The notes beneath the pieces were generated by a model. It searched no databases. It worked only from the letters and a program-made list of their open reading frames with translations, and was not told the DNA's origin. 64,000 nt of DNA. Origin: an uncultured Clostridia bacterium (GTDB lineage: Bacteria > Bacillota > Clostridia > Oscillospirales > Ruminococcaceae). Shown piece after piece: positions 1 to 64,000 of this stretch. Position numbers and translations under genes: made by a program. The first letter of the stretch is position 1. Each line of letters opens with the position of its first letter. Location of the stretch: assembly GCA_947600065.1 (NCBI GenBank), contig CANQFZ010000004.1, positions 9,351 to 73,350 on the forward strand, written 5' to 3'.

Positions 1-91
1 CGAAGGGTTTAAAGATTATAACCAGTGGGAAAATATGCGCTATGCGTTTGTAAACGACGGACTAAAAAAACAAGGTATCAAAATTTTCTGA
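1..91 (+). CDS. 3' end of an upstream gene cut by the window edge
   Basis: Open frame from base 2 (EGFKDYNQWENMRYAFVNDGLKKQGIKIF) ending at TGA 89-91, 17 nt before the next ATG. Product unknown; DUF58 genes often precede transglutaminase genes. Confidence 0.5.
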   Translation, partial: EGFKDYNQWENMRYAFVNDGLKKQGIKIF

Positions 92-108
92 GGTAAATTT
101 CAAACCAA

Positions 109-2745
109 ATGTCTAAAAACAAAAGATCTGATTTTATTCTTGTATTCGACAGGTATTTTTCCAAAAAGCCGAATGCTTTCATATCCGCGCTGATAAGGGC
201 GCTGTATTGCTTTCTTGAAGCGCTTTGTATGATATTCTGCCTGCTCGGTATCTACGAAATTCCCGCAAACCCGTTTATTGTGATAATTTTGTGCGCTTTA
301 TTTACGGCGGGCTTCAGCGTTTTATTCAGCTTCGTAAAAAAGCGGATAGCTATCCCGTGTATGGCAGGGCTTGGGATAATGATAGTCTATATATTCCGAG
401 AGCCAATTTGGAAAAAGTTTACATATTTTATAGACGCGGTATTCAGGGCGCTCGACGGCTATGTTTTCAGCATGCAGCGTTATTTGTGGCACCCGAGACT
501 GACAGCAAACAACGAAGAGGAAATATTGTTTACGCTCGTGGGCGTTATATGCATTTTGTCACTTATCTGCGCGGCGTCTATGTTTAAAAAGCCGAGCGGC
601 GTTGCCCCGCTCACGGCTTTTGTCGTGCTGTTTTTGCCAATGCTTGCAGCGCAAAAGCTGAGCTTTAATTTCTGGCTCATACCGACCGTGGCGCTCATTG
701 TCGGCAGCTTTGCCGCGTCAAAAGCGTTTTCCGGCGGCATAATAACGCGCGGAGGAATTTACGGCGGCTGTAAAAAAGCGCTGAAACAAGAAGAACGTTC
801 TTTCGGCACAAGCCTTAAAAAAGTTCCGCGCCTTAAAGCTGCGGAGCTTCGCACCGTGCATTATTCAAAGTATTTTTCCGCTTCGATTTGCGCAGCGGCG
901 ATTTTTACGGCTACGGGAATATTAGCCTCGGCAATTATGAGCGGCAAACAGGGTATGGATTTTAACCCTGTTATTGATTTTTTCATGCAATTCTCCGTTC
1001 CCGTCTACGATAACGAAGATGACGACGGCGATCTTTTCGGTTCGAGCTATTTTTCCGACAGGTTTGATAACACTTTAAGCATAAACGCCCCTAATCAAAA
1101 CGATCGCGAAGTTCTCAGAGTTTCAAACGAGGGAGAAGCTGTCTATCTTCACGGCGACATCGGAATTAAATTCGATGGAAGAAAATGGACCTCTCCCGTC
1201 TATTCCGAGCTCCCAAATCTCCCGAAGTCATACCGCCCGTTTGAAGCGAGGACGCTGGATATCAATATCGGAACTGTTGATTATACAAAGAAAGGTTTTA
1301 TAAAAGAATATCTGGTGGAACTGGATTATGTCGTACAGACCAACGTTGCGTTTGCGCCGACATATTCGGATCATTATACCGGCTTTTACGATTCGGGCAA
1401 TTATGATGTCTATGGCGATTTTGTTCTGAGAAGCAAAGAGCCCCAAAAAACCACAAGCTTTGTTGCAGGCGATTATTTCCTGAATTATACCGGAGATGAC
1501 AGACAACAAAAAGTAGACAATATGGCAAAAATCGTCCGTATTATTGATGGCGAATATTTTCCTTTTTCCAAGATTTTTGATATGTATACGACAGATAGCG
1601 GTTCTTATCAGCGTTATCTTGATTATGTAAATGAAACCTATTTGGACGTTCCGAGAAATATGAAGACCGATATAGACGCATATCTCAGGGACAATAAATT
1701 ATATACGCCAAACCTGCAGAATCGCCCGGTGAGTGAACAATATAAAAAGTGCCTTGACATAACCGACTATCTGAAAAATAATTTTACTTATTCTCTTGAT
1801 ACAAACAACGGCTATACAAACCCCGTTATGACTTTTCTCAAAAATACAAAGAGCGGACACTGCGCGCTTTTTGCAAGTTCAATGACGCTTATGGTGCGCC
1901 AGCTCGGACTTCCCGCGAGATATTGCACGGGCTTTATCGCTCCGCATACGGGATTGGGAAATGAAACAACGCTTTACAGCAACGACCTTCACGCATGGTG
2001 CGAGGTCTATTTTGAAGAAGTAGGCTGGGTGTTGTTTGACCCGACGAGCGTTTCTTTAAGAGGAGACGGCGAAAGCTCTGCTTCTGTTGACAGCGAAAGC
2101 TCCGACCAAGAAAGCTCCGATACCGAAAGTTCCGACGAAGAAAGCAAAATCGAAAACTCCGAGGAAAGCGAGATATCCGACAGCGAAACAAACGACAGTG
2201 AAACTTCCGATTCGGAAGATATCAGCGACAGCAAAGACAGCGCCGACAGCGACGCTTTGTCCTCTGATATAACAGGAAAAGATGATGACAGCGTAAATAT
2301 TCTGCCGTTTGTGCTTATATTGTTTTTAGTTGCAATTGTCGCAGTGGTTGTTACAGTATGCGTTTATATGTACCGAAAACTTGACAGACAGGCAAAAGAA
2401 ACGCTCGACAGAGCAGGCAATTTCGGCGACTGTGAACAGCTCTATGCTCAGATATTGGAGATATTAAAGCTGTGCGGATATACCCAGCGTACAGGCGAAC
2501 AGCCCGACAGCTTCTTCGCCCGCGTCGACAGGCACTTTAGAACAAAGCTTTCAAAGCATAGCCGAACGCTTTTAAAGGTTGCGTTTGCAAAAGGCAAATT
2601 CGGCGGCAGCGAGCTTTCCGAGACAGCCGCCCTGCTCAAAGACCTTTTCACTGCCGCAGACCAACAGCTTTTGATCTATGGGCGCATAAAACTCCGCAGG
2701 ATAGTAATAGGCAATAATGATCATTCCGGGAATAAACAAAAATAA
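109..2745 (+). CDS. Transglutaminase-like (TgpA-type) multi-pass membrane protein
   Basis: N-terminal TM helices; catalytic-type motifs GHCALFASSM and HAWCEVY...GWVLFDPT; Ser/Asp/Glu-rich linker followed by a C-terminal TM helix. Confidence 0.85.
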   Translation: MSKNKRSDFILVFDRYFSKKPNAFISALIRALYCFLEALCMIFCLLGIYEIPANPFIVIILCALFTAGFSVLFSFVKKRIAIPCMAGLGIMIVYIFREPIWKKFTYFIDAVFRALDGYVFSMQRYLWHPRLTANNEEEILFTLVGVICILSLICAASMFKKPSGVAPLTAFVVLFLPMLAAQKLSFNFWLIPTVALIVGSFAASKAFSGGIITRGGIYGGCKKALKQEERSFGTSLKKVPRLKAAELRTVHYSKYFSASICAAAIFTATGILASAIMSGKQGMDFNPVIDFFMQFSVPVYDNEDDDGDLFGSSYFSDRFDNTLSINAPNQNDREVLRVSNEGEAVYLHGDIGIKFDGRKWTSPVYSELPNLPKSYRPFEARTLDINIGTVDYTKKGFIKEYLVELDYVVQTNVAFAPTYSDHYTGFYDSGNYDVYGDFVLRSKEPQKTTSFVAGDYFLNYTGDDRQQKVDNMAKIVRIIDGEYFPFSKIFDMYTTDSGSYQRYLDYVNETYLDVPRNMKTDIDAYLRDNKLYTPNLQNRPVSEQYKKCLDITDYLKNNFTYSLDTNNGYTNPVMTFLKNTKSGHCALFASSMTLMVRQLGLPARYCTGFIAPHTGLGNETTLYSNDLHAWCEVYFEEVGWVLFDPTSVSLRGDGESSASVDSESSDQESSDTESSDEESKIENSEESEISDSETNDSETSDSEDISDSKDSADSDALSSDITGKDDDSVNILPFVLILFLVAIVAVVVTVCVYMYRKLDRQAKETLDRAGNFGDCEQLYAQILEILKLCGYTQRTGEQPDSFFARVDRHFRTKLSKHSRTLLKVAFAKGKFGGSELSETAALLKDLFTAADQQLLIYGRIKLRRIVIGNNDHSGNKQK

Positions 2746-2749
2746 AAAT

Positions 2750-2878
2750 CAGTCTGTATAAAAAGTCTAATTTCAGACTGTAGAGAAAGCCACAGATGCT
2801 AGGAAGCGGTGCTGCGGCTAGGCTTTGTGCCTGCCGCAGTGCCGCTGACGCCGCAGATGGGGCTTTATATACAGTCTG
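2750..2878 (-). mobile_element. MITE-like repeat copy 1 (short form, 129 bp)
   Basis: Reverse complement reads CAGACTGTATATAAAGCCCC...GACTTTTTATACAGACTG; flanked by AAAAAT on both sides. Confidence 0.8.
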
Positions 2879-2934
2879 AAAAATTGCCGACAAGATAAGC
2901 TGTTTTAAATTTGTACACTTTTTTAAAAAAAGTG

Positions 2935-2963
2935 TTGATTTTCGGACACAACGGTGTTATAAT
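2935..2963 (+). promoter_or_regulatory. SigA-type promoter
   Basis: TTGATT-17 nt-TATAAT upstream of the 3059 gene. Confidence 0.65.
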
Positions 2964-3058
2964 TTAATTGAGGGAATATGATAAAAAATCACGTTTCCTC
3001 GCGGAAAACCGACTAGCAAAAAAGAGTGTGAAATTTTACATAGAAAGAGGCTGTTGTT

Positions 3059-3985
3059 ATGAGACTGATAACTCGTTCTGATTTCGACGGACTTGCCTGC
3101 GGCGCGCTGTTGTTGAGCGCGGGAGTAGTTGATAGCTGGACTTTTGCTCACCCAAAGGATATTCAGGACGGACTTGTTCCCGTTACGGAAAACGACTGTC
3201 TTGCAAATGTTCCTTTTGTAGAGGGCTGCGGACTTTGGTTCGACCACCATTCGAGCGAAGAAGAGCGTATCCGTTATAAAGGCAAATACAAAGGCGAAAG
3301 CCGTATAACTCCGAGCTGTGCGCGTATTATTTACGAATATTACGGCGGCAAGGAGCGCTTTCCGAATTTCGACGACCTTATGGAAGCCGTAGATAAAGTA
3401 GACAGCGGAAACCTTACGAGAGATGAGATATTAGACCCGCACGGCTGGATACTTGTAGGCTTTCTTATGGATCCGAGAACAGGTCTGGGACGTTTCAGAA
3501 ACTTTACGATAAGCAACTATCAGCTTATGGAAAAGCTCCTGAAATGCTGTTCGTATATGACGACCGAGGAGATCCTCGCAATGCCAGATATACAGGAGAG
3601 AATAAAGCTCTACAACGAGCAGACGGAGCTCTTTAAGGAAATGGTATACGCGCATACGAGGATAGAGGGCGACGTTATAATAAGCGATCTTCGCGGAGTA
3701 GACCCCATATACACGGGAAACCGTTTTCTCATTTATTCGCTCTATCCCGACCAGAACATAAGCTGCTGGATAGTTGACGGAAAGGGTGGAAAGGGTTGCT
3801 CGTGCGCGGTGGGATATTCGATATTGACGAGAACTTCTCATGTAAACGTCGGACGTCTTATGCTCAAATACGGCGGCGGCGGACATATGGCGGTCGGAAC
3901 CTGCCAGTTCACTGATGAAGAGGCGCCGACAAAAGTCCCAGAGCTTTTAAATGAGCTTGTAAATTACGATAAGCTGTATAAATAA
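3059..3985 (+). CDS. DHH-like phosphoesterase (exopolyphosphatase/nanoRNase-like)
   Basis: MRLITRSDFDGLAC, WFDHH and GGGGH motifs; RBS GAAAGAGG. Confidence 0.75.
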   Translation: MRLITRSDFDGLACGALLLSAGVVDSWTFAHPKDIQDGLVPVTENDCLANVPFVEGCGLWFDHHSSEEERIRYKGKYKGESRITPSCARIIYEYYGGKERFPNFDDLMEAVDKVDSGNLTRDEILDPHGWILVGFLMDPRTGLGRFRNFTISNYQLMEKLLKCCSYMTTEEILAMPDIQERIKLYNEQTELFKEMVYAHTRIEGDVIISDLRGVDPIYTGNRFLIYSLYPDQNISCWIVDGKGGKGCSCAVGYSILTRTSHVNVGRLMLKYGGGGHMAVGTCQFTDEEAPTKVPELLNELVNYDKLYK

Positions 3986-3999
3986 TTTTTTTGGCAACA

Positions 4000-4022
4000 A
4001 AGAGCCGCAGGTTTGCGGCTCT
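4000..4022 (+). terminator. Hairpin after the DHH gene
   Basis: AGAGCCGC-AGGTTT-GCGGCTCT; no T-tract follows because the MITE abuts it. Confidence 0.45.
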
Positions 4023-4151
4023 CAGACTGTATATAAAGCCCCATCTGCGTTGTCAGCGCAGCTACGGCAGGCACAAAGCCTAGCCGTAGCCACGCTTCCT
4101 AGCATTTGGGGCTTTCTCTACAGTCTGAAGTTTGACTTTTTATACAAGCTG
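4023..4151 (+). mobile_element. MITE-like repeat copy 2 (short form, 129 bp)
   Basis: Same termini and core hairpin as copy 1; no exact adjacent duplication. Confidence 0.8.
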
Positions 4152-4214
4152 GGAGCAGCAGGTTTTATTTGCTTTCGGTCAATTTTACATCTCCCGAAAA
4201 TAATTTAAAATATA

Positions 4215-4243
4215 TTGACAAAAGTTGTAAGGTGTGCTATAAT
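4215..4243 (+). promoter_or_regulatory. Consensus SigA promoter
   Basis: TTGACA-17 nt-TATAAT. Confidence 0.85.
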
Positions 4244-4247
4244 GAGA

Positions 4248-4423
4248 GTTGCGAAACAACTTAATATAACTTTTAGGGGAAGTGTACACTTTGCCATATG
4301 GTAAAAGTGCATTCTCTTATTTTCGTATGCTTTTTCTGAAAGTTATAACGAAGTTGTTTCGCAGCAATCGGAGCTTGCATTTTTACAAGTGCGCGGCTCT
4401 GACGCTGCGCACTTTTTGTTTTT
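4248..4423 (+). ncRNA. Candidate small RNA (6S-like long irregular hairpin) or attenuated leader
   Basis: Starts at the predicted TSS; GTTGCGAAACAACTT pairs with AAGTTGTTTCGCAGC and TATAACTTT with AAAGTTATA; ends in an intrinsic terminator. Confidence 0.5.
4387..4423 (+). terminator. Intrinsic terminator
   Basis: AAGTGCGCGGC-loop-GCTGCGCACTT followed by T-rich tract. Confidence 0.75.
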
Positions 4424-4483
4424 GCGGGGAAATTGCGCGGCGAAATAATATTATACCGCAAAAAGAAAACGGAGGAGAAAAAT

Positions 4484-6337
4484 ATGAAACTTAAAAAAAT
4501 TGCCGCGTCGGTTCTGGCGGCAACGGTCGCTTTTTCAACAGTCGCTTACAGCTCGATAGCTGAAGAAGTTAAAAGCGAAAAAATCGCGCTTGTGACTTCT
4601 GAGCTTAAAACAGAGATAAAGTCCGACTTGGTCTTTATAGAGGGAATAGGCGTTGTTGATATCACGGGCGTGGGTATTGCCTCAAGCGAAAACGGAAACG
4701 CTGATGAAGACGCAAATCTTGACGTAAGCTTTGAAGATATCGGCTATATCAGCGGGGAGAGCCTTAAAGCCTGGAAAGAAACAGGCGAGCTTAAAGTAGA
4801 AAAACTCAAAGCCGATTTTGACACCACGGGTTTGAAGTGGGGAATGTTCAACGGCTCGAACGGTTATGTTCAGCTTGTAAAAATGGAAAAACAGAAGGTC
4901 GAGGGCAGCGACGAAGAAGAGAACGTTGTTACATACAGAGGGCTTTATAAAATCGAAAACGGGGAAATAAAACACCTCTGCGACCTTGACAATTTCTGGA
5001 CTTGGACAAGAGTGGACGGTATTTCTGTCGGAGTAGATTATAAAATAGAAGATGTTACCATTACTGAAATAAATAATTATAAAGAAGATTGGGATTCTGA
5101 AGTTAATGAGCAATTGATTACTGAAGTAAATGTAACCATAACTCAACCAGACGGCACAAAAGAAACAAAAACGGTCGCTAAAGCGGATTTAAAAGACAGA
5201 GAGTTTGTTATAGAGTATGATGAATATTGGGAAACCACAAATGTTGAAATAGACAAACAGCATGTACTTTATCCCCATATATCCTGCCCGACAAGCGGTG
5301 ATGAACTTTATAGTATAGCTTGTGAGTATCCGTCTATTGCGAACTATCTTTCTGTTCCTGACGGAATTAGATACACAATAACAAAATATTTTAAAGACGG
5401 TACAGAAAAACTTATATACGAAAGCGACTTGAAACATAGCGAGTATGGTTATGACTATTATCCCGATTGTCTGATTGATATACAAGGCTTTAGCAATGGC
5501 AGTGTAATTTGGTATACCGATGATAATATTGTAAAAGAAGGTCTTAACCCCGAAACAGTTTATGCTTATGACGGAGAAACCGGAGAAATAACTGTACAAA
5601 AAAACGAAGTTCAAACCAATCAAAAAGATGAAGACGGAAACAACATAACGCTTTATTTACCCAGATCAATAGATGTAAGGCAAGTAGGAAAAAATGCTAT
5701 TATAGCTAAGATTTTGCCCTCTGTTTATTATAACGGAGAATTTGATTATGATAATCCTCAATATGTATTGTTCAAAGATATTAAAGACTTTTTAAACGGA
5801 GATTATAAAACACGTTATAAAAACTTAGAAATTGCAGTAGAAGAAGATAATCTGTATTTGTTTGAAACGTATAGCGGGAAGATTGGCTACATGGATGAAA
5901 ACGAAAAAGTCCTCGGTGAGTTTGACGCTACAGACGGCTTCGTAGGCAAGTACGCTCCCGTTGTAAAGGACGGCAAGGCTTACCTTGTTGACAAGGATAT
6001 GAAGGCAGTTTCGACAGAAATCGAGGCTGATGATGTCATAGCGATCGACGAGGATCTTTTCCTCGCAAAGAAAGGCGACACGACCTACTTTGTAACATAT
6101 CAGAATGAAGAAAAAGAGCCCGCTGACAGCTCGGACAGCGAATCAAGCTCTGACAGTGAAACTTTATCTGACAACAGCACCGACAACAGCGGTTCGGATA
6201 GTGAGACATCTTCCGACAGCAATTCAAGCGGCAGCGGCGCAACCTCTCCCGATACCGGCGTTGCAGGACTTTCTCTCACGCTCGGCGTTATCGCCCTCGC
6301 AGGCGCGGCAGTAGTTATTTCAAGAAAGAAACACTGA
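4484..6337 (+). CDS. Secreted, cell-wall-anchored surface protein (sortase-type signal SPDTG)
   Basis: RBS GGAGGAG and ATG at 4484; signal peptide MKLKKIAASVLAATVAFS; Ser/Asp linker; SPDTG + hydrophobic helix + RKKH tail. Confidence 0.8.
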   Translation: MKLKKIAASVLAATVAFSTVAYSSIAEEVKSEKIALVTSELKTEIKSDLVFIEGIGVVDITGVGIASSENGNADEDANLDVSFEDIGYISGESLKAWKETGELKVEKLKADFDTTGLKWGMFNGSNGYVQLVKMEKQKVEGSDEEENVVTYRGLYKIENGEIKHLCDLDNFWTWTRVDGISVGVDYKIEDVTITEINNYKEDWDSEVNEQLITEVNVTITQPDGTKETKTVAKADLKDREFVIEYDEYWETTNVEIDKQHVLYPHISCPTSGDELYSIACEYPSIANYLSVPDGIRYTITKYFKDGTEKLIYESDLKHSEYGYDYYPDCLIDIQGFSNGSVIWYTDDNIVKEGLNPETVYAYDGETGEITVQKNEVQTNQKDEDGNNITLYLPRSIDVRQVGKNAIIAKILPSVYYNGEFDYDNPQYVLFKDIKDFLNGDYKTRYKNLEIAVEEDNLYLFETYSGKIGYMDENEKVLGEFDATDGFVGKYAPVVKDGKAYLVDKDMKAVSTEIEADDVIAIDEDLFLAKKGDTTYFVTYQNEEKEPADSSDSESSSDSETLSDNSTDNSGSDSETSSDSNSSGSGATSPDTGVAGLSLTLGVIALAGAAVVISRKKH

Positions 6338-6439
6338 TAACTTCAGACGTTTTCATAATACCCTTCTTTAACACAGGCACACCCAAACGAAAGTTTGGGT
6401 GCGCGGCTTGTCTGACTATATCGGCATAAACAATATTCG

Positions 6440-6471
6440 GCGGCAGTCCTTTCGGGGATTGCCGCTTTTTT
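6440..6471 (+). terminator. Intrinsic terminator
   Basis: GCGGCAGTCC-TTTCG-GGGATTGCCGC-TTTTTT. Confidence 0.8.
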
Positions 6472-6488
6472 ATTGAAACGTCTTTCGC

Positions 6489-6517
6489 TTGACAAAACTC
6501 AAAAACTGTGATACAAT
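6489..6517 (+). promoter_or_regulatory. SigA promoter
   Basis: TTGACA-17 nt-TACAAT. Confidence 0.75.
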
Positions 6518-6534
6518 AAAATGGGGCTGATTTT

Positions 6535-6975
6535 ATGGAGTACCTTATTGTCGCGGCATTGGCGGCTGTAATATTGTGGTGTGTCGGATTCAGCGTGGGC
6601 GATATTGCGACGATGTTTGCCGTGCTCTTGTGCGCGGCGATCGTCCTGGTGGGACTGTTTTTCGTGTTTGCGCTTGTCGTCCTGCTAAGCTCTCATAAAG
6701 CCTCCGCAAGCTTTGTGAAAATGAACGACGACGGGCGCTATCCCTGCGCAGTGTATAAAATAGGCGACAGCGAGTTCAAAAATCTGTTTCCGAGCGAAAT
6801 GATAATGAAAGACCGCCTTTATGTAAAGGATAAGGAAATAGATATAAGAAAGTGTTCGTTTATAAAAGCAGTTTTAGATAAAAACGCCGTTATGACCATA
6901 ATCATAGGGAGCGCGGTATTTATCCCGCTCTCCGTTGCGGTCATTTTCGCGATGAAATGGTTTTTCGGTTTATGA
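6535..6975 (+). CDS. Hypothetical membrane protein
   Basis: 146 aa with N- and C-terminal hydrophobic segments; downstream of a promoter. Confidence 0.7.
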   Translation: MEYLIVAALAAVILWCVGFSVGDIATMFAVLLCAAIVLVGLFFVFALVVLLSSHKASASFVKMNDDGRYPCAVYKIGDSEFKNLFPSEMIMKDRLYVKDKEIDIRKCSFIKAVLDKNAVMTIIIGSAVFIPLSVAVIFAMKWFFGL

Positions 6976-6982
6976 GGTAATT

Positions 6983-7675
6983 ATGAGCAATATAACTTAC
7001 GAGTATATCAAAAGAAATAAAGACGTTCAGACTTATATAAACTACGCCGACGCGGCGCTTATGTCCATAGGCTATACCGAGCATTCAAACGCCCATGTCG
7101 AGCGCGCCGCGGCAAAGGCTTATATGATACTGAACACACTGGGCTATGACGAAAGGACGTGCGAGCTGGCGCAGATAGCGGCTTATATGCACGATATAGG
7201 GAACGTAGTAAACCGTGTCGGTCACGCGCAGACAGGCGCAGTTATGGCGTTCAGACTTCTGGACAGACTGGGAATGCCCGCGGACGAGATAGCGAGGGTA
7301 GTGTCCGCTATAGGAAATCACGACGAGGGAGCTGCCGCTCCCGTAACGCCCATTGCCGCCGCGCTTATCATTGCGGATAAATCGGACGTAAGGCGGTCGA
7401 GGGTGCGCGGTGAAAACGGAGAGAGCTTTGTTCCGAGCAGCGAAAACCTCGCAAAGGATATCCACGACCGCGTGAATTACGCCGTGGAAAGTTCGGAGCT
7501 TAAATTTTCCGACGACAAGAAAAGCCTTGTGCTTAGCCTTGAAATAGATCTTAATATAAGCTCGGTCATGGAGTATTTCGAGATCTTTATTTCAAGAATG
7601 AATTTGTGCAGGACTGCCGCAAAATCCCTCGGCGTTAATTTTGAAGTCATTGTAAACAATTCAAGGATTTTGTGA
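6983..7675 (+). CDS. HD-domain phosphohydrolase
   Basis: TEHSNAH...MHDIGN...GNHD...ADKSD motifs. Confidence 0.85.
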   Translation: MSNITYEYIKRNKDVQTYINYADAALMSIGYTEHSNAHVERAAAKAYMILNTLGYDERTCELAQIAAYMHDIGNVVNRVGHAQTGAVMAFRLLDRLGMPADEIARVVSAIGNHDEGAAAPVTPIAAALIIADKSDVRRSRVRGENGESFVPSSENLAKDIHDRVNYAVESSELKFSDDKKSLVLSLEIDLNISSVMEYFEIFISRMNLCRTAAKSLGVNFEVIVNNSRIL

Positions 7676-7741
7676 CAAATAACGAATTTTTTGTACAATA
7701 TTTGTGATATTTTAACAAATTCAAAAAATATTAAAAACCCC

Positions 7742-7770
7742 TTGCAATTCAATGAAATTTATAGTACAAT
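7742..7770 (+). promoter_or_regulatory. SigA promoter of the pur operon
   Basis: TTGCAA-17 nt-TACAAT, about 185 nt upstream of purE. Confidence 0.65.
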
Positions 7771-7894
7771 ATATATGGGCTTATTCTATAATTTGTTCCA
7801 CAATTTAAAGGGAGTAGACTGATATGGTATCTTTATGCGTTTTAAGGAAAAAATCGGCTCTTTATTATTATGGAATAAGTGCATAAAAAATTAA

Positions 7895-7927
7895 AGCCGT
7901 ATTTCATATAAAGTACGGCTGTTTTTA
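7895..7927 (+). terminator. Terminator-like hairpin in the purE leader
   Basis: AGCCGTA-loop-TACGGCT-GTTTTT lying between the promoter and purE. Confidence 0.55.
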
Positions 7928-7956
7928 TTTGAATTATCTGAAAGGAATTATTTGCT

Positions 7957-8475
7957 ATGGCTTTGAAAAAGGTTGCGGTCATTATGGGAAGCGACAGCGA
8001 TCTGCCTGTCGTTAAAAAAGCTCTTGAGGAGCTGAAGAGGCATAAAGTTGAATATGAGTGCCACGTTATGTCTGCGCACAGAACTCCCGCGCTTGCGTGC
8101 GATTTTGCGAAAAGCGCAAAGGAAAACGGCTTCGGCGTTATCATCTGCGCGGCGGGAATGGCGGCGCACCTTGCGGGAATTGTCGCGGCAAACACGACCC
8201 TGCCCGTTATAGGCATACCGTGCAGCTCTAAAAACTTCGACGGAATGGACGCGCTTCTTGCGACGGTACAAATGCCCTCGGGCATACCCGTTGCGACGGT
8301 GGCGGTAGACGGAGCGAAAAATGCGGCAATACTCGCCGTTCAGATACTTGCGCTCGGCGACGAGGAGCTTTCAAAAATGCTCGAGGAAAGCAAGCGCGAA
8401 ATGGCTCAGACGGTTTCCGATAAGGACGCAAAACTCCAGAAGGAGCTTGACTCTATAGGAACGTTAAGTTTTTGA
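7957..8475 (+). CDS. purE: N5-CAIR mutase
   Basis: IMGSDSD, SAHRTP, AGMAAHLAG, PVIGIP and QMPSGIPVATV motifs. Confidence 0.97.
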   Translation: MALKKVAVIMGSDSDLPVVKKALEELKRHKVEYECHVMSAHRTPALACDFAKSAKENGFGVIICAAGMAAHLAGIVAANTTLPVIGIPCSSKNFDGMDALLATVQMPSGIPVATVAVDGAKNAAILAVQILALGDEELSKMLEESKREMAQTVSDKDAKLQKELDSIGTLSF

Positions 8476-8526
8476 TTTGTAAATAATTGCAGGATAATGC
8501 AAAAAAATAAAAAGGAGATCTTAACT

Positions 8527-9246
8527 ATGGATTACACAAAGGAACAGCAGCTCTACGAGGGCAAGGCAAAGAAAGTTTTCGCGACAAACGACCCCGATTA
8601 TGTCATTGTTGACTATAAGGACGACGCGACAGCTTTCAACGGCGAGAAAAAAGGAACGATAGTAGGAAAAGGCGTTATAAACAACAAGATGACAAACTAT
8701 ATGTTTGCAATGCTCGAAAAAGAGGGCGTGCCGACGCATCTTGTAAAAGAGCTTTCCGACAGAGAAACTCTTGTTAAAAAGGTAGAGATAGTGCCGCTTG
8801 AAGTTATCGTTAGAAACGTTGCGGCAGGAAGCTTTTCCAAAAAGCTCGGCATTGCCGAGGGTACTCCCTTAAAGTGCCCGACGTTGGAATTCAGCTATAA
8901 GAACGACGAGCTGGGCGATCCGTTTATAAACGATTATTATGCGCTTGGTCTCGGGCTTGCGACAAAGGAAGAACTTGATACTATCGCAAAATATGCTTTT
9001 AAGGTAAACGAGTTTATGCTCGGATTTTTCAAGAAGATAAATGTTGACCTTATTGATTTCAAGATAGAGTTCGGACGTTTCCACGGGCAGATACTTCTCG
9101 CGGACGAAATTTCTCCCGACACCTGCCGTTTCTGGGACAGCACGACCCACGAAAAGCTCGACAAGGACCGTTTCCGCCGCGATATGGGCGGCGTCGAGGA
9201 CGCATACAATGAAATGATGAAGAGGATAATGAGCACAAAAGATTGA
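8527..9246 (+). CDS. purC: SAICAR synthase
   Basis: [17 protein letters not shown] and [14 protein letters not shown] motifs; RBS AAGGAG before ATG 8527. Confidence 0.97.
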
Positions 9247-9300
9247 TTTTTAATTGTGCAATAAAACAAGGTAAGGAAGATAAAGAACGTTTGACCAAAA

Positions 9301-9349
9301 CTCTTACTTCTTACATCTAACCTCTTACCTCTAATCTCTTACATCTGAA
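9301..9349. repeat. Heptamer tandem repeat, family A (consensus CTCTTAC), 7 units
   Basis: ctcttac ttcttac atctaac ctcttac ctctaat ctcttac atctgaa. Confidence 0.85.
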
Positions 9350-9360
9350 AGGGTTTGCTT

Positions 9361-10785
9361 ATGGGCGGTTTTTTTGGAGCGGCTGTAAAAAGCAGCTGCG
9401 TAGATGATGTTTTTTTCGGCACTGACTATCATTCACATCTCGGCACAAGGCGCGGAGGAATGGCGGTCTATTCTCCCGAAAAGGGATTTCAGAGAAGTAT
9501 ACACAGCATTGAGAACTCGCCGTTCAGAACAAAGTTTGAAGAGGATATAGCCGATATGAAAGGCTCGCTCGGCATCGGCTGCATAAGCGACACCGATCCT
9601 CAGCCGATACTTCTGCGGTCGAGCCTCGGGAGCTATGCGGTCTGCAATGTCGGGATAATAAACAACGCCGAGGAGCTTTGCTCGGAGTTTTTAAACAGCA
9701 GCCACGCAAGCTTTGAAACAATGACGAGCGGGAAGCTCAATTCTTCGGCGCTTATCGGCGCGCTCATCTCGCAGAAAGAGAGCATTGCCGAGGGAATAAG
9801 ATACGCACAGGAAAGAATTATAGGTACCGTTTCTCTTATGGTGATGACCGAAAGCGGGATAATCGCGGCGCGCGATAAATTCGGAAGACTTCCGATCATA
9901 GTCGGGAAAAAGGACGACGGCTATTGCTTCTCGTCGGAGTCTTTCGCTTTTCAAAAGCTCGGCTATCAGACGGTAAAGGAACTTAAACCCGGAGAAATAG
10001 TAAAAATAACGGCAGATGGCGTTGAGGAACTTTATGCGGGAAATCCCGAAAATCTCAGGATATGCGCTTTTATGTGGACATATTACGGCTATCCCAACTC
10101 GGTCTACGAAAACATAAACGTCGAAACCATGCGCACGAGAAACGGCGAGATAATGGCGCAGTTCGACATTGACCACGGAACGCTTCCCGACGTTGACTAT
10201 GTGTGCGGAGTGCCCGATTCGGGAACGCCCCACGCGATAGGCTATGCAAACAGAAGCGGTATCCCGTTTGCAAGACCGTTTATAAAATACACTCCCACCT
10301 GGCCGCGCAGTTTTATGCCGCAAAGTCAGGCAATGAGAAACAAGGTCGCAAAGATGAAGCTTATCCCCGTTCACGAGCTTATCGAGGGGAAGAAGCTGCT
10401 GTTTGTCGACGACAGTATAGTAAGAGGCACACAGCTTAGAGAGACTGTTGAGTTTCTGTATGCGAACGGCGCAAAGGAAGTCCACATGAGAAGCGCCTGC
10501 CCGCCGATAATGTACGGCTGTAAATATCTCAATTTCTCGCGCAGCACGAGCGAGCTTGACCTTATAGCACGCAGGATAATAGACGAGTTTGAGGGCGCGG
10601 AGGGTACGAAATACATACTCGAATATTCAAGCCCCGAAACCGAGCGCGGAAAGAAACTGAGAGCGGAGATATGCAGAAGATTGAAACTCACGTCGCTTGA
10701 ATTCCAGTCTCTCGAGGGAGAAGTAAAGGCGATAGGTCTTTGCGAGGACAAGCTTTGCACCTATTGTTGGTCGGGAAAAGAATAA
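9361..10785 (+). CDS. Amidophosphoribosyltransferase paralog lacking the N-terminal catalytic Cys
   Basis: PurF-like throughout (VDDSIVRGT, Fe-S type cysteines) but starts MGGFFG instead of CGxxG. Confidence 0.85.
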   Translation: MGGFFGAAVKSSCVDDVFFGTDYHSHLGTRRGGMAVYSPEKGFQRSIHSIENSPFRTKFEEDIADMKGSLGIGCISDTDPQPILLRSSLGSYAVCNVGIINNAEELCSEFLNSSHASFETMTSGKLNSSALIGALISQKESIAEGIRYAQERIIGTVSLMVMTESGIIAARDKFGRLPIIVGKKDDGYCFSSESFAFQKLGYQTVKELKPGEIVKITADGVEELYAGNPENLRICAFMWTYYGYPNSVYENINVETMRTRNGEIMAQFDIDHGTLPDVDYVCGVPDSGTPHAIGYANRSGIPFARPFIKYTPTWPRSFMPQSQAMRNKVAKMKLIPVHELIEGKKLLFVDDSIVRGTQLRETVEFLYANGAKEVHMRSACPPIMYGCKYLNFSRSTSELDLIARRIIDEFEGAEGTKYILEYSSPETERGKKLRAEICRRLKLTSLEFQSLEGEVKAIGLCEDKLCTYCWSGKE

Positions 10786-10845
10786 AGACAGATAATATAT
10801 ATTCAAATAACGGGAGCGGAACATAAAGAGAAAGGCAAGGAGACT

Positions 10846-12270
10846 ATGTTCAACAACATTCATGAGGAATGTGGCGTTTTCGGAGTTTACAGCAATGCGC
10901 CCGTAAACGTTGCTCATCTGACTTATTTCGGGCTTTACGCGCTCCAGCACAGGGGTCAGGAAAGCTGCGGGATAGTCGTAAACGAGCGCGGCGTTTTCAG
11001 AACGCATAAGGGTCTTGGACTTGTAAACGAGGTTTTCAGCGAGCGGGAATTAAACGAGTTTGAGGACGGAAGAATTGCGGTAGGTCACGTCAGATATTCC
11101 ACGACGGGAAACGTAAATACCGCGAACTGCCAGCCCCTTACCGTAAGACACGTCAAAGGCTCTCTCGCCATAGCGCATAACGGAAATCTCGTAAACGCGC
11201 TTGAACTAAGGCGCGAATACGAGCTTAGAGGCGCTATTTTCCATACGACGAGCGATACAGAAGTCATTTCTTATGCGATAACACGCGAGAGACTGGAGTG
11301 CGGTTCGATACAGGAAGCTGTCGAGAGGGCGATGCACAAGATAAAGGGCGCTTATTCTCTGGTTATCATGTCGCCGAAGAAACTTATTGCGGCGCGCGAC
11401 CCGAACGGTTTTCGCCCGCTTTCGCTCGGAGTGCTTCCGAATGACGGAGGATACGTTGTCGCGAGCGAAACTTGCGCGTTCGACAGTATCGGCGCAAAGT
11501 TCTTGAGAGATATTGAGGCGGGAGAAATTGTCGTTATAGACGAAAACGGAATTGACAGCATAAAGACACATTGCGGCGGAAAAAGCTCGATGTGCGTTTT
11601 TGAATTTATTTATTTCGCAAGGCCTGATTCCGTCATAGAGGGTGCCTCTGTCCACAGAGCAAGGCTCAGAGCGGGGAACTATCTCGCGCTCGAACACCCC
11701 GTACAGGCGGACGTCGTTATAGGCTGCCCCGACAGCGGGCTTGACGCGGCGCTCGGATTTTCGCAGACCTCGGGTATTCCCTACGGCGTGGGTTTTATAA
11801 AGAACCGCTATATAGGCAGAACGTTTATCCAGCCCACTCAGGGCATGAGAGAAAACTCCGTGAAGATAAAGCTTAATGTTATCCGCGAAACTGTCGAGGG
11901 CAAGCGTGTTGTTCTCGTAGACGACAGCATTGTAAGAGGCACGACCTCCGCAAAGGTCGTAAAGCTTCTGAGAAACGCGGGAGCGAAAGAGATCCATATG
12001 CGCATAAGTTCCCCGCCGTTTATAAGCGAGTGCTTTTTCGGAACGGATATCGACAGCAAGGAAAACCTTATAGCAAACAAACATTCCGTTGAGGAAATAG
12101 CGAAGATAATAGGCGCGGACAGTCTCGGATTTTTAAGCACGGAGAATGTCATAAAGCTTGCGGAAAACGCAAAATGCGGATTTTGCAGGGGCTGTTTTAC
12201 GGGAGAATATCCGATAGAAGTTCCCGAAGAAAAGCCGAAGGATAAGTTTGAAACGAAGTTTCAGGAGTAG
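10846..12270 (+). CDS. purF: Amidophosphoribosyltransferase
   Basis: Propeptide MFNNIHEE then CGVFG; QHRGQE, GHVRYST and VDDSIVRGTT motifs; C-terminal CxxC. Confidence 0.97.
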   Translation: MFNNIHEECGVFGVYSNAPVNVAHLTYFGLYALQHRGQESCGIVVNERGVFRTHKGLGLVNEVFSERELNEFEDGRIAVGHVRYSTTGNVNTANCQPLTVRHVKGSLAIAHNGNLVNALELRREYELRGAIFHTTSDTEVISYAITRERLECGSIQEAVERAMHKIKGAYSLVIMSPKKLIAARDPNGFRPLSLGVLPNDGGYVVASETCAFDSIGAKFLRDIEAGEIVVIDENGIDSIKTHCGGKSSMCVFEFIYFARPDSVIEGASVHRARLRAGNYLALEHPVQADVVIGCPDSGLDAALGFSQTSGIPYGVGFIKNRYIGRTFIQPTQGMRENSVKIKLNVIRETVEGKRVVLVDDSIVRGTTSAKVVKLLRNAGAKEIHMRISSPPFISECFFGTDIDSKENLIANKHSVEEIAKIIGADSLGFLSTENVIKLAENAKCGFCRGCFTGEYPIEVPEEKPKDKFETKFQE

Positions 12271-12289
12271 TAATTAAAGGAGTATTGAG

Positions 12290-13327
12290 ATGAACAGTTA
12301 CAGCGAAAGCTACAAGGCGGCGGGCGTTGACGTTACGGCGGGATATGAGAGCGTAAGGCTCATAAAAGACGACGTAAAACGCACACAGATTCCCGGGTGT
12401 ATTTCGGGTATAGGCGGCTTCGGCGGTCTTTTTCAGCTTGACGTAAGCACAATGGCAGAGCCCGTCCTTGTTTCGGGAACAGACGGAGTCGGCACAAAGC
12501 TGAAGATCGCCATGCTTTTGAATAAGCATGACACCATAGGTATAGACTGCGTGGCGATGTGCGTAAACGACATAATCTGCTGCGGAGCTAAACCGCTGTA
12601 TTTTCTTGATTATATAGCAATAGGGAAGAACTATCCCGAAAAGGTAGCTTCAATTGTAAAGGGCGTTGCGGACGGCTGCGTTATGGCGGGCTGTGCGCTT
12701 ATAGGCGGCGAAACAGCCGAACACCCCGGAATGATGGCAGAGGACGAATACGACATTGCGGGCTATTCTACGGGCGTTGTGGATAAGTCGAAAATTATCG
12801 ACAACACAAAGATAAAGGCGGGAGACGCGATAATCGGCATTGCTTCGAGCGGCGTTCATTCAAACGGATTTTCGCTTGTAAGAAAGGTGTTCAATATAAA
12901 CGAGCAGAAGGTAAAGACGTTTGTTCCCGAGCTTAAAATGTCGCTCGGAGAAGCCCTTCTTACGCCTACGAAAATTTATGTAAAGCCCGTTCTTGACCTT
13001 ATCTCAAAGGTGAATGTAAAGGGAATTTCACATATAACGGGCGGCGGATTTTACGAGAATATCCCGCGTATGCTGCCAGAGGGAATTTCCGCAAAAATTA
13101 TGGCGAACAGCTGGCAGATACCCGAGATATTCGGCCTTATCCAAAAAGAGGGCAACATAACCGAACACGATATGTACAACACCTTCAACATGGGCATAGG
13201 AATGGCGATAGTCGTAGCGGACGAGGATAAGCAGAAAGCTGTCGATATTCTGAAAGAAAACGGCGAAGAAGCGCACATCATCGGCTCAACAGTCGAGGGA
13301 ACAGTCGGCGTTTTGTTTGGCTATTGA
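12290..13327 (+). CDS. purM: AIR synthase
   Basis: [29 protein letters not shown] and TFNMGIG motifs. Confidence 0.97.
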
Positions 13328-13872
13328 TAATGGGTTGCTTTGATTTTTTAACAAACAGGAAGAATTTTTCATCACCCTCCGAAATAGAGATAAATCTCAA
13401 AAATGACAGCATAGTCATAAACGGAGTATCTGTGGATATACCTACGGGCATAAGCTTTTTTGAGGATATTCTCGGAAGACCGCGCAGGGTCGATTATCCA
13501 AAACAGGACGACGAGTCTTATGATCTGCGACAGGTAAATTACACATGGGATAAGTTAGGACTGTGCTGTTATACAAAGGGCGGGACGGTCGTTTATTGCT
13601 TTGAAATAAGGCTCAACAAGGGCGATATAAGCCCCGAGCATTATCCCGCAGAGTTCTTTTCGGGAAAGCTTCTGATAAACGGCAAGGAGTGGCTGAAGGC
13701 GGTGAAAAACGCTCCGACTACGCCTATTGCTCTCGGCGAGCCCGAGTTTTTCAGAAAGCTTAAACTCGGACGTTACAGCGCGCTTGCGGAATACGTTGAT
13801 TTCATGCAGGACGAAAAAACGCGCACGGAAAAGGACTTTACGACAATTTCGGTTCAGCTTGAATATGATTGA
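13327..13872 (+). CDS. Hypothetical protein inserted between purM and purN
   Basis: 182-aa ORF abutting the purM stop; start codon uncertain (13324-13330). Confidence 0.7.
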   Translation: MMGCFDFLTNRKNFSSPSEIEINLKNDSIVINGVSVDIPTGISFFEDILGRPRRVDYPKQDDESYDLRQVNYTWDKLGLCCYTKGGTVVYCFEIRLNKGDISPEHYPAEFFSGKLLINGKEWLKAVKNAPTTPIALGEPEFFRKLKLGRYSALAEYVDFMQDEKTRTEKDFTTISVQLEYD

Positions 13873-13882
13873 GGTGAACATT

Positions 13883-14509
13883 ATGAAAAACATTGTAGTC
13901 ATGGTGTCGGGCGGCGGCACGAATTTACAGGCGCTTATCGACGCGCAGACACGAGGAGAAATAAAGGGCGGTCATATAACCTGCGTCATTTCTTCCAGAG
14001 CCGACGCTTACGCTCTTGAAAGAGCGAAGAACGCGGGGATAAATACCGTTGTGCTTGCAAGAAAGGAATATCCCGACAGCAAGACCTACAGCAAGGCTGT
14101 TCTTGACGAACTCAACAGGCAGAAAGCCGACCTTGTAGTCCTCGCGGGATTTATGACGATACTCGACGAGTGCGTTACAAAGGCGTATCCGTATAAGATA
14201 ATAAACGTTCACCCCGCGCTTATCCCGAGCTTTTGCGGCGAGGGATATTACGGGCTGAAGGTGCATGAGGCGGCGCTCAATTACGGCGTTAAGGTCTCGG
14301 GCGCGACGGTACATTTCGTAAACGAAAAAGCCGACGCGGGCGCGATAATCCTACAGGGAACGGTCGAAGTAAAGAGCGACGACACTCCCGAAATTCTCCA
14401 GCGCAGGATAATGGAAAACGTCGAGTGGAAATTATTGCCGAAAGCGGTCTCGCTGTTCTGCGAGGACAGGATAACCATTCGCGACGGAAAGGCTTATGTA
14501 GATGTGTGA
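13883..14509 (+). CDS. purN: GAR transformylase
   Basis: VSGGGTNLQAL, LAGFM and INVHPALIP motifs; RBS GAGGTG before ATG 13883. Confidence 0.97.
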   Translation: MKNIVVMVSGGGTNLQALIDAQTRGEIKGGHITCVISSRADAYALERAKNAGINTVVLARKEYPDSKTYSKAVLDELNRQKADLVVLAGFMTILDECVTKAYPYKIINVHPALIPSFCGEGYYGLKVHEAALNYGVKVSGATVHFVNEKADAGAIILQGTVEVKSDDTPEILQRRIMENVEWKLLPKAVSLFCEDRITIRDGKAYVDV

Positions 14510-14774
14510 GCGATGTTCACAGCTTAAACTTGTAAGCTGTTTTCATTCGCCGCGGGAGTATATGCAGACGGTGGAATATATCAAGGGGCTTATCTCAAGC
14601 GGCGATTTTTCGCTTGTTTCGGGAAACTGTCCGATCGACGAGGTAAAGGACGAAAATGGGAAGTTTGCTGACGATATAATTTATCATCTCATTCGCTGCA
14701 AAACTTGCGGGCAGGAATTTTCCTGCTGTGTAAACACCTATCGCGGCGGGGGAAGTTTTTCAAAAGGAAGATAA
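14502..14774 (+). CDS. Small Cys-rich hypothetical protein (CxxC...CxxC)
   Basis: 90 aa with CERC and CKTC; start overlaps the purN stop. Confidence 0.7.
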   Translation: MCERCSQLKLVSCFHSPREYMQTVEYIKGLISSGDFSLVSGNCPIDEVKDENGKFADDIIYHLIRCKTCGQEFSCCVNTYRGGGSFSKGR

Positions 14775-14778
14775 CGTT

Positions 14779-15291
14779 ATGAGCGACTATTCACTTCGCG
14801 AAAGCGAAAAATATTTCAACAGGCTTGAGGGCGTTTTAAATTCAAAACTTTTCGGCGGCAATTATCGCTTTGAAGCCAAGAACTCCGAAGAAGCATACGC
14901 CGAGCGCAGCGCAAAATATTTTGAGGAGCTGACGCTCGAAAACAATGTGTTTGCCGAGCTTGTCGATTCGGGGATAAGCTACGTTATGGATCTCCTCGAC
15001 GAGCGCGGAGACGAGTTCGATTTGGGAGAGGACGTAGACGAGCTTGACAGAGAGGGATTTATAAGGCTCTGCGAGCCTGTTACCATCGTATTTGAGCCGA
15101 GCGAGGTCCTTGTAGAGGCGTTTGATCTTCCCATAGCGTTCAGCATTAAAATGCATCTTAGGGCAGTGCCCGACGAGCTTTTTGAAATGGCAATGACAGA
15201 ACATAGAGCAATATACGTCGGAGAATACCGCGGCGTTTCTCCGTGGAACGACAAGTTGTTAAAGAAGAAGTGGAATTACATAGGAAAGTAA
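14779..15291 (+). CDS. Acidic hypothetical protein
   Basis: 170 aa, closely coupled to its neighbours. Confidence 0.7.
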   Translation: MSDYSLRESEKYFNRLEGVLNSKLFGGNYRFEAKNSEEAYAERSAKYFEELTLENNVFAELVDSGISYVMDLLDERGDEFDLGEDVDELDREGFIRLCEPVTIVFEPSEVLVEAFDLPIAFSIKMHLRAVPDELFEMAMTEHRAIYVGEYRGVSPWNDKLLKKKWNYIGK

Positions 15292-15303
15292 AAGGAGATA
15301 ATT

Positions 15304-16541
<1,238 letters not shown>

Positions 16542-16556
16542 GGAAGGAATACTGTT

Positions 16557-17051
16557 ATGGAGCTTATATGTAAGGCAAGCGCGAAATACGCGCCGCTTAT
16601 GAACGAAGTCTGCGAACCGCTTTTTGAGTTGTTAAGACAACAGTCTGCGCTTGAAAAGGAAATATTCGAGCGCGACGAACAGCTTGAAAGCGAAAAAGAA
16701 AAGGCGGGAATCCCCTCATATCAGACCGCTCCGGGCTGGAAAGAACTGATGAAAGAATACCGCGAGAGAATGTATTCTCTGCTAAAGCCAAACTGCACCG
16801 ACAAACTGTTGTCGCGCGGTTATGCGGGGCAATACGGAAATCCGCAGAAGTTCGGCTATCTGAATGGGGACTGCGTTGTTGAATTTAAAATGCGCTATGC
16901 GGATAAAGCGAGCGTTGAAACGCATTACACAAAGGCAGGTCTTGCGCAAAAGCATAAAATCGTAATAAGACTAACAGACGGCAGATGGCTTGTTGACGAG
17001 TTATATTACGGCTTTGAAAAAGAAAAAAGCTGGCATAGCAGTGGATTTTAA
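16557..17051 (+). CDS. Hypothetical protein, possibly NTF2-fold immunity-like
   Basis: 164 aa with RBS GAGGAAGG; family resemblance is from memory only. Confidence 0.6.
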   Translation: MELICKASAKYAPLMNEVCEPLFELLRQQSALEKEIFERDEQLESEKEKAGIPSYQTAPGWKELMKEYRERMYSLLKPNCTDKLLSRGYAGQYGNPQKFGYLNGDCVVEFKMRYADKASVETHYTKAGLAQKHKIVIRLTDGRWLVDELYYGFEKEKSWHSSGF

Positions 17052-17061
17052 GGAGGACAAT

Positions 17062-18240
17062 ATGAACGAACTGGAACTTAAATACGGCTGTAACCCAAAT
17101 CAGAAGCCGTCAAGGATTTTTATGGAAAACGGCAAGGATCTGCCTATAGAGGTGCTTAACGGCAGACCGGGCTATATCAACTTTATGGACGCCTTTAACG
17201 GCTGGCAGCTTGTAAAGGAACTGAAAAAAGCAACGGGAATGCCCGCCGCAACTTCCTTCAAGCACGTTTCGCCCGCGGGCGCGGCTATAGGACTTCCGCT
17301 TTCGGAAACCCTCGCAAAAATATACTGGGTCGATGATTTAGGCGAGCTTTCGCCGCTTGCTTGCGCATATGCAAGAGCAAGAGGCGCTGACAGAATGTCA
17401 AGCTACGGCGATTTTATCGCGCTTTCGGACGTCTGCGACGCTTCTACCGCGAGAATTATAGCGCGCGAAGTGTCTGATGGCGTTATCGCTCCCGACTATG
17501 ACAAGGACGCTCTTGAAATTTTAAAGTCCAAGAGAAAAGGAACATATAATGTCATAAAGATAGACCCCGATTATATCCCCGAACAGATCGAGCGTAAGCA
17601 GGTGTTCGGAATTACTTTTGAGCAGGGAAGAAACGAGCTTGTGATAAATGACGACCTTTTCGCGAATATCCCGACAAAGAACAAGGATATCCCAAAGGCG
17701 GCGCGCGACGACCTTGCGCTTGCGCTTATCACGCTTAAATATACACAGTCAAACTCCGTCGCATACGCTTCGGGCGGTCAGGCGATAGGCATAGGCGCAG
17801 GACAGCAGTCTAGAATACACTGCACGCGCCTTGCGGGAACAAAGGCTGACAACTGGTATTTAAGGCAATCTCCCACAGTCATGGAGCTTCAGTTTGTAGA
17901 CGATATACGCCGCGCAGACCGCGACAACGCGATCGACCTCTACATCGGCGACGACTATATGGACGTTCTCGCAGACGGTGCATGGCAGAAGATATTCAAG
18001 GTAAAGCCCGAAGTATTTACCCGTGAGAAAAAGCGCGAGTGGCTCGACACAATGAAAGGAACGGCATTAGGCTCCGACGCGTTTTTCCCGTTCGGCGACA
18101 ACATAGAGCGCGCTCACAAAAGCGGCGTTATGTATATCGCACAGCCCGGCGGCTCTATCCGCGACGACAACGTTATTGAGACCTGCGATAAATACGGCAT
18201 AGCGATGGCGTTTACAGGCATAAGACTTTTCCACCATTGA
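17062..18240 (+). CDS. purH: AICAR transformylase (PurH formyltransferase domain only)
   Basis: LKYGCNPNQ, SFKHVSPAG, KYTQSNSV and SDAFFPF...QPGGS motifs; no N-terminal cyclohydrolase domain; RBS AAGGAGG. Confidence 0.92.
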   Translation: MNELELKYGCNPNQKPSRIFMENGKDLPIEVLNGRPGYINFMDAFNGWQLVKELKKATGMPAATSFKHVSPAGAAIGLPLSETLAKIYWVDDLGELSPLACAYARARGADRMSSYGDFIALSDVCDASTARIIAREVSDGVIAPDYDKDALEILKSKRKGTYNVIKIDPDYIPEQIERKQVFGITFEQGRNELVINDDLFANIPTKNKDIPKAARDDLALALITLKYTQSNSVAYASGGQAIGIGAGQQSRIHCTRLAGTKADNWYLRQSPTVMELQFVDDIRRADRDNAIDLYIGDDYMDVLADGAWQKIFKVKPEVFTREKKREWLDTMKGTALGSDAFFPFGDNIERAHKSGVMYIAQPGGSIRDDNVIETCDKYGIAMAFTGIRLFHH

Positions 18241-18254
18241 TCTGTTGTACATTC

Positions 18255-18282
18255 AAAAGCGGCGGAGCGTTTCGCCGCTTTT
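18255..18282 (+). terminator. Terminator after the pur operon
   Basis: AAAAGCGGCG-loop-CGCCGCTTTT. Confidence 0.7.
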
Positions 18283-18318
18283 AAGGTTTTTATTCCCGAA
18301 CGGCGAAGGAGAAAGAAA

Positions 18319-19056
18319 ATGCGAAACCTGAAAGTGTTTATTTCCTATAACGGCGCGGATTATCACGGTTTTCAGCGCCAGGACAACGCCCTCACCGTTC
18401 AGGAGGTCGTAGAAAATGCGCTCGGAAAGCTCTTGCAAACAGCGCCGCCCGTTATATACGGCTGTTCAAGGACAGACGCGGGAGTTCACGCAAGGCGCTT
18501 TTGCTTTAATGTCAAGATTGAAAACAACATTCCCTGCGGCGGCTTTGTAAAAGGCTTAAATGCGCTTCTGCCCGACAATATTGCGGTATTATCCTGCGAA
18601 GAAGCCGACGGCGACTTTCACGCGCGTTTCTGCACAAAAGCCAAGGAGTATGTTTATCTTATAAATAACAAGCCTCTCCGCGATGTTTTTCTTCCCGCTT
18701 ATCATTATCCGCTCCCGCTCAATATTGAGAAAATGAGAGAAGCGGCAAAACTGTTTTTGGGCGAGCATGACTTTGCGGCATTCTGCCGCGCGGAGGGCAA
18801 AAAGCGGGTAAATTCAACGGTAAGAACGGTCTATTCTCTTTCGGTGGAAAATGCCGAGGGAATTGTGGAAATAAAGATAAAAGGAAACGGCTTTTTATAC
18901 AATATGGTGAGAATAATCGCAGGCACTCTCGTTTATATAAGCGAGGGAAAGAGAACGCTTTCGGACATAGAAAATGCCCTTAAAACAGGCGACCGCGAGC
19001 TTGCGGGAATGACTCTCCCGCCCTGCGGACTTTATCTGAATGAGATTTTTTATTAG
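18319..19056 (+). CDS. truA: tRNA pseudouridine(38-40) synthase
   Basis: YNGADYHGFQRQ, GCSRTDAGVHA and GFLYNMVRII motifs. Confidence 0.95.
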   Translation: MRNLKVFISYNGADYHGFQRQDNALTVQEVVENALGKLLQTAPPVIYGCSRTDAGVHARRFCFNVKIENNIPCGGFVKGLNALLPDNIAVLSCEEADGDFHARFCTKAKEYVYLINNKPLRDVFLPAYHYPLPLNIEKMREAAKLFLGEHDFAAFCRAEGKKRVNSTVRTVYSLSVENAEGIVEIKIKGNGFLYNMVRIIAGTLVYISEGKRTLSDIENALKTGDRELAGMTLPPCGLYLNEIFY

Positions 19057-19059
19057 CAC

Positions 19060-19089
19060 TTGACTTATAACATACATTTGTGGTATAAT
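19060..19089 (+). promoter_or_regulatory. SigA promoter with extended -10
   Basis: TTGACT-18 nt-TATAAT with TG upstream of the -10. Confidence 0.6.
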
Positions 19090-19123
19090 AAATAAGATAA
19101 GGTTATATTTGGGGAAATATATT

Positions 19124-19303
19124 CAGACTGTATATAAAGCCCCATCTGCGTTGTATGGTTATCCGCCAAAGCGGATGACACGGTCACATGCAACAGCCAC
19201 AAAGGCTAGTTGCAGTAACGCTTCAGCGTTGTACGCAAAGCGTCCAATGCGTGCATACTGGGACTTTCTATACAGTCTGAAACTTGACTTTTTATACAGA
19301 ATG
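19124..19303 (+). mobile_element. MITE-like repeat copy 3 (long form, modules A+B, 180 bp)
   Basis: Same termini; TATATT duplicated on both sides. Confidence 0.85.
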
Positions 19304-20479
19304 TATATTATCGGGGAATGGCGGTGGTTCTTTACGGAAAATAATGACAACAAAAAAGTCGATTTAAAAGAAGTTATAAAAAAGAAAAAACAAAAAACGT
19401 TTATTATAAGGACAATTGTCGTTGCGGTCGTTGCTGTGGCGATAGTTCTTGTTGTGGTGAACTGGGAGAAGATAATAGCCCCGTTCCATGATATAGCGGT
19501 AAACGCGGGAAAGGGCGGCTTTCCCGTGGAGCTTCCGGGAAGTACGTCCTATGTTATGGACAGTCTGGGGGATAATTTCTATCTTCTGACGGATACCTAT
19601 GTCTATACATTTACCGACGAGGGCGGTCAGATAGCAAGCATACAGCACGGCTTCAGAGAGCCCAGCGTTGTTTCGGGCGACAAGCGCCTGCTCGTTTTCG
19701 ACAAGAACGGAAAGGGCTTTAAGGTCTATTCCAGAAACGAAGAAGTATATTCAAAGACGCTCGATGATACTATAGTTTTCGCGGCAATAGGCAAAAACGA
19801 GCGCTCCGCTGTAGTAACAACTGCTTCTCGTTATTCAAACTATCTGTGCGTCTTTAATGACGAGGGAAAACAGATCTTCCGCTATGCGTCGCCTACCGAA
19901 AGAATAATGCAGGTGTGCTTTTCCGATGATGAAAATTATGTTTATCTAACGGTAGTAGGAGAGAAAAACGGCGAGTTTATCACAGAAGTTATGTGCTTTG
20001 ATATAACCAAAGAACAGGACGCTCTCTGGAGACAGAGCATAGGAAACGTTCTGCCGTATTCCCTCGAATGCTGCCCCGACGGGATATATGGCGTAACGGA
20101 AAACGGCTTGTTTTTACTGAATGCTTCGGACGGAACAGTTAAAGCTCAGAATACGTTTTCAAAGGCCGTTATGGGCATAGGCAAAACCAAAGGAGAAAGA
20201 ATAATTTTCTTCCGTGATACAGCCGTTAACGGACAGACGGCTGTCGTATACAATGATGACCTTTCCGCAAAAAACAGCAAGTCATTTTCCGAGCTCTCGT
20301 CATTTGATGTAAACGGCGGAGTGCTTTATGTGCTTTCGGGAAATAAGCTCACGGCTTATTCAAATTCACTTCAGAACGAAAAGGTATACGACCTTGATGA
20401 TGATTATTCAAAAGTGAAGATAATAGGAGATCATGCGTATCTTCTTGGTTATAACCGTGTTCAGCGGATATCCCTGTAA
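19301..20479 (+). CDS. Membrane-anchored beta-propeller-like protein (DUF5711-like)
   Basis: Lys-rich N-terminus, one TM helix, beta-rich remainder; precedes a CvpA-like gene; start codon ambiguous (see findings). Confidence 0.7.
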   Translation: MYIIGEWRWFFTENNDNKKVDLKEVIKKKKQKTFIIRTIVVAVVAVAIVLVVVNWEKIIAPFHDIAVNAGKGGFPVELPGSTSYVMDSLGDNFYLLTDTYVYTFTDEGGQIASIQHGFREPSVVSGDKRLLVFDKNGKGFKVYSRNEEVYSKTLDDTIVFAAIGKNERSAVVTTASRYSNYLCVFNDEGKQIFRYASPTERIMQVCFSDDENYVYLTVVGEKNGEFITEVMCFDITKEQDALWRQSIGNVLPYSLECCPDGIYGVTENGLFLLNASDGTVKAQNTFSKAVMGIGKTKGERIIFFRDTAVNGQTAVVYNDDLSAKNSKSFSELSSFDVNGGVLYVLSGNKLTAYSNSLQNEKVYDLDDDYSKVKIIGDHAYLLGYNRVQRISL

Positions 20480-20489
20480 GGAGTGAAAA

Positions 20490-21521
20490 ATGGGACAGGA
20501 GTTTGCATTTATATTTGATATAATAATAATCGCGCTGTTGGTTGGACTTACGTTTGCGGGAGCAAAAAAGGGCTTTGCAAAGGTAATTCTCGAAATGTCT
20601 GCGCTGTTGATCTCGGTCTTTTGCGCATTTACGTTCAGTGCGCCGCTGGCGGATCAGATATATTCGGGCGTAGTAGAAAAGCCTGCCGAAGAGTTTCTTG
20701 ACAGCAAAACGGAAGAGTTCGACGACTTTCTGAATGTCGATTATTTCGGCGGAGCAGAGCTTGCATTTGAAAATGTAAAAATAGACGGAATATATTCCTC
20801 GGCAATGGAACCCGATTATGAGGGAACAAATACCGCCATTATCGACCTTACAAACAAGACCGTCGACCTTTCTGAAACGGGGCTTGAAGAAACAGACCTT
20901 TCTTTTTTCGGAATTGAAAAGGGAAGCGACCTCTCCGATGTCTCGATAAAAACAGTCGAGTTCAGCGCTGAAGATGAGAAAAAATACGGCGTCGGTATGC
21001 TCATAGCCGCGCATTATATTGCTTCCTGCTCTGTCAGCAGCGGAGCAGCCGAGCCCGTCGGAAACCTTTTAAACGAGCTTTCAAAGTTTCTTCCGCCCGA
21101 GTTTATTTCGGGAACATCGGGCGTTACCGTGTCCACAATACGCGGAGTTGTCCTTGCAATGCTCGAAACAAAGCAAACGGCAAAGTCCGCTATAATGAGC
21201 GGGATAATAGAGCCGTATTGCACGATAATTATCAGGACAATATTGTTTATGGTGATATTTATTCTTGCTATGGTCGTGCTTAATCTTATCATAAGATTTG
21301 CGGGAGTTATAAACAAGATCCCCGTTCTGGGACAGGCAAACAAACTGCTCGGAGGAGTTGCGGGATTTTGCGAGGGAGCGGCTGTCGTTCTGATAATATG
21401 CGTTATAACGAGGCTAATTGTTTCGCTCTGCGGCGACACCGCGATACTTTTCAACGAAGCGTCTATCGACAGCACGTTTTTATTCAGGCATATTTACAAT
21501 TTTGATTTCATTAGTTTTTGA
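20490..21521 (+). CDS. CvpA-family membrane protein with a large soluble insert
   Basis: DIII...GAKKGF N-terminus and IPVLGQANKLLGGVAG C-terminus. Confidence 0.75.
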   Translation: MGQEFAFIFDIIIIALLVGLTFAGAKKGFAKVILEMSALLISVFCAFTFSAPLADQIYSGVVEKPAEEFLDSKTEEFDDFLNVDYFGGAELAFENVKIDGIYSSAMEPDYEGTNTAIIDLTNKTVDLSETGLEETDLSFFGIEKGSDLSDVSIKTVEFSAEDEKKYGVGMLIAAHYIASCSVSSGAAEPVGNLLNELSKFLPPEFISGTSGVTVSTIRGVVLAMLETKQTAKSAIMSGIIEPYCTIIIRTILFMVIFILAMVVLNLIIRFAGVINKIPVLGQANKLLGGVAGFCEGAAVVLIICVITRLIVSLCGDTAILFNEASIDSTFLFRHIYNFDFISF

Positions 21522-21541
21522 CAAAGGCAAGGTGATTTTTT

Positions 21542-23893
21542 ATGATGATGTGTTCGCGCTGTAAAAAGCGTCCTGCGGTTTTGTTTATTTCGACAATGGG
21601 CACACAAGGGCGCAAGGACGAGGGTCTGTGCCTTCAATGCGCAAGCGAGCTTAATCTTCCACAGATGAAGGAATTTATGGAAAAATGGGGAATAAACGAA
21701 GACGAAGTAAAGGAAGCAATTGATCAGGCGTTTGACGAAAACGGCACGCTTAAGCCCGATGCGCTATCGGGGCTTTTTGACGCTAAAGATGAAAACGAAG
21801 AAGATCTGCCAGAACCGCCCGAAGCAGACGACAGCGGAGAAGACGACCTATTCGAGCGCGGCGGCGCAGGAACAATGCCGAATTTTCTGAAAAACCTTTT
21901 CGGAAATTCCGATAGTTCCGACAAAGATGAAACCGAAGAAAAGCGGTCAAAAAGGAAACAGGAAAAAACCGACAAAAGGCGCAAATGCCTGGAAACCTTC
22001 TGCACAAACCTTACGCGCCGTGCAAAAGAAGGAAAGATAGACAGGATAGTCGGACGCGAAAAGGAGATATACCGCGTTTTGCAGATATTGTCCAGAAGAA
22101 CAAAGAACAACCCCTGTCTTATAGGTGAACCCGGAGTAGGCAAAACCGCTATTGCCGAGGGCATTGCGCTGAAACTTGCAAGCGGAGACGTCCCTTTTAG
22201 GCTTCAGGGAAAGGAATTATACCTGCTGGATCTTACGGCGCTTGTTGCGGGAACTCAGTTTCGCGGACAGTTTGAGAGCCGCGTTAAAAACCTCATAGAC
22301 GAGGTGAAGAACGCGGGAAACGTTATGCTGTTCGTAGACGAGGTGCATAATCTCGTTGGAACGGGCGGCGACAGCGAGGGCTCTATGAATGCCGCGAATA
22401 TCTTCAAACCCGCGCTTTCGAGGGGAGAATTGCAAGTTATAGGCGCTACAACGTTTTCCGAATACAGAAAGCATATCGAAAAGGACAGCGCGCTTGAGCG
22501 CCGCTTCCAGCCCGTAACTGTAAACGAGCCGACAATTGACGAAACCATTGAACTTATCGGCGGCATAAAGCAGTATTATGAAGAACATCACAAAGTCCGC
22601 GTTTCAGACGAGATAGCTAAAATGTGCGTTCTCTTGTCCGAGCGCTATATAAACGACAGATTCCTGCCCGACAAAGCGATAGACCTGCTCGACGAGAGCT
22701 GCGCCTGCGCTTCGCTCGGAAACAGCAGCATAACGGAGTATGAAAAACTCAAAAAGTTGCTTGATTTCCAAAAAGCCGAGGAGAGCAAGCTCGCCGAGGA
22801 CAGCAACATAGATTACGAGCGTCTCGCAAGGCTGAAGACAGATATCGCGCAGAATGAGCAGAAGCTCGGAGAATTAAAGGCGGAAGCCGCAAAAGCGGAA
22901 GTTACTCTCGACGATCTTTCAAAGGTAATAGAGCTTTGGACGGGTATCCCCGCAAACAAGATCCGCGAAACAGAGTTTAAGAGAATGGCGTCTCTCGAGG
23001 ACAGCCTGAAGGCAAAAATAATCGGACAGGACGAGGCTTGCGAGCTTGTCGCAAAGGCGATAAAGCGCACGAGAGTACAGCTTTCAAACCGCCGCAGACC
23101 TGCTTCGTTTATATTTGTAGGACCGACGGGCGTCGGAAAAACAGAGCTTGTAAAAGTTCTTGCACAGGAAATGTTCGACACGGTAGACCCGCTGATAAGG
23201 CTCGATATGTCAGAGTATATGGAAAAGCACAGCGTGTCAAAGATAATAGGTTCGCCTCCCGGATACGTAGGCTATGACGAAGCGGGACAGCTCACCGAGC
23301 GCGTCCGCAGAAAGCCTTATTCTGTCATTCTCTTTGACGAGATAGAAAAAGCCCACCCCGATGTTATGAACATTCTTCTGCAAATTCTCGACGAGGGAAA
23401 GATAACCGATTCACAGGGCAGAAATGTGAGCTTTGAAAATACCATAATCGCAATGACCTCAAACGCGGGTTCTTCAAACGGAATGAACGGCGTAGGCTTT
23501 GCAAAGTCGGTTGACGATATGAGCAAAGAGCGCGCTATGAAAGGGCTGCGCGATTTCCTGCGCCCCGAATTTATGGCAAGAGTAGACGAGATAGTCTGCT
23601 TCTCTCCGCTAAGCGAGGAAAGCTATGCGAAAATAGCAAAGCTCAATCTCGAAGAACTCAGAGAGCCGCTTTCGGAAAAGAAACTCGAGCTTGATATTGC
23701 TGATGAAGTTTACGCTGTTGTTGCGAAAAAAGCGTTTGGCGGAAAGTTCGGCGGGCGCGATATACGCCGCGTTATACGTTCGGAAATCGAGGACAAGATA
23801 GCTGAGCTTCTTGTTGAAAACAGCGACGAACACTATAGCTCCGTAAAGATCACCACAAACGGCGACGAGATAAAAGTGGAGCTTGTAAAATGA
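21542..23893 (+). CDS. Clp/Hsp100 ATPase (ClpC/ClpE-like with N-terminal Zn finger)
   Basis: CxxC...CxxC N-terminus; two Walker A motifs GEPGVGKT and GPTGVGKT; DEIEKAHPDV. Confidence 0.93.
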   Translation: MMMCSRCKKRPAVLFISTMGTQGRKDEGLCLQCASELNLPQMKEFMEKWGINEDEVKEAIDQAFDENGTLKPDALSGLFDAKDENEEDLPEPPEADDSGEDDLFERGGAGTMPNFLKNLFGNSDSSDKDETEEKRSKRKQEKTDKRRKCLETFCTNLTRRAKEGKIDRIVGREKEIYRVLQILSRRTKNNPCLIGEPGVGKTAIAEGIALKLASGDVPFRLQGKELYLLDLTALVAGTQFRGQFESRVKNLIDEVKNAGNVMLFVDEVHNLVGTGGDSEGSMNAANIFKPALSRGELQVIGATTFSEYRKHIEKDSALERRFQPVTVNEPTIDETIELIGGIKQYYEEHHKVRVSDEIAKMCVLLSERYINDRFLPDKAIDLLDESCACASLGNSSITEYEKLKKLLDFQKAEESKLAEDSNIDYERLARLKTDIAQNEQKLGELKAEAAKAEVTLDDLSKVIELWTGIPANKIRETEFKRMASLEDSLKAKIIGQDEACELVAKAIKRTRVQLSNRRRPASFIFVGPTGVGKTELVKVLAQEMFDTVDPLIRLDMSEYMEKHSVSKIIGSPPGYVGYDEAGQLTERVRRKPYSVILFDEIEKAHPDVMNILLQILDEGKITDSQGRNVSFENTIIAMTSNAGSSNGMNGVGFAKSVDDMSKERAMKGLRDFLRPEFMARVDEIVCFSPLSEESYAKIAKLNLEELREPLSEKKLELDIADEVYAVVAKKAFGGKFGGRDIRRVIRSEIEDKIAELLVENSDEHYSSVKITTNGDEIKVELVK

Positions 23894-24597
23894 GCGTAGT
23901 GCTTATTACGGGCGGAACGGGCGCGATAGGCTCGGCGCTTATTGAGGAGTTTTCAAAAACGGACGACGTTGTTTTCACTTACAATAAGAACGCCAAAAAA
24001 GCCGCGGAGCTTTCGGAAAGTTTGCACTGTAAAGCGATCCAAGCGGACGTGTCCGATATGAACTCCGTGAGAAGCGCTGTAGAAGCTGTTCTAAACGAAT
24101 TTTCGCATATCGACATCCTCGTAAATAACGCGGGCATTTCGCTTATAAAGCCGTTTACGGACATTTCCGAAGCAGAATGGGAAGAACAGCTTTCCGTAAA
24201 TCTTTCGGGAGTTTTCCGAATGACAAAAGCTGTCGTTCCAAGTATGATAAAGCGAAAGAGCGGCGCGGTGGTAAATATTTCCTCGGTATGGGGAGTACAC
24301 GGCGCGTCGTGCGAATCGCCTTATTCCGCGGCAAAGGCGGGGGTAATAGGATTTACGAAAGCGCTTGCAAAAGAACTCGGACCTTCGGGCATAACCGTAA
24401 ACGCCATAGCTCCGGGAGTTATAGAAAGTCCCATGAACAGCAGCCACCTCTCTGATGAGGAACTTTTGGCGCTTTGCGGTGAAACTCCGCTCGGACGTTT
24501 GGGAAAGCCCATTGAAGTCGCAAAGGCAGTCCGCGCTGTCGCGGAAAATAAGTTTATAACAGGGCAGACGCTCGGAGTAGACGGCGGGTTTTATTGA
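23890..24597 (+). CDS. FabG-like short-chain dehydrogenase (YmfI/EfpI-like)
   Basis: TGGTGAIG, NNAG, YSAAK and GQTLGVDGG motifs. Confidence 0.9.
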   Translation: MSVVLITGGTGAIGSALIEEFSKTDDVVFTYNKNAKKAAELSESLHCKAIQADVSDMNSVRSAVEAVLNEFSHIDILVNNAGISLIKPFTDISEAEWEEQLSVNLSGVFRMTKAVVPSMIKRKSGAVVNISSVWGVHGASCESPYSAAKAGVIGFTKALAKELGPSGITVNAIAPGVIESPMNSSHLSDEELLALCGETPLGRLGKPIEVAKAVRAVAENKFITGQTLGVDGGFY

Positions 24598-24750
24598 GGG
24601 AGTTTGTCAAAATATACAAATGTGACTACTAAAAGTTGAAAAAAGTTGTGAGATAATTTTTCGGCAATTTTGCGATAATTTATTGAATTATTCGTGAAAA
24701 TATTGTATAATTGTTATGTATTTTAAGTAAGTAAATTAAAGGAGTATTTT

Positions 24751-25224
24751 ATGAACAATGCGTTGATTTTGATGTCTGAAAACGCAATTGACAGGATACA
24801 GGGTCTTGGCGACGCAAAGCTCCAGTTAGGCGACCCCGATTATTGGAGCTCTGTCGGCATTATCGCATTGACGGGCATTTTGGTCGTTTTCCTGATACTC
24901 GCGATACTTATCTTTATCTTCTGGCTCATGGGCACTATCTTCAAGGTTGTAGACAAGTCCAAGAAAACAAGAGCCGAAGCTAAGAAGAAAGCCGAAGCAG
25001 AAAAGAACGCCGCGAGCGCACAGGCTGCCGCCTTACAGACCGAACAGGCTGAAGAGGCTGTAGCGGAAGAAGAAAGCGACGACGAAGAAATTGTCGCGGT
25101 AATAAGCGCGGCTATCGCTGCATACACGGAGCAGGGCTTTACGATAAAGAGCATAAGAAAGCGCAGTTCGGCGCGTTCTGCTTGGAGTACCGCAGGTATA
25201 AGCGAAAATACCCGTCCGTTCTGA
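24751..25224 (+). CDS. Na+-translocating decarboxylase gamma subunit (OadG family)
   Basis: One TM (GILVVFLILAILI), Ala/Glu/Lys linker, EIVAVISAAIAAY; precedes the beta subunit. Confidence 0.85.
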   Translation: MNNALILMSENAIDRIQGLGDAKLQLGDPDYWSSVGIIALTGILVVFLILAILIFIFWLMGTIFKVVDKSKKTRAEAKKKAEAEKNAASAQAAALQTEQAEEAVAEEESDDEEIVAVISAAIAAYTEQGFTIKSIRKRSSARSAWSTAGISENTRPF

Positions 25225-25243
25225 CGGCGAAAGGAACTGAAAT

Positions 25244-26503
25244 ATGGAAATATTTACTGACACACTCAGAAGTCTGATAGATACTTCGGGCTTCGCTGCG
25301 TTCACCTGGCAGAACGGCGTTATGATACTGCTGTCGTTCGTGCTGTTTTATCTTGCGATAGTAAAGCAGTATGAGCCGCTGCTTATGCTTCCGATAGCGT
25401 TCGGTATGCTGTTGACAAATATCCCGCTCACGGGACTTTACACCCCCGAGTTGTGGGATCCCGCCACAAACCCGTATTATGCTCCCGAATATATAGAAGA
25501 CGGGGCGAATATACTTGTACAGTTCACAAAAGAAACCAGCCTCGATTATGGGCGTGTATTGCATGACGGCGGGCTTTTGGATATGCTGTATCTGGGAGTT
25601 AAGCTCCAGATCTATCCGCCGCTTATATTCCTCGGCATCGGCGCGATGACAGACTTCGGTCCCCTTATCGCAAACCCCAAGAGCTTCCTGCTAGGAGCGG
25701 CGGCGCAGGGCGGTATCTTCTTTACATTTCTCGGCGCTTGTATGCTGAATATGACGGGCATTGCGGACTTTACTCTTAAAGAAGCCGCTTCAATTGCAAT
25801 AATCGGCGGTGCTGACGGTCCTACGGCTATTTACCTCACATCGAAACTTGCTCCGCAGTTGCTTGGTTCAATAGCTGTCGCTGCATATTCGTATATGGCG
25901 CTTGTTCCTGTAATACAGCCGCCCATTATGAGAGCGCTCACAACAAAGAAAGAACGCGCGGTCAAGATGGGACAGCTCCGCGAGGTATCGAAGCTCGAAA
26001 AGGTCGTATTCCCGATAGCCGTAACCGTAATAGTTGCGCTTATCGTTCCGTCGGCTGCGCCGCTTGTCGGCATACTGATGTTCGGAAACCTGATGAAAGA
26101 ATCGGGCGTCTGCGACAGACTAGTTAAAACAGCCACAAACGAGCTTATGAACATAATTACGATATTCCTCGGAGTTACTGTCGGTGCAACAGCGGTCGCG
26201 GAAAACTTCCTGAGTTGGAAGACTATCTTCATAATCATTCTCGGCCTTATCGCGTTCTGTGTTGGAACGGCGTGCGGCGTCCTCCTTGGAAAGCTTATGT
26301 ACCTCATCTCGGGAAAGAAGATAAATCCGCTTATCGGTTCGGCGGGAGTTTCTGCTGTACCTATGGCGGCGCGTGTATCGCAGAAAGAGGGCGCGAGAGA
26401 AAACCCCTCGAACTTCCTGCTTATGCACGCTATGGGTCCGAATGTTGCGGGAGTTATCGGCTCGGCAGTTGCCGCAGGCGTTCTCCTCTCTATTCTCGGA
26501 TAA
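25244..26503 (+). CDS. Na+-translocating decarboxylase beta subunit (OadB/MmdB family)
   Basis: YEPLLMLPIAFG, IIGGADGPT, IGSAGVSAVPMAARV and HAMGPNVAGVIGSAV motifs. Confidence 0.95.
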   Translation: MEIFTDTLRSLIDTSGFAAFTWQNGVMILLSFVLFYLAIVKQYEPLLMLPIAFGMLLTNIPLTGLYTPELWDPATNPYYAPEYIEDGANILVQFTKETSLDYGRVLHDGGLLDMLYLGVKLQIYPPLIFLGIGAMTDFGPLIANPKSFLLGAAAQGGIFFTFLGACMLNMTGIADFTLKEAASIAIIGGADGPTAIYLTSKLAPQLLGSIAVAAYSYMALVPVIQPPIMRALTTKKERAVKMGQLREVSKLEKVVFPIAVTVIVALIVPSAAPLVGILMFGNLMKESGVCDRLVKTATNELMNIITIFLGVTVGATAVAENFLSWKTIFIIILGLIAFCVGTACGVLLGKLMYLISGKKINPLIGSAGVSAVPMAARVSQKEGARENPSNFLLMHAMGPNVAGVIGSAVAAGVLLSILG

Positions 26504-26524
26504 TTGTTGAATAGCAGAACAAAT

Positions 26525-26555
26525 AAAAGGCAAGAGATTTTGCTCTTGCCTTTTT
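26525..26555 (+). terminator. Intrinsic terminator
   Basis: AAAAGGCAAGAG-ATTTTG-CTCTTGCCTTTTT. Confidence 0.8.
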
Positions 26556-26596
26556 ATATAATTGACATCGGTTGAATATGAAAGGAGTAATTTATT

Positions 26597-27244
26597 ATGA
26601 GCGGAACCATCACAGTAAAAGGCGTAGGACGAGTAAAAACGTCTCCCGACTATGTAGTTATTTCAATGAACATAATATCAAAGAACAAAAGCTACGAGGC
26701 GGCAGTAGACGGCGCGAACCGTCGCATTGAGCTTCTCGAAAAGTCGCTTAGTTCGGCAGGCTATGAAAAAGGCAGCCTTAAAACACTTGATTTCTCGGTA
26801 AATACAGTCTATGACAATATAGAGGAAAACGGGCAGTATAAGCGCGTGTTCGGGGGATATTCCTGCGCATATGACTTGAAGCTGTCGTTTGATCTCAGCG
26901 CCGAAGCGCTTGCAAAAACTTTGAACGCCATTGTAAACAGCGGGGCAGACGCTGAATTTTCTATCACATTCACGGTAAAAGAACCCGAAAAGATATCCGA
27001 GAAGCTCCTTGCTTCAGCGACTGAAAACGCAAGAGGAAAAGCCGAGATCCTCTGCAAGGCTTCGGGAAAGGAACTCGGAGAGCTTGTGTCGGTTGTGTAT
27101 AACTGGGGAGAAATAAACGTTGTTTCCGACAGCAATTATAGGTTAATGCGAGCGGAAGCTGTTCCGATGGCTTCTGTCCCCGAGTTCACGCCCGATGACA
27201 TTACTTCGAGCGATACGGTCACATTTGTCTGGGAGATAGACTAA
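26597..27244 (+). CDS. SIMPL-domain (DUF541) protein
   Basis: TITVKGVGRVKTSPD N-terminus, ATENARGKAEIL, C-terminal VTFVWEI. Confidence 0.8.
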   Translation: MSGTITVKGVGRVKTSPDYVVISMNIISKNKSYEAAVDGANRRIELLEKSLSSAGYEKGSLKTLDFSVNTVYDNIEENGQYKRVFGGYSCAYDLKLSFDLSAEALAKTLNAIVNSGADAEFSITFTVKEPEKISEKLLASATENARGKAEILCKASGKELGELVSVVYNWGEINVVSDSNYRLMRAEAVPMASVPEFTPDDITSSDTVTFVWEID

Positions 27245-27273
27245 ATTCATTCCAATACAAAAAAGCGCCCGGC

Positions 27274-27308
27274 TTTTAGAGATAAGATGTTAGAGGTAAG
27301 AGGTAAGA
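27274..27308. repeat. Heptamer tandem repeat, family A (reverse orientation), 5 units
   Basis: ttttaga gataaga tgttaga ggtaaga ggtaaga. Confidence 0.7.
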
Positions 27309-27367
27309 ACTGATTATCAAATCAAGTTTTTTATTTGAAGTTTTTATAGCCTAATTTATTTTAATAC

Positions 27368-27404
27368 AAAAAAAGCGCCCTCCGAAAACAGAGGGCAATT
27401 TTTT
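27368..27404 (-). terminator. Bidirectional terminator
   Basis: A7-GCGCCCTC-loop-GAGGGC-AA-T6. Confidence 0.7.
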
Positions 27405-27453
27405 GTTCCCTTTTCAAATAAACCGAAATGCTCGGAAATTATTTGAACAAGTT

Positions 27454-27555
27454 TTAGTTAAAATAACTGTTCAGCAAGCCCTCAAAAGAGTCCGCCGTGT
27501 TTTCTTCTTTTACAACTTCATAACAATACGCAATAGACAAAAGCATATATTTCAT
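27454..27555 (-). CDS. Unannotated 33-aa protein MKYMLLSIAYCYEVVKEENTADSFEGLLNSYFN
   Basis: RBS AAAGGTGGG, consensus-like promoter upstream, terminator downstream; below the ORF-track length cutoff. Confidence 0.55.
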   Translation of the reverse strand: MKYMLLSIAYCYEVVKEENTADSFEGLLNSYFN

Positions 27556-27715
27556 ATATTTCCCACCTTTCTCTTGTTGTTCTGCACATAAGCGCTTTAT
27601 GTATTGTCCGTTTGCTCTCTGTGTTTATTTACGGAGCAGTTTTTATATATCGGACAAGGCGCTCTCTATATATAAGCAAGTCGGAGCTTTTCGCTCTCTT
27701 TTTCCTTGCACTTAC

Positions 27716-27744
27716 ATTCTATCACCGTTTGACGGATTTGTCAA
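27716..27744 (-). promoter_or_regulatory. SigA promoter on the minus strand
   Basis: TTGACA-17 nt-TAGAAT. Confidence 0.75.
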
Positions 27745-27941
27745 TAGCTGAACCGTGATTTTGGTGATATTCTACAAAAACGTTATATGTTTTTCTGATT
27801 TGGTGAAATTTTTTATATATTTTGTGTAGTTTTTTCTGCCGAAAAACGCCGCGTACATTTTAGAAGTTTAAATCACAAAATAAATTCCTGTTAGTTTAAC
27901 AGCTTAAAAATGTTCAACTATATAAAAGTCAATTCTTTGTC

Positions 27942-27970
27942 TTGACATTTTTTTCAATATGTAGTATAAT
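27942..27970 (+). promoter_or_regulatory. Consensus SigA promoter of aconitase
   Basis: TTGACA-17 nt-TATAAT. Confidence 0.85.
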
Positions 27971-28031
27971 AAAAGCGTAGTATTTACAAGCACATCATAT
28001 GCTGTAAAGCAAATTAAAGGAGGACAAAGAT

Positions 28032-29963
28032 ATGGGACTTACTTTGACGGAGAAAATAATAAAGGCGCATATTGTGGACGGGGAAATGATAAAGGGAACA
28101 GAAATAGGTCTTAAAATAGACCAGACCCTTACTCAGGACGCCACGGGCACAATGGCTTATCTTCAGTTTGAGGCAATGGGCGTTGACCGCGTAAAGACGG
28201 AGCGTTCGGTGGCGTATATCGACCACAATACCCTTCAGAGCGGTTTTGAAAATGCCGACGACCACCGCTTTATAGGCTCGATAGCTAAAAAGCACGGGAT
28301 CTGGTTTTCGCGCCCCGGAAACGGCATTTGCCATCAGGTTCATCTCGAGCGCTTCGGAAAACCCGGAAAGACCCTTATCGGCTCTGACAGCCACACCCCT
28401 ACGGGCGGCGGAATAGGTATGCTCGCTATGGGCGCGGGCGGACTTGACGTTGCGGTTGCAATGGGCGGCGGCGCCTATTACATAACAATGCCGAAAGTCG
28501 TAAAGATAAACCTTTCGGGAAAGCTGGGCGACTGGGTTTCGGCAAAGGACGTTATCCTTGAAGTTCTCCGCAGATTGTCCGTAAAGGGCGGCGTAGGAAA
28601 AGTTATGGAATACTGCGGCGAGGGAATAAAGAGCCTTTCCGTGCCCGAGCGCGCTACAATTACAAATATGGGCGCGGAACTTGGAGCTACCACTTCTATC
28701 TTCCCGTCTGACGAAACGACGCTCGCTTTCCTTAAAGCGCAGGGCAGAGAAGAAGATTATGTCGAGCTTTCTGCTGATGCAGATGCGGTTTATGATGAAG
28801 AAGTCGACATCGACCTTTCAAAGCTCGTGCCGCTTGCGGCTTGTCCTCATTCTCCCGACAACGTAAAGTCTGTCGAGGAAATCGGGCAGATAAAGATAGA
28901 CCAGGTATGCATAGGCTCTTGTACAAACAGCTCTTTGCAGGACATGAGAAAAGTCGCTCATATCCTCAAAGGAAAGACGGTTCACCCCGATGTATCGCTC
29001 AGCATTGCTCCCGGCTCTAAGCAGGTATTTAACCAGATAGCCGAAGAGGGAACTCTTTCGATTTTAATTGCGGCAGGAGCAAGGATACTCGAAAGCGCGT
29101 GCGGTCCTTGTATAGGTATGGGACAGTCGCCTAATTCAAAGGGCGTTTCTCTGCGTACATTCAACCGTAACTTCCTCGGAAGAAGCGGCACAAAAGACGC
29201 GGAAGTTTACCTTGTATCTCCCGAAACGGCTGCTGTTTCGGCGCTTACGGGCGTATTTACCGACCCGCGCACTATAGGCGAAATGCCGCCTTATGTAATG
29301 CCCGAGAGATTTTTGATAAACGACAATATGGTAGTTGCTCCCGCTTCTGTAGAAGAAGCGCCGAGCGTTGAGATACTGCGTGGACCGAACATAAAGCCGT
29401 TCCCCATAAACAAACCGCTTTCGGAGAGCATTGAAAGCGCCGTTACTCTCAAAGTCGGCGACAATATCACCACCGACCACATTATGCCCGCGGGCGCGAA
29501 GATACTGCCGTTAAGGTCTAATATCCCCGCTATCTCGGAGTATTGCTTTACGGTATGCGACGAAACATTCCCGAAGCGTGCGAAAGAGGCGGGAACGTCT
29601 ATAATCGTCGGCGGCTCGAACTACGGACAGGGTTCTTCGAGAGAACATGCCGCGCTTGCTCCGCTGTATCTCGGAGTTAAGGCTATAATCTGCAAGAGCT
29701 TTGCGAGAATACACCGCCAGAACCTTATAAACAACGGCATTCTCCCGCTTGAATTTGCAGACGAAAGCGATTATGACAAGATAGAGCAGGGCGACGAGAT
29801 AGTGATTGCGAATATCCGCGAAATTGTAAAGAACGGCGGAAAGATTATCGTTGAGGATAAGACAAAGGGCTTTTCGTTTGAAGCAAAGTGCGAGCTTTCC
29901 GAGCGCGGAAAAGGCATGATGCTCGCGGGTGGACTGCTTAATTTCACAAAAGAGACTAAGTAA
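28032..29963 (+). CDS. Aconitate hydratase (short clostridial type)
   Basis: GNGICHQVH, DSHT, IGSCTN, ACGPCIGMG and NYGQGSSREHA motifs; clustered with icd and citrate synthase. Confidence 0.93.
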   Translation: MGLTLTEKIIKAHIVDGEMIKGTEIGLKIDQTLTQDATGTMAYLQFEAMGVDRVKTERSVAYIDHNTLQSGFENADDHRFIGSIAKKHGIWFSRPGNGICHQVHLERFGKPGKTLIGSDSHTPTGGGIGMLAMGAGGLDVAVAMGGGAYYITMPKVVKINLSGKLGDWVSAKDVILEVLRRLSVKGGVGKVMEYCGEGIKSLSVPERATITNMGAELGATTSIFPSDETTLAFLKAQGREEDYVELSADADAVYDEEVDIDLSKLVPLAACPHSPDNVKSVEEIGQIKIDQVCIGSCTNSSLQDMRKVAHILKGKTVHPDVSLSIAPGSKQVFNQIAEEGTLSILIAAGARILESACGPCIGMGQSPNSKGVSLRTFNRNFLGRSGTKDAEVYLVSPETAAVSALTGVFTDPRTIGEMPPYVMPERFLINDNMVVAPASVEEAPSVEILRGPNIKPFPINKPLSESIESAVTLKVGDNITTDHIMPAGAKILPLRSNIPAISEYCFTVCDETFPKRAKEAGTSIIVGGSNYGQGSSREHAALAPLYLGVKAIICKSFARIHRQNLINNGILPLEFADESDYDKIEQGDEIVIANIREIVKNGGKIIVEDKTKGFSFEAKCELSERGKGMMLAGGLLNFTKETK

Positions 29964-29977
29964 ACATAAACCGCTTT

Positions 29978-30406
29978 ATGAACAACTATCATAACTACCT
30001 TAGCATAGTGCCCGAGCACAAAGGCTACAGCTATCTCGACACTCTCCCCGAAGTGAAAAACAGGTTCAAGCTCCCGCTTGATGCAGGAGAAAAGGTCGTC
30101 TTTACGGCGAAGAACGTAGATTTCACCACCGAAACGGGCAGAGGTCTGGGCGTAGGTTCAAGGCTTACGCTTACAAACAGGCGGCTCGTCGTTGATAACG
30201 GCTTGGGCGTTTGGACGGTAGATGTTCCCGAGGAAGTCAGAGCCTGCTATATAAAGGATGCGAACGTTCATTCAATTGCGCTCGACCTTTATGATGAGAT
30301 AGTCTGCGGCGATGATGAACATCCGATAGTTATGACAGGTTTTGTTTTTATGTTCAGCCCAAAGGACGAAGCGAGGTTTATGGAAATAATGAACAATTTT
30401 AGGTAA
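29978..30406 (+). CDS. Hypothetical protein (PH-like LTLTNRRLVV motif)
   Basis: 142 aa between aconitase and icd. Confidence 0.6.
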   Translation: MNNYHNYLSIVPEHKGYSYLDTLPEVKNRFKLPLDAGEKVVFTAKNVDFTTETGRGLGVGSRLTLTNRRLVVDNGLGVWTVDVPEEVRACYIKDANVHSIALDLYDEIVCGDDEHPIVMTGFVFMFSPKDEARFMEIMNNFR

Positions 30407-30417
30407 GGACAGGAACC

Positions 30418-31101
30418 ATGAACTTTTTAAAGATAAATGTCGAAAACGAGCGTATGTTCAAAGCGGGAAAGTTTGACGGAATGAAGTCGGAGTATATAAA
30501 GGACTACACTCCGACCGAGCGCAGCCGCACAGCTCCGTTCAAGCTTTCGGAAAACCTTGTAAAGCAGACAACTATTGCTTGCGTTATTGACAACAGCTCA
30601 AAGCACTGCGTTGTTCTTAATTTTGCAAGCGCCTATCACCCCGGCGGAGGTTATCTCACGGGTGCAAGAGCGCAGGAGGAGAGCCTTTGCCGAGCAAGCG
30701 GGCTGTATTACACTTTGCGCGAAATGACGGCATTTTACGAAGACAACAAGCGCGGCGGCGTTGAATACACCGACGGAATGATCTATTCGCAAAATGTTCT
30801 TGTTGTCCGCGACGACAGGGGAAACGCGCTTAAAGAACCGATAAAGTGCGATTTTCTGACCGTTCCCGCCGTCAACCGCAACAAGGCTAAATCCATTCCC
30901 CGCGAGCAGACAAACCTCACCATGGAGCGCAGGATAAACAAGATAGTGTCATTCTGCGCGGAAACGGACTGCGAGGTCGCTGTTCTGGGAGCGTTCGGCT
31001 GCGGAGTGTTCGGAAATGACAGAAACGAGATACTTCCTATGTTTGAGCGCGCAATAAACAAATTCGGCGGCGATAAGAAATACATTTTCGCAATACCTTG
31101 A
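30418..31101 (+). CDS. TIGR02452/DUF2263 macrodomain protein (bacterial PARG-like)
   Basis: LNFASAYHPGGGYLTGARAQEESLCRASGLY and LGAFGCGVFGN motifs. Confidence 0.88.
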   Translation: MNFLKINVENERMFKAGKFDGMKSEYIKDYTPTERSRTAPFKLSENLVKQTTIACVIDNSSKHCVVLNFASAYHPGGGYLTGARAQEESLCRASGLYYTLREMTAFYEDNKRGGVEYTDGMIYSQNVLVVRDDRGNALKEPIKCDFLTVPAVNRNKAKSIPREQTNLTMERRINKIVSFCAETDCEVAVLGAFGCGVFGNDRNEILPMFERAINKFGGDKKYIFAIP

Positions 31102-31107
31102 AAAAAT

Positions 31108-31284
31108 CAGACTGTAGATAAAGCCCCATCTACGTCGTATGGTTATCCGCTAAAGCGGATAACACGGTAACATGCGGCAGGCACAAAGCCTAGCCGCAGC
31201 CACGCTTCAGCGTTGTACGCGAAGCGTTCAATGCGGTATCTGGGACTTTCTCTACAGTCTGAAGCAGGACTTTTATACAGTCTG
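31108..31284 (+). mobile_element. MITE-like repeat copy 4 (long form, modules A+B, 177 bp)
   Basis: Same termini; AAAAT duplicated on both sides. Confidence 0.85.
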
Positions 31285-31345
31285 AAAATAACAAAGGCGT
31301 TATTTAAATAAAATCAATTTAAAAAAAGAAAGGAAGGCAAACCAA

Positions 31346-32557
31346 ATGGAAAAAATTCAGATGAAGACCCCGCTCGTCGAAATGGACGGCGACGAAATGA
31401 CAAGGGTCATGTGGAAGATGATAAAGGATATTCTCATTCTTCCGTATATCGACCTTAAAACCGACTATTACGATCTGGGGCTTGTCCACAGAAACGAAAC
31501 GGACGACCAAGTGACAATCGACAGCGCGAACGCTACAAAGAAGTACGGCGTTGCTGTAAAATGCGCGACAATAACCCCCAACGCGCAGAGAGTAGAGGAG
31601 TATAAGCTCAAAGAGATGTGGAAGTCGCCAAACGGCACTATCCGTGCTATTCTCGACGGAACAGTATTCAGAAAGCCCATTCTCGTAAAGGGCATAACTC
31701 CCTATATCCCCACCTGGACGAAGCCTATTACTATCGCCCGTCACGCATACGGCGATATCTACAAAAACACCGAGCTTAAAGTAGAAAAAGGCTCAAAGGC
31801 TGAAATCGTAGTTACAAATCCCGACGGAAGCGAGACCCGCGCGCTTATTCACGACTTCAAGTCCTCCGACGGTATCGTTCAGGGCGTTCATAATCTTGAT
31901 AATTCAATAGCGAGCTTTGCGAGAGCGTGCTTCAACTACGCTCTAGACGCAAAGGAAACTCTCTGGTTCGCTTCAAAGGACACGATCTCAAAAACCTACG
32001 ACCACCGCTTTAAAGACATTTTCGCCGAGATCTACGAAAATGAATACAAGGCAAGGTTCGAGGCTGCGGGAATTGAGTATTTCTACACGCTCATTGATGA
32101 CGTTGTAGCGAGAGTTGTACGCTCCGATGGCGGATTTATTTGGGCTTGTAAGAACTATGACGGCGACGTTATGAGCGATATGCTTGCTACTGCTTTCGGC
32201 TCGCTCGGACTTATGACGAGCGTTCTTGTTTCTCCCGACGGAAAGTACGAATACGAAGCCGCTCACGGAACGGTGACCCGCCATTATTACAAATACCTAA
32301 ACGGCGAAAAGACCTCTACAAACCCCATAGCTACCATTTTCGCTTGGAGCGGCGCGCTGAGAAAGCGCGGCGAGCTCGACAATATCCCCGAGCTTATGAG
32401 ATATGCGGACAAGCTCGAAAAGGCTTCGATACAGACAATGGAAGACGGCGTTATGGACAAGAACCTTTCCACAATGTCAAAGCTTGAAAACAAGCGCGTT
32501 GTAGATACCGAAACGTTCTTAAACGAAATAAACGAGCGTCTTAAAGCAATGATGTAA
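31346..32557 (+). CDS. icd: NADP-dependent isocitrate dehydrogenase
   Basis: [33 protein letters not shown] and [11 protein letters not shown] motifs. Confidence 0.97.
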
Positions 32558-32571
32558 TTTAATTAAGTGCA

Positions 32572-32600
32572 GCGCCGCGCTTTTTACAGCGCGGCGTTTT
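32572..32600. terminator. Terminator between convergent genes
   Basis: GCGCCGCGCT-loop-AGCGCGGCGT-TTT. Confidence 0.7.
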
Positions 32601-32617
32601 GCCTTTTCAAAGCGGCG

Positions 32618-33511
32618 TTATGAAACGAGCTGAAGCTCGTAAAAATGTGAAAGTATCTCCTCGAATGTCTTGTTGTTTGTTGCGAGAATGTTTGCGGCAT
32701 TGAGGCTCATTCCCGCATTGTCGCCATATCCCTTACAGCGAAAATAAAACGTTTCTTCGCGGTACTCTGCGGATATGGCTTCGCTTCTGAGGTCAAGAGC
32801 CGAGCGTATCTCTGCTCCCGAAAGTTTTTTGCTGAGCAATTCTATCGAAACCAGCCCGCCGTATTCGTCGTAAACGGGGTTTGAAAACCATTTTTCCTGC
32901 GGCTTATCCGCAATGTTTATGACCGAAAAGGCGCTTAAGATCTCGTTTTCGGTAAAGGCGCGCTCCGTAAGATATCCCTTTGCGAGAGCGTCTTCGGGCA
33001 GTTCTTTCGACGGCATAAAGGGTAGCTCTCTGGTCTTTCCGCTCGATATGGCGCACATTTTGATTTTGACAGGCTCTTTGTCATTTGCAAGATAACGGTG
33101 CGAAGCAAGCTTTATCGCGCTCTGCACAAGCTTTCTGTCCGAAAGTTTTACGGCTGTGTCGGTATATGAAACGAACGGAAACTCGTCGCTGACGGTAAAG
33201 TCGGCTATGGAAAAGCGGTTTTTGTCATTAAGCTCCGCAAGAGCGTTTGTGTTAAAAACAACTGCCATTGCCGCTAAGGTCTGTTCTTCGTAGATATTCC
33301 CCGTTTTCGGCATCATACCGCAGATACAGCCTTCGATAAAATTATCAAAGCTCATCTGCTCTATTCTGTCAGTATCGCTTATGTAAACTGACACGCTTTT
33401 GGGAAACAAAGAGCTTTCGGTATTATCGACGGTAATATCCGAAATAACGGCAAAGACCGAAGCCGCAATAATTGCCGCGCAGACTAAGGCAAGAATTATT
33501 TTTTTGGGCAT
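32618..33511 (-). CDS. SpoIID/LytB-domain protein (divergent)
   Basis: RBS AAAGGAG before ATG 33511; N-terminal signal/TM; GAEIRSALDLRS and CKGYGDNAGMSLNAA resemble the SpoIID C-terminus. Confidence 0.75.
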   Translation of the reverse strand: MPKKIILALVCAAIIAASVFAVISDITVDNTESSLFPKSVSVYISDTDRIEQMSFDNFIEGCICGMMPKTGNIYEEQTLAAMAVVFNTNALAELNDKNRFSIADFTVSDEFPFVSYTDTAVKLSDRKLVQSAIKLASHRYLANDKEPVKIKMCAISSGKTRELPFMPSKELPEDALAKGYLTERAFTENEILSAFSVINIADKPQEKWFSNPVYDEYGGLVSIELLSKKLSGAEIRSALDLRSEAISAEYREETFYFRCKGYGDNAGMSLNAANILATNNKTFEEILSHFYELQLVS

Positions 33512-33534
33512 TGCAATACTCCTTTTAATTGCAC

Positions 33535-33563
33535 TTGACAAGCAGTGCCGAATGGTGTATAAT
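33535..33563 (+). promoter_or_regulatory. Consensus SigA promoter of citrate synthase
   Basis: TTGACA-17 nt-TATAAT. Confidence 0.85.
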
Positions 33564-33570
33564 AGAATAG

Positions 33571-33725
33571 CAGACTGTATATAAAGCCCCATCTGCTGCG
33601 TCAACGGCACTACGGCAGGCACAAAGCCTAGCCGTAGCACCGTTTCAGCGTTGTACGCGAAGCGTTCAATGCGTGCATACTGGGACTTTCTATACAGTCT
33701 GAAACTTGACTTTTTATTCAGACTG
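33571..33725 (+). mobile_element. MITE-like repeat copy 5 (module B only, 155 bp)
   Basis: Perfect 9-bp flanking duplication ATAGAATAG. Confidence 0.9.
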
Positions 33726-33761
33726 ATAGAATAGTATAATATAAAATGGAGTGATAGTGTT

Positions 33762-35126
33762 ATGGACAAACTGGAACATCTTAAATCAACCGAAGAATTA
33801 AAGAAAATGTGCGAAGAATTTTGCAAGAACAGCGTTATCAGCACAGACCTTATAAACAAGTTCGGCGTTAAGCGCGGACTTAGAAACCCCGACGGTTCGG
33901 GCGTTCTCGCGGGAATAACGAACGTCTGCTGCGTTCACGGCTATGTAATAAGCGAGGGCGACAAGCAGCCCATAGAGGGCGAGCTTATCTACCGCGGATA
34001 TAATATCCGCGACATAGTAAACGGCGCAAAGAAAGACAACCGCTACGGCTATGAAGAAGTCGTTTACCTTCTGCTTTTGGGAAAGCTCCCGACGAAAAGC
34101 GAGCTTCAGTCTTTTTCAAAACTTATAGCAGAGTATCGCGAGCTTCCGCTTTATTTCATAGAGGACGTAATAATGCGCAATCCCTCGCCGAATATCATGA
34201 ATAAAATGCAGCAAGCGGTGCTTACGCTTTACAGCTATGACAGCGACCCCGAAAACAGCTCTCCCGAAGTGGAGATGCTTCAGGCGCTTTCTGTCATTTC
34301 AAAGCTCCCCGCAATAATGGTAGCTTCTTATCAGGCACTTCGCCGTTTTTATCATAACGACAGCATGGTAATGCACCAGATAAATAAAGAAGAGAGCCTA
34401 GCGGAGAGTATCCTTTCTACATTACGCGACGACCGCGCCTATACTCCCGAAGAAGCGAAGCTTTTGGACCTTTGCCTTATGCTCCACGCAGAACACGGCG
34501 GCGGAAACAACTCTACATTCACCTGCCGCACGGTATCGTCTTCGGGCACTGACGCTTATTCGGCATATGCGGCGGCGATAGGTTCTCTAAAGGGTCCTCG
34601 CCACGGCGGAGCAAATATAAAGGTCATGCAGATGCTTGACGCCGTAAAGGACGGCGTAAAAGACTGGAACGATGATGAAGAAGTCGAGAATTTCCTGCAT
34701 AAAATAATACGGAAAGAGGCGGGCGACGGCTCGGGACTTATCTACGGAATGGGTCACGCGGTTTATACATTGTCCGACCCGCGTGCTGTTATTCTTAAAA
34801 AGAACGCAATGGAGCTTGCAAAGGGCAGCGAGTTTGAAGCCGAATTTAAGCTCCTCGACAGCATTGAGCGCATAACTCCGAAAGTCTTTGCGGAAGAACG
34901 CGGTGACATTAAGAATATATGTGCAAATGTGGATATGTATTCGGGACTTGTCTATAAAATGCTGAAGATCCCCGTTGAAATGTATACCGCGCTGTTTGCC
35001 TGCGCGAGAATGGCGGGCTGGTGCGCGCACAGAATGGAAGAAATGATAAACGGAAAGCGCATAATCCGCCCCGCTTATAAGGCTATAAATCTTAACAAGA
35101 AATACATTCCGCTAAACGAGAGGTAA
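33762..35126 (+). CDS. gltA: Citrate synthase
   Basis: GELIYRGY, LHAEHGGGNNSTF, GPRHGGAN, GMGHAVY...DPRA, ANVDMYSG and RIIRP motifs. Confidence 0.93.
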   Translation: MDKLEHLKSTEELKKMCEEFCKNSVISTDLINKFGVKRGLRNPDGSGVLAGITNVCCVHGYVISEGDKQPIEGELIYRGYNIRDIVNGAKKDNRYGYEEVVYLLLLGKLPTKSELQSFSKLIAEYRELPLYFIEDVIMRNPSPNIMNKMQQAVLTLYSYDSDPENSSPEVEMLQALSVISKLPAIMVASYQALRRFYHNDSMVMHQINKEESLAESILSTLRDDRAYTPEEAKLLDLCLMLHAEHGGGNNSTFTCRTVSSSGTDAYSAYAAAIGSLKGPRHGGANIKVMQMLDAVKDGVKDWNDDEEVENFLHKIIRKEAGDGSGLIYGMGHAVYTLSDPRAVILKKNAMELAKGSEFEAEFKLLDSIERITPKVFAEERGDIKNICANVDMYSGLVYKMLKIPVEMYTALFACARMAGWCAHRMEEMINGKRIIRPAYKAINLNKKYIPLNER

Positions 35127-35133
35127 TAAACAT

Positions 35134-35985
35134 ATGACTAAAAACGGCAGGATATCGGCTTTCGCGCTTATCGCGGGGATCGTTCTTTGCGTTGCCGCAA
35201 GAACCATTGGAATATTGTCCTTTACCGATATGAAAACAGGATTTTTGTTTCATGAAAGCACGGTTTTGTATTGCATGATCTTTTTCGGGCTTTGCGCATG
35301 CGCTTCGGTCATAACGGCTGTATCCGCGCCAAAGACTAACGGAATTTCCGAAAAAGGTACGCTCATATTGGGCAGTATAACGGTATTTATCGCGGCGTTC
35401 GCGGTTTATGACGGGATAAACGGCTTAAACTCAATAAAGCCTTTTATGGTAAGGATAATTGTCGATTTTGTCATAGCGGCGTTTATTCTTGTTGTCGGAG
35501 TATTGACGCTTAGGAAAAGGAAAATAACTCCGCTTATAGGTTTTTTGTATTCGGTCATAGGGGCATATTATATCTTCCTTGCGGTCGCGGGTATCTCTCA
35601 GAGAATGTCTGTGTTGACTTATCATGAGTATCTTCTCGACGTTCTGACGACAACTTCGGGCGGTATTTTCCTCGCGCTCTTCGGAAAGTTCTATTCGGGA
35701 AACAGCGAAAAGCATACACTGTTCTTTATGCGCTTTTGGGGCACTGCCGCAGCGGTATTCTCGCTTTCTTCGTCTTTAGGAACTATACTTGCGAAGATAT
35801 TCGGTTCGGAAGAAATTTCCGAAAGGATAACCGCAGATCCCGTTGTTGCGGAAAAGTTTTTCCAGGATAATGCTCTTAGCGCAAACGGAAACTATATGAT
35901 GTCATTTGCTCCGTGGGTAAATCTCATGGTGGGGATATTTGCTGCTGCTGCGGTATTTATGTCGTTTTCGAAAAATAAGGATTAA
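35134..35985 (+). CDS. Hypothetical multi-pass membrane protein
   Basis: 283 aa, about 7-8 hydrophobic segments. Confidence 0.75.
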   Translation: MTKNGRISAFALIAGIVLCVAARTIGILSFTDMKTGFLFHESTVLYCMIFFGLCACASVITAVSAPKTNGISEKGTLILGSITVFIAAFAVYDGINGLNSIKPFMVRIIVDFVIAAFILVVGVLTLRKRKITPLIGFLYSVIGAYYIFLAVAGISQRMSVLTYHEYLLDVLTTTSGGIFLALFGKFYSGNSEKHTLFFMRFWGTAAAVFSLSSSLGTILAKIFGSEEISERITADPVVAEKFFQDNALSANGNYMMSFAPWVNLMVGIFAAAAVFMSFSKNKD

Positions 35986-36052
35986 GTTTTATCGGAGATC
36001 CGAAATTCAATAGATTTCGGGTCTTCGATTGCCTGTTTAAGAATAGCGTGGT

Positions 36053-37393
36053 ATGAAATTGAAGTTTAAAAGAATTATAGCCGCAGGGGCAGCTTTAGTT
36101 ATGAGCGCTATGCTGTGCGGCTGCAACGAAAGCTCGGTCGAAAATCTTCTCAGTCCGCCGAAGCTGCTCGACGAACAGAACGAGCTGTACAGCGAGCTTG
36201 TAAAAAGCGTCGGACAGAACGTAAAGCTTAAATATCCCCAGAGCGGGGACTATCGTTCGCCTTTCGTGATATACAATCTCGACGACGAACCCGGAGAAGA
36301 AGCGCTTGTTTTCTATGAAAGCAAAAACACTTCTGCGGGAGAAAGCTCGCTCAGGCTCAAAATATTTGATAAGACAGACGGAAAATTTGAAGCGGTATAC
36401 GATCTTGCATGCGCGGGGAGCGAAGTCGAGAGCATAAGCTTTCCGAAGCTTTCCGAAAAGGGAACCACAAATATGATCGTAAGATATACGCTTTTAAATC
36501 AGGCAGAGAAAGCGTTTTCCGTATACTCGTATGAGGACCGAACGCCGACAGAGCTTTATTCTTCGCCTTATGTCTGCCTTGATGTTTTCGATATAAACGG
36601 CGACGGCGTGGACGAGCTTATAACCGTAAATTATGACAAGCAGACGCAGACTTCTACGGCGATGATGTTTACTGACGGAGAAAACGGTTTTGAAAAACTT
36701 TCTCAGACAAACCTCTACAGCGGCGCGGGAGATTATATGAGAGTTACAGAAGGAAAGCTCGACGAAAAAACCTCTGCGCTTTTTCTCGATTATTCAAAGG
36801 GCGGCGGCGTTTCGGGAACGGACGTTGTATACTGCGCGTCAAATCAGCTCTTGTGTCCCGTGGGCGTAGGCTCAACAACGCTTTTGCCGAATATCCAGAG
36901 AGTAACGAACGATTATATGGCGGAGATATTTTGCTATGACATTGACGGCGACGGATTTATAGAAGTTCCTAATACAAAGCTTCTCCCGGGATATGAAACC
37001 GTAAACCGATCGGAACAGCTTTATGCGATGGAGTGGTATACGGTAGCCTACAGTAAATTCTCTCTCGAATATTACAGCTATGTTTCGAGCAAATACAGCT
37101 TTGCGCTTATTTTCCCGAGCAGGTGGCTGGGAGTAGTAACAGCGGTCGCGGACTTTGCGAACAATGAAATTGCGTTTATCTATTATGACGAGCAGATAGG
37201 TCTTGACCTCGAAAATGCACAGGAAATAATGAGGATAAGAGCAGTAGATAAAGACGATAAAGAGGGACTTGAAAAAGCAAAAGAGCTTATGTTCCTCGGA
37301 GAAACGGACGAAACTTATTATTGTATGGAGCAGCAGAGCGGAAAGCTCGCACTGACGGAGAGCGAGCTTAAAAATTGCTTTAAAATGCTGTGA
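36053..37393 (+). CDS. Lipoprotein associated with the two-component system
   Basis: Lipobox LCGC; ENLLSPPKL; DxNGDG/DIDGDG repeats. Confidence 0.8.
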   Translation: MKLKFKRIIAAGAALVMSAMLCGCNESSVENLLSPPKLLDEQNELYSELVKSVGQNVKLKYPQSGDYRSPFVIYNLDDEPGEEALVFYESKNTSAGESSLRLKIFDKTDGKFEAVYDLACAGSEVESISFPKLSEKGTTNMIVRYTLLNQAEKAFSVYSYEDRTPTELYSSPYVCLDVFDINGDGVDELITVNYDKQTQTSTAMMFTDGENGFEKLSQTNLYSGAGDYMRVTEGKLDEKTSALFLDYSKGGGVSGTDVVYCASNQLLCPVGVGSTTLLPNIQRVTNDYMAEIFCYDIDGDGFIEVPNTKLLPGYETVNRSEQLYAMEWYTVAYSKFSLEYYSYVSSKYSFALIFPSRWLGVVTAVADFANNEIAFIYYDEQIGLDLENAQEIMRIRAVDKDDKEGLEKAKELMFLGETDETYYCMEQQSGKLALTESELKNCFKML

Positions 37394-37415
37394 GAATATT
37401 TCGGAAAGGCTTTTT

Positions 37416-38111
37416 ATGAAAAGAATACTTGTTTGTGAGGACGAAGCTTCGATCAGGGATTTTGTCGTTATAAACCTGCGCAGGGCGGGATATGACGTTG
37501 TGGACACATCGAGCGGCGAAGAAGCCTGCGAGGTCTACAAGAAAAACGGCGGCGGATTTGATGTGGCATTGCTAGATATCATGATGCCGGGAATGGACGG
37601 CGCGGAGCTTTGCAGATGGATAAGAGAGCAAAGCGCCGAGATAGGCATAATGATGCTTTCGGCAAAAAGCCAGGAAATCGACAAGGTAAACTGCCTTATG
37701 CTCGGAGCAGACGATTATGTGACAAAGCCGTTTTCGCCGAGCGAGCTTGTGGCGCGAATTGACGCGCTTTACCGCAGAGTTACTATGAGCCGTTCGCCAA
37801 AAGAAGAAGCAAAGGTCATTATAGCCGAGCCTTTTAAGCTCGACCTTCAGAGTAGGATCTGTTATAAAAACGGAGAGATGATCGAGCTTACTCAGGTGGA
37901 GTTTCATATGATGAAATATCTTCTTACAAACAAAGGTTCTCCAATTGATCGAAGGTCTATCCTGCGGCATATCTGGGGAGACAGCTATGTCGGAGAAGAT
38001 AAAGTCATAGACGTAAATATGAGAAGGCTTCGTATGAAGATAGAAGACGACCCCTCGTCGCCAAAGTATATCCAGACTATCTGGGGATATGGGTATAAGT
38101 GGAACGGCTGA
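37416..38111 (+). CDS. OmpR-family response regulator
   Basis: LLDIMMPGMDG, GADDYVTKPF, winged-helix QTIWGYGY. Confidence 0.95.
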   Translation: MKRILVCEDEASIRDFVVINLRRAGYDVVDTSSGEEACEVYKKNGGGFDVALLDIMMPGMDGAELCRWIREQSAEIGIMMLSAKSQEIDKVNCLMLGADDYVTKPFSPSELVARIDALYRRVTMSRSPKEEAKVIIAEPFKLDLQSRICYKNGEMIELTQVEFHMMKYLLTNKGSPIDRRSILRHIWGDSYVGEDKVIDVNMRRLRMKIEDDPSSPKYIQTIWGYGYKWNG

Positions 38112-39550
38112 TGAAAGAAAAAAATCAGAAAAAAAGCCGTCATTCTCTTGCGACCAAATGGCTCGTAAATACGCTGTCGGTCGTTGTGATAGTGCTTATT
38201 CTCGTAAATTTCGGCGTTTATTATTTTGTCCGACAGTATTATTACGGCTCGGCGGAAAGCTATATGATTTCCGAAGCAAACGCTACCCAGACGATATTAA
38301 AACGCCTTTATGAAGACCCTGCGATAAACTATTCCGCAGAGGTCAGAGAAATGATAGAGGGCTTTGAAAAAAAGGACAGAATGGAGCTTATGTCCATAAA
38401 CCGAAACGGAAAAGTTTCGCTTTCTTCGAGCGGATTTTCTCCCGAGGGAGATTATTCCATGCCCGACTATGAGCTTGCTCTCGAAAGCGAAGACCGAACG
38501 GGCGTTTATATCGGAAAGGGCAGAGGAGAGAATATCATAGCCGTTACTGTTATAATAGACAATCCCAGCAGTAATTTCAGAGCTATGAGATTTGTGACGA
38601 GCCTCGGAATGATAGACGCGCGCATAAGCGGGATAATGCTCGCTTGCGTAGTGATAAGCGCGTTTATAATCCTTATAATCACGCTTATGGGAACATATTT
38701 CGTAAAGTCTATCTGCGTTTCTCTCGTGCAGATGGGAGATATAGCAAAGAAATTAGCAAAGGGCGATTTTTCGGAAAGAATACCCATAACCGCAAACGAC
38801 GAGATAGGACAGCTCTCCCGGTCATTCAACGAAATGGCGGACGAGCTTGAAAACTCCGAGCAGATAAAAAACGACTTTATTTCGAGCGTTTCTCACGAGC
38901 TGAGAACTCCTCTTACGGCAATAAAAGGCTGGTCCGAGACGCTCAGCGAGGGGTATGACGAGGAAACGTTCTCAAAAGGAATGAAGGTCATAACGGGCGA
39001 AACCGCAAGGCTCGAACAAATGGTCGAAGAGCTTCTTGACTTTTCGAGAATACAGAGCGGAAGACTGACGCTTCAAATGGACACAATAGATATCGTAGCC
39101 GAGCTTGAGGACGCGTTGCTGATATATATCGACAAGGCGAAAAAAGAAGAAAAGACCATTTCATATAACGAGCCGCAGTTTATGTGCGCCGTATACGGCG
39201 ACAAGAGCAGGCTGCGCCAGGTGTTTATAAATATCATAGACAATGCCGTAAAGTATACCGAGCCTAACGGGAGAATAGAAGTTATCGTTACTAAAAACGA
39301 AGACCTTGTGGTAATTTCAATTTCAGACACGGGCTGCGGAATTGCGCCCGAAGACCTGCCGAAAGTAAAGCAGAAATTCTATAAGGCGAACAGGACAAAG
39401 CGCGGTTCGGGAATAGGGCTTGCCGTTGCGGACGAGATAGTTCAGATGCACGGCGGTCATCTTAAAGTTGAAAGCGAGCTTGGAGAGGGAACGACAGTCA
39501 CGGTTATGATACCGCTCGCGGAAAAGAAAGGAGAGCCGTCTGATGGATAA
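38111..39550 (+). CDS. HAMP-domain sensor histidine kinase
   Basis: Two TM helices, SHELRTPLT, NAVKY, DTGCGI, GSGIGL; TGATG overlap with the regulator. Confidence 0.95.
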   Translation: MKEKNQKKSRHSLATKWLVNTLSVVVIVLILVNFGVYYFVRQYYYGSAESYMISEANATQTILKRLYEDPAINYSAEVREMIEGFEKKDRMELMSINRNGKVSLSSSGFSPEGDYSMPDYELALESEDRTGVYIGKGRGENIIAVTVIIDNPSSNFRAMRFVTSLGMIDARISGIMLACVVISAFIILIITLMGTYFVKSICVSLVQMGDIAKKLAKGDFSERIPITANDEIGQLSRSFNEMADELENSEQIKNDFISSVSHELRTPLTAIKGWSETLSEGYDEETFSKGMKVITGETARLEQMVEELLDFSRIQSGRLTLQMDTIDIVAELEDALLIYIDKAKKEEKTISYNEPQFMCAVYGDKSRLRQVFINIIDNAVKYTEPNGRIEVIVTKNEDLVVISISDTGCGIAPEDLPKVKQKFYKANRTKRGSGIGLAVADEIVQMHGGHLKVESELGEGTTVTVMIPLAEKKGEPSDG

Positions 39551-40520
39551 AGCCAAAAAGACAACTATCGGCGGTCAGGCGCTTATAGAGGGAGTTATGA
39601 TGAAAGGCGTTTCCGTCGGCGCAATGGCAGTAAGGAAAAAAGACGGTTCGATCTATCTTGAAGAATGGAAAATTCCCGAAAAAAAGTGGTATAACAAAGC
39701 GCCGTTTATACGCGGCTGTATAAATTTCGTGTCCCAGCTGAAGGACGGATATTCTTATATAAACAAGTCCTCGGAGATAAGCGGCGAGTTTGACGACGAA
39801 GAACCGACAAAATTCGATTTGTTTCTTGTAAAAACTTTCGGCGAGAAAGGCGCGGAAAAAGTGGTAAATGCTATAGCGGGGATATTGACGTTTCTTATGA
39901 TAGCGGCGATGCTTGCGGTGTTTTTGTTTCTGCCGAGCTTTTTGTTTACGCTTATTGAAAACGCCGTTAGCGCGGATATATCAATGTGGAAGTCTGCGTT
40001 TGAGGGCGTGTTGAAATTAGTGCTGTTTATAGTGTATATGGCAATTGTCGCGCAGACAAAGGGCATTCGCAGAGTATACGAATATCACGGCGCAGAGCAT
40101 AAGACCATAGCCTGCTATGAGGCAAAAAAGGAACTTACGGTAGAAAACGTCCGCGAGATGACGAGATTTCACCCGCGCTGCGGAACAAGCTTTATCATAA
40201 TAACGCTTCTCGTAAGTATCCTTGTTTATTCGCTCATTCCGCTCGAACCGGGAGCATGGCTCGGAATTGAGAACAAGGTGCTTTCAACTCTCCTGAGAGT
40301 ATTGATAAAACTGCCGTTTTTGCCGATAGTTGTCGGCATTTCATATGAGCTTATAAAGCTTGCGGGAAGATATACAAACGTATTTACAAAAATAGTTTCC
40401 GCCCCCGGACTTTGGACGCAGAGACTTACTACCCGCGAGCCCGACGACAGCCAGATAGAAGTCGCCATAGCCGCGATGACGCCCTGCCTGCCGAAAGAAA
40501 ACGAAGACGACAACTGGTGA
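39543..40520 (+). CDS. DUF1385 membrane protein
   Basis: IGGQALIEGVMM, YHGAEHK, HPRCGTSF and QRLTTREP motifs; precedes prmC. Confidence 0.9.
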   Translation: MDKAKKTTIGGQALIEGVMMKGVSVGAMAVRKKDGSIYLEEWKIPEKKWYNKAPFIRGCINFVSQLKDGYSYINKSSEISGEFDDEEPTKFDLFLVKTFGEKGAEKVVNAIAGILTFLMIAAMLAVFLFLPSFLFTLIENAVSADISMWKSAFEGVLKLVLFIVYMAIVAQTKGIRRVYEYHGAEHKTIACYEAKKELTVENVREMTRFHPRCGTSFIIITLLVSILVYSLIPLEPGAWLGIENKVLSTLLRVLIKLPFLPIVVGISYELIKLAGRYTNVFTKIVSAPGLWTQRLTTREPDDSQIEVAIAAMTPCLPKENEDDNW

Positions 40521-40526
40521 TAAAAG

Positions 40527-41357
40527 TTGGAAAACAGAGAACTTCTCAGTATGATGATCTGCGCGCTTTCTGACAGCGGCATTGAAAACGCGGGATTTGA
40601 AGCAAAACAGCTTTTAGAGCTTTGCGGCTTGTCGAGAATGAAAATAATCTCCGAGCCAAAAGGCATTGTTTCGAAGCAGACCGAAGCCGACGCAAAAAAA
40701 TATCTTGAAAGGCGGCTTTCGGGAGAACCGCTGCAGTATATCCTCGGAGAATGGGAGTTTTACGGTCTGCCCTTTAAGGTCGGAAAAGGCGTTCTTATTC
40801 CGCGCCAAGACACCGAAATTCTTGTGGACGTCGCAAAAGATTTCCTCGGAAATAATTTCGGAAACGCGAGCGTTCTCGATCTGTGCGCGGGGAGCGGCTG
40901 TATAGGCATAGCCCTAGCAAAAACCTGCGGAGCAAACGCCGTTCTTGTGGAAAAGTCCGAAGAAGCATTCGCTTATCTCACCGAGAATATAAAGCTCAAC
41001 AATGCCGAAAGCCTTTGCAGAGCGGTATTAGGGGACTGCTTCGATGAATACGGAGAATTTGACGCAATAGTTTCAAACCCGCCGTATCTTACAAAATCCG
41101 ACATGGAAAACCTCCGGCGCGAGGTGAGCTTTGAGCCCGAAATGGCGCTTTACGGAGGGGAAGACGGACTTTATTTCTACAGAAAACTGATCAAAGTTCA
41201 TACTGAAAATTTAAGGCAAGGCGGGTTGTTCGCCGTCGAAATAGGTATCGGCGAGGAAAAATCGGTTATGGAAATATTCCGTGAAAACGGTTTAGAGCCC
41301 TCGTGTGAAAAAGACACACAAGGGATATACAGAGTAGTGTATTCAATAAAAACATAA
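40527..41357 (+). CDS. prmC: Release factor glutamine methyltransferase
   Basis: GEPLQYILG, LIPRQDTE, DLCAGSGCI and SNPPY motifs. Confidence 0.95.
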   Translation: MENRELLSMMICALSDSGIENAGFEAKQLLELCGLSRMKIISEPKGIVSKQTEADAKKYLERRLSGEPLQYILGEWEFYGLPFKVGKGVLIPRQDTEILVDVAKDFLGNNFGNASVLDLCAGSGCIGIALAKTCGANAVLVEKSEEAFAYLTENIKLNNAESLCRAVLGDCFDEYGEFDAIVSNPPYLTKSDMENLRREVSFEPEMALYGGEDGLYFYRKLIKVHTENLRQGGLFAVEIGIGEEKSVMEIFRENGLEPSCEKDTQGIYRVVYSIKT

Positions 41358-41372
41358 ACGGAGGAAAAACTT

Positions 41373-42485
41373 ATGGCAATGGAAAAGAAAAAGGCATCGG
41401 CTCCCGTCGAGAAAACAGTAGCGCCCGATGAAAAGAAAAAAGCGCTCCAGACCGCTATAGCTCAGATCGAAAAACAGTTCGGCGACGGAACTATTATGTT
41501 TATGGGCGAAAACAAGCACATGGACGTAGAGCACCTTCCGACAGGCTCGCTTATGCTGGATTTGGCTCTCGGAATAGGCGGACTTCCAAAGGGAAGAATA
41601 ATCGAGATCTACGGCACCGAAAGCTCGGGCAAAACAACGCTTTGCCTTCATGCAGTGGCCGAGGCTCAGAAAGCGGGCGGAATGGCGGCATTTATAGACG
41701 TAGAACACGCGCTGGACCCCGTTTATGCAAAAGCGCTCGGCGTTGATATAGACAATCTTCTTGTATCACAGCCCGACACGGGAGAGCAGGCTCTGGAAAT
41801 AATCGAAACGCTCGTTCGTTCGGGAGCTATCGACATTGTTGTCCTCGACTCCGTTGCGGCAATGGCAACAAAGGCAGAAATAGACGGAGAAATGGGCGAC
41901 GCTCACGTCGGCGTTCAGGCAAGGCTTATGTCTCAGGCAATGAGAAAGCTCACCGCCGTTATAGGAAAGACAAACTGCGTGGCTATATTCATAAACCAGA
42001 TACGCGAAAAAATAGGCGTTATGTACGGAAACCCCGAAACAACTCCCGGCGGCAGAGCGCTTAAATTCTATGCTTCCGTAAGAATAGAAGTAAGAAAGGG
42101 CGAGCCTCTTAAAAACGGCGCCGAGGTTTACGGAAACCGCGTTAAATGCAAGGTCGTAAAGAACAAGGTCGCTCCACCCTTTAAGACCGCCGAGTTCGAT
42201 ATGATATTCGGACAGGGTATTTCGAGAATGGGCGAGGTAGTAGACTGCGCTGTTGAAATGGGAATAATCAAAAAGAGCGGCTCTTGGTTCAGCTATGACG
42301 ATATGAAGATAGGACAGGGCCGCGATAAGGTGTTTGATTTTCTGAAGGAAAATCCCACAATAAGCGCGGAGATAGAGCAAAAAGTTCGCGACGAGTTTTT
42401 GAAAAAGACCGAAGCCGAAGAACCCGCGCCGCAGGATAACACCGACAGCGACGATTTTTCGGAGTTCAAGGAAGATGACCTTTGA
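41373..42485 (+). CDS. recA: Recombinase A
   Basis: [21 protein letters not shown] and [12 protein letters not shown] motifs. Confidence 0.99.
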
Positions 42486-43120
42486 TGAAAATAACCTCGC
42501 TGTCCGTCTATAAAGACGACACATGGGAAATGGAGCTTGACGGAAACAGAAAGTATTACGTAAATTTTTTCACAATTGAAAATCTCCAAATCGAAAAGGG
42601 AATGGAGCTTTCGGAAGAACAGCTTTGCGGAATACTCGACGCCGATACGCTCCGAAAGGCGAAAAAACGCGCGCTGTATCTTTTGGGCGAAAGGGCGTAT
42701 TGCTCGGGAGAGCTTTTAAAGAAGCTGGAAAAAACATATGGAGCAGAAATTGCCGAAAGCGCGTTAAATTATGTGTCGGGGCTGGGATATATAAACGACG
42801 AGGAATATGCAAGGAAATACGCCGAATATCTCATAAAGTCAAAGCGCCGCGGCATTTCAAGAGCGCGCCGCGAGATGCTCTTAAAAGGGCTTTCGCGGGA
42901 AACGGTCGAAAATGCGTTATTAGAGTTTTCCGAAGAAGAACTTGACGAAGAACTGCTTTTTCTTATAAGGCACAAATACTCCGAAAAGATAGGCGACCCC
43001 GACAGCCGCCGCAGAACAATCGCCGCCCTCGCAAGGAGAGGCTATGATTTCGGTTCAATTAAACGCTGTATCGAAACGGTAATAAACGAAGATCTTGAAG
43101 AAGAATTAGGGGAAGAATAA
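42485..43120 (+). CDS. recX: Regulatory protein RecX
   Basis: Coupled to recA; KAKKRALYLLG, GYINDEEYA and LARRGYD motifs. Confidence 0.9.
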   Translation: MKITSLSVYKDDTWEMELDGNRKYYVNFFTIENLQIEKGMELSEEQLCGILDADTLRKAKKRALYLLGERAYCSGELLKKLEKTYGAEIAESALNYVSGLGYINDEEYARKYAEYLIKSKRRGISRARREMLLKGLSRETVENALLEFSEEELDEELLFLIRHKYSEKIGDPDSRRRTIAALARRGYDFGSIKRCIETVINEDLEEELGEE

Positions 43121-44452
43121 ATGAGCGAAAAAACAAAAGTTGCTTTGGTGTCGCTTGGCTGTGCAAAAAACCAGGTAGACGCGGAGCTTATGCTCAATAA
43201 GCTGAACAAAGCGGGATATAAATTTGTAGAAGAGCCGGGCTTGTCCGACATAACCATTCTCCATACTTGCGGATTTATAACCGCCGCAAAGGAAGAAGCC
43301 ATAGAATGGTTAAATGAGCTTATAACATTAAAGAACGAGGGAACGATAAAAAAGATATGCGTAACGGGCTGTCTGTCCGAGCGCTATCGTGATGAGTTCG
43401 CAAAGGAATACCCCGAAGTTGACGGCATAATCGGTATCGCCGAATATGAAAACATTGCCGAGCATATCGCAAAAATTGAAAAAGGCGAAAGGGTCGTTGT
43501 GTTCGGAGATAAAGAAAAACACACGATGGAAGGCGAGAGGATATTGTCCACCGCGCCTTATTACGCATACCTTCGCGTTGCGGACGGGTGCGACAACTGC
43601 TGTACATACTGCGCTATCCCGCAGATTCGCGGACATTTCCGTTCGAGGACAATGGAAAACGTACTTCGCGACGCAAAGGAGCTTTGCGAAAGCGGCGTAA
43701 AAGAAGTTATACTTATCGCTCAGGACACGACGCGCTACGGGCTTGACCTATACGGAAAACTTATGCTCCCCGAGCTTCTCAACAAGCTCTGCGAGCTTGA
43801 TTTCAAGTGGATAAGGCTTTTATATTGCTATCCCGAAAGGATAACCGACGAGCTTATAAATGTTATTAAAACACAGCCGAAAATAGTAAAATATATCGAC
43901 ATTCCCATTCAGCATTGCGACGGGGAAATACTCAGAAGAATGAACCGAAAGGGCGATGAAAATTCGCTCCGCGAGCTTATAGCAAAACTTCGCCGTGAGA
44001 TTCCCGAAATAACCCTGCGCACAACGTTTATAACGGGCTTCCCGGGAGAGACCGAGGAGCAGTTCAACCGCCTCGGCGAGTTTGCCGAAGAAATGAAGTT
44101 TGACAGAATGGGCTGTTTCGCTTATTCGGAAGAAGAGAACACGCCCGCCGCAGGCTTTCCCGATCAGGTCGATGAAGAAGTCAGAGAACACCGAAAGGAA
44201 ATTCTCGAAGAACAGCAGGACACCCGCGTAGAAGCCGCGTTTAACGCAATGATAGGCGAAACGGCTGAGGTCGTTGTCGAGGGTTATGACAGGTTTATCG
44301 GGTATTATTTCGGGCGAAGCGCGGCGTTCGCTCCCGAAATAGACGGAATGGTCTATTTTAAAGCGGATAAAAAGCCGGCTGTCGGGGATTTTATAAATAT
44401 AAAGTTTAAAAGAGTTGTAAACAATAATCTTGTAGGGGAAGCGGTCGAATGA
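43121..44452 (+). CDS. rimO: Ribosomal protein S12 methylthiotransferase
   Basis: SLGCAKNQVDAE, GCDNCCTYC radical SAM motif, TRAM-domain APEIDG. Confidence 0.95.
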   Translation: MSEKTKVALVSLGCAKNQVDAELMLNKLNKAGYKFVEEPGLSDITILHTCGFITAAKEEAIEWLNELITLKNEGTIKKICVTGCLSERYRDEFAKEYPEVDGIIGIAEYENIAEHIAKIEKGERVVVFGDKEKHTMEGERILSTAPYYAYLRVADGCDNCCTYCAIPQIRGHFRSRTMENVLRDAKELCESGVKEVILIAQDTTRYGLDLYGKLMLPELLNKLCELDFKWIRLLYCYPERITDELINVIKTQPKIVKYIDIPIQHCDGEILRRMNRKGDENSLRELIAKLRREIPEITLRTTFITGFPGETEEQFNRLGEFAEEMKFDRMGCFAYSEEENTPAAGFPDQVDEEVREHRKEILEEQQDTRVEAAFNAMIGETAEVVVEGYDRFIGYYFGRSAAFAPEIDGMVYFKADKKPAVGDFINIKFKRVVNNNLVGEAVE

Positions 44453-45042
44453 ATTTAGCAAACAAGCTCACAATGTTCCGCGTTGTCCTTGTGCCTTTTT
44501 TCCTCGCAGCAATGAGCGCAGATGTGATACCGATGAGGTTTTTGTGGGCGCTCGTTATCTTCATTCTTGCGAGCATAACGGATATGCTCGACGGAAAGAT
44601 AGCGCGCAAATACAATATGGTCACAAATTTCGGAAAGTTTTTAGATCCTCTTGCCGATAAAATTCTTGTCGCGGGCGCGCTTATCTGTTTTGTGGAGCTT
44701 GGCTGGACAAGGGCATGGATAGTGGCTGTAATAATGATGCGTGAGTTTGCGGTTTCGGGCGTAAGGCTCGCGGCTTCTACGGGCGAGAAGAAAACGGTAA
44801 TTGCCGCGAATATCTGGGGCAAGCTGAAAACCGCCTTTACCATGATAGCAATTATAGCCGTGCTGCTTATGTATATCCTCGCGGACTTCGGAATTATCTG
44901 CGAACTTGGCGGACAAAAGGGCTTTGAGTTCCCGATTAGGATAATAACAGATGTGCTTATGTATATAACTCTTGCGCTCACCGTTATTTCGGGAGTAAAG
45001 TATATTTACGATTATAGAGAAAGTATAGATCCGCACTGTTAG
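44449..45042 (+). CDS. pgsA: CDP-diacylglycerol--glycerol-3-phosphate phosphatidyltransferase
   Basis: NLANKLT, DMLDGKIAR...FGKFLDPLADK. Confidence 0.95.
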   Translation: MNLANKLTMFRVVLVPFFLAAMSADVIPMRFLWALVIFILASITDMLDGKIARKYNMVTNFGKFLDPLADKILVAGALICFVELGWTRAWIVAVIMMREFAVSGVRLAASTGEKKTVIAANIWGKLKTAFTMIAIIAVLLMYILADFGIICELGGQKGFEFPIRIITDVLMYITLALTVISGVKYIYDYRESIDPHC

Positions 45043-45120
45043 ATAGAGGTAAGAAATAAGAGGAAAACAACATTTCCTCTAAAACTCTTACCCCTTACAT
45101 CTAACCTCTTACATCTAAAA
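45038..45120. repeat. Inverted pair of family A heptamer arrays
   Basis: Purine half tgttaga..ggtaaga aataaga ggaaa; pyrimidine half tttcctct aaaa ctcttac cccttac atctaac ctcttac atctaaa. Confidence 0.8.
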
Positions 45121-45130
45121 GGGTGAAATA

Positions 45131-46537
45131 ATGGAAAACCATGGCGAAATAAAAACAAACGAACGGCATATGCTCCCCGTGATACTTGCGCTGTCGCTTC
45201 CGACAATGCTCGAACAACTCTTGCAGACAGCCGTTCAGTACATAGACACCGCCATGGTCGGTTCTCTCGGAACAAGCGCTACGGCTGCGGTCGGCGCGAC
45301 AAGCACAGTCAGCTGGCTTGTCGGAAGCACTGTTTCGGCTATAGGAGTAGGCTTTCTTGCGTTCATTTCACAGCATATCGGCGCGGGCGAGGAAGAAAAG
45401 GCTCGCAAAGCTTCGGGTCAGGCAGTCCTCGCGGTAATTGTCGCGGGAGTATTTTTTACGCTGGTTACAACGCTTCTCAGCGGGCAGATACCCGTGTGGA
45501 TGAGCGTGGACGAGCCGATAAGGGATATGGCTTCGGAATATTTTCTGATATTGTATTCACCCATGCTGTTCAGAACTGCGAGCATAATTTTCGGAACGGT
45601 ACTTCGCTCCGCGGGCGATACCAAAACGCCAATGCTTGTAGGAATAGGCGTTAATGTCATAAACATCGTTTTAAATTTCTTTCTTATTTATCCTACTCGG
45701 GAGCTTGAAATATTTGGGAATATTTTTACAATATACGGCGCTGACCTCGGAGTAAACGGCGCGGCTCTGGCAAGCGCGTTTTCGTATATATTCGGCGGAA
45801 TAGCAATAACCATAGCCCTTTGGAAACACAAGACCATTTCGCCGAAGGGTCAGAGCTTAAAGCCCGATATCGGCATTTTAAAGTCATGTTTTAAGGTAGC
45901 CGTGCCGAATATGTTCCAGAGGTTTGCAACGTCGCTCGGATATGTGGTTTTTGCGTCAATGATAAACTCCCTCGGAGAAACGTCCGCCGCAGCGCATACT
46001 ATAGCGAATACGGTCGAGAGCTTGTTTTACATACCGGGCTACGGCATGCAGACGGCGTCCGCCGCGCTTGCAGGAAACGCATGGGGCGCGCGCGACAAAG
46101 ACAGGCTAAAGCGGCTTACAAAAACGATAATTCCGCTTGAAGTAATCCTTATGGTGGTTTCGGGAGGGCTTTTGTTTATATTTGCTCCGCAGCTTATGAG
46201 CCTGTTTTCAAAAGACAAAGATGTAATAGAGCTTGGCGGAACGGTTTTAAGAATGGTCGCAATATCCGAGCCGTTTTACGGCGTGCCTATCGTGATAGAG
46301 GGAATAATGCAGGGGCTCGGAAAAACGGTCGTACCGTTTATATTCAGCGTACTCGGAATGTGGTGCGTAAGAATAGCGGGAACATTTGTCTTTACGCAAA
46401 TTATGAGCGGAGGACTTATCGAAGCATGGGGCTGTATGATAGGTCACAATCTTGTGCTTTTCATAATGTTTGTCGTATATTTCATAAGCGGAAAATGGAA
46501 CCCTTTCCGAACAGAAAAAAACTATAAAAAAATTTGA
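45131..46537 (+). CDS. MATE-family efflux transporter
   Basis: About 12 TM; LSLPTMLEQLLQ...DTAMVG; LRSAGDTKTPM. Confidence 0.93.
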   Translation: MENHGEIKTNERHMLPVILALSLPTMLEQLLQTAVQYIDTAMVGSLGTSATAAVGATSTVSWLVGSTVSAIGVGFLAFISQHIGAGEEEKARKASGQAVLAVIVAGVFFTLVTTLLSGQIPVWMSVDEPIRDMASEYFLILYSPMLFRTASIIFGTVLRSAGDTKTPMLVGIGVNVINIVLNFFLIYPTRELEIFGNIFTIYGADLGVNGAALASAFSYIFGGIAITIALWKHKTISPKGQSLKPDIGILKSCFKVAVPNMFQRFATSLGYVVFASMINSLGETSAAAHTIANTVESLFYIPGYGMQTASAALAGNAWGARDKDRLKRLTKTIIPLEVILMVVSGGLLFIFAPQLMSLFSKDKDVIELGGTVLRMVAISEPFYGVPIVIEGIMQGLGKTVVPFIFSVLGMWCVRIAGTFVFTQIMSGGLIEAWGCMIGHNLVLFIMFVVYFISGKWNPFRTEKNYKKI

Positions 46538-46545
46538 AAAAACTC

Positions 46546-46574
46546 TTGACATTTTTTTAAGTATGTGATATAAT
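46546..46574 (+). promoter_or_regulatory. Consensus SigA promoter of the tRNA
   Basis: TTGACA-17 nt-TATAAT. Confidence 0.85.
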
Positions 46575-46593
46575 TAAATAGTCGTCAGGAAAT

Positions 46594-46678
46594 GCGAGTG
46601 TGCTGGAATAGGCAGACAGGCTAGCTTGAGGTGCTAGTGTTTCACGACGTGTGGGTTCAAGTCCCGTCACTCGCACCA
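46594..46678 (+). tRNA. tRNA-Leu(GAG)
   Basis: Acceptor GCGAGTG/CACTCGC, anticodon arm CTAGC-TTGAGGT-GCTAG, long variable arm, GGTTCAAGTCC, encoded CCA. Confidence 0.97.
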
Positions 46679-46721
46679 CTGCAAAACCCTTGCTATGCAA
46701 AGCATAGCAAGGGTTTTGCAG
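46679..46721 (+). terminator. 20-bp perfect hairpin after the tRNA
   Basis: CTGCAAAACCCTTGCTATGC-AAA-GCATAGCAAGGGTTTTGCAG. Confidence 0.7.
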
Positions 46722-46928
46722 TATACAGGGTACAGTGTACAGTACACAGTAAAATGTATCCGCCTTGCGGCGGATATTTTTTAGATTGTTGTCGGACTGA
46801 AACGTTATGAAAAGCAACCGTAAAAGTTTTGCTCGTGTGCCTGTAGACTAAAAACAATTTAAATCTCACCCGCCGTAAGGCGGGTTCCTTTGTTGTATAC
46901 TGTACACTGTCTACTGTCAACTGCCTAC
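46720..46928. repeat. Symmetric element: inverted heptamer arrays (family B) enclosing an inverted REP-like hairpin doublet
   Basis: agtatac agggtac agtgtac agtacac ... ATCCGCCTTGCGGCGGAT ... ACCCGCCGTAAGGCGGGT ... tgtatac tgtacac tgtctac tgtcaac tgcctac. Confidence 0.75.
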
Positions 46929-47115
46929 AGGGCGAGTGTGCGTAATTGAGAGAAAAAACGTTTTAGAGTTAAGAGGCTATAGTGGAGCAGTAAGCGGTAA
47001 GCAAACAACCTTTCCTTGTAAATTTCTGACCTCTTTTCCATTCGTCAATTTTCACAAAAAATATGACGAATTATTTTTTTCGGCATAAATATTTTGCGGC
47101 TTTTGATTTGCCTAC

Positions 47116-47144
47116 TTGATTTTTAATACAAGATATGGTATAAT
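47116..47144 (+). promoter_or_regulatory. SigA promoter of prmA
   Basis: TTGATT-17 nt-TATAAT with TG extension. Confidence 0.65.
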
Positions 47145-47176
47145 TACAATGTATTTTTATGGTGTGAGGAATACTT

Positions 47177-48148
47177 ATGGACAATTTCATTCAGATAGAT
47201 ATCTACACATCGAGCGCGGCGCTCGACGGTATCACCGCAAGACTTTCCGACCTAGGCATAGACGGCTTTGCCGTTAGGGACAGCGCGGATTTTAAGGACT
47301 TTCTGGCTGATAAAAACGCAAACTGGGATTATGTTGACGACAGCCTTATGGGTCTTGAAAATGCCGAGCCGTGCATAACTGTCTATGTTCACGACAACGC
47401 CCAGGGCAGAGAACAGTTCACTGCCATAAAGCTCATGGTCGAAGAGCTTAAATCGGAAAACTCCGACGGCTTTTACGGAAACGTGCGTATTGAATTTGCA
47501 AATGTAAAAGAAGAAGACTGGGCGAACAACTGGAAGAAATACTATAAGCCCTTTCGCGTCGGAAAAACGCTTGTCGTAAAGCCCTCGTGGGAAGATCATG
47601 CGGCAAACGACGGCGACAGGATACTCGAAATAGACCCCGCGTCCACTTTCGGTACGGGACAGCACCACACCACCAAAATGGTAATGGAAGTGCTCGAGGA
47701 CGTTATAAAAGGCGGGGAAAGGGTTTTAGACCTCGGCTGCGGGAGCGGGATACTTTCTATTGCGGCGCTGCTTTTCGGAGCAAAAGAGGTTTGTATGTGC
47801 GACATTTTCGAAAACGCCGTAAAGACCGCCTCGGAGAATATTGAGAAAAATCATTTCGACAAATCGCGCTATAAAGCCTTTTGCGGGAATATAATCGAAA
47901 ACGAGGAGCTTCGCGGGGAAATAGGCGGCGGATACAACGTTGTCTGCGCGAATATTGTGGCGGACGTTATCATAGGAATGAGCGGGCTTTTCGGAGAATT
48001 TATGAAAGACGACGCGCGGCTCATTGTTTCGGGGATAATTGACGAGAGATATGACGAAGTTGAAAATGCGCTTTGTGAAAACGGCTTTGAGGTCGTTGAA
48101 AAAAAGAATGAGGACGGCTGGAATTGCGCTGAACTTAAAATGAGATAA
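47177..48148 (+). CDS. prmA: Ribosomal protein L11 methyltransferase
   Basis: EEDWANNWKKYY, IDPASTFGTGQH, LDLGCGSGIL and ANIVADVII motifs. Confidence 0.95.
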   Translation: MDNFIQIDIYTSSAALDGITARLSDLGIDGFAVRDSADFKDFLADKNANWDYVDDSLMGLENAEPCITVYVHDNAQGREQFTAIKLMVEELKSENSDGFYGNVRIEFANVKEEDWANNWKKYYKPFRVGKTLVVKPSWEDHAANDGDRILEIDPASTFGTGQHHTTKMVMEVLEDVIKGGERVLDLGCGSGILSIAALLFGAKEVCMCDIFENAVKTASENIEKNHFDKSRYKAFCGNIIENEELRGEIGGGYNVVCANIVADVIIGMSGLFGEFMKDDARLIVSGIIDERYDEVENALCENGFEVVEKKNEDGWNCAELKMR

Positions 48149-48179
48149 AAGCATATACTGCCTTTAAGGAGGCGGTATT

Positions 48180-48458
48180 ATGGAATTTCTGGGAGCGTTT
48201 GCGGTCATATTTCTGCTCATTTTTGCTGCGGCAATGCTGGCGTATCTTTTGTGGAATGCGCTTAAAAGCGGCTGTATTGAAACGTTCGACATTTATGTAA
48301 AGCTCGATGAAAATATCGAAGGCTTTATAATTCATGCGCGCCGCGACGCTTATATAGGAGAGATAAAGATAATTGCCGACAAGGGCAGTGAAAGTGAAAT
48401 TAAATTAGCAGAACAGCTATCCGAGAAGTATGACAATGTAAAGGTAGTCGGAAAATAA
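48180..48458 (+). CDS. Small hypothetical protein with an N-terminal TM helix
   Basis: 92 aa, RBS AAGGAGG. Confidence 0.7.
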   Translation: MEFLGAFAVIFLLIFAAAMLAYLLWNALKSGCIETFDIYVKLDENIEGFIIHARRDAYIGEIKIIADKGSESEIKLAEQLSEKYDNVKVVGK

Positions 48459-48477
48459 AACGGTGAAGAACGGATAA

Positions 48478-50697
48478 ATGGATACGATAAAGAATTTGAT
48501 ATGCGTTACGGGAAATGTAGAGGACGTTGTTTTCTATAACGGAGAAAACGGCTATATCGTTCTGAATGTAGATACGGGCAGTGAGCTTTTAGAAGCATTT
48601 GGGATAATGGGCGACGTCCGCGAGGGCGAACAGCTCACCATGTACGGCGAATATGTCACAAGCCCCAAATACGGCAGGCAGTTCAGTGTTGATATTTTTG
48701 AGCGGCATATGCCGACAGACCTCAAAATGATGAAAAAATATCTTTCGTCGGGCATTTTAGCGGGAGTAGGCAATGTTCTGGCTCGGAAGATAGTAGACGC
48801 ATTCGGCGAAAGAACGGCGGATATCCTCGAAAACGACCCTATATCGCTTTCCGCGCTGAAGGGAGTTACCCCCGAAAAAGCACTGCTTATCGGAAAAGAA
48901 TATCAGAACATTTCGGGGATAAGAAAGGCTCTTACATACTTTTCAAAATATTCCGTGCCGTATGTTTATATTTCTGCGGCATGGAAAAAATACGGAAGCG
49001 ACCTTATACGCGCCGTAGAGGGAAACCCATATTTGCTGTGCGGGTGGGGAATAGAGCTTCCGTTTGAGGACGCGGACAGGATAGCCGAAGATCTTAAATT
49101 CCCGAAAGACAGCGAGGAGCGCGTTTCCGCGGCTATACTTCACGAGCTTAAAAAAGCAGTAAACGACGGACACACCTGTCTAAAAGAAACGTTTATAAAA
49201 ACTTCTGTAACAACATGGCTTATGACAGACGAACATCTGTTTTCCTCGGCGATAGAATATCTTCTTTCAAACGAAGAGATCGTTGTATATGAAAATAGCG
49301 GCGACAGGTATATCTATCTTTCGGAATATTTCAGAGCGGAGAGCTTTATTTCTCAAAAGCTTTGCGAGATGATAAAGCGCTCGAAAAATGAAAACACGGA
49401 TTATTCCGAGGAGATAAGCGGCGTAGAATGGGAAAACGATATAGAATACGACGAGGTACAAAAAGCCGCGATAAACGGCTGTATGAACTCGCATATTTTT
49501 ATCATAACGGGCGGCCCCGGAACGGGAAAGACAACGACGCTGAATGCCGTTATTGAGCTGTGTAAAAAACGTAATCTTAAAATAAAGCTTGCCGCTCCGA
49601 CGGGCAGAGCCGCAAAGAGGATAGCAGAGCTTACAAATGCCCCTGCACAGACGATACACAGGCTTTTAGAAGCCGACCTTTCGACAGGCGAAAGCGTTTT
49701 CAGAAGAAACGAGGACAACCCTGTTTCCTGCGATGTGCTGATAATAGACGAAATGTCTATGGTAGACGAACTTTTGTTCGCTTCGCTGTTGAGGGCATTA
49801 AAAAGCTCTACGAGGCTCATTCTTGTCGGCGACAGCGACCAGCTCCCTTCCGTCAGTGCGGGGAATGTCCTGCGCGATATGGTGGGGTGTGGGAAAGTGC
49901 CGAAAGCCGAGCTTACAAAGATATTCAGACAGTCGGCGGAGAGCCTTATAGTGACAAACGCCCATGCGATAATAAAAGGCGAGATGCCCGAGCTCAACGA
50001 GCGGAAAAAGGATTTCTTCTTTATGCCCTCGGAGAATGAAGAAAACACAACGAGCCTCGTAAACGCGCTTTGCTCTCAAAGACTTCCTAAAAGCTACGGC
50101 TACGACCCGATAGCGGATATACAGGTCTTGTGCCTTTCGAGAATGGGTACGGTCGGCACAATGCGGCTTAATGTTGTGCTTCAGAACGCATTAAATCCCC
50201 CTTCTTCGGAAAAGCGCGAGATAAAGTATATGAAAACGCTTTTCCGCGAGGGCGACAAGATAATGCAGAACAAAAACGATTATGAAGTAGAGTGGCGGCG
50301 GGGAAATGAAAAATCGCGCGGCGTTTATAACGGCGATATCGGCACGATAATAGAAGCCGACAGAACGAATATGCGCCTTCTTATCGACTTTGACGGCAGG
50401 CGGGCTGTATATGACGGTGACATGCTTAAAAACATAGAACACGCTTTTGCCATGACCGTACATAAAAGCCAAGGAAGCGAGTATCCCGCGGTCGTTATCC
50501 CTCTGCCGAACAGAATGGAAAAGCTTTCGTACAGGAACATTCTTTATACCGCCGTTACGCGCGCAAGGTCTACGCTTATCCTTATAGGCACGGAAAATAA
50601 AATAAGCCGTATGCTCAAAAACGACCGTCGCGATGAAAGGACATCTTGTCTTAAACAGATGATAGAGGAAAATTTTGGACAGACTGAAGCTGTATAA
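48478..50697 (+). CDS. recD2: RecD2-like ATP-dependent helicase
   Basis: TGGPGTGKTT, APTGRAAKR, DEMSMVD, AMTVHKSQGSE and YTAVTRA motifs with N-terminal extension. Confidence 0.93.
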   Translation: MDTIKNLICVTGNVEDVVFYNGENGYIVLNVDTGSELLEAFGIMGDVREGEQLTMYGEYVTSPKYGRQFSVDIFERHMPTDLKMMKKYLSSGILAGVGNVLARKIVDAFGERTADILENDPISLSALKGVTPEKALLIGKEYQNISGIRKALTYFSKYSVPYVYISAAWKKYGSDLIRAVEGNPYLLCGWGIELPFEDADRIAEDLKFPKDSEERVSAAILHELKKAVNDGHTCLKETFIKTSVTTWLMTDEHLFSSAIEYLLSNEEIVVYENSGDRYIYLSEYFRAESFISQKLCEMIKRSKNENTDYSEEISGVEWENDIEYDEVQKAAINGCMNSHIFIITGGPGTGKTTTLNAVIELCKKRNLKIKLAAPTGRAAKRIAELTNAPAQTIHRLLEADLSTGESVFRRNEDNPVSCDVLIIDEMSMVDELLFASLLRALKSSTRLILVGDSDQLPSVSAGNVLRDMVGCGKVPKAELTKIFRQSAESLIVTNAHAIIKGEMPELNERKKDFFFMPSENEENTTSLVNALCSQRLPKSYGYDPIADIQVLCLSRMGTVGTMRLNVVLQNALNPPSSEKREIKYMKTLFREGDKIMQNKNDYEVEWRRGNEKSRGVYNGDIGTIIEADRTNMRLLIDFDGRRAVYDGDMLKNIEHAFAMTVHKSQGSEYPAVVIPLPNRMEKLSYRNILYTAVTRARSTLILIGTENKISRMLKNDRRDERTSCLKQMIEENFGQTEAV

Positions 50698-51388
50698 TTA
50701 CGCGCGGAGAATAATTTCGCTTTTATATCCTAACAGGTGTCCGTTCTGCGGAAAAATAATAAACGCGGACAAGTATATGTGCAAAAGCTGTCCGAATTTT
50801 CTGCCATATGTAAAAAAGCCGCTTTTGCCGCCCGAAAATGTTTCGCGGTTTTATGCGTGCTGTTATTATGCATACAGAGCAAGAACAGCTGTACTCGGTA
50901 TGAAATACAAAGGGCTTATATATCCCGTTGATACTTTTGCACTGATGATGTATAAAAAGATATCGAAAGAGTATGCGGACGCTCTCGTTCCCGTTCCGAG
51001 CGGTTTTATGAGCGTGCGGAAAAGAGGATTTTCCACTGCGGAGAAGATAGCTCAAAGGATATCATGGCGCAGCGGTGTTCCTGTTTTAAAAGCTCTGAAA
51101 GCGCGTGACGATAAGCAAGAGCAGAAAATGCTCAATATGAAAATGCGCATTGAAAACGCAAAGCAGTCTTTTTATATCAATGACAAAGCCGACATTCGCG
51201 GTAAAAAGCTCATTCTGATAGATGATGTCTGCACTACGGGAAGCACGCTTTCGGTTTGCGCGGAGCTTTTGCTGGACGCGGGAGCAGAGGAAGTCATCGC
51301 CGCGGTTTTCGCAAAGACAGTTGACCTGTCACGGAATAAGCGGGAAAGAAAAAAGTTTTTCAAGAAAAAAACGGTTGATTTGAAATAA
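50675..51388 (+). CDS. ComF-family protein
   Basis: CPFCG...CKSC, RGFSTAE and LIDDVCTTGSTL motifs. Confidence 0.88.
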   Translation: MDRLKLYNYARRIISLLYPNRCPFCGKIINADKYMCKSCPNFLPYVKKPLLPPENVSRFYACCYYAYRARTAVLGMKYKGLIYPVDTFALMMYKKISKEYADALVPVPSGFMSVRKRGFSTAEKIAQRISWRSGVPVLKALKARDDKQEQKMLNMKMRIENAKQSFYINDKADIRGKKLILIDDVCTTGSTLSVCAELLLDAGAEEVIAAVFAKTVDLSRNKRERKKFFKKKTVDLK

Positions 51389-51405
51389 TTGAGGTACAAT
51401 AACAT

Positions 51406-52806
51406 ATGACGATAAGGATAACTCCCGAGGAAATTCTGCGCCAGCAGGAATTTTCGCAAAAGGTGAGGGAAATATTTTCTGTTCGTGAAGCATTGCCTTT
51501 GGCACATGTCCACACTTTCGGCTGTCAGCAGAATGTGAGCGACGGAGAGAAAATAAAGGGAATGCTTTCGGAAATGGGCTTTGGATTTTCCGACAGCCCC
51601 GAAAATACGGACATTGTGATATTCAACACCTGTGCTGTGAGAGAAAACGCCGAGGACAGGGTCTTCGGAAATCTCGGAGCACTAAAGCATGACAAGGCAA
51701 AAAACCCCGATATGATAATTGCCGTGTGCGGCTGTATGGTCGAGCAGGAGCATATCGTCGAAAGGATAAAAAAGAGCTTTCCCCATGTGGACATAGTTTT
51801 CGGCACAAACGCTCTGCATACACTGCCCGAACTTATTTACAGAGAGCTTAATGAAAGAAAGCGCATTTTTTCCGTTCCGAAAGAGGGCGGAGTTATAGCC
51901 GAGGGACTTCCGATAAGGAGCGAGAGCGTTATTTCGGCAAATATTCCGATTATGTACGGCTGCAACAATTTTTGCAGCTATTGCATAGTTCCGTATGTAA
52001 GAGGCAGGGAGCGCTCGCGCGAAAAATCGGAAATAATAAAACAGGTAAAACAGGCGGTCGAAAGCGGCGCAAAGGATATCCGGCTTTTGGGGCAGAACGT
52101 AAATTCATACGGAAAAGAACTTGGCACAAATTTTGCAGAGCTTCTGCGGGAGATAAACTCGATTTCGGGAGAATTTCGCATAAGCTATATGTCGAGCCAC
52201 CCCAAGGACGCTACAAAAGAGCTTATAGACGCAATTGCCGAATGTGAAAAAGTTACCAGACATTTTCATCTCCCCGTACAGAGCGGCTCAGACAGAGTGC
52301 TAAAGCTTATGAACAGGCATTATACAAGAGAAGATTATCTCGAAATTGTTGACTATATAAGGGAGAAAATTCCAGATTGTTCGCTGACGTCGGATATTAT
52401 CGTGGGATTTCCAAGTGAAACATATGATGATTTTAAAGAAACGCTTTCACTTGTAGAACGCGTGAGGTTCGATTCGCTTTTTACTTTCATTTTCAGTCTG
52501 CGTAAAGGCACAAAAGCCGAAGAACTGCCCGACCCTGTCACAGCAGAGGAAAAGGGAAAATGGTTTAGAGAGCTGCTCGCCTTGCAGGAAAAAATAGGAA
52601 CAGATATGTACGGAAAATATGTCGGAAAGACTTTTCGCGTATTGTGTATGGGAGAAGGCAGAACTGACAGCTCGCTTCTCACGGGAAAGACTCCGCAGAA
52701 TGTAATAGTAGACTTTGCGGGAGAAAAGGAACTTATCGGGAGCTTTGTAAACGTAAGGATAGATAAAGCGCTCAACTGGGCGCTTTTGGGAACAATAATA
52801 AATTAA
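51406..52806 (+). CDS. miaB: tRNA-2-methylthio-N6-dimethylallyladenosine synthase
   Basis: TFGCQQN, NTCAVRENAE, GCNNFCSYCIVPYVRGRERSR and LLGQNVNSY motifs. Confidence 0.96.
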   Translation: MTIRITPEEILRQQEFSQKVREIFSVREALPLAHVHTFGCQQNVSDGEKIKGMLSEMGFGFSDSPENTDIVIFNTCAVRENAEDRVFGNLGALKHDKAKNPDMIIAVCGCMVEQEHIVERIKKSFPHVDIVFGTNALHTLPELIYRELNERKRIFSVPKEGGVIAEGLPIRSESVISANIPIMYGCNNFCSYCIVPYVRGRERSREKSEIIKQVKQAVESGAKDIRLLGQNVNSYGKELGTNFAELLREINSISGEFRISYMSSHPKDATKELIDAIAECEKVTRHFHLPVQSGSDRVLKLMNRHYTREDYLEIVDYIREKIPDCSLTSDIIVGFPSETYDDFKETLSLVERVRFDSLFTFIFSLRKGTKAEELPDPVTAEEKGKWFRELLALQEKIGTDMYGKYVGKTFRVLCMGEGRTDSSLLTGKTPQNVIVDFAGEKELIGSFVNVRIDKALNWALLGTIIN

Positions 52807-52826
52807 ATTGAACGGAGGATATCATT

Positions 52827-53240
52827 ATGACAGTTATTGAAGCGGCTAGAGCGCTCGGAAAGGCAGTACAGGCGGACGAACGCTATATAGCCTATACAAA
52901 GGCAAAAGAGGCGAACGACGCTGACGAGGGACTTCAGGAGCTTATAGGAGAGTTCAACCTTATCCGTCAGAATGCTGCGCTCGAAAACGGGAAAGACCCC
53001 GTCGATACCGAAAAGGTAAAGGAGCTTAACGTTAAAATGCAGGAAGCTTATGAGAAGGTCATGTCAAACGAGAATATGGCGCTCTTTACAGTCGCAAAGC
53101 AGGGCATGGACACGCTTATGAGCGAGATAAATACGATCCTCACTTATTCCGTAGAGGGAATGGATCCCGAGACTTGCCCGACTGCGCCTCCTTCGGCTGA
53201 TTGTACGGGAAGCTGCTCGACCTGCGGAGGGTGCGGCTGA
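52827..53240 (+). CDS. YlbF/YmcA (RicAF)-family regulator with a Cys-rich tail
   Basis: Helical Com_YlbF-like pattern (ARALGKAVQADERY...LIGEFN); follows miaB as ymcA does in B. subtilis; tail CTGSCSTCGGCG. Confidence 0.8.
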   Translation: MTVIEAARALGKAVQADERYIAYTKAKEANDADEGLQELIGEFNLIRQNAALENGKDPVDTEKVKELNVKMQEAYEKVMSNENMALFTVAKQGMDTLMSEINTILTYSVEGMDPETCPTAPPSADCTGSCSTCGGCG

Positions 53241-53313
53241 GTAAAAACGTTTGAATGGATAACGCCATTCTTACGATGTATTCTGCGTAAATAAAAGAAA
53301 GTCGGTCTGTCAA

Positions 53314-55902
53314 ATGGAAAAAGAAACAGTATCTCCTATGCTCAAGCAATATCTAAGCATAAAAGCGGAATATCCCGAATATATCCTGTTTTTCCGCTTG
53401 GGCGATTTTTATGAAATGTTCTTTGATGACGCGGTAAATGTATCGCGTGAGCTTGAGCTTGTGCTTACCGCGCGGGCAGGCTCTCCTATGTGCGGAGTGC
53501 CTTATCACAGCAGCGAGATATACATAAAAAAGCTGATAGACAAAGGATTTAAAGTAGCTATTTGTGAGCAACTGACCGACCCTAAGACGACAAAGGGACT
53601 TGTCGAGCGCGGAGTTATAAGGCTCGTGACGGCGGGAACGGTTGTCGAAGATTCAATGCTCAGCGAGGACAAGAACAACTATATCGCGAGCATTTTCGCC
53701 GAGGGCGACGGCGTAGGAATGGTCTTTGCGGACATATCAACGGGAGAGATAAACGTCTATGAAAAGCACGGGAAAAACCGCGAAGCCGAGATAATTTCCG
53801 AGCTTTCGGGATTTAGCCCCGTCGAGATACTTATAAACCAAAACTTTCTCGACCTAAAAAACATATCCTCGTTTATTACAGCGAATATGAGAAACAGCTC
53901 CTGCGAGCTGTGCGACGATGAAAAATTCGACAATTCGGATATTACCGCCATAACCGCGCAGTTTGAAAATGTATCGGACATTTCTGCGATAGGTATAGGT
54001 TCAATGCCGCTTGTCCAAAAGGCGATGTGCGCGCTTTTCAGATATGTGGGGGATACCTACAAGGAGACCGTAAAGCGGTTTACGTCCGTTCATGTGCAGA
54101 GCAAAAAGGAGTTTATGGATCTCGGCTTTAATGCCCGCCGAAATCTTGAACTTTGTGAAACAATGCGCACGGGAAACAAGCGCGGGTCGCTTTTGTACGT
54201 TATAGACAAGACCGTAACAAGCATGGGCAGGAGAAGACTGCGTTCGTGGGTAGAGCGTCCGCTGGCAGATCACTCAAAGATACTTTCACGGCTTGACGCA
54301 GTAGACGAGCTTATGAAAAACTCCGCGGCTCTTTCAGATGTCCGCGAAGCGCTGAAGAACATACACGATATCGAGCGGCTTATGTCAAGGATAGCATATA
54401 AGACCGCAAATCCTCGCGATATTTATTCAATGGGAAAAACTCTTTCGGCTATTCCTGCCGTAAAAACGGCGCTCGGAAAATTAGGCTCGCGACTTCTCAC
54501 TAAGCTTAATTCCGAGATAAGCGAAAGCGCTGACGTTGCGCGCCTTATTGAAAACTCTATTTCGGACGAACCGCCCATGATTTTAAAGGACGGGGGAGTT
54601 ATAAAAGACGGCTTCAATGATGAGATAGACAGACTGCGTTCCGTTTCGGGAGGCGCAGAGAACATACTCCGCGAGCTTGAAGCCCGTGAGCGTGAAAAAA
54701 CAGGAATACGTACTCTCAGAGTTGGCTCAAACCACGTTTTCGGTTATTATATCGAGGTATCAAACAGCTTTAAGGACAAAGTTCCCAAAAATTATATCAG
54801 AAAACAGACGCTTACAAACGGCGAGCGATTTATAACCGAAGAGCTGAAAAAGATTGAAGGGGAGATACTTGGCGCAAATGAAAAGCTTCTTGCGCTCGAA
54901 CAGTCGATTTTTGCGGAGATACGCGACTATGTAGGAACAAAGCTTGCCGAGATACAGCAGACCGCCTATGCTTTGTCGCAGGTCGACGCGCTGTGTTCGT
55001 TCGCACAAGTATCGCTTGAAAACGGTTATGTAAAGCCCGAAATAACGCTCGAAAGCGTTATAGACATAAAGGACGGACGACACCCTGTCGTTGAAAATAT
55101 AGCCGTTGACGGACAGTTTACGCCGAACGACGTCTATCTTGACAATTCCGATAACAAGCTTCTTATTATCACAGGACCGAATATGTCGGGAAAATCTACG
55201 TTTATGCGCCAGACCGCGATAATTGTTCTTATGGCGCAGATAGGGTGTTTTGTTCCCGCAAGCTATGCGAAGATAGGCGTTGTGGACAAGATATTCACAA
55301 GAGTTGGCGCGTCAGATGACCTTACCGCAGGACAGTCTACGTTTATGGTCGAGATGAACGAGGTCGCCGATATCCTTAAAAACGCCACGCAAAACAGCCT
55401 TGTGATCCTCGACGAGATAGGACGCGGAACATCTACCTTTGACGGTATATCCATTGCAAAGTCCGTCGCGGAATATATCGTTTCAAAAATAGGCGCAAAA
55501 ACGCTTTTCGCTACGCATTATCACGAGCTTATCGCAATGGAAAAGGAATATAAGGGAGTAAAGAATTTCAGCGTTGCCGTTACAAAACGAGGCGACGATA
55601 TAAAGTTTTTGCATAAAATAATCCCCGGAGGCACCGACGACAGCTACGGAATAGAAGTCGCAAAGCTGGCGGGACTTCCGAACAAAGTCGTCGAGCGCGC
55701 AAAAGCAGAGCTTAAAGACCTTGAGATAAGCGGAAAGGTAAAGTTGGCGGAGACGCTTGAAAAGGGAAAGAACAACCAGATAAGCCTTGTAGCAGTTGAA
55801 GAGCAGAATGTCCTTGCAAGATTGCGCTCGGTAGATATAAATACCGTTACGCCGATGGACGCGCTTTTGTTTTTGAAAGAACTTAAAGAAAGCCTAAAGT
55901 AG
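53314..55902 (+). CDS. mutS: DNA mismatch repair protein MutS
   Basis: FFRLGDFYEMF, TGPNMSGKST, STFMVEM and DEIGRGTST motifs. Confidence 0.98.
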   Translation: MEKETVSPMLKQYLSIKAEYPEYILFFRLGDFYEMFFDDAVNVSRELELVLTARAGSPMCGVPYHSSEIYIKKLIDKGFKVAICEQLTDPKTTKGLVERGVIRLVTAGTVVEDSMLSEDKNNYIASIFAEGDGVGMVFADISTGEINVYEKHGKNREAEIISELSGFSPVEILINQNFLDLKNISSFITANMRNSSCELCDDEKFDNSDITAITAQFENVSDISAIGIGSMPLVQKAMCALFRYVGDTYKETVKRFTSVHVQSKKEFMDLGFNARRNLELCETMRTGNKRGSLLYVIDKTVTSMGRRRLRSWVERPLADHSKILSRLDAVDELMKNSAALSDVREALKNIHDIERLMSRIAYKTANPRDIYSMGKTLSAIPAVKTALGKLGSRLLTKLNSEISESADVARLIENSISDEPPMILKDGGVIKDGFNDEIDRLRSVSGGAENILRELEAREREKTGIRTLRVGSNHVFGYYIEVSNSFKDKVPKNYIRKQTLTNGERFITEELKKIEGEILGANEKLLALEQSIFAEIRDYVGTKLAEIQQTAYALSQVDALCSFAQVSLENGYVKPEITLESVIDIKDGRHPVVENIAVDGQFTPNDVYLDNSDNKLLIITGPNMSGKSTFMRQTAIIVLMAQIGCFVPASYAKIGVVDKIFTRVGASDDLTAGQSTFMVEMNEVADILKNATQNSLVILDEIGRGTSTFDGISIAKSVAEYIVSKIGAKTLFATHYHELIAMEKEYKGVKNFSVAVTKRGDDIKFLHKIIPGGTDDSYGIEVAKLAGLPNKVVERAKAELKDLEISGKVKLAETLEKGKNNQISLVAVEEQNVLARLRSVDINTVTPMDALLFLKELKESLK

Positions 55903-55954
55903 ATAAAACCGCGGAAAAGTCAGATCTCAGAATGTAGAATGAAACGGAGTAATA

Positions 55955-57847
55955 ATGCCTAAGATAAATCAGCTTGATAAAAGCGTATACGAGCTTATAG
56001 CGGCGGGCGAAGTCATAGAACGCCCGTCGTCGGTCATAAAAGAGCTTTGCGAAAATTCGATAGACGCGGGTGCTAAAAATATCTGTGTTGAGATAAAGCG
56101 CGGCGGTATCTCGTATATGAGAGTTACAGACGACGGCTGCGGTATCTCTTATGAGGATATGCCGCTTGCGTTTATGCGCCATGCAACAAGCAAGGTCCTT
56201 TCCGCTCATGACCTTGAAAACATAAATACACTTGGCTTCAGAGGGGAAGCTCTTGCGTCTGTCTGCGCGGTGTCGCGCGTTGAGGCAATAAGCAGGAGAG
56301 CCGTGGACAAGCTTGGCGTTTCTTACAAAATGGAGGGCGGTGCGCCCACGGAATACGACAGAATAGGCTGCGCCGAGGGCACTACCATAATTATCCGCGA
56401 TCTGTTTTACAACACTCCCGCGCGCCTTAAATTCCTGAAAAAAGATGTGACAGAGGGAAATTATATCTCAAACGTTGTGGAAAAGCTCGCTCTCTCACAC
56501 CCCGATATCTCTATAAGGTTTATCCGCGACGGCAAACAGACCATACTTACTTCGGGCGACGGGAGCTTTTACAGCACGATACACGCGGTACTCGGAAAAC
56601 AGTTCGCCGCGTCGATGATACCTGTTGAAAATATCTACCGAGAGATAGGCGTTACGGGATATGTAAGCTCTCCGCTTTTTACGAGATCAAACCGCACAAT
56701 GCAGAATTTCTTCGTAAACGGACGCAGCGTAAAAAGTCCGCTCTGCTGCGCGGCACTCGAAGAAGCTTTCAGAAACAATATCATGGTCGGAAAATTTCCC
56801 GCCTGTGTTCTTTGCATAAACATAGATCCCGCGCTTCTTGACGCAAACATATCTCCCGCAAAGACCGAGGTTCGGTTTTCAAACGAAAAAGCCGTTTTTG
56901 ACGCTATCTATTTTGCCGTCAAAAATTCGATAACGGGCTATGATGAGAGCCGCGAGATAAAGCTGTCAAATGAAACAAACAACAGTGTTTCTACGGTGCT
57001 TATACCTACCGTAAAAGTCCCCGTAGGAAACGAGATCTTTTCCGTACAAAAGCCCGCACCTGCCCCCGAGAGCTTTTATAAAAAGCCCGAAGTAAAAGCC
57101 GTCCAGCCGACGCTTTCGGGAGAAACACTTTCGGACGAGAGAGAAAAGACTATTCCCGCTCCGCGAATTATCCAAAGCGAACAGCCCGATCTCAGCGGAT
57201 TTTCGTTCATTTCGGAAAAGTCGTTTGAAAAGCGAGAAGTTCCCATAAAAGAAGAAGCGGAAGAAGTCCGCGCCGAGCCTTTGGATATTCGCGTAATAGG
57301 CGAGCTTTTCAAGACCTATATACTTTGCGAAAGCAGAGATACTCTGATCCTTATCGACAAACATGCCGCGCATGAGCGGATAAATTTCGAGCGGTTCAAG
57401 CGCGGAACGGATATCCACGGTCAGCTTCTGATAGAGCCGAAAGAGGTATTTCTGAGCGCAGAGGAGTTTGAAGCAGTAAAATGCTTTAAAGAGCAGCTTG
57501 AAAACACGGGAATACTCATAAAGCTCACAGACGACGGAAAAGTTTTTGTAGAGGGAGTTCCCCAGTCGCTTGAGGGGAGCGACCCCGAAGACCTTATACA
57601 GAGCATAGCCGAAATACTTGCTTCGGGAAACGACAACGCCGAGGGCGTGCTGTTTGACGATGTTCTACATACAATGGCGTGCAAGGCGAGCATTCGTGCA
57701 AACGAAACGCAGAGCATAGCAGAGCTTACTTTTCTGGCAAAAGAGGTATTGAAAAATAACGACATACGCTATTGCCCCCACGGCAGACCCGTTATAACGC
57801 AGATATCAAAGCGGCAGATAGAGCGTTATTTCGGTAGGATACAATAA
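55955..57847 (+). CDS. mutL: DNA mismatch repair protein MutL
   Basis: IAAGEVIERP, GFRGEAL, IDKHAAHER, ACKASIR and CPHGRP motifs. Confidence 0.98.
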   Translation: MPKINQLDKSVYELIAAGEVIERPSSVIKELCENSIDAGAKNICVEIKRGGISYMRVTDDGCGISYEDMPLAFMRHATSKVLSAHDLENINTLGFRGEALASVCAVSRVEAISRRAVDKLGVSYKMEGGAPTEYDRIGCAEGTTIIIRDLFYNTPARLKFLKKDVTEGNYISNVVEKLALSHPDISIRFIRDGKQTILTSGDGSFYSTIHAVLGKQFAASMIPVENIYREIGVTGYVSSPLFTRSNRTMQNFFVNGRSVKSPLCCAALEEAFRNNIMVGKFPACVLCINIDPALLDANISPAKTEVRFSNEKAVFDAIYFAVKNSITGYDESREIKLSNETNNSVSTVLIPTVKVPVGNEIFSVQKPAPAPESFYKKPEVKAVQPTLSGETLSDEREKTIPAPRIIQSEQPDLSGFSFISEKSFEKREVPIKEEAEEVRAEPLDIRVIGELFKTYILCESRDTLILIDKHAAHERINFERFKRGTDIHGQLLIEPKEVFLSAEEFEAVKCFKEQLENTGILIKLTDDGKVFVEGVPQSLEGSDPEDLIQSIAEILASGNDNAEGVLFDDVLHTMACKASIRANETQSIAELTFLAKEVLKNNDIRYCPHGRPVITQISKRQIERYFGRIQ

Positions 57848-57849
57848 CT

Positions 57850-57979
57850 CAGACTGCAGATAAAGCCCCATCTGCTGTGTCAGAAGCCCAGCGGCAGGCA
57901 CAAAGCCTAGCCGCAGGACTTCTTCCTTGCATCCGGGACTTTCTCTGCAGTCTGAAAGTTGACTTTTTTATACAAACTG
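57850..57979 (+). mobile_element. MITE-like repeat copy 6 (short form, 130 bp)
   Basis: Same termini with the compensatory change CTGCA/TGCAG; AACT on both sides. Confidence 0.85.
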
Positions 57980-57983
57980 AACT

Positions 57984-58027
57984 CAGACTGCAGATAAAGC
58001 CTGAAATTTGACTTGTTATACAGCATG
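57984..58027 (+). mobile_element. Internally deleted tandem MITE copy (44 bp)
   Basis: CAGACTGCAGATAAAGC joined directly to CTGAAATTTGACTTGTTATACAGCATG. Confidence 0.75.
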
Positions 58028-58048
58028 AATATTTAAGGGTTGATATAA

Positions 58049-58999
58049 TTGAAAAAAATAATTGTTGTCTGCGGACCTACCGCTTCGGGGAAAACCGCGC
58101 TGTCGGTTGAGCTTGCGAAAATTTACGGCGGCGAGATAATATCCGCCGACAGTATGCAGATATATACCGATATGGACATTGCTTCGGCAAAAGCTACCCC
58201 CAAAGAACAGCAGGGCATACCCCACCACCTCATGGGTTTTCTAAACCCGAGCGAGAGCTTTTCAGTCGCGGATTATGTAAAGTTGTGCAGGGAAAAGGCA
58301 AACGACATTATTTCACGCGGAAAAATGCCGATAATATGCGGCGGCACGGGGCTTTATATAAGCTCGTTTATTGATAACCTTATATTTGACGAAAGCGGAC
58401 AGGATTATGAATTCCGTGAGGAAATGAGGAAATTTGCCGAGGAAAACGGAGCAAAAGCGCTTCTTGAAAAATTGAAAGAGGTAGACCCCGAGACCGCTGA
58501 GACTCTGCACGAAAACAATATCGGCAGGATAATCCGCGCGCTCGAAGTCTATAAAACCACGGGACATACCATTTCCGAGGCAAAAAGAAATTCCCGCAGA
58601 GAGCCTTCGCCGTATGAGTTTATAATGATATTTCTTGATCTTGCAGACCGTGAGCAGCTGAAAGACAGGATAAACAGGCGCGTTGACGATATGATAAAGC
58701 GCGGACTTTTGGAAGAAGCGCGGGCTTGCTTTATTCAGAAAGACCGCCCGACAGCTGCGCAGGCAATAGGCATAAAAGAGCTTTATCCCTATATACAAAA
58801 TGAAAAAACGCTCGATGAGTGCATAGAAGAAATAAAGCTCCGCACCCGTCAGTATGCCAAAAGACAGCTCACTTGGTTCAGGCGCGACAGCCGAATGAAC
58901 AGATTAGTAATTGAAAACGGCGACAGCCTCGCTGATGTTGTCGCAAAAGCAAGAGATATCATTGACGACAACTTACAGAATATGGAAATCAAAAGCTGA
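58049..58999 (+). CDS. miaA: tRNA dimethylallyltransferase
   Basis: GPTASGKT, SADSMQIY, GGTGLY and TRQYAKRQLTWF motifs. Confidence 0.97.
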   Translation: MKKIIVVCGPTASGKTALSVELAKIYGGEIISADSMQIYTDMDIASAKATPKEQQGIPHHLMGFLNPSESFSVADYVKLCREKANDIISRGKMPIICGGTGLYISSFIDNLIFDESGQDYEFREEMRKFAEENGAKALLEKLKEVDPETAETLHENNIGRIIRALEVYKTTGHTISEAKRNSRREPSPYEFIMIFLDLADREQLKDRINRRVDDMIKRGLLEEARACFIQKDRPTAAQAIGIKELYPYIQNEKTLDECIEEIKLRTRQYAKRQLTWFRRDSRMNRLVIENGDSLADVVAKARDIIDDNLQNMEIKS

Positions 59000-59201
59000 A
59001 ATTAAAAAAAATTTTGAAAAAATGTTGCTTTTTTATAGAAAATTTATAAATTTTTATAAAAAAAGTATAGCATTTTTTGAACAAATGTGTTATACTGTAT
59101 GTATATAGTTGGGGAACGTTCGTTTTTTCGGACGCGACACCGATGAAATGCGGACAAGTTTAAAGAGATCCGCTTTCAATACAGAGAGAAAAGGTGATAT
59201 T

Positions 59202-59447
59202 ATGGCAAAGGACATCAATTTACAGGACGTTTTTTTAAACCAGGCAAGAAAGGACAAAATTCCCGTTACGATCTACATTACAAACGGATTTCAGTTTAAG
59301 GGCATCGTAAAGGGATTTGACAACTATACCGTCATTCTTGACACAGACGGAAAGCAAAATCTCATTTACAAACACGCTATTTCAACCATTACGCCGTTTA
59401 AGCCTGTTTCGATACTTGACGCTTATGAAAAGGGCGGAGAGGAATAA
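59202..59447 (+). CDS. hfq: RNA chaperone Hfq
   Basis: [25 protein letters not shown] and YKHAISTI motifs; miaA-hfq synteny. Confidence 0.97.
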
Positions 59448-59481
59448 AGGCTGCCTTTGTGATACGGAGGTGAGCTTTTAG

Positions 59482-60693
59482 GTGAAGTCGGCGTGGACAA
59501 GAGCCATATTGTTTATAGTTTCGGCGTTCGTTATCATTATTGCTGTTGGTCAGATTTTTTTCTCGACGGGCAGCACCTTGAAAACGGAGACCGCGTTTAG
59601 TTATGACTATGATGAAGAGATACCGTTTACGGGCGTGTTTATGCGCGATGAAACCATTGTATATGACGACAGCGACGGGTATCTGAGCTATGAGCATGAC
59701 GACGGGATAAAGGTCGGAAAAAGCACGGTTATCGCAAAGCGCTATAAAAACAGCGAGGATATTGCAAGAAGCCGTGAGATAGAGCAGATAAAAAAGCAGA
59801 TAGAAATGCTGGAGAGCGCGGAAAAGCTCATAGGAACAGACAGTTCCCAGCTTGAGGCGATCTCGGCTCAAATAAACGAGAGCCACGCTTCCGTTATTGA
59901 CAGCATTTTAAACGGGAATTATTCGGATGTTTCAAAATATGGAAACGAACTTTTGTGCGCAATGTGCAAGCGCGAGATAACTTTAAAGGAAAGCAGCGGC
60001 TATGAGGAAAAGAAAAACGCCTTGAGGCAGAGAGCTTCCCGGCTTGAAACGCTTGTTTCCGACAGCTCACACGACGTAGTGGCGGGCGGCACGGGTTATT
60101 TTGTTAGCGGCATAGACGGATATGAGGGAGAAATAGGTTATTCCGATTTTGACGCTCTTACAGAAGACAAAATAAACGGGATAATAGAAACCCCCTCAAA
60201 ACAGCCCGAGCAGAACGCTGTCGGAAAGCTTGTGTCGGATTATCGCTGGAGAGCTGCGGCAGTTATCGAAGAGCAAAAAATGTTCGGTATTGGCGAAGGC
60301 TCGGAGGTAGTCGTAAGGATCGGTTCGGGTTCAAGACTGCTGAAAGCAACGGTCGTTTCCAAAAAAGAGTGCGGAAACGGGAAAGCTATATACGTTTTCG
60401 AGTGCGACGACCTTATTCCCGAAACGATGTCTTCTAGGACGGCGAGCTTCAAGCTTGTGCTCAAGAGCTACGGCGGACTGAGAGTATCTAACAGTGCGCT
60501 GCACAATAACGATAAAAACGAGCTGGGCGTTTATATAAAGCGAGAGAACAAGCTGTACTTTAAAAAGGTCAACGTTCAGTATTGGGGCGAGGATTACGTA
60601 ATTTGCACACAGGAGACCGACAGCGATTATCTTAAGCTCTACGACAGCGTTGTTACAGAAGGCAAGGACCTCTACGATGGAAAAATTGTTTGA
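59482..60693 (+). CDS. Membrane-anchored coiled-coil protein (HlyD/adaptor-like, clostridial)
   Basis: GTG start with RBS GGAGGTG; N-terminal TM; GTGYFVSGIDGYE; precedes yggS. Confidence 0.7.
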   Translation: MKSAWTRAILFIVSAFVIIIAVGQIFFSTGSTLKTETAFSYDYDEEIPFTGVFMRDETIVYDDSDGYLSYEHDDGIKVGKSTVIAKRYKNSEDIARSREIEQIKKQIEMLESAEKLIGTDSSQLEAISAQINESHASVIDSILNGNYSDVSKYGNELLCAMCKREITLKESSGYEEKKNALRQRASRLETLVSDSSHDVVAGGTGYFVSGIDGYEGEIGYSDFDALTEDKINGIIETPSKQPEQNAVGKLVSDYRWRAAAVIEEQKMFGIGEGSEVVVRIGSGSRLLKATVVSKKECGNGKAIYVFECDDLIPETMSSRTASFKLVLKSYGGLRVSNSALHNNDKNELGVYIKRENKLYFKKVNVQYWGEDYVICTQETDSDYLKLYDSVVTEGKDLYDGKIV

Positions 60694-61381
60694 TGTGGAA
60701 TTTTCCGATATCCGCGAGAATTACGGGATAATCCGCGAAAATATAGAAAAGGCAACGGCACTTTCAAGCCGCCATGACGAAGTAAAGCTGATGGCGGTGA
60801 CAAAGACAGTGCCGCCCGAAAGGGTGAATTTTGCGGTAGGGCTGGGGATAAAGCTCCTCGGCGAAAACCGCGTACAGGAGTACCTTGAAAAGCGCGAAAG
60901 CTACGCGCCTGCAGAGGTCCACTTTATCGGCTCGCTTCAGACCAATAAAGTGAAGTACATTATTGATAAGGTTTCAATGATACATTCCGTAGACAGTCTG
61001 CATCTGGCGCAGGAGATAGACAGACGCGCCGAGCAGCACGGAGTTGTTATGGATATTCTCGCCGAGATAAATATAGGCGGGGAAGAAACAAAAGGCGGTA
61101 TCCTTTACGAAAGCGCAAAAAGCTTTTGCGAGGAATTGGAAACGCTTAAAAACATAAGGCTCAGAGGTCTTATGACTATCCCGCCCGCAGGGTGCGGGGA
61201 AGAAGTTTTCGCTCGTATGCATGACCTTTTTGAGGAAATAAAGGCAGAGCGAAAAGGGGGACTGTTCGATACTCTTTCGATGGGAATGTCGGGAGATTAT
61301 CAGACGGCAATAAAACACGGGGCAACCATTGTCCGAATAGGTTCAGCGCTGTTCGGGCAAAGGAAATACAATAATAAATAA
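60677..61381 (+). CDS. yggS: PLP homeostasis protein (YggS/YlmE)
   Basis: AVTKTV, GENRVQE, HFIGSLQTNKVK, SMGMSGD and VRIGSALFG motifs. Confidence 0.95.
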   Translation: MEKLFDVEFSDIRENYGIIRENIEKATALSSRHDEVKLMAVTKTVPPERVNFAVGLGIKLLGENRVQEYLEKRESYAPAEVHFIGSLQTNKVKYIIDKVSMIHSVDSLHLAQEIDRRAEQHGVVMDILAEINIGGEETKGGILYESAKSFCEELETLKNIRLRGLMTIPPAGCGEEVFARMHDLFEEIKAERKGGLFDTLSMGMSGDYQTAIKHGATIVRIGSALFGQRKYNNK

Positions 61382-61398
61382 TTGGGAGGAAATTTAAA

Positions 61399-61842
61399 AT
61401 GGCAGGATTTTTGAGAAATTTGTTCGGCACAGCAGATGAGAACGAGGGCTTCGTTGATTATGAAAACGAGTCTTATGACACCTCTTCGAGCGCGGTAACA
61501 AACGAAGAGGCATATTCTTCGAGCTACAGCGAGCCCAAGAGCTATACATCGAGCTCAAGCTCAAAGTTTGTAAACATCGGAACGGGAAGCGCCGCTCCTA
61601 CCAAGATAAAGATACTCAAGCCCAAGAGCTATGAGGAAGTTATCGAGGTAGCGGTCGACCTTATCCGCGAGGGAACAACTATTTTCATAAACTTAAACGG
61701 TCTTTCAAATGATATCTGCATAAGAATCGTTGACTTTATGACGGGCGTTACGGCTGCTTTCCAGGGGGATATCAAGAAGGTAGACGCTTATTGCTATGCG
61801 GCTGCGCCGAAGAATGTTGACCTTATAGACAGCATCGATTGA
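61399..61842 (+). CDS. sepF: Cell division protein SepF
   Basis: PKSYEEV and RIVDFMTG...GDIKKV motifs; yggS-sepF-ylmH-divIVA order. Confidence 0.88.
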   Translation: MAGFLRNLFGTADENEGFVDYENESYDTSSSAVTNEEAYSSSYSEPKSYTSSSSSKFVNIGTGSAAPTKIKILKPKSYEEVIEVAVDLIREGTTIFINLNGLSNDICIRIVDFMTGVTAAFQGDIKKVDAYCYAAAPKNVDLIDSID

Positions 61843-61846
61843 TTAG

Positions 61847-62617
61847 ATGCCGTTTGAACTGACAGAAGACGAGCGTTATCTGTCCGCGCATATTTCCGAC
61901 CTTTGCAGATCAAGCCAAAGGTCGGGAGTGCCGCGGTTTTCGGCGTTTTTAAACGAGAGAGAAGCGGCGATAGCAAAAGAAGCGGCGAGGACAGAGAACG
62001 CAATTCCTGTGTTTTACGGCGGTTATGACGGCGCACAAAGAACAGTGTGCGGTTTTTTTGAGGGGACTTTCGCAGAAGAATTTGAAACGGAAGCCGTAAA
62101 CAGGCTTTTCCCGATAAAGGCTGTTTCATTTTCGTTCAGAACACGTGATACACTTTCCCATCGCGATTTTTTGGGAGCGATAATGTCGCTCGGCATAAAG
62201 CGCGAAACAGTGGGTGATATCACGGTAGGCGAGGGATATGCGGCGGTTTTCTGCCTCGAAGCAGAGACGGAGCTTATTCGCGGCATAACAAAGATAGGAA
62301 ATGTCGGCGTCTGCGCTGAGGACGGACTGACAAGACCGATTGTCATAAAAGAGCCGAAAAAAATTATCGCGAGCGTTTCGTCGATGAGGTTAGACTGCAT
62401 TGTCGGGGCGTGCGCTAATATTTCAAGAGACAGATCCGCAGCGCTCGTAAAAAGCGGGCTGGTAAGCGCGGATTTTTCGGTGTGTCTTGAAACAAGCAGG
62501 ATATTGTCAGAAAATTCTGTGCTCTCCATAAGAGGGTACGGAAAGTTTAAAGTGTCGAAAATTGTCGGAACGTCCAAGAAAGGACGTTTGCGTGTTGAGA
62601 TCGAAAAATATGTATGA
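61847..62617 (+). CDS. ylmH: YlmH/Sll1252-family S4 RNA-binding protein
   Basis: YGGYDGAQR, SHRDFLGAIMSLGIKRE, VSSMRLD and SIRGYGKF motifs. Confidence 0.9.
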   Translation: MPFELTEDERYLSAHISDLCRSSQRSGVPRFSAFLNEREAAIAKEAARTENAIPVFYGGYDGAQRTVCGFFEGTFAEEFETEAVNRLFPIKAVSFSFRTRDTLSHRDFLGAIMSLGIKRETVGDITVGEGYAAVFCLEAETELIRGITKIGNVGVCAEDGLTRPIVIKEPKKIIASVSSMRLDCIVGACANISRDRSAALVKSGLVSADFSVCLETSRILSENSVLSIRGYGKFKVSKIVGTSKKGRLRVEIEKYV

Positions 62618-62678
62618 TCTGTTTTTATAGGAATTTCAGACGGAGACGGCTGAAATTCCTATGAGAACAGAAAGGTTT

Positions 62679-62835
62679 TATGCTGTATATAAGAAGTCAA
62701 GTTTCAGACTGTAGAGAAAGCCCCGGTATGCTCGCATTGAGCGCGGGGCGCTCAATACTGAAGCGCTACTGCAACTAGCCTTTGTGGCTGTTGCAGTGAC
62801 ACTGACGACGTAGATGGGGCTTTATATACAGTCTG
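62679..62835 (-). mobile_element. MITE-like repeat copy 7 (module B variant, about 157 bp)
   Basis: Reverse-oriented copy; flanks AGGTTT/ATGTTT (5 of 6 match). Confidence 0.85.
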
Positions 62836-62874
62836 ATGTTTTTCGGGCACAAATAAATTGGGAGGAAGTATTCA

Positions 62875-64000
62875 ATGAACTCGAATGATATTATAAACAG
62901 GCACTTTGAAAAGACCTTTAACGGTTATAAAATTGAAGAAGTAGATGAATTTCTCAGGGATATCTCCGAAGAATACTCAAAACTCCGAAAAGAAAACGAA
63001 GAGCTTGAAAGCAAGCTTGGGATCCTTGCAGACAAAATTCGCGAATACCGCAGCGATGAAGAAGCTCTCAAGGACGCGCTTATTTCAGCGCAGAAACAGG
63101 CGAACGTCATTGTTGCACAAGCAAAGGAAAATGCTGAAAAGCTGACGAAAGAAACCAACGAGAATATTGAAACACTTTCCGCACAGGCAAAGGCGGATAA
63201 TGAAAGAATTATAAACGAAGCAAACGAATATTCCGAAAAGGCAAGAAAAGAAGCCGAGGAGTATTCGGAAAAGGCTAAAAAAGAAGCAGACGAGTATTCG
63301 GAAAAAACAATAAAAGAAGCCGAAGCAAAAGCATCCGAGACGATAAGTGACGCCGAGAAGAAGGCAGAGGAAATAAAAGCTCTCGCCGAAAAGCAGAAGG
63401 AAATACAAGAGGACGTTATAATGCAGGCGCAAAAAGAAGCGCTCGAATTCAGGCAGAGACTTCTTGACAGCTATAATGAGCAGATAAAGCTTATAGAAAC
63501 GCTTCCCGAAAAATGCGAGAACGAATACGTAATGCGCGTTTCCGAAGAAGCAAGAAAGCGCGAGGAAGAACGGGCTGCCGCTGAAGAGGCAGAAGCCGAG
63601 AGGCTTGCCGCAGAAAAAGCCGAAGCCGAGAGGCTTGCCGCAGAAAAAGCCGAAGCCGAGAGGCTTGCCGCAGAAAAAGCCGAAGCCGAGAGACTTGCCG
63701 CCGAAAAGGCTGAAGCAGAAAGGCTTGCCGCAGAGAAAGCCGAAGCCGAGAGACTTGCCGCAGAAAAGGCAGAAGCCGAAAAGCTTGCCGCCGAAAAAGC
63801 CGAAGCCGAAAAGGCTGATGATGAGAAAAAAGCCGATGGTAGCACTGATGAGGATAACGGCGACGATATCAGCAGCAGTATAAACAGCGCAATAAACAAG
63901 AAAAATGAACAGAAGATTTCTAAAAAAACCGATGAGAAAAGGTCGGACGATCTTCCTTTTTTCAATTCTACAGATACAAGATCACTGCGTCATGCCGACC
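62875..64000 (+). CDS. divIVA: DivIVA-domain protein, long form, truncated by the window end
   Basis: RBS GGGAGG; [27 protein letters not shown]; frame checked at start, repeat region and end; absent from the ORF track because no stop lies in the window. Confidence 0.88.
63592..63816 (+). repeat. 30-bp coding tandem repeat ([10 protein letters not shown]) x7.5
   Basis: First three units identical in DNA; later units differ mostly at synonymous sites. Confidence 0.95.

Follow-up and report, generated by a model that had tools for sequence, protein, structure and literature searches.

The short repeat that occurs seven times in the window (the whole 64,000-nt stretch of DNA analysed here) is, with high probability, a non-autonomous DNA transposon, or MITE, of the IS1182 family, and the family that it belongs to is real and recently mobile. 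The initial annotation had described seven copies and one 44-bp deleted copy of a MITE-like element whose family it did not recognise. We find all seven at the coordinates and strands given there and the deleted copy at 57984-58027, and the MITE reading is borne out by the many short gene-less copies, by their terminal inverted repeats and by duplications verified against empty sites. The family, however, can be recognised as a non-autonomous derivative of an IS1182-family IS of sister species. The elements in the window are listed below, where A and B denote optional hairpin modules.

2750-2878, minus strand: MITE copy of 129 nt, form -A-B, with the 6-bp target duplication AAAAAT
4023-4151, plus strand: MITE copy of 129 nt, form -A-B, with no simple duplication
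19124-19303, plus strand: MITE copy of 180 nt, form +A+B, with TATATT at its flanks
31108-31284, plus strand: MITE copy of 177 nt, form +A+B, with AAAAT at its flanks
33571-33725, plus strand: MITE copy of 155 nt, form -A+B, with the 9-bp duplication ATAGAATAG
57850-57979, plus strand: MITE copy of 130 nt, form -A-B, with the outer-stem variant CTGCA/TGCAG and AACT at its flanks
57984-58027, plus strand: mini element of 44 nt, the left 18-nt tip fused directly to the right tail
62679-62835, minus strand: MITE copy of 157 nt, form -A+B, with the B variant TGAGCGC-CCC-GCGCTCA and a degenerate right tail

Several of these copies lie close to signals of gene expression. Copy 4023 splits the stem from the T-tract of the terminator behind the gene at 3059-3985, and a degenerate partial copy of the terminator hairpin comes right after it. 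Copy 33571 follows a 12/12 promoter match (33535-33563) and precedes the start codon, at 33762, of a gene that we take, following the initial annotation, to encode citrate synthase. The copy at 19124-19303 has a predicted fold of -69.4 kcal/mol (z -6.1), while the mini element starts 4 nt past the copy at 57850-57979 and has counterparts of the same type elsewhere in the genome. A spurious ORF (19109-20479) starts inside a MITE copy.

Across the whole 2.2-Mb genome, a MAG from an uncultured gut member of the Oscillospiraceae/Clostridia, nhmmer yields 81 non-overlapping matches, 68 of them near-complete copies. The elements are 105-200 nt long, lack coding capacity, are dispersed in many copies and are ~75-100% identical from copy to copy. 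Every copy is intergenic, at a median distance of 8 nt past the upstream stop codon. The 18-nt tip constitutes a terminal inverted repeat, being found at the left end, inverted at the right end and in a further inner copy; the earlier claim that this motif occurs three times per copy is true of the full copies, and within the window 22 matches are found when up to 3 mismatches are allowed, where shuffles predict 0.23. Of the 36 species in the genus, 31 carry the MITE, and a search of 24 other families of the order found it in none. No Rfam family was matched: a scan of the window at the gathering threshold returned tRNA only, and one MITE copy searched at E up to 10 gave just a chance match of 10 bits. 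Our literature search found no paper linking MITEs with Oscillospiraceae.

Comparison with sister species provides exact empty sites, the check on mobility that the initial annotation had proposed, for six window copies (2750, 4023, 19124, 31108, 33571 and 62679), and these insertions are therefore young. More widely, for nine of ten loci tested in G000, one or more sister species have an empty site with 86-95% identity in the flanks, and most copies in the genome arose after the nearest sampled species had split off. For copy 33571, the exact empty site GGTGTATAATAGAATAGTATAAT is present in the sister genomes G014, G003 and G010. For copy 2750, a single AAAAAT stands at the empty site in G014 and G003, with only an approximate empty site in G010 (3-bp overlap, diverged). 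The joined flanks of copies 19124 and 31108 form an uninterrupted stretch in G014, G003 and G010, the empty site of copy 4023 reads AGAGCCGCA-TTTAAATT-TGCGGCTCT-TTTATTTTT in G003 and G010, and the site of copy 62679 is empty in G014 and G010, with an orthologous copy in G003. Of the variable AT-rich flanking duplications annotated earlier, two are thus proven against empty sites, the 9-bp ATAGAATAG of copy 33571 and the 6-bp AAAAAT of copy 2750; the description holds in general with the exception of copy 4023.

The lengths of the MITE duplications fall into two groups, one of 5-9 bp (AT-rich) and one of 16-34 bp that consists of whole hairpins. Duplicated hairpins of 20-34 bp flank MITE copies such as those at C28:1307, C9:18148 and C8:50320 in G000 and at loci L002 and L027, and under the end definitions applied, more than half of the sites have no flush duplication. 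A fold energy of -15 kcal/mol or lower is reached by 26.6% of the reconstructed target sites and by 10.3% of composition-matched controls. This difference is confined to the tail of the distribution, as overall fold energy does not differ between target sites and controls (Mann-Whitney p = 0.24).

A search for an IS with the same terminal repeats leads to IS1182-family IS in the sister species. Their ends, CAGNCTGTAGAAAAAGTC, match the MITE tips at 17/18 positions on the right and 19/24 on the left; the match is limited to the first 16-20 nt, and no IS with both ends identical to the MITE tips was found. In G008, the IS is 1521 bp long with ends CAGTCTGTAGATAATT and CAGTCTGTAGAAAAAGTC, and its 464-aa protein, with the transposase domains DUF772, DDE_Tnp_1 and DDE_Tnp_1_6, scores 372 bits on NF033551 (IS1182 family; cut-off 270). 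Further copies with the same ends, 1513-1552 bp in length, occur in G103, G114, G074 and G112. These IS copies sit in terminator-like hairpins, with a duplicated hairpin at their flanks that measures 21, 23, 26 or at least 33 bp, and their ends carry subterminal hairpins that differ in sequence yet retain pairing. Direct repeats in the IS1182 family span 0-60 bp in the ISfinder family table. Within this family, IS1272/TnSha1 elements target hairpins and terminators (PMC4923244, PMC5678879), and it is this hairpin-landing habit that explains the variable duplications of the MITE (PMC4923244, PMC5678879).

The initial annotation was right that no transposase is present in the window, and the IS1182-family transposase is also absent from the assembly (98.6% complete) and from the MITE-rich sisters G010, G014, G013 and G003. 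G002, the fifth closest MITE-bearing sister, holds only a weak sub-threshold fragment, and a homologue is found in only 20 of the 101 genomes of the genus, many of them broken. That young copies stand without a cognate transposase in the assembly and in these sisters counts against the IS1182 reading. Multi-copy IS are often missing from MAGs, a circumstance that we count as an excuse rather than as evidence. When the genome was compared with itself by BLAST, the only multi-copy sequences recovered were paralogous genes and other short repeats. Pairs of tips 0.6-4.5 kb apart around an ORF, considered in the genome and at 90 loci, proved to be MITE pairs bracketing host genes. Neither DDE_Tnp_1 nor ISL3 has a match in the genome, and the single rve match is an ordinary IS3-type element with ends unrelated to those of the MITE.

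The covarying stems described in the initial annotation (CTACGGC/GCCGTAG, TGCAAC/GTTGCA, AGGC/GCCT versus AGCC/GGCT, and CTGTA/TACAG versus CTGCA/TGCAG) are all present, and covariation holds when more copies are included. In 50 distinct 129-nt copies, 93.5% of cells pair, versus 25-38% when the partners are slid, and both sides have changed in 21 of 40 pairs. The observed covariation score was reached by 0 of 500 shuffles, a statistic that is inflated by the shared descent of the copies, as related sequences can beat every shuffle. The observations that the initial annotation had held to speak against its reading, namely a match to a described MITE or Rfam family, a lack of covariation and a lack of empty sites, were thus not made. 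It had also argued that structure is being preserved as RNA or ssDNA, which is more than a passive MITE needs. This step is plausible and gains from the fact that one strand folds better, but compensatory changes in the stems of a MITE have a precedent in bcr1 of the Bacillus cereus group (PMC3184786), exchange of whole hairpins can mimic covariation, and the copies share descent.

The alternative that survives best, which we regard as possible but doubtful, is that the MITE is indeed passive and that pairing is kept without selection on folding, with hairpins exchanged by gene conversion or recombination, both arms together, and a few alleles spread by descent. Consistent with this, many covarying columns show two main states, and whole modules do appear to be exchanged. 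The G003 ortholog of 62679-62835 has the same odd tail but differs by the whole B hairpin, which was gained or lost there; further changes cluster within the element, against flanks that are ~97% identical. At C60:1029, G010 holds a different 251-bp element with the same ends. Among 148 parsed copies, 77 are -A-B, 38 are +A+B, 24 are -A+B and 9 are +A-B, so that the two modules and three forms of the initial annotation are joined by a fourth, +A-B, that it had missed. Hairpins A and B are also not private to the MITE, as both occur in other repeats of the genome. Hairpin-B repeats outside the MITE were considered as longer family members; they have no IS1182-type tips within 500 nt and are therefore not simply longer members. 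Against a passive MITE, several columns display 4-5 pair types (at 37-72, GC, UA, CG, AU and GU), and the copies, although young and up to ~20% different, still have their pairing intact. The mismatches are also strongly one-sided, with 96 A.C versus 11 G.T, and the column pair 38-71 contains C.A as well as A.C, mismatches that become wobble pairs on the opposite strand; conversion alone does not predict either pattern.

This tolerance of wobble-type pairs on one strand could also point to a structured RNA adopted by the host as a terminator, 3' stabiliser or leader structure, with a fold preserved by function. The exclusively intergenic location just behind stop codons would suit such a role, as would the leader position of copy 33571 behind its promoter match, and bcr1 is a transcribed MITE with compensatory changes (PMC3184786). 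We nevertheless consider a host RNA improbable. Most copies postdate the nearest sampled species, which lack them at the corresponding sites, and the host therefore has no long-standing need for them at these positions. The minus strand folds more stably in 129 of 149 copies, but orientation relative to neighbouring genes is mixed and this better-folding strand is in the minority sense orientation (33 versus 56), a bias not expected from a simple RNA function and not readily explained at the DNA level either. Nothing but CTTTATAT comes after the stem on the minus strand. The copies lie a median of 8 nt past stops, but a simple terminator scan calls no terminator inside them, and the consensus scan does not favour the terminator reading; nor does any Rfam family match the repeat. 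A REPIN-like or IS200/IS605-like element moved as ssDNA by a hairpin-recognising HUH (Y1) transposase, which might be suggested by a body rich in hairpins, by the unequal folding of the two strands and by REP-like A and B hairpins in other parts of the genome, is highly improbable, as it is contradicted by the target-site duplications proven by empty sites (to our knowledge, HUH elements make none), the genome has no match to Y1_Tnp (PF01797), and the terminal inverted repeats match a DDE family.

For the preferred reading, an IS1182-family MITE, the anatomy and a proposed mechanism are as follows. The tips carry the ~18-nt end sequence of the IS1182-type IS living in sister species of the same genus, and the body forms one long imperfect foldback, in which an outer stem made of the left tip and the inner inverted copy of the left tip closes a junction. 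From this junction emerge the core hairpin and as many as two optional ones. The right tip is repeated 6 nt further out, and either right tip can act as the end, giving 105-nt and 129-nt forms. An IS1182-family DDE transposase, acting in trans, would cut and paste the element. Insertion resembles that of the full-length elements and follows two routes: AT-rich targets are duplicated over 5-9 bp, whereas entry at the foot of a hairpin, for instance a terminator, duplicates the whole hairpin (16-34 bp). Pairing is most likely kept because only source copies able to fold on one strand keep being copied; one-strand folding would then be a cis requirement or advantage for transposition by an enzyme family that deals with hairpins and whose own ends carry subterminal hairpins. 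Whole-hairpin exchange between copies would assist in maintaining the pairing.

A further-reaching proposal, which we put forward as speculative and unlikely, is that the IS1182-type transposase needs or strongly prefers one defined strand in hairpin-folded form, such that the same enzyme-hairpin logic applies to target and element, and that A and B are drawn from a genome-wide pool of hairpin cassettes exchangeable between unrelated repeat families. If true, this would be a natural "hairpin in, hairpin out" transposition with modular cargo, which goes beyond a folded MITE. As it stands, the MITE is a known kind of mobile DNA, and it departs from textbook MITE biology only in that one strand folds better than the other and that hairpin modules are swapped. 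The analysis nonetheless gives a name to a repeat that abounds in an uncultured genus of gut Clostridia and links it to a transposase family with a poorly understood mechanism. It also supplies dozens of clean pairs of filled and empty sites, which demonstrate that insertion of IS1182-type elements can duplicate an entire terminator hairpin, besides making short duplications. Because the insertions adjoin promoters and terminators, they probably alter the expression of neighbouring genes. In annotation, MITE copies should be masked, as the ORF at 19109-20479 illustrates.

When compared to known systems, the MITE shares with SPRITE, RUP and BOX of Streptococcus pneumoniae the character of small intergenic repeats resembling hairpins or terminators near gene ends (PMC3184786). 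This is a resemblance only: RUP is tied to a different IS family, and SPRITE and BOX are described without a parent IS (PMC3184786). Another likeness is seen in bcr1 (Klevan 2007, as summarised in PMC3184786), a MITE-like Firmicutes repeat of ~155 bp with short duplications, a non-conserved genomic distribution and compensatory base changes that maintain a cruciform-like fold. In this summary, bcr1 differs in having fixed 5-bp duplications, in being transcribed and in having no identified parent IS, and its sequence is unrelated to that of the MITE described here.

MITEPye1 of Paracoccus yeei likewise lacks a transposase and has 18-bp terminal repeats matching IS1182-family IS, and it is intergenic, has a stable fold and is assumed to be mobilised in trans (PMC11578231). 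In its alphaproteobacterial host, the copies share 96-100% identity and have 4-bp duplications (PMC11578231), whereas the MITE of these gut Clostridia is diverse and modular, with roughly ten-fold more copies and variable duplications. Finally, IS1272/TnSha1 have the same transposase family (NF033551, DUF772 + DDE_Tnp_1 + DDE_Tnp_1_6) as the full-length relatives found here and insert into hairpins or terminators with little primary-sequence preference (PMC4923244, PMC5678879), and IS1272 has variants with one end tandemly duplicated, comparable to the doubled right tip of the MITE. Unlike the gene-less MITE, IS1272/TnSha1 were reported to insert without duplication and with deletion of part of the hairpin (PMC4923244, PMC5678879), a pattern of partial loss that only copy 4023 resembles. 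In contrast, the IS and many MITE copies observed here duplicate the whole hairpin, and most MITE copies have duplications of 5-9 bp in AT-rich DNA.

All seven copies of the MITE reported in the initial annotation were recovered at exactly the same positions and strands, together with the 44-nt mini copy, which starts 4 nt past its neighbor. At ≤3 mismatches, the window contains 22 occurrences of the 18-nt motif CAGWCTGTATAWAAAGYC, versus 0.23 expected from shuffles, and, as had been described, each full copy has it three times: once at the left end and twice in inverted form, internally and at the right end. In the source assembly (G000; 2.22 Mb in 80 contigs, with the window at C4:9351–73350), an HMM built from the seven window copies yields 81 non-overlapping matches, 68 of them near-complete, with copy-to-copy divergence of up to about 20%. 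By BLAST, 31 of 36 congeneric species have the element, versus 0 of 24 other families of the order, each sampled by one genome. Exact matches to the 24-nt tip pattern are confined to MAGs labelled uncultured Clostridia (rabbit “Lapin” bins) or Oscillospiraceae, and covariance-model scans of Rfam, a comparison the annotation had suggested, found no family for the element.

Copies in the window, with the state of the site in the three closest species sampled (G014, G003 and G010; flanks 86–95% identical)
2750–2878, minus strand: exact empty site with one AAAAAT in G014 and G003; approximately empty in G010 (3-bp overlap, diverged target)
4023–4151, plus strand: empty site in G003 and G010, with an intact terminator, AGAGCCGCA-TTTAAATT-TGCGGCTCT-TTTATTTTT
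19124–19303, plus strand: empty in all three
31108–31284, plus strand: empty in all three
33571–33725, plus strand: empty in all three, which carry GGTGTATAATAGAATAGTATAAT with a single ATAGAATAG
57850–57979, plus strand: full copy
57984–58027: mini copy
62679–62835, minus strand: empty in G014 and G010, filled in G003

In each full copy, the left tip and the inner inverted tip pair over about 20 positions, and the resulting outer stem encloses a junction with a core hairpin, an optional hairpin A on the 5′ side, and an optional hairpin B on the 3′ side; the second inverted tip is part of a 24-nt tail. The 180-nt copy folds at −69.4 kcal/mol (z = −6.1). Shorter copies (105–115 nt) stop at the inner tip and have their duplication there, and thus either right tip is usable. 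Among 148 parsed copies from G000 and related loci, the three module forms originally proposed are all found (−A−B, 77; +A+B, 38; −A+B, 24), but the set was incomplete, as 9/148 copies are +A−B. The modules covary too, with B occurring, for example, as ACGC/GCGT, GCGC/GCGC, GCCC/GGGC, and GTGCGC/GCGCAC.

Both modules also occur outside the MITE. Hairpin A (TATCCGC-loop-GCGGATA) is found at 46740–46790 of the window (C4:56107) and about 68 other genomic places, and hairpin B (28 nt, CAGCGTTGTACGCGAAGCGTTCAATGCG) at 22, with ACTGTAC-like heptamers on its flanks. No IS1182-type tips lie within 500 nt of these non-MITE repeats, a distribution suggesting that different repeats draw hairpin cassettes from a common pool. 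The same 18-nt tip is found at both ends of at least one further MITE family, which is about 240 bp long and has G+C-rich CCCCTTCCCC/GGGGAAGGGG hairpins (C25:11690–11929; also C6:59658, C20:13250, C24:27427, and C40:10591), and mini elements of 40–50 nt consist of tips alone (C7:5882, C16:10416, C16:36260, and C35:11050). A divergent subfamily with CTGCCGATAAAGCC tips forms a tandem array of three head-to-tail copies at C58:3762–4095. Other repeats include a tandem array spanning some 6.4 kb at C9:42521–48959, with self-matches at multiples of about 68 nt (about 71% identity), and tandem repeats of 33 nt (63191–63322) and 30 nt (63516–63869) within the ORF starting at 62875, which therefore encodes a repeat protein. 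A mechanical ORF at 19109–20479 (TTG start) begins 5′ of the copy at 19124–19303 and reads through it; the real start of this gene must lie downstream of the copy.

The family was not recognized in the initial annotation, and its tips in fact match the ends of IS1182-family elements. When DDE_Tnp_1 was searched in 60 further species of the genus and the resulting 30 loci were scanned for the MITE tip, a transposase gene bounded by inverted copies of the tip was found in G008. This 1521-bp element ends in CAGTCTGTAGATAATT and CAGTCTGTAGAAAAAGTC and encodes a 464-aa transposase with DUF772, DDE_Tnp_1, and DDE_Tnp_1_6 domains that reaches 372 bits against the IS1182-family model NF033551 of NCBIfam (cut-off 270). 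Of 101 genomes of the genus, 20 have homologues; these are intact in G008, G103, and G114, with many others broken. All IS copies of 1513–1552 bp start and finish with CAGNCTGT(A/C)(G/T)A(A/T)AAA, next to which lies a subterminal hairpin with variable letters but conserved pairing. The MITE right tip matches the transposase-proximal end of the G008 element at 17/18 positions; for the left tip, the agreement with the G114 end is 19/24, including the stem-opening CCCC.

The window was correctly said to lack a transposase, and by tblastn and HMM, no IS1182-family gene is detectable in the whole G000 assembly, which likewise gives no DDE_Tnp_1 or ISL3 match. The only transposase there among the families searched belongs to a single-copy IS3-type element (orfA and orfB, rve domain; C2:33204–34438, fetched as L098:752–1986) with ends unrelated to the MITE. 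No IS1182-family gene was found in the MITE-rich sisters G010, G014, G013, and G003, and G002, which has few MITE copies, contains only a weak, sub-threshold fragment. By inference, the MITE would be mobilized in trans by an IS1182-type transposase. The cognate IS may have escaped assembly or binning, as is often the case for IS in MAGs, may reside on a plasmid or phage, or may have been recently lost.

The IS and MITE share an insertion habit. Full-length IS copies are flanked by direct duplications of a whole hairpin (G008, 23 bp; G103, 26 bp; G074, 21 bp; G114, at least 33 bp), and whole-hairpin duplications of 16–34 bp also surround MITE copies (for example, C28:1307 and C9:18148, both 28 bp; C8:50320, 20 bp; loci L002, 31 bp, and L027, 34 bp). 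Flush duplications are seen at 61/143 sites, mostly of 5–9 bp with a mode of 6–7. Reconstructed targets fold at ≤−15 kcal/mol in 26.6% of cases versus 10.3% of controls, with no difference between the overall fold-energy distributions (p = 0.24). The copy at 4023–4151 splits a terminator stem from its T-tract (gene 3059–3985; sites 3990–4022 and 4152–4175), with a degenerate partial hairpin copy (GGAGCAGCAGGTTT) on its 3′ side.

Empty sites, a point raised by the initial annotation, do exist in sister species, and the single ATAGAATAG in all three at 33571 proves the 9-bp duplication. When the joined flanks of ten genomic copies were queried, the site was empty in all three sisters for 5/10, in at least two for 8/10, and in at least one for 9/10. 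Most copies therefore postdate these species splits and yet are up to about 20% apart, such that several source lineages, each of which keeps the fold, must co-exist to account for the diversity.

The stems covary as had been claimed. In 50 distinct 129-nt copies and a hand-drawn structure of 40 pairs, 93.5% of paired cells are complementary, versus 25–38% with the 3′ partners slid by 1–3 columns; both-sided changes occur in 21/40 pairs (153 cells), and some columns have four or five pair types. The observed paired fraction and covariation score were each reached by 0/500 shuffles, but because related sequences can beat shuffles, this result shows that pairing is kept and says nothing of cause. 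Mismatches on the left-tip-reading strand are one-sided, with 96 A·C/C·A cells versus 11 G·T/T·G, although the large counts stem from three positions and thus represent few independent events. Column pair 38–71, for example, has 26 C·A and 7 A·C, which would be wobble pairs if read on the other strand. In agreement, the foldback is more stable on its reverse strand in 129/149 copies (means of −73.2 vs. −65.6 kcal/mol).

Given young copies, diverse co-existing lineages that all pair, one-sided mismatches, and hairpins at the IS ends, we rank first a cis requirement or advantage of the fold for transposition. Swapping of entire hairpins among copies, with folding not under selection, is expected to contribute. 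The G003 orthologue of 62679–62835 has the same flanks, site, and odd tail, with module B absent and internal changes clustered, and hairpins A and B reside elsewhere in repeats without tips. Additionally, where G000 has a 151-nt copy (C60:1029–1179), G010 has a different, 251-bp element of the other MITE family (L171, G010:C54:3200–3570) with the same tips; site and right tip are common, reflecting either in-place replacement or a shared hot spot. A host RNA function is unlikely as the main cause: copies lie at a median of 8 nt past stop codons, which target choice or tolerance could explain equally; orientation is mixed (56 sense vs. 33 antisense, p = 0.02) with the better-folding strand being the minority sense strand, a terminator scan of the elements was negative, and sites are empty in sister species.

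On every testable point, the element has the characters of both a MITE and an IS1182-family derivative. It does not fit a REPIN or IS200/IS605 type because duplications are present and the genome has no Y1 transposase. The insertion habit fits published IS1182-family behavior: hairpins and terminators are the insertion targets of IS1272 and TnSha1 (PMC4923244, PMC5678879), and palindromic targets are ascribed to other members (Siguier et al. 2015, as cited in PMC4923244). The split terminator at 4023 is reminiscent of IS1272, for which loss of part of the hairpin has been reported. An IS1182-type MITE, MITEPye1, is already on record (PMC11578231), and for the MITE-like bcr1, compensatory changes keeping a cruciform fold are already described (PMC3184786). 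What the element would add to ordinary MITE biology is modest: strand-specific folding and a probable exchange of hairpin modules.
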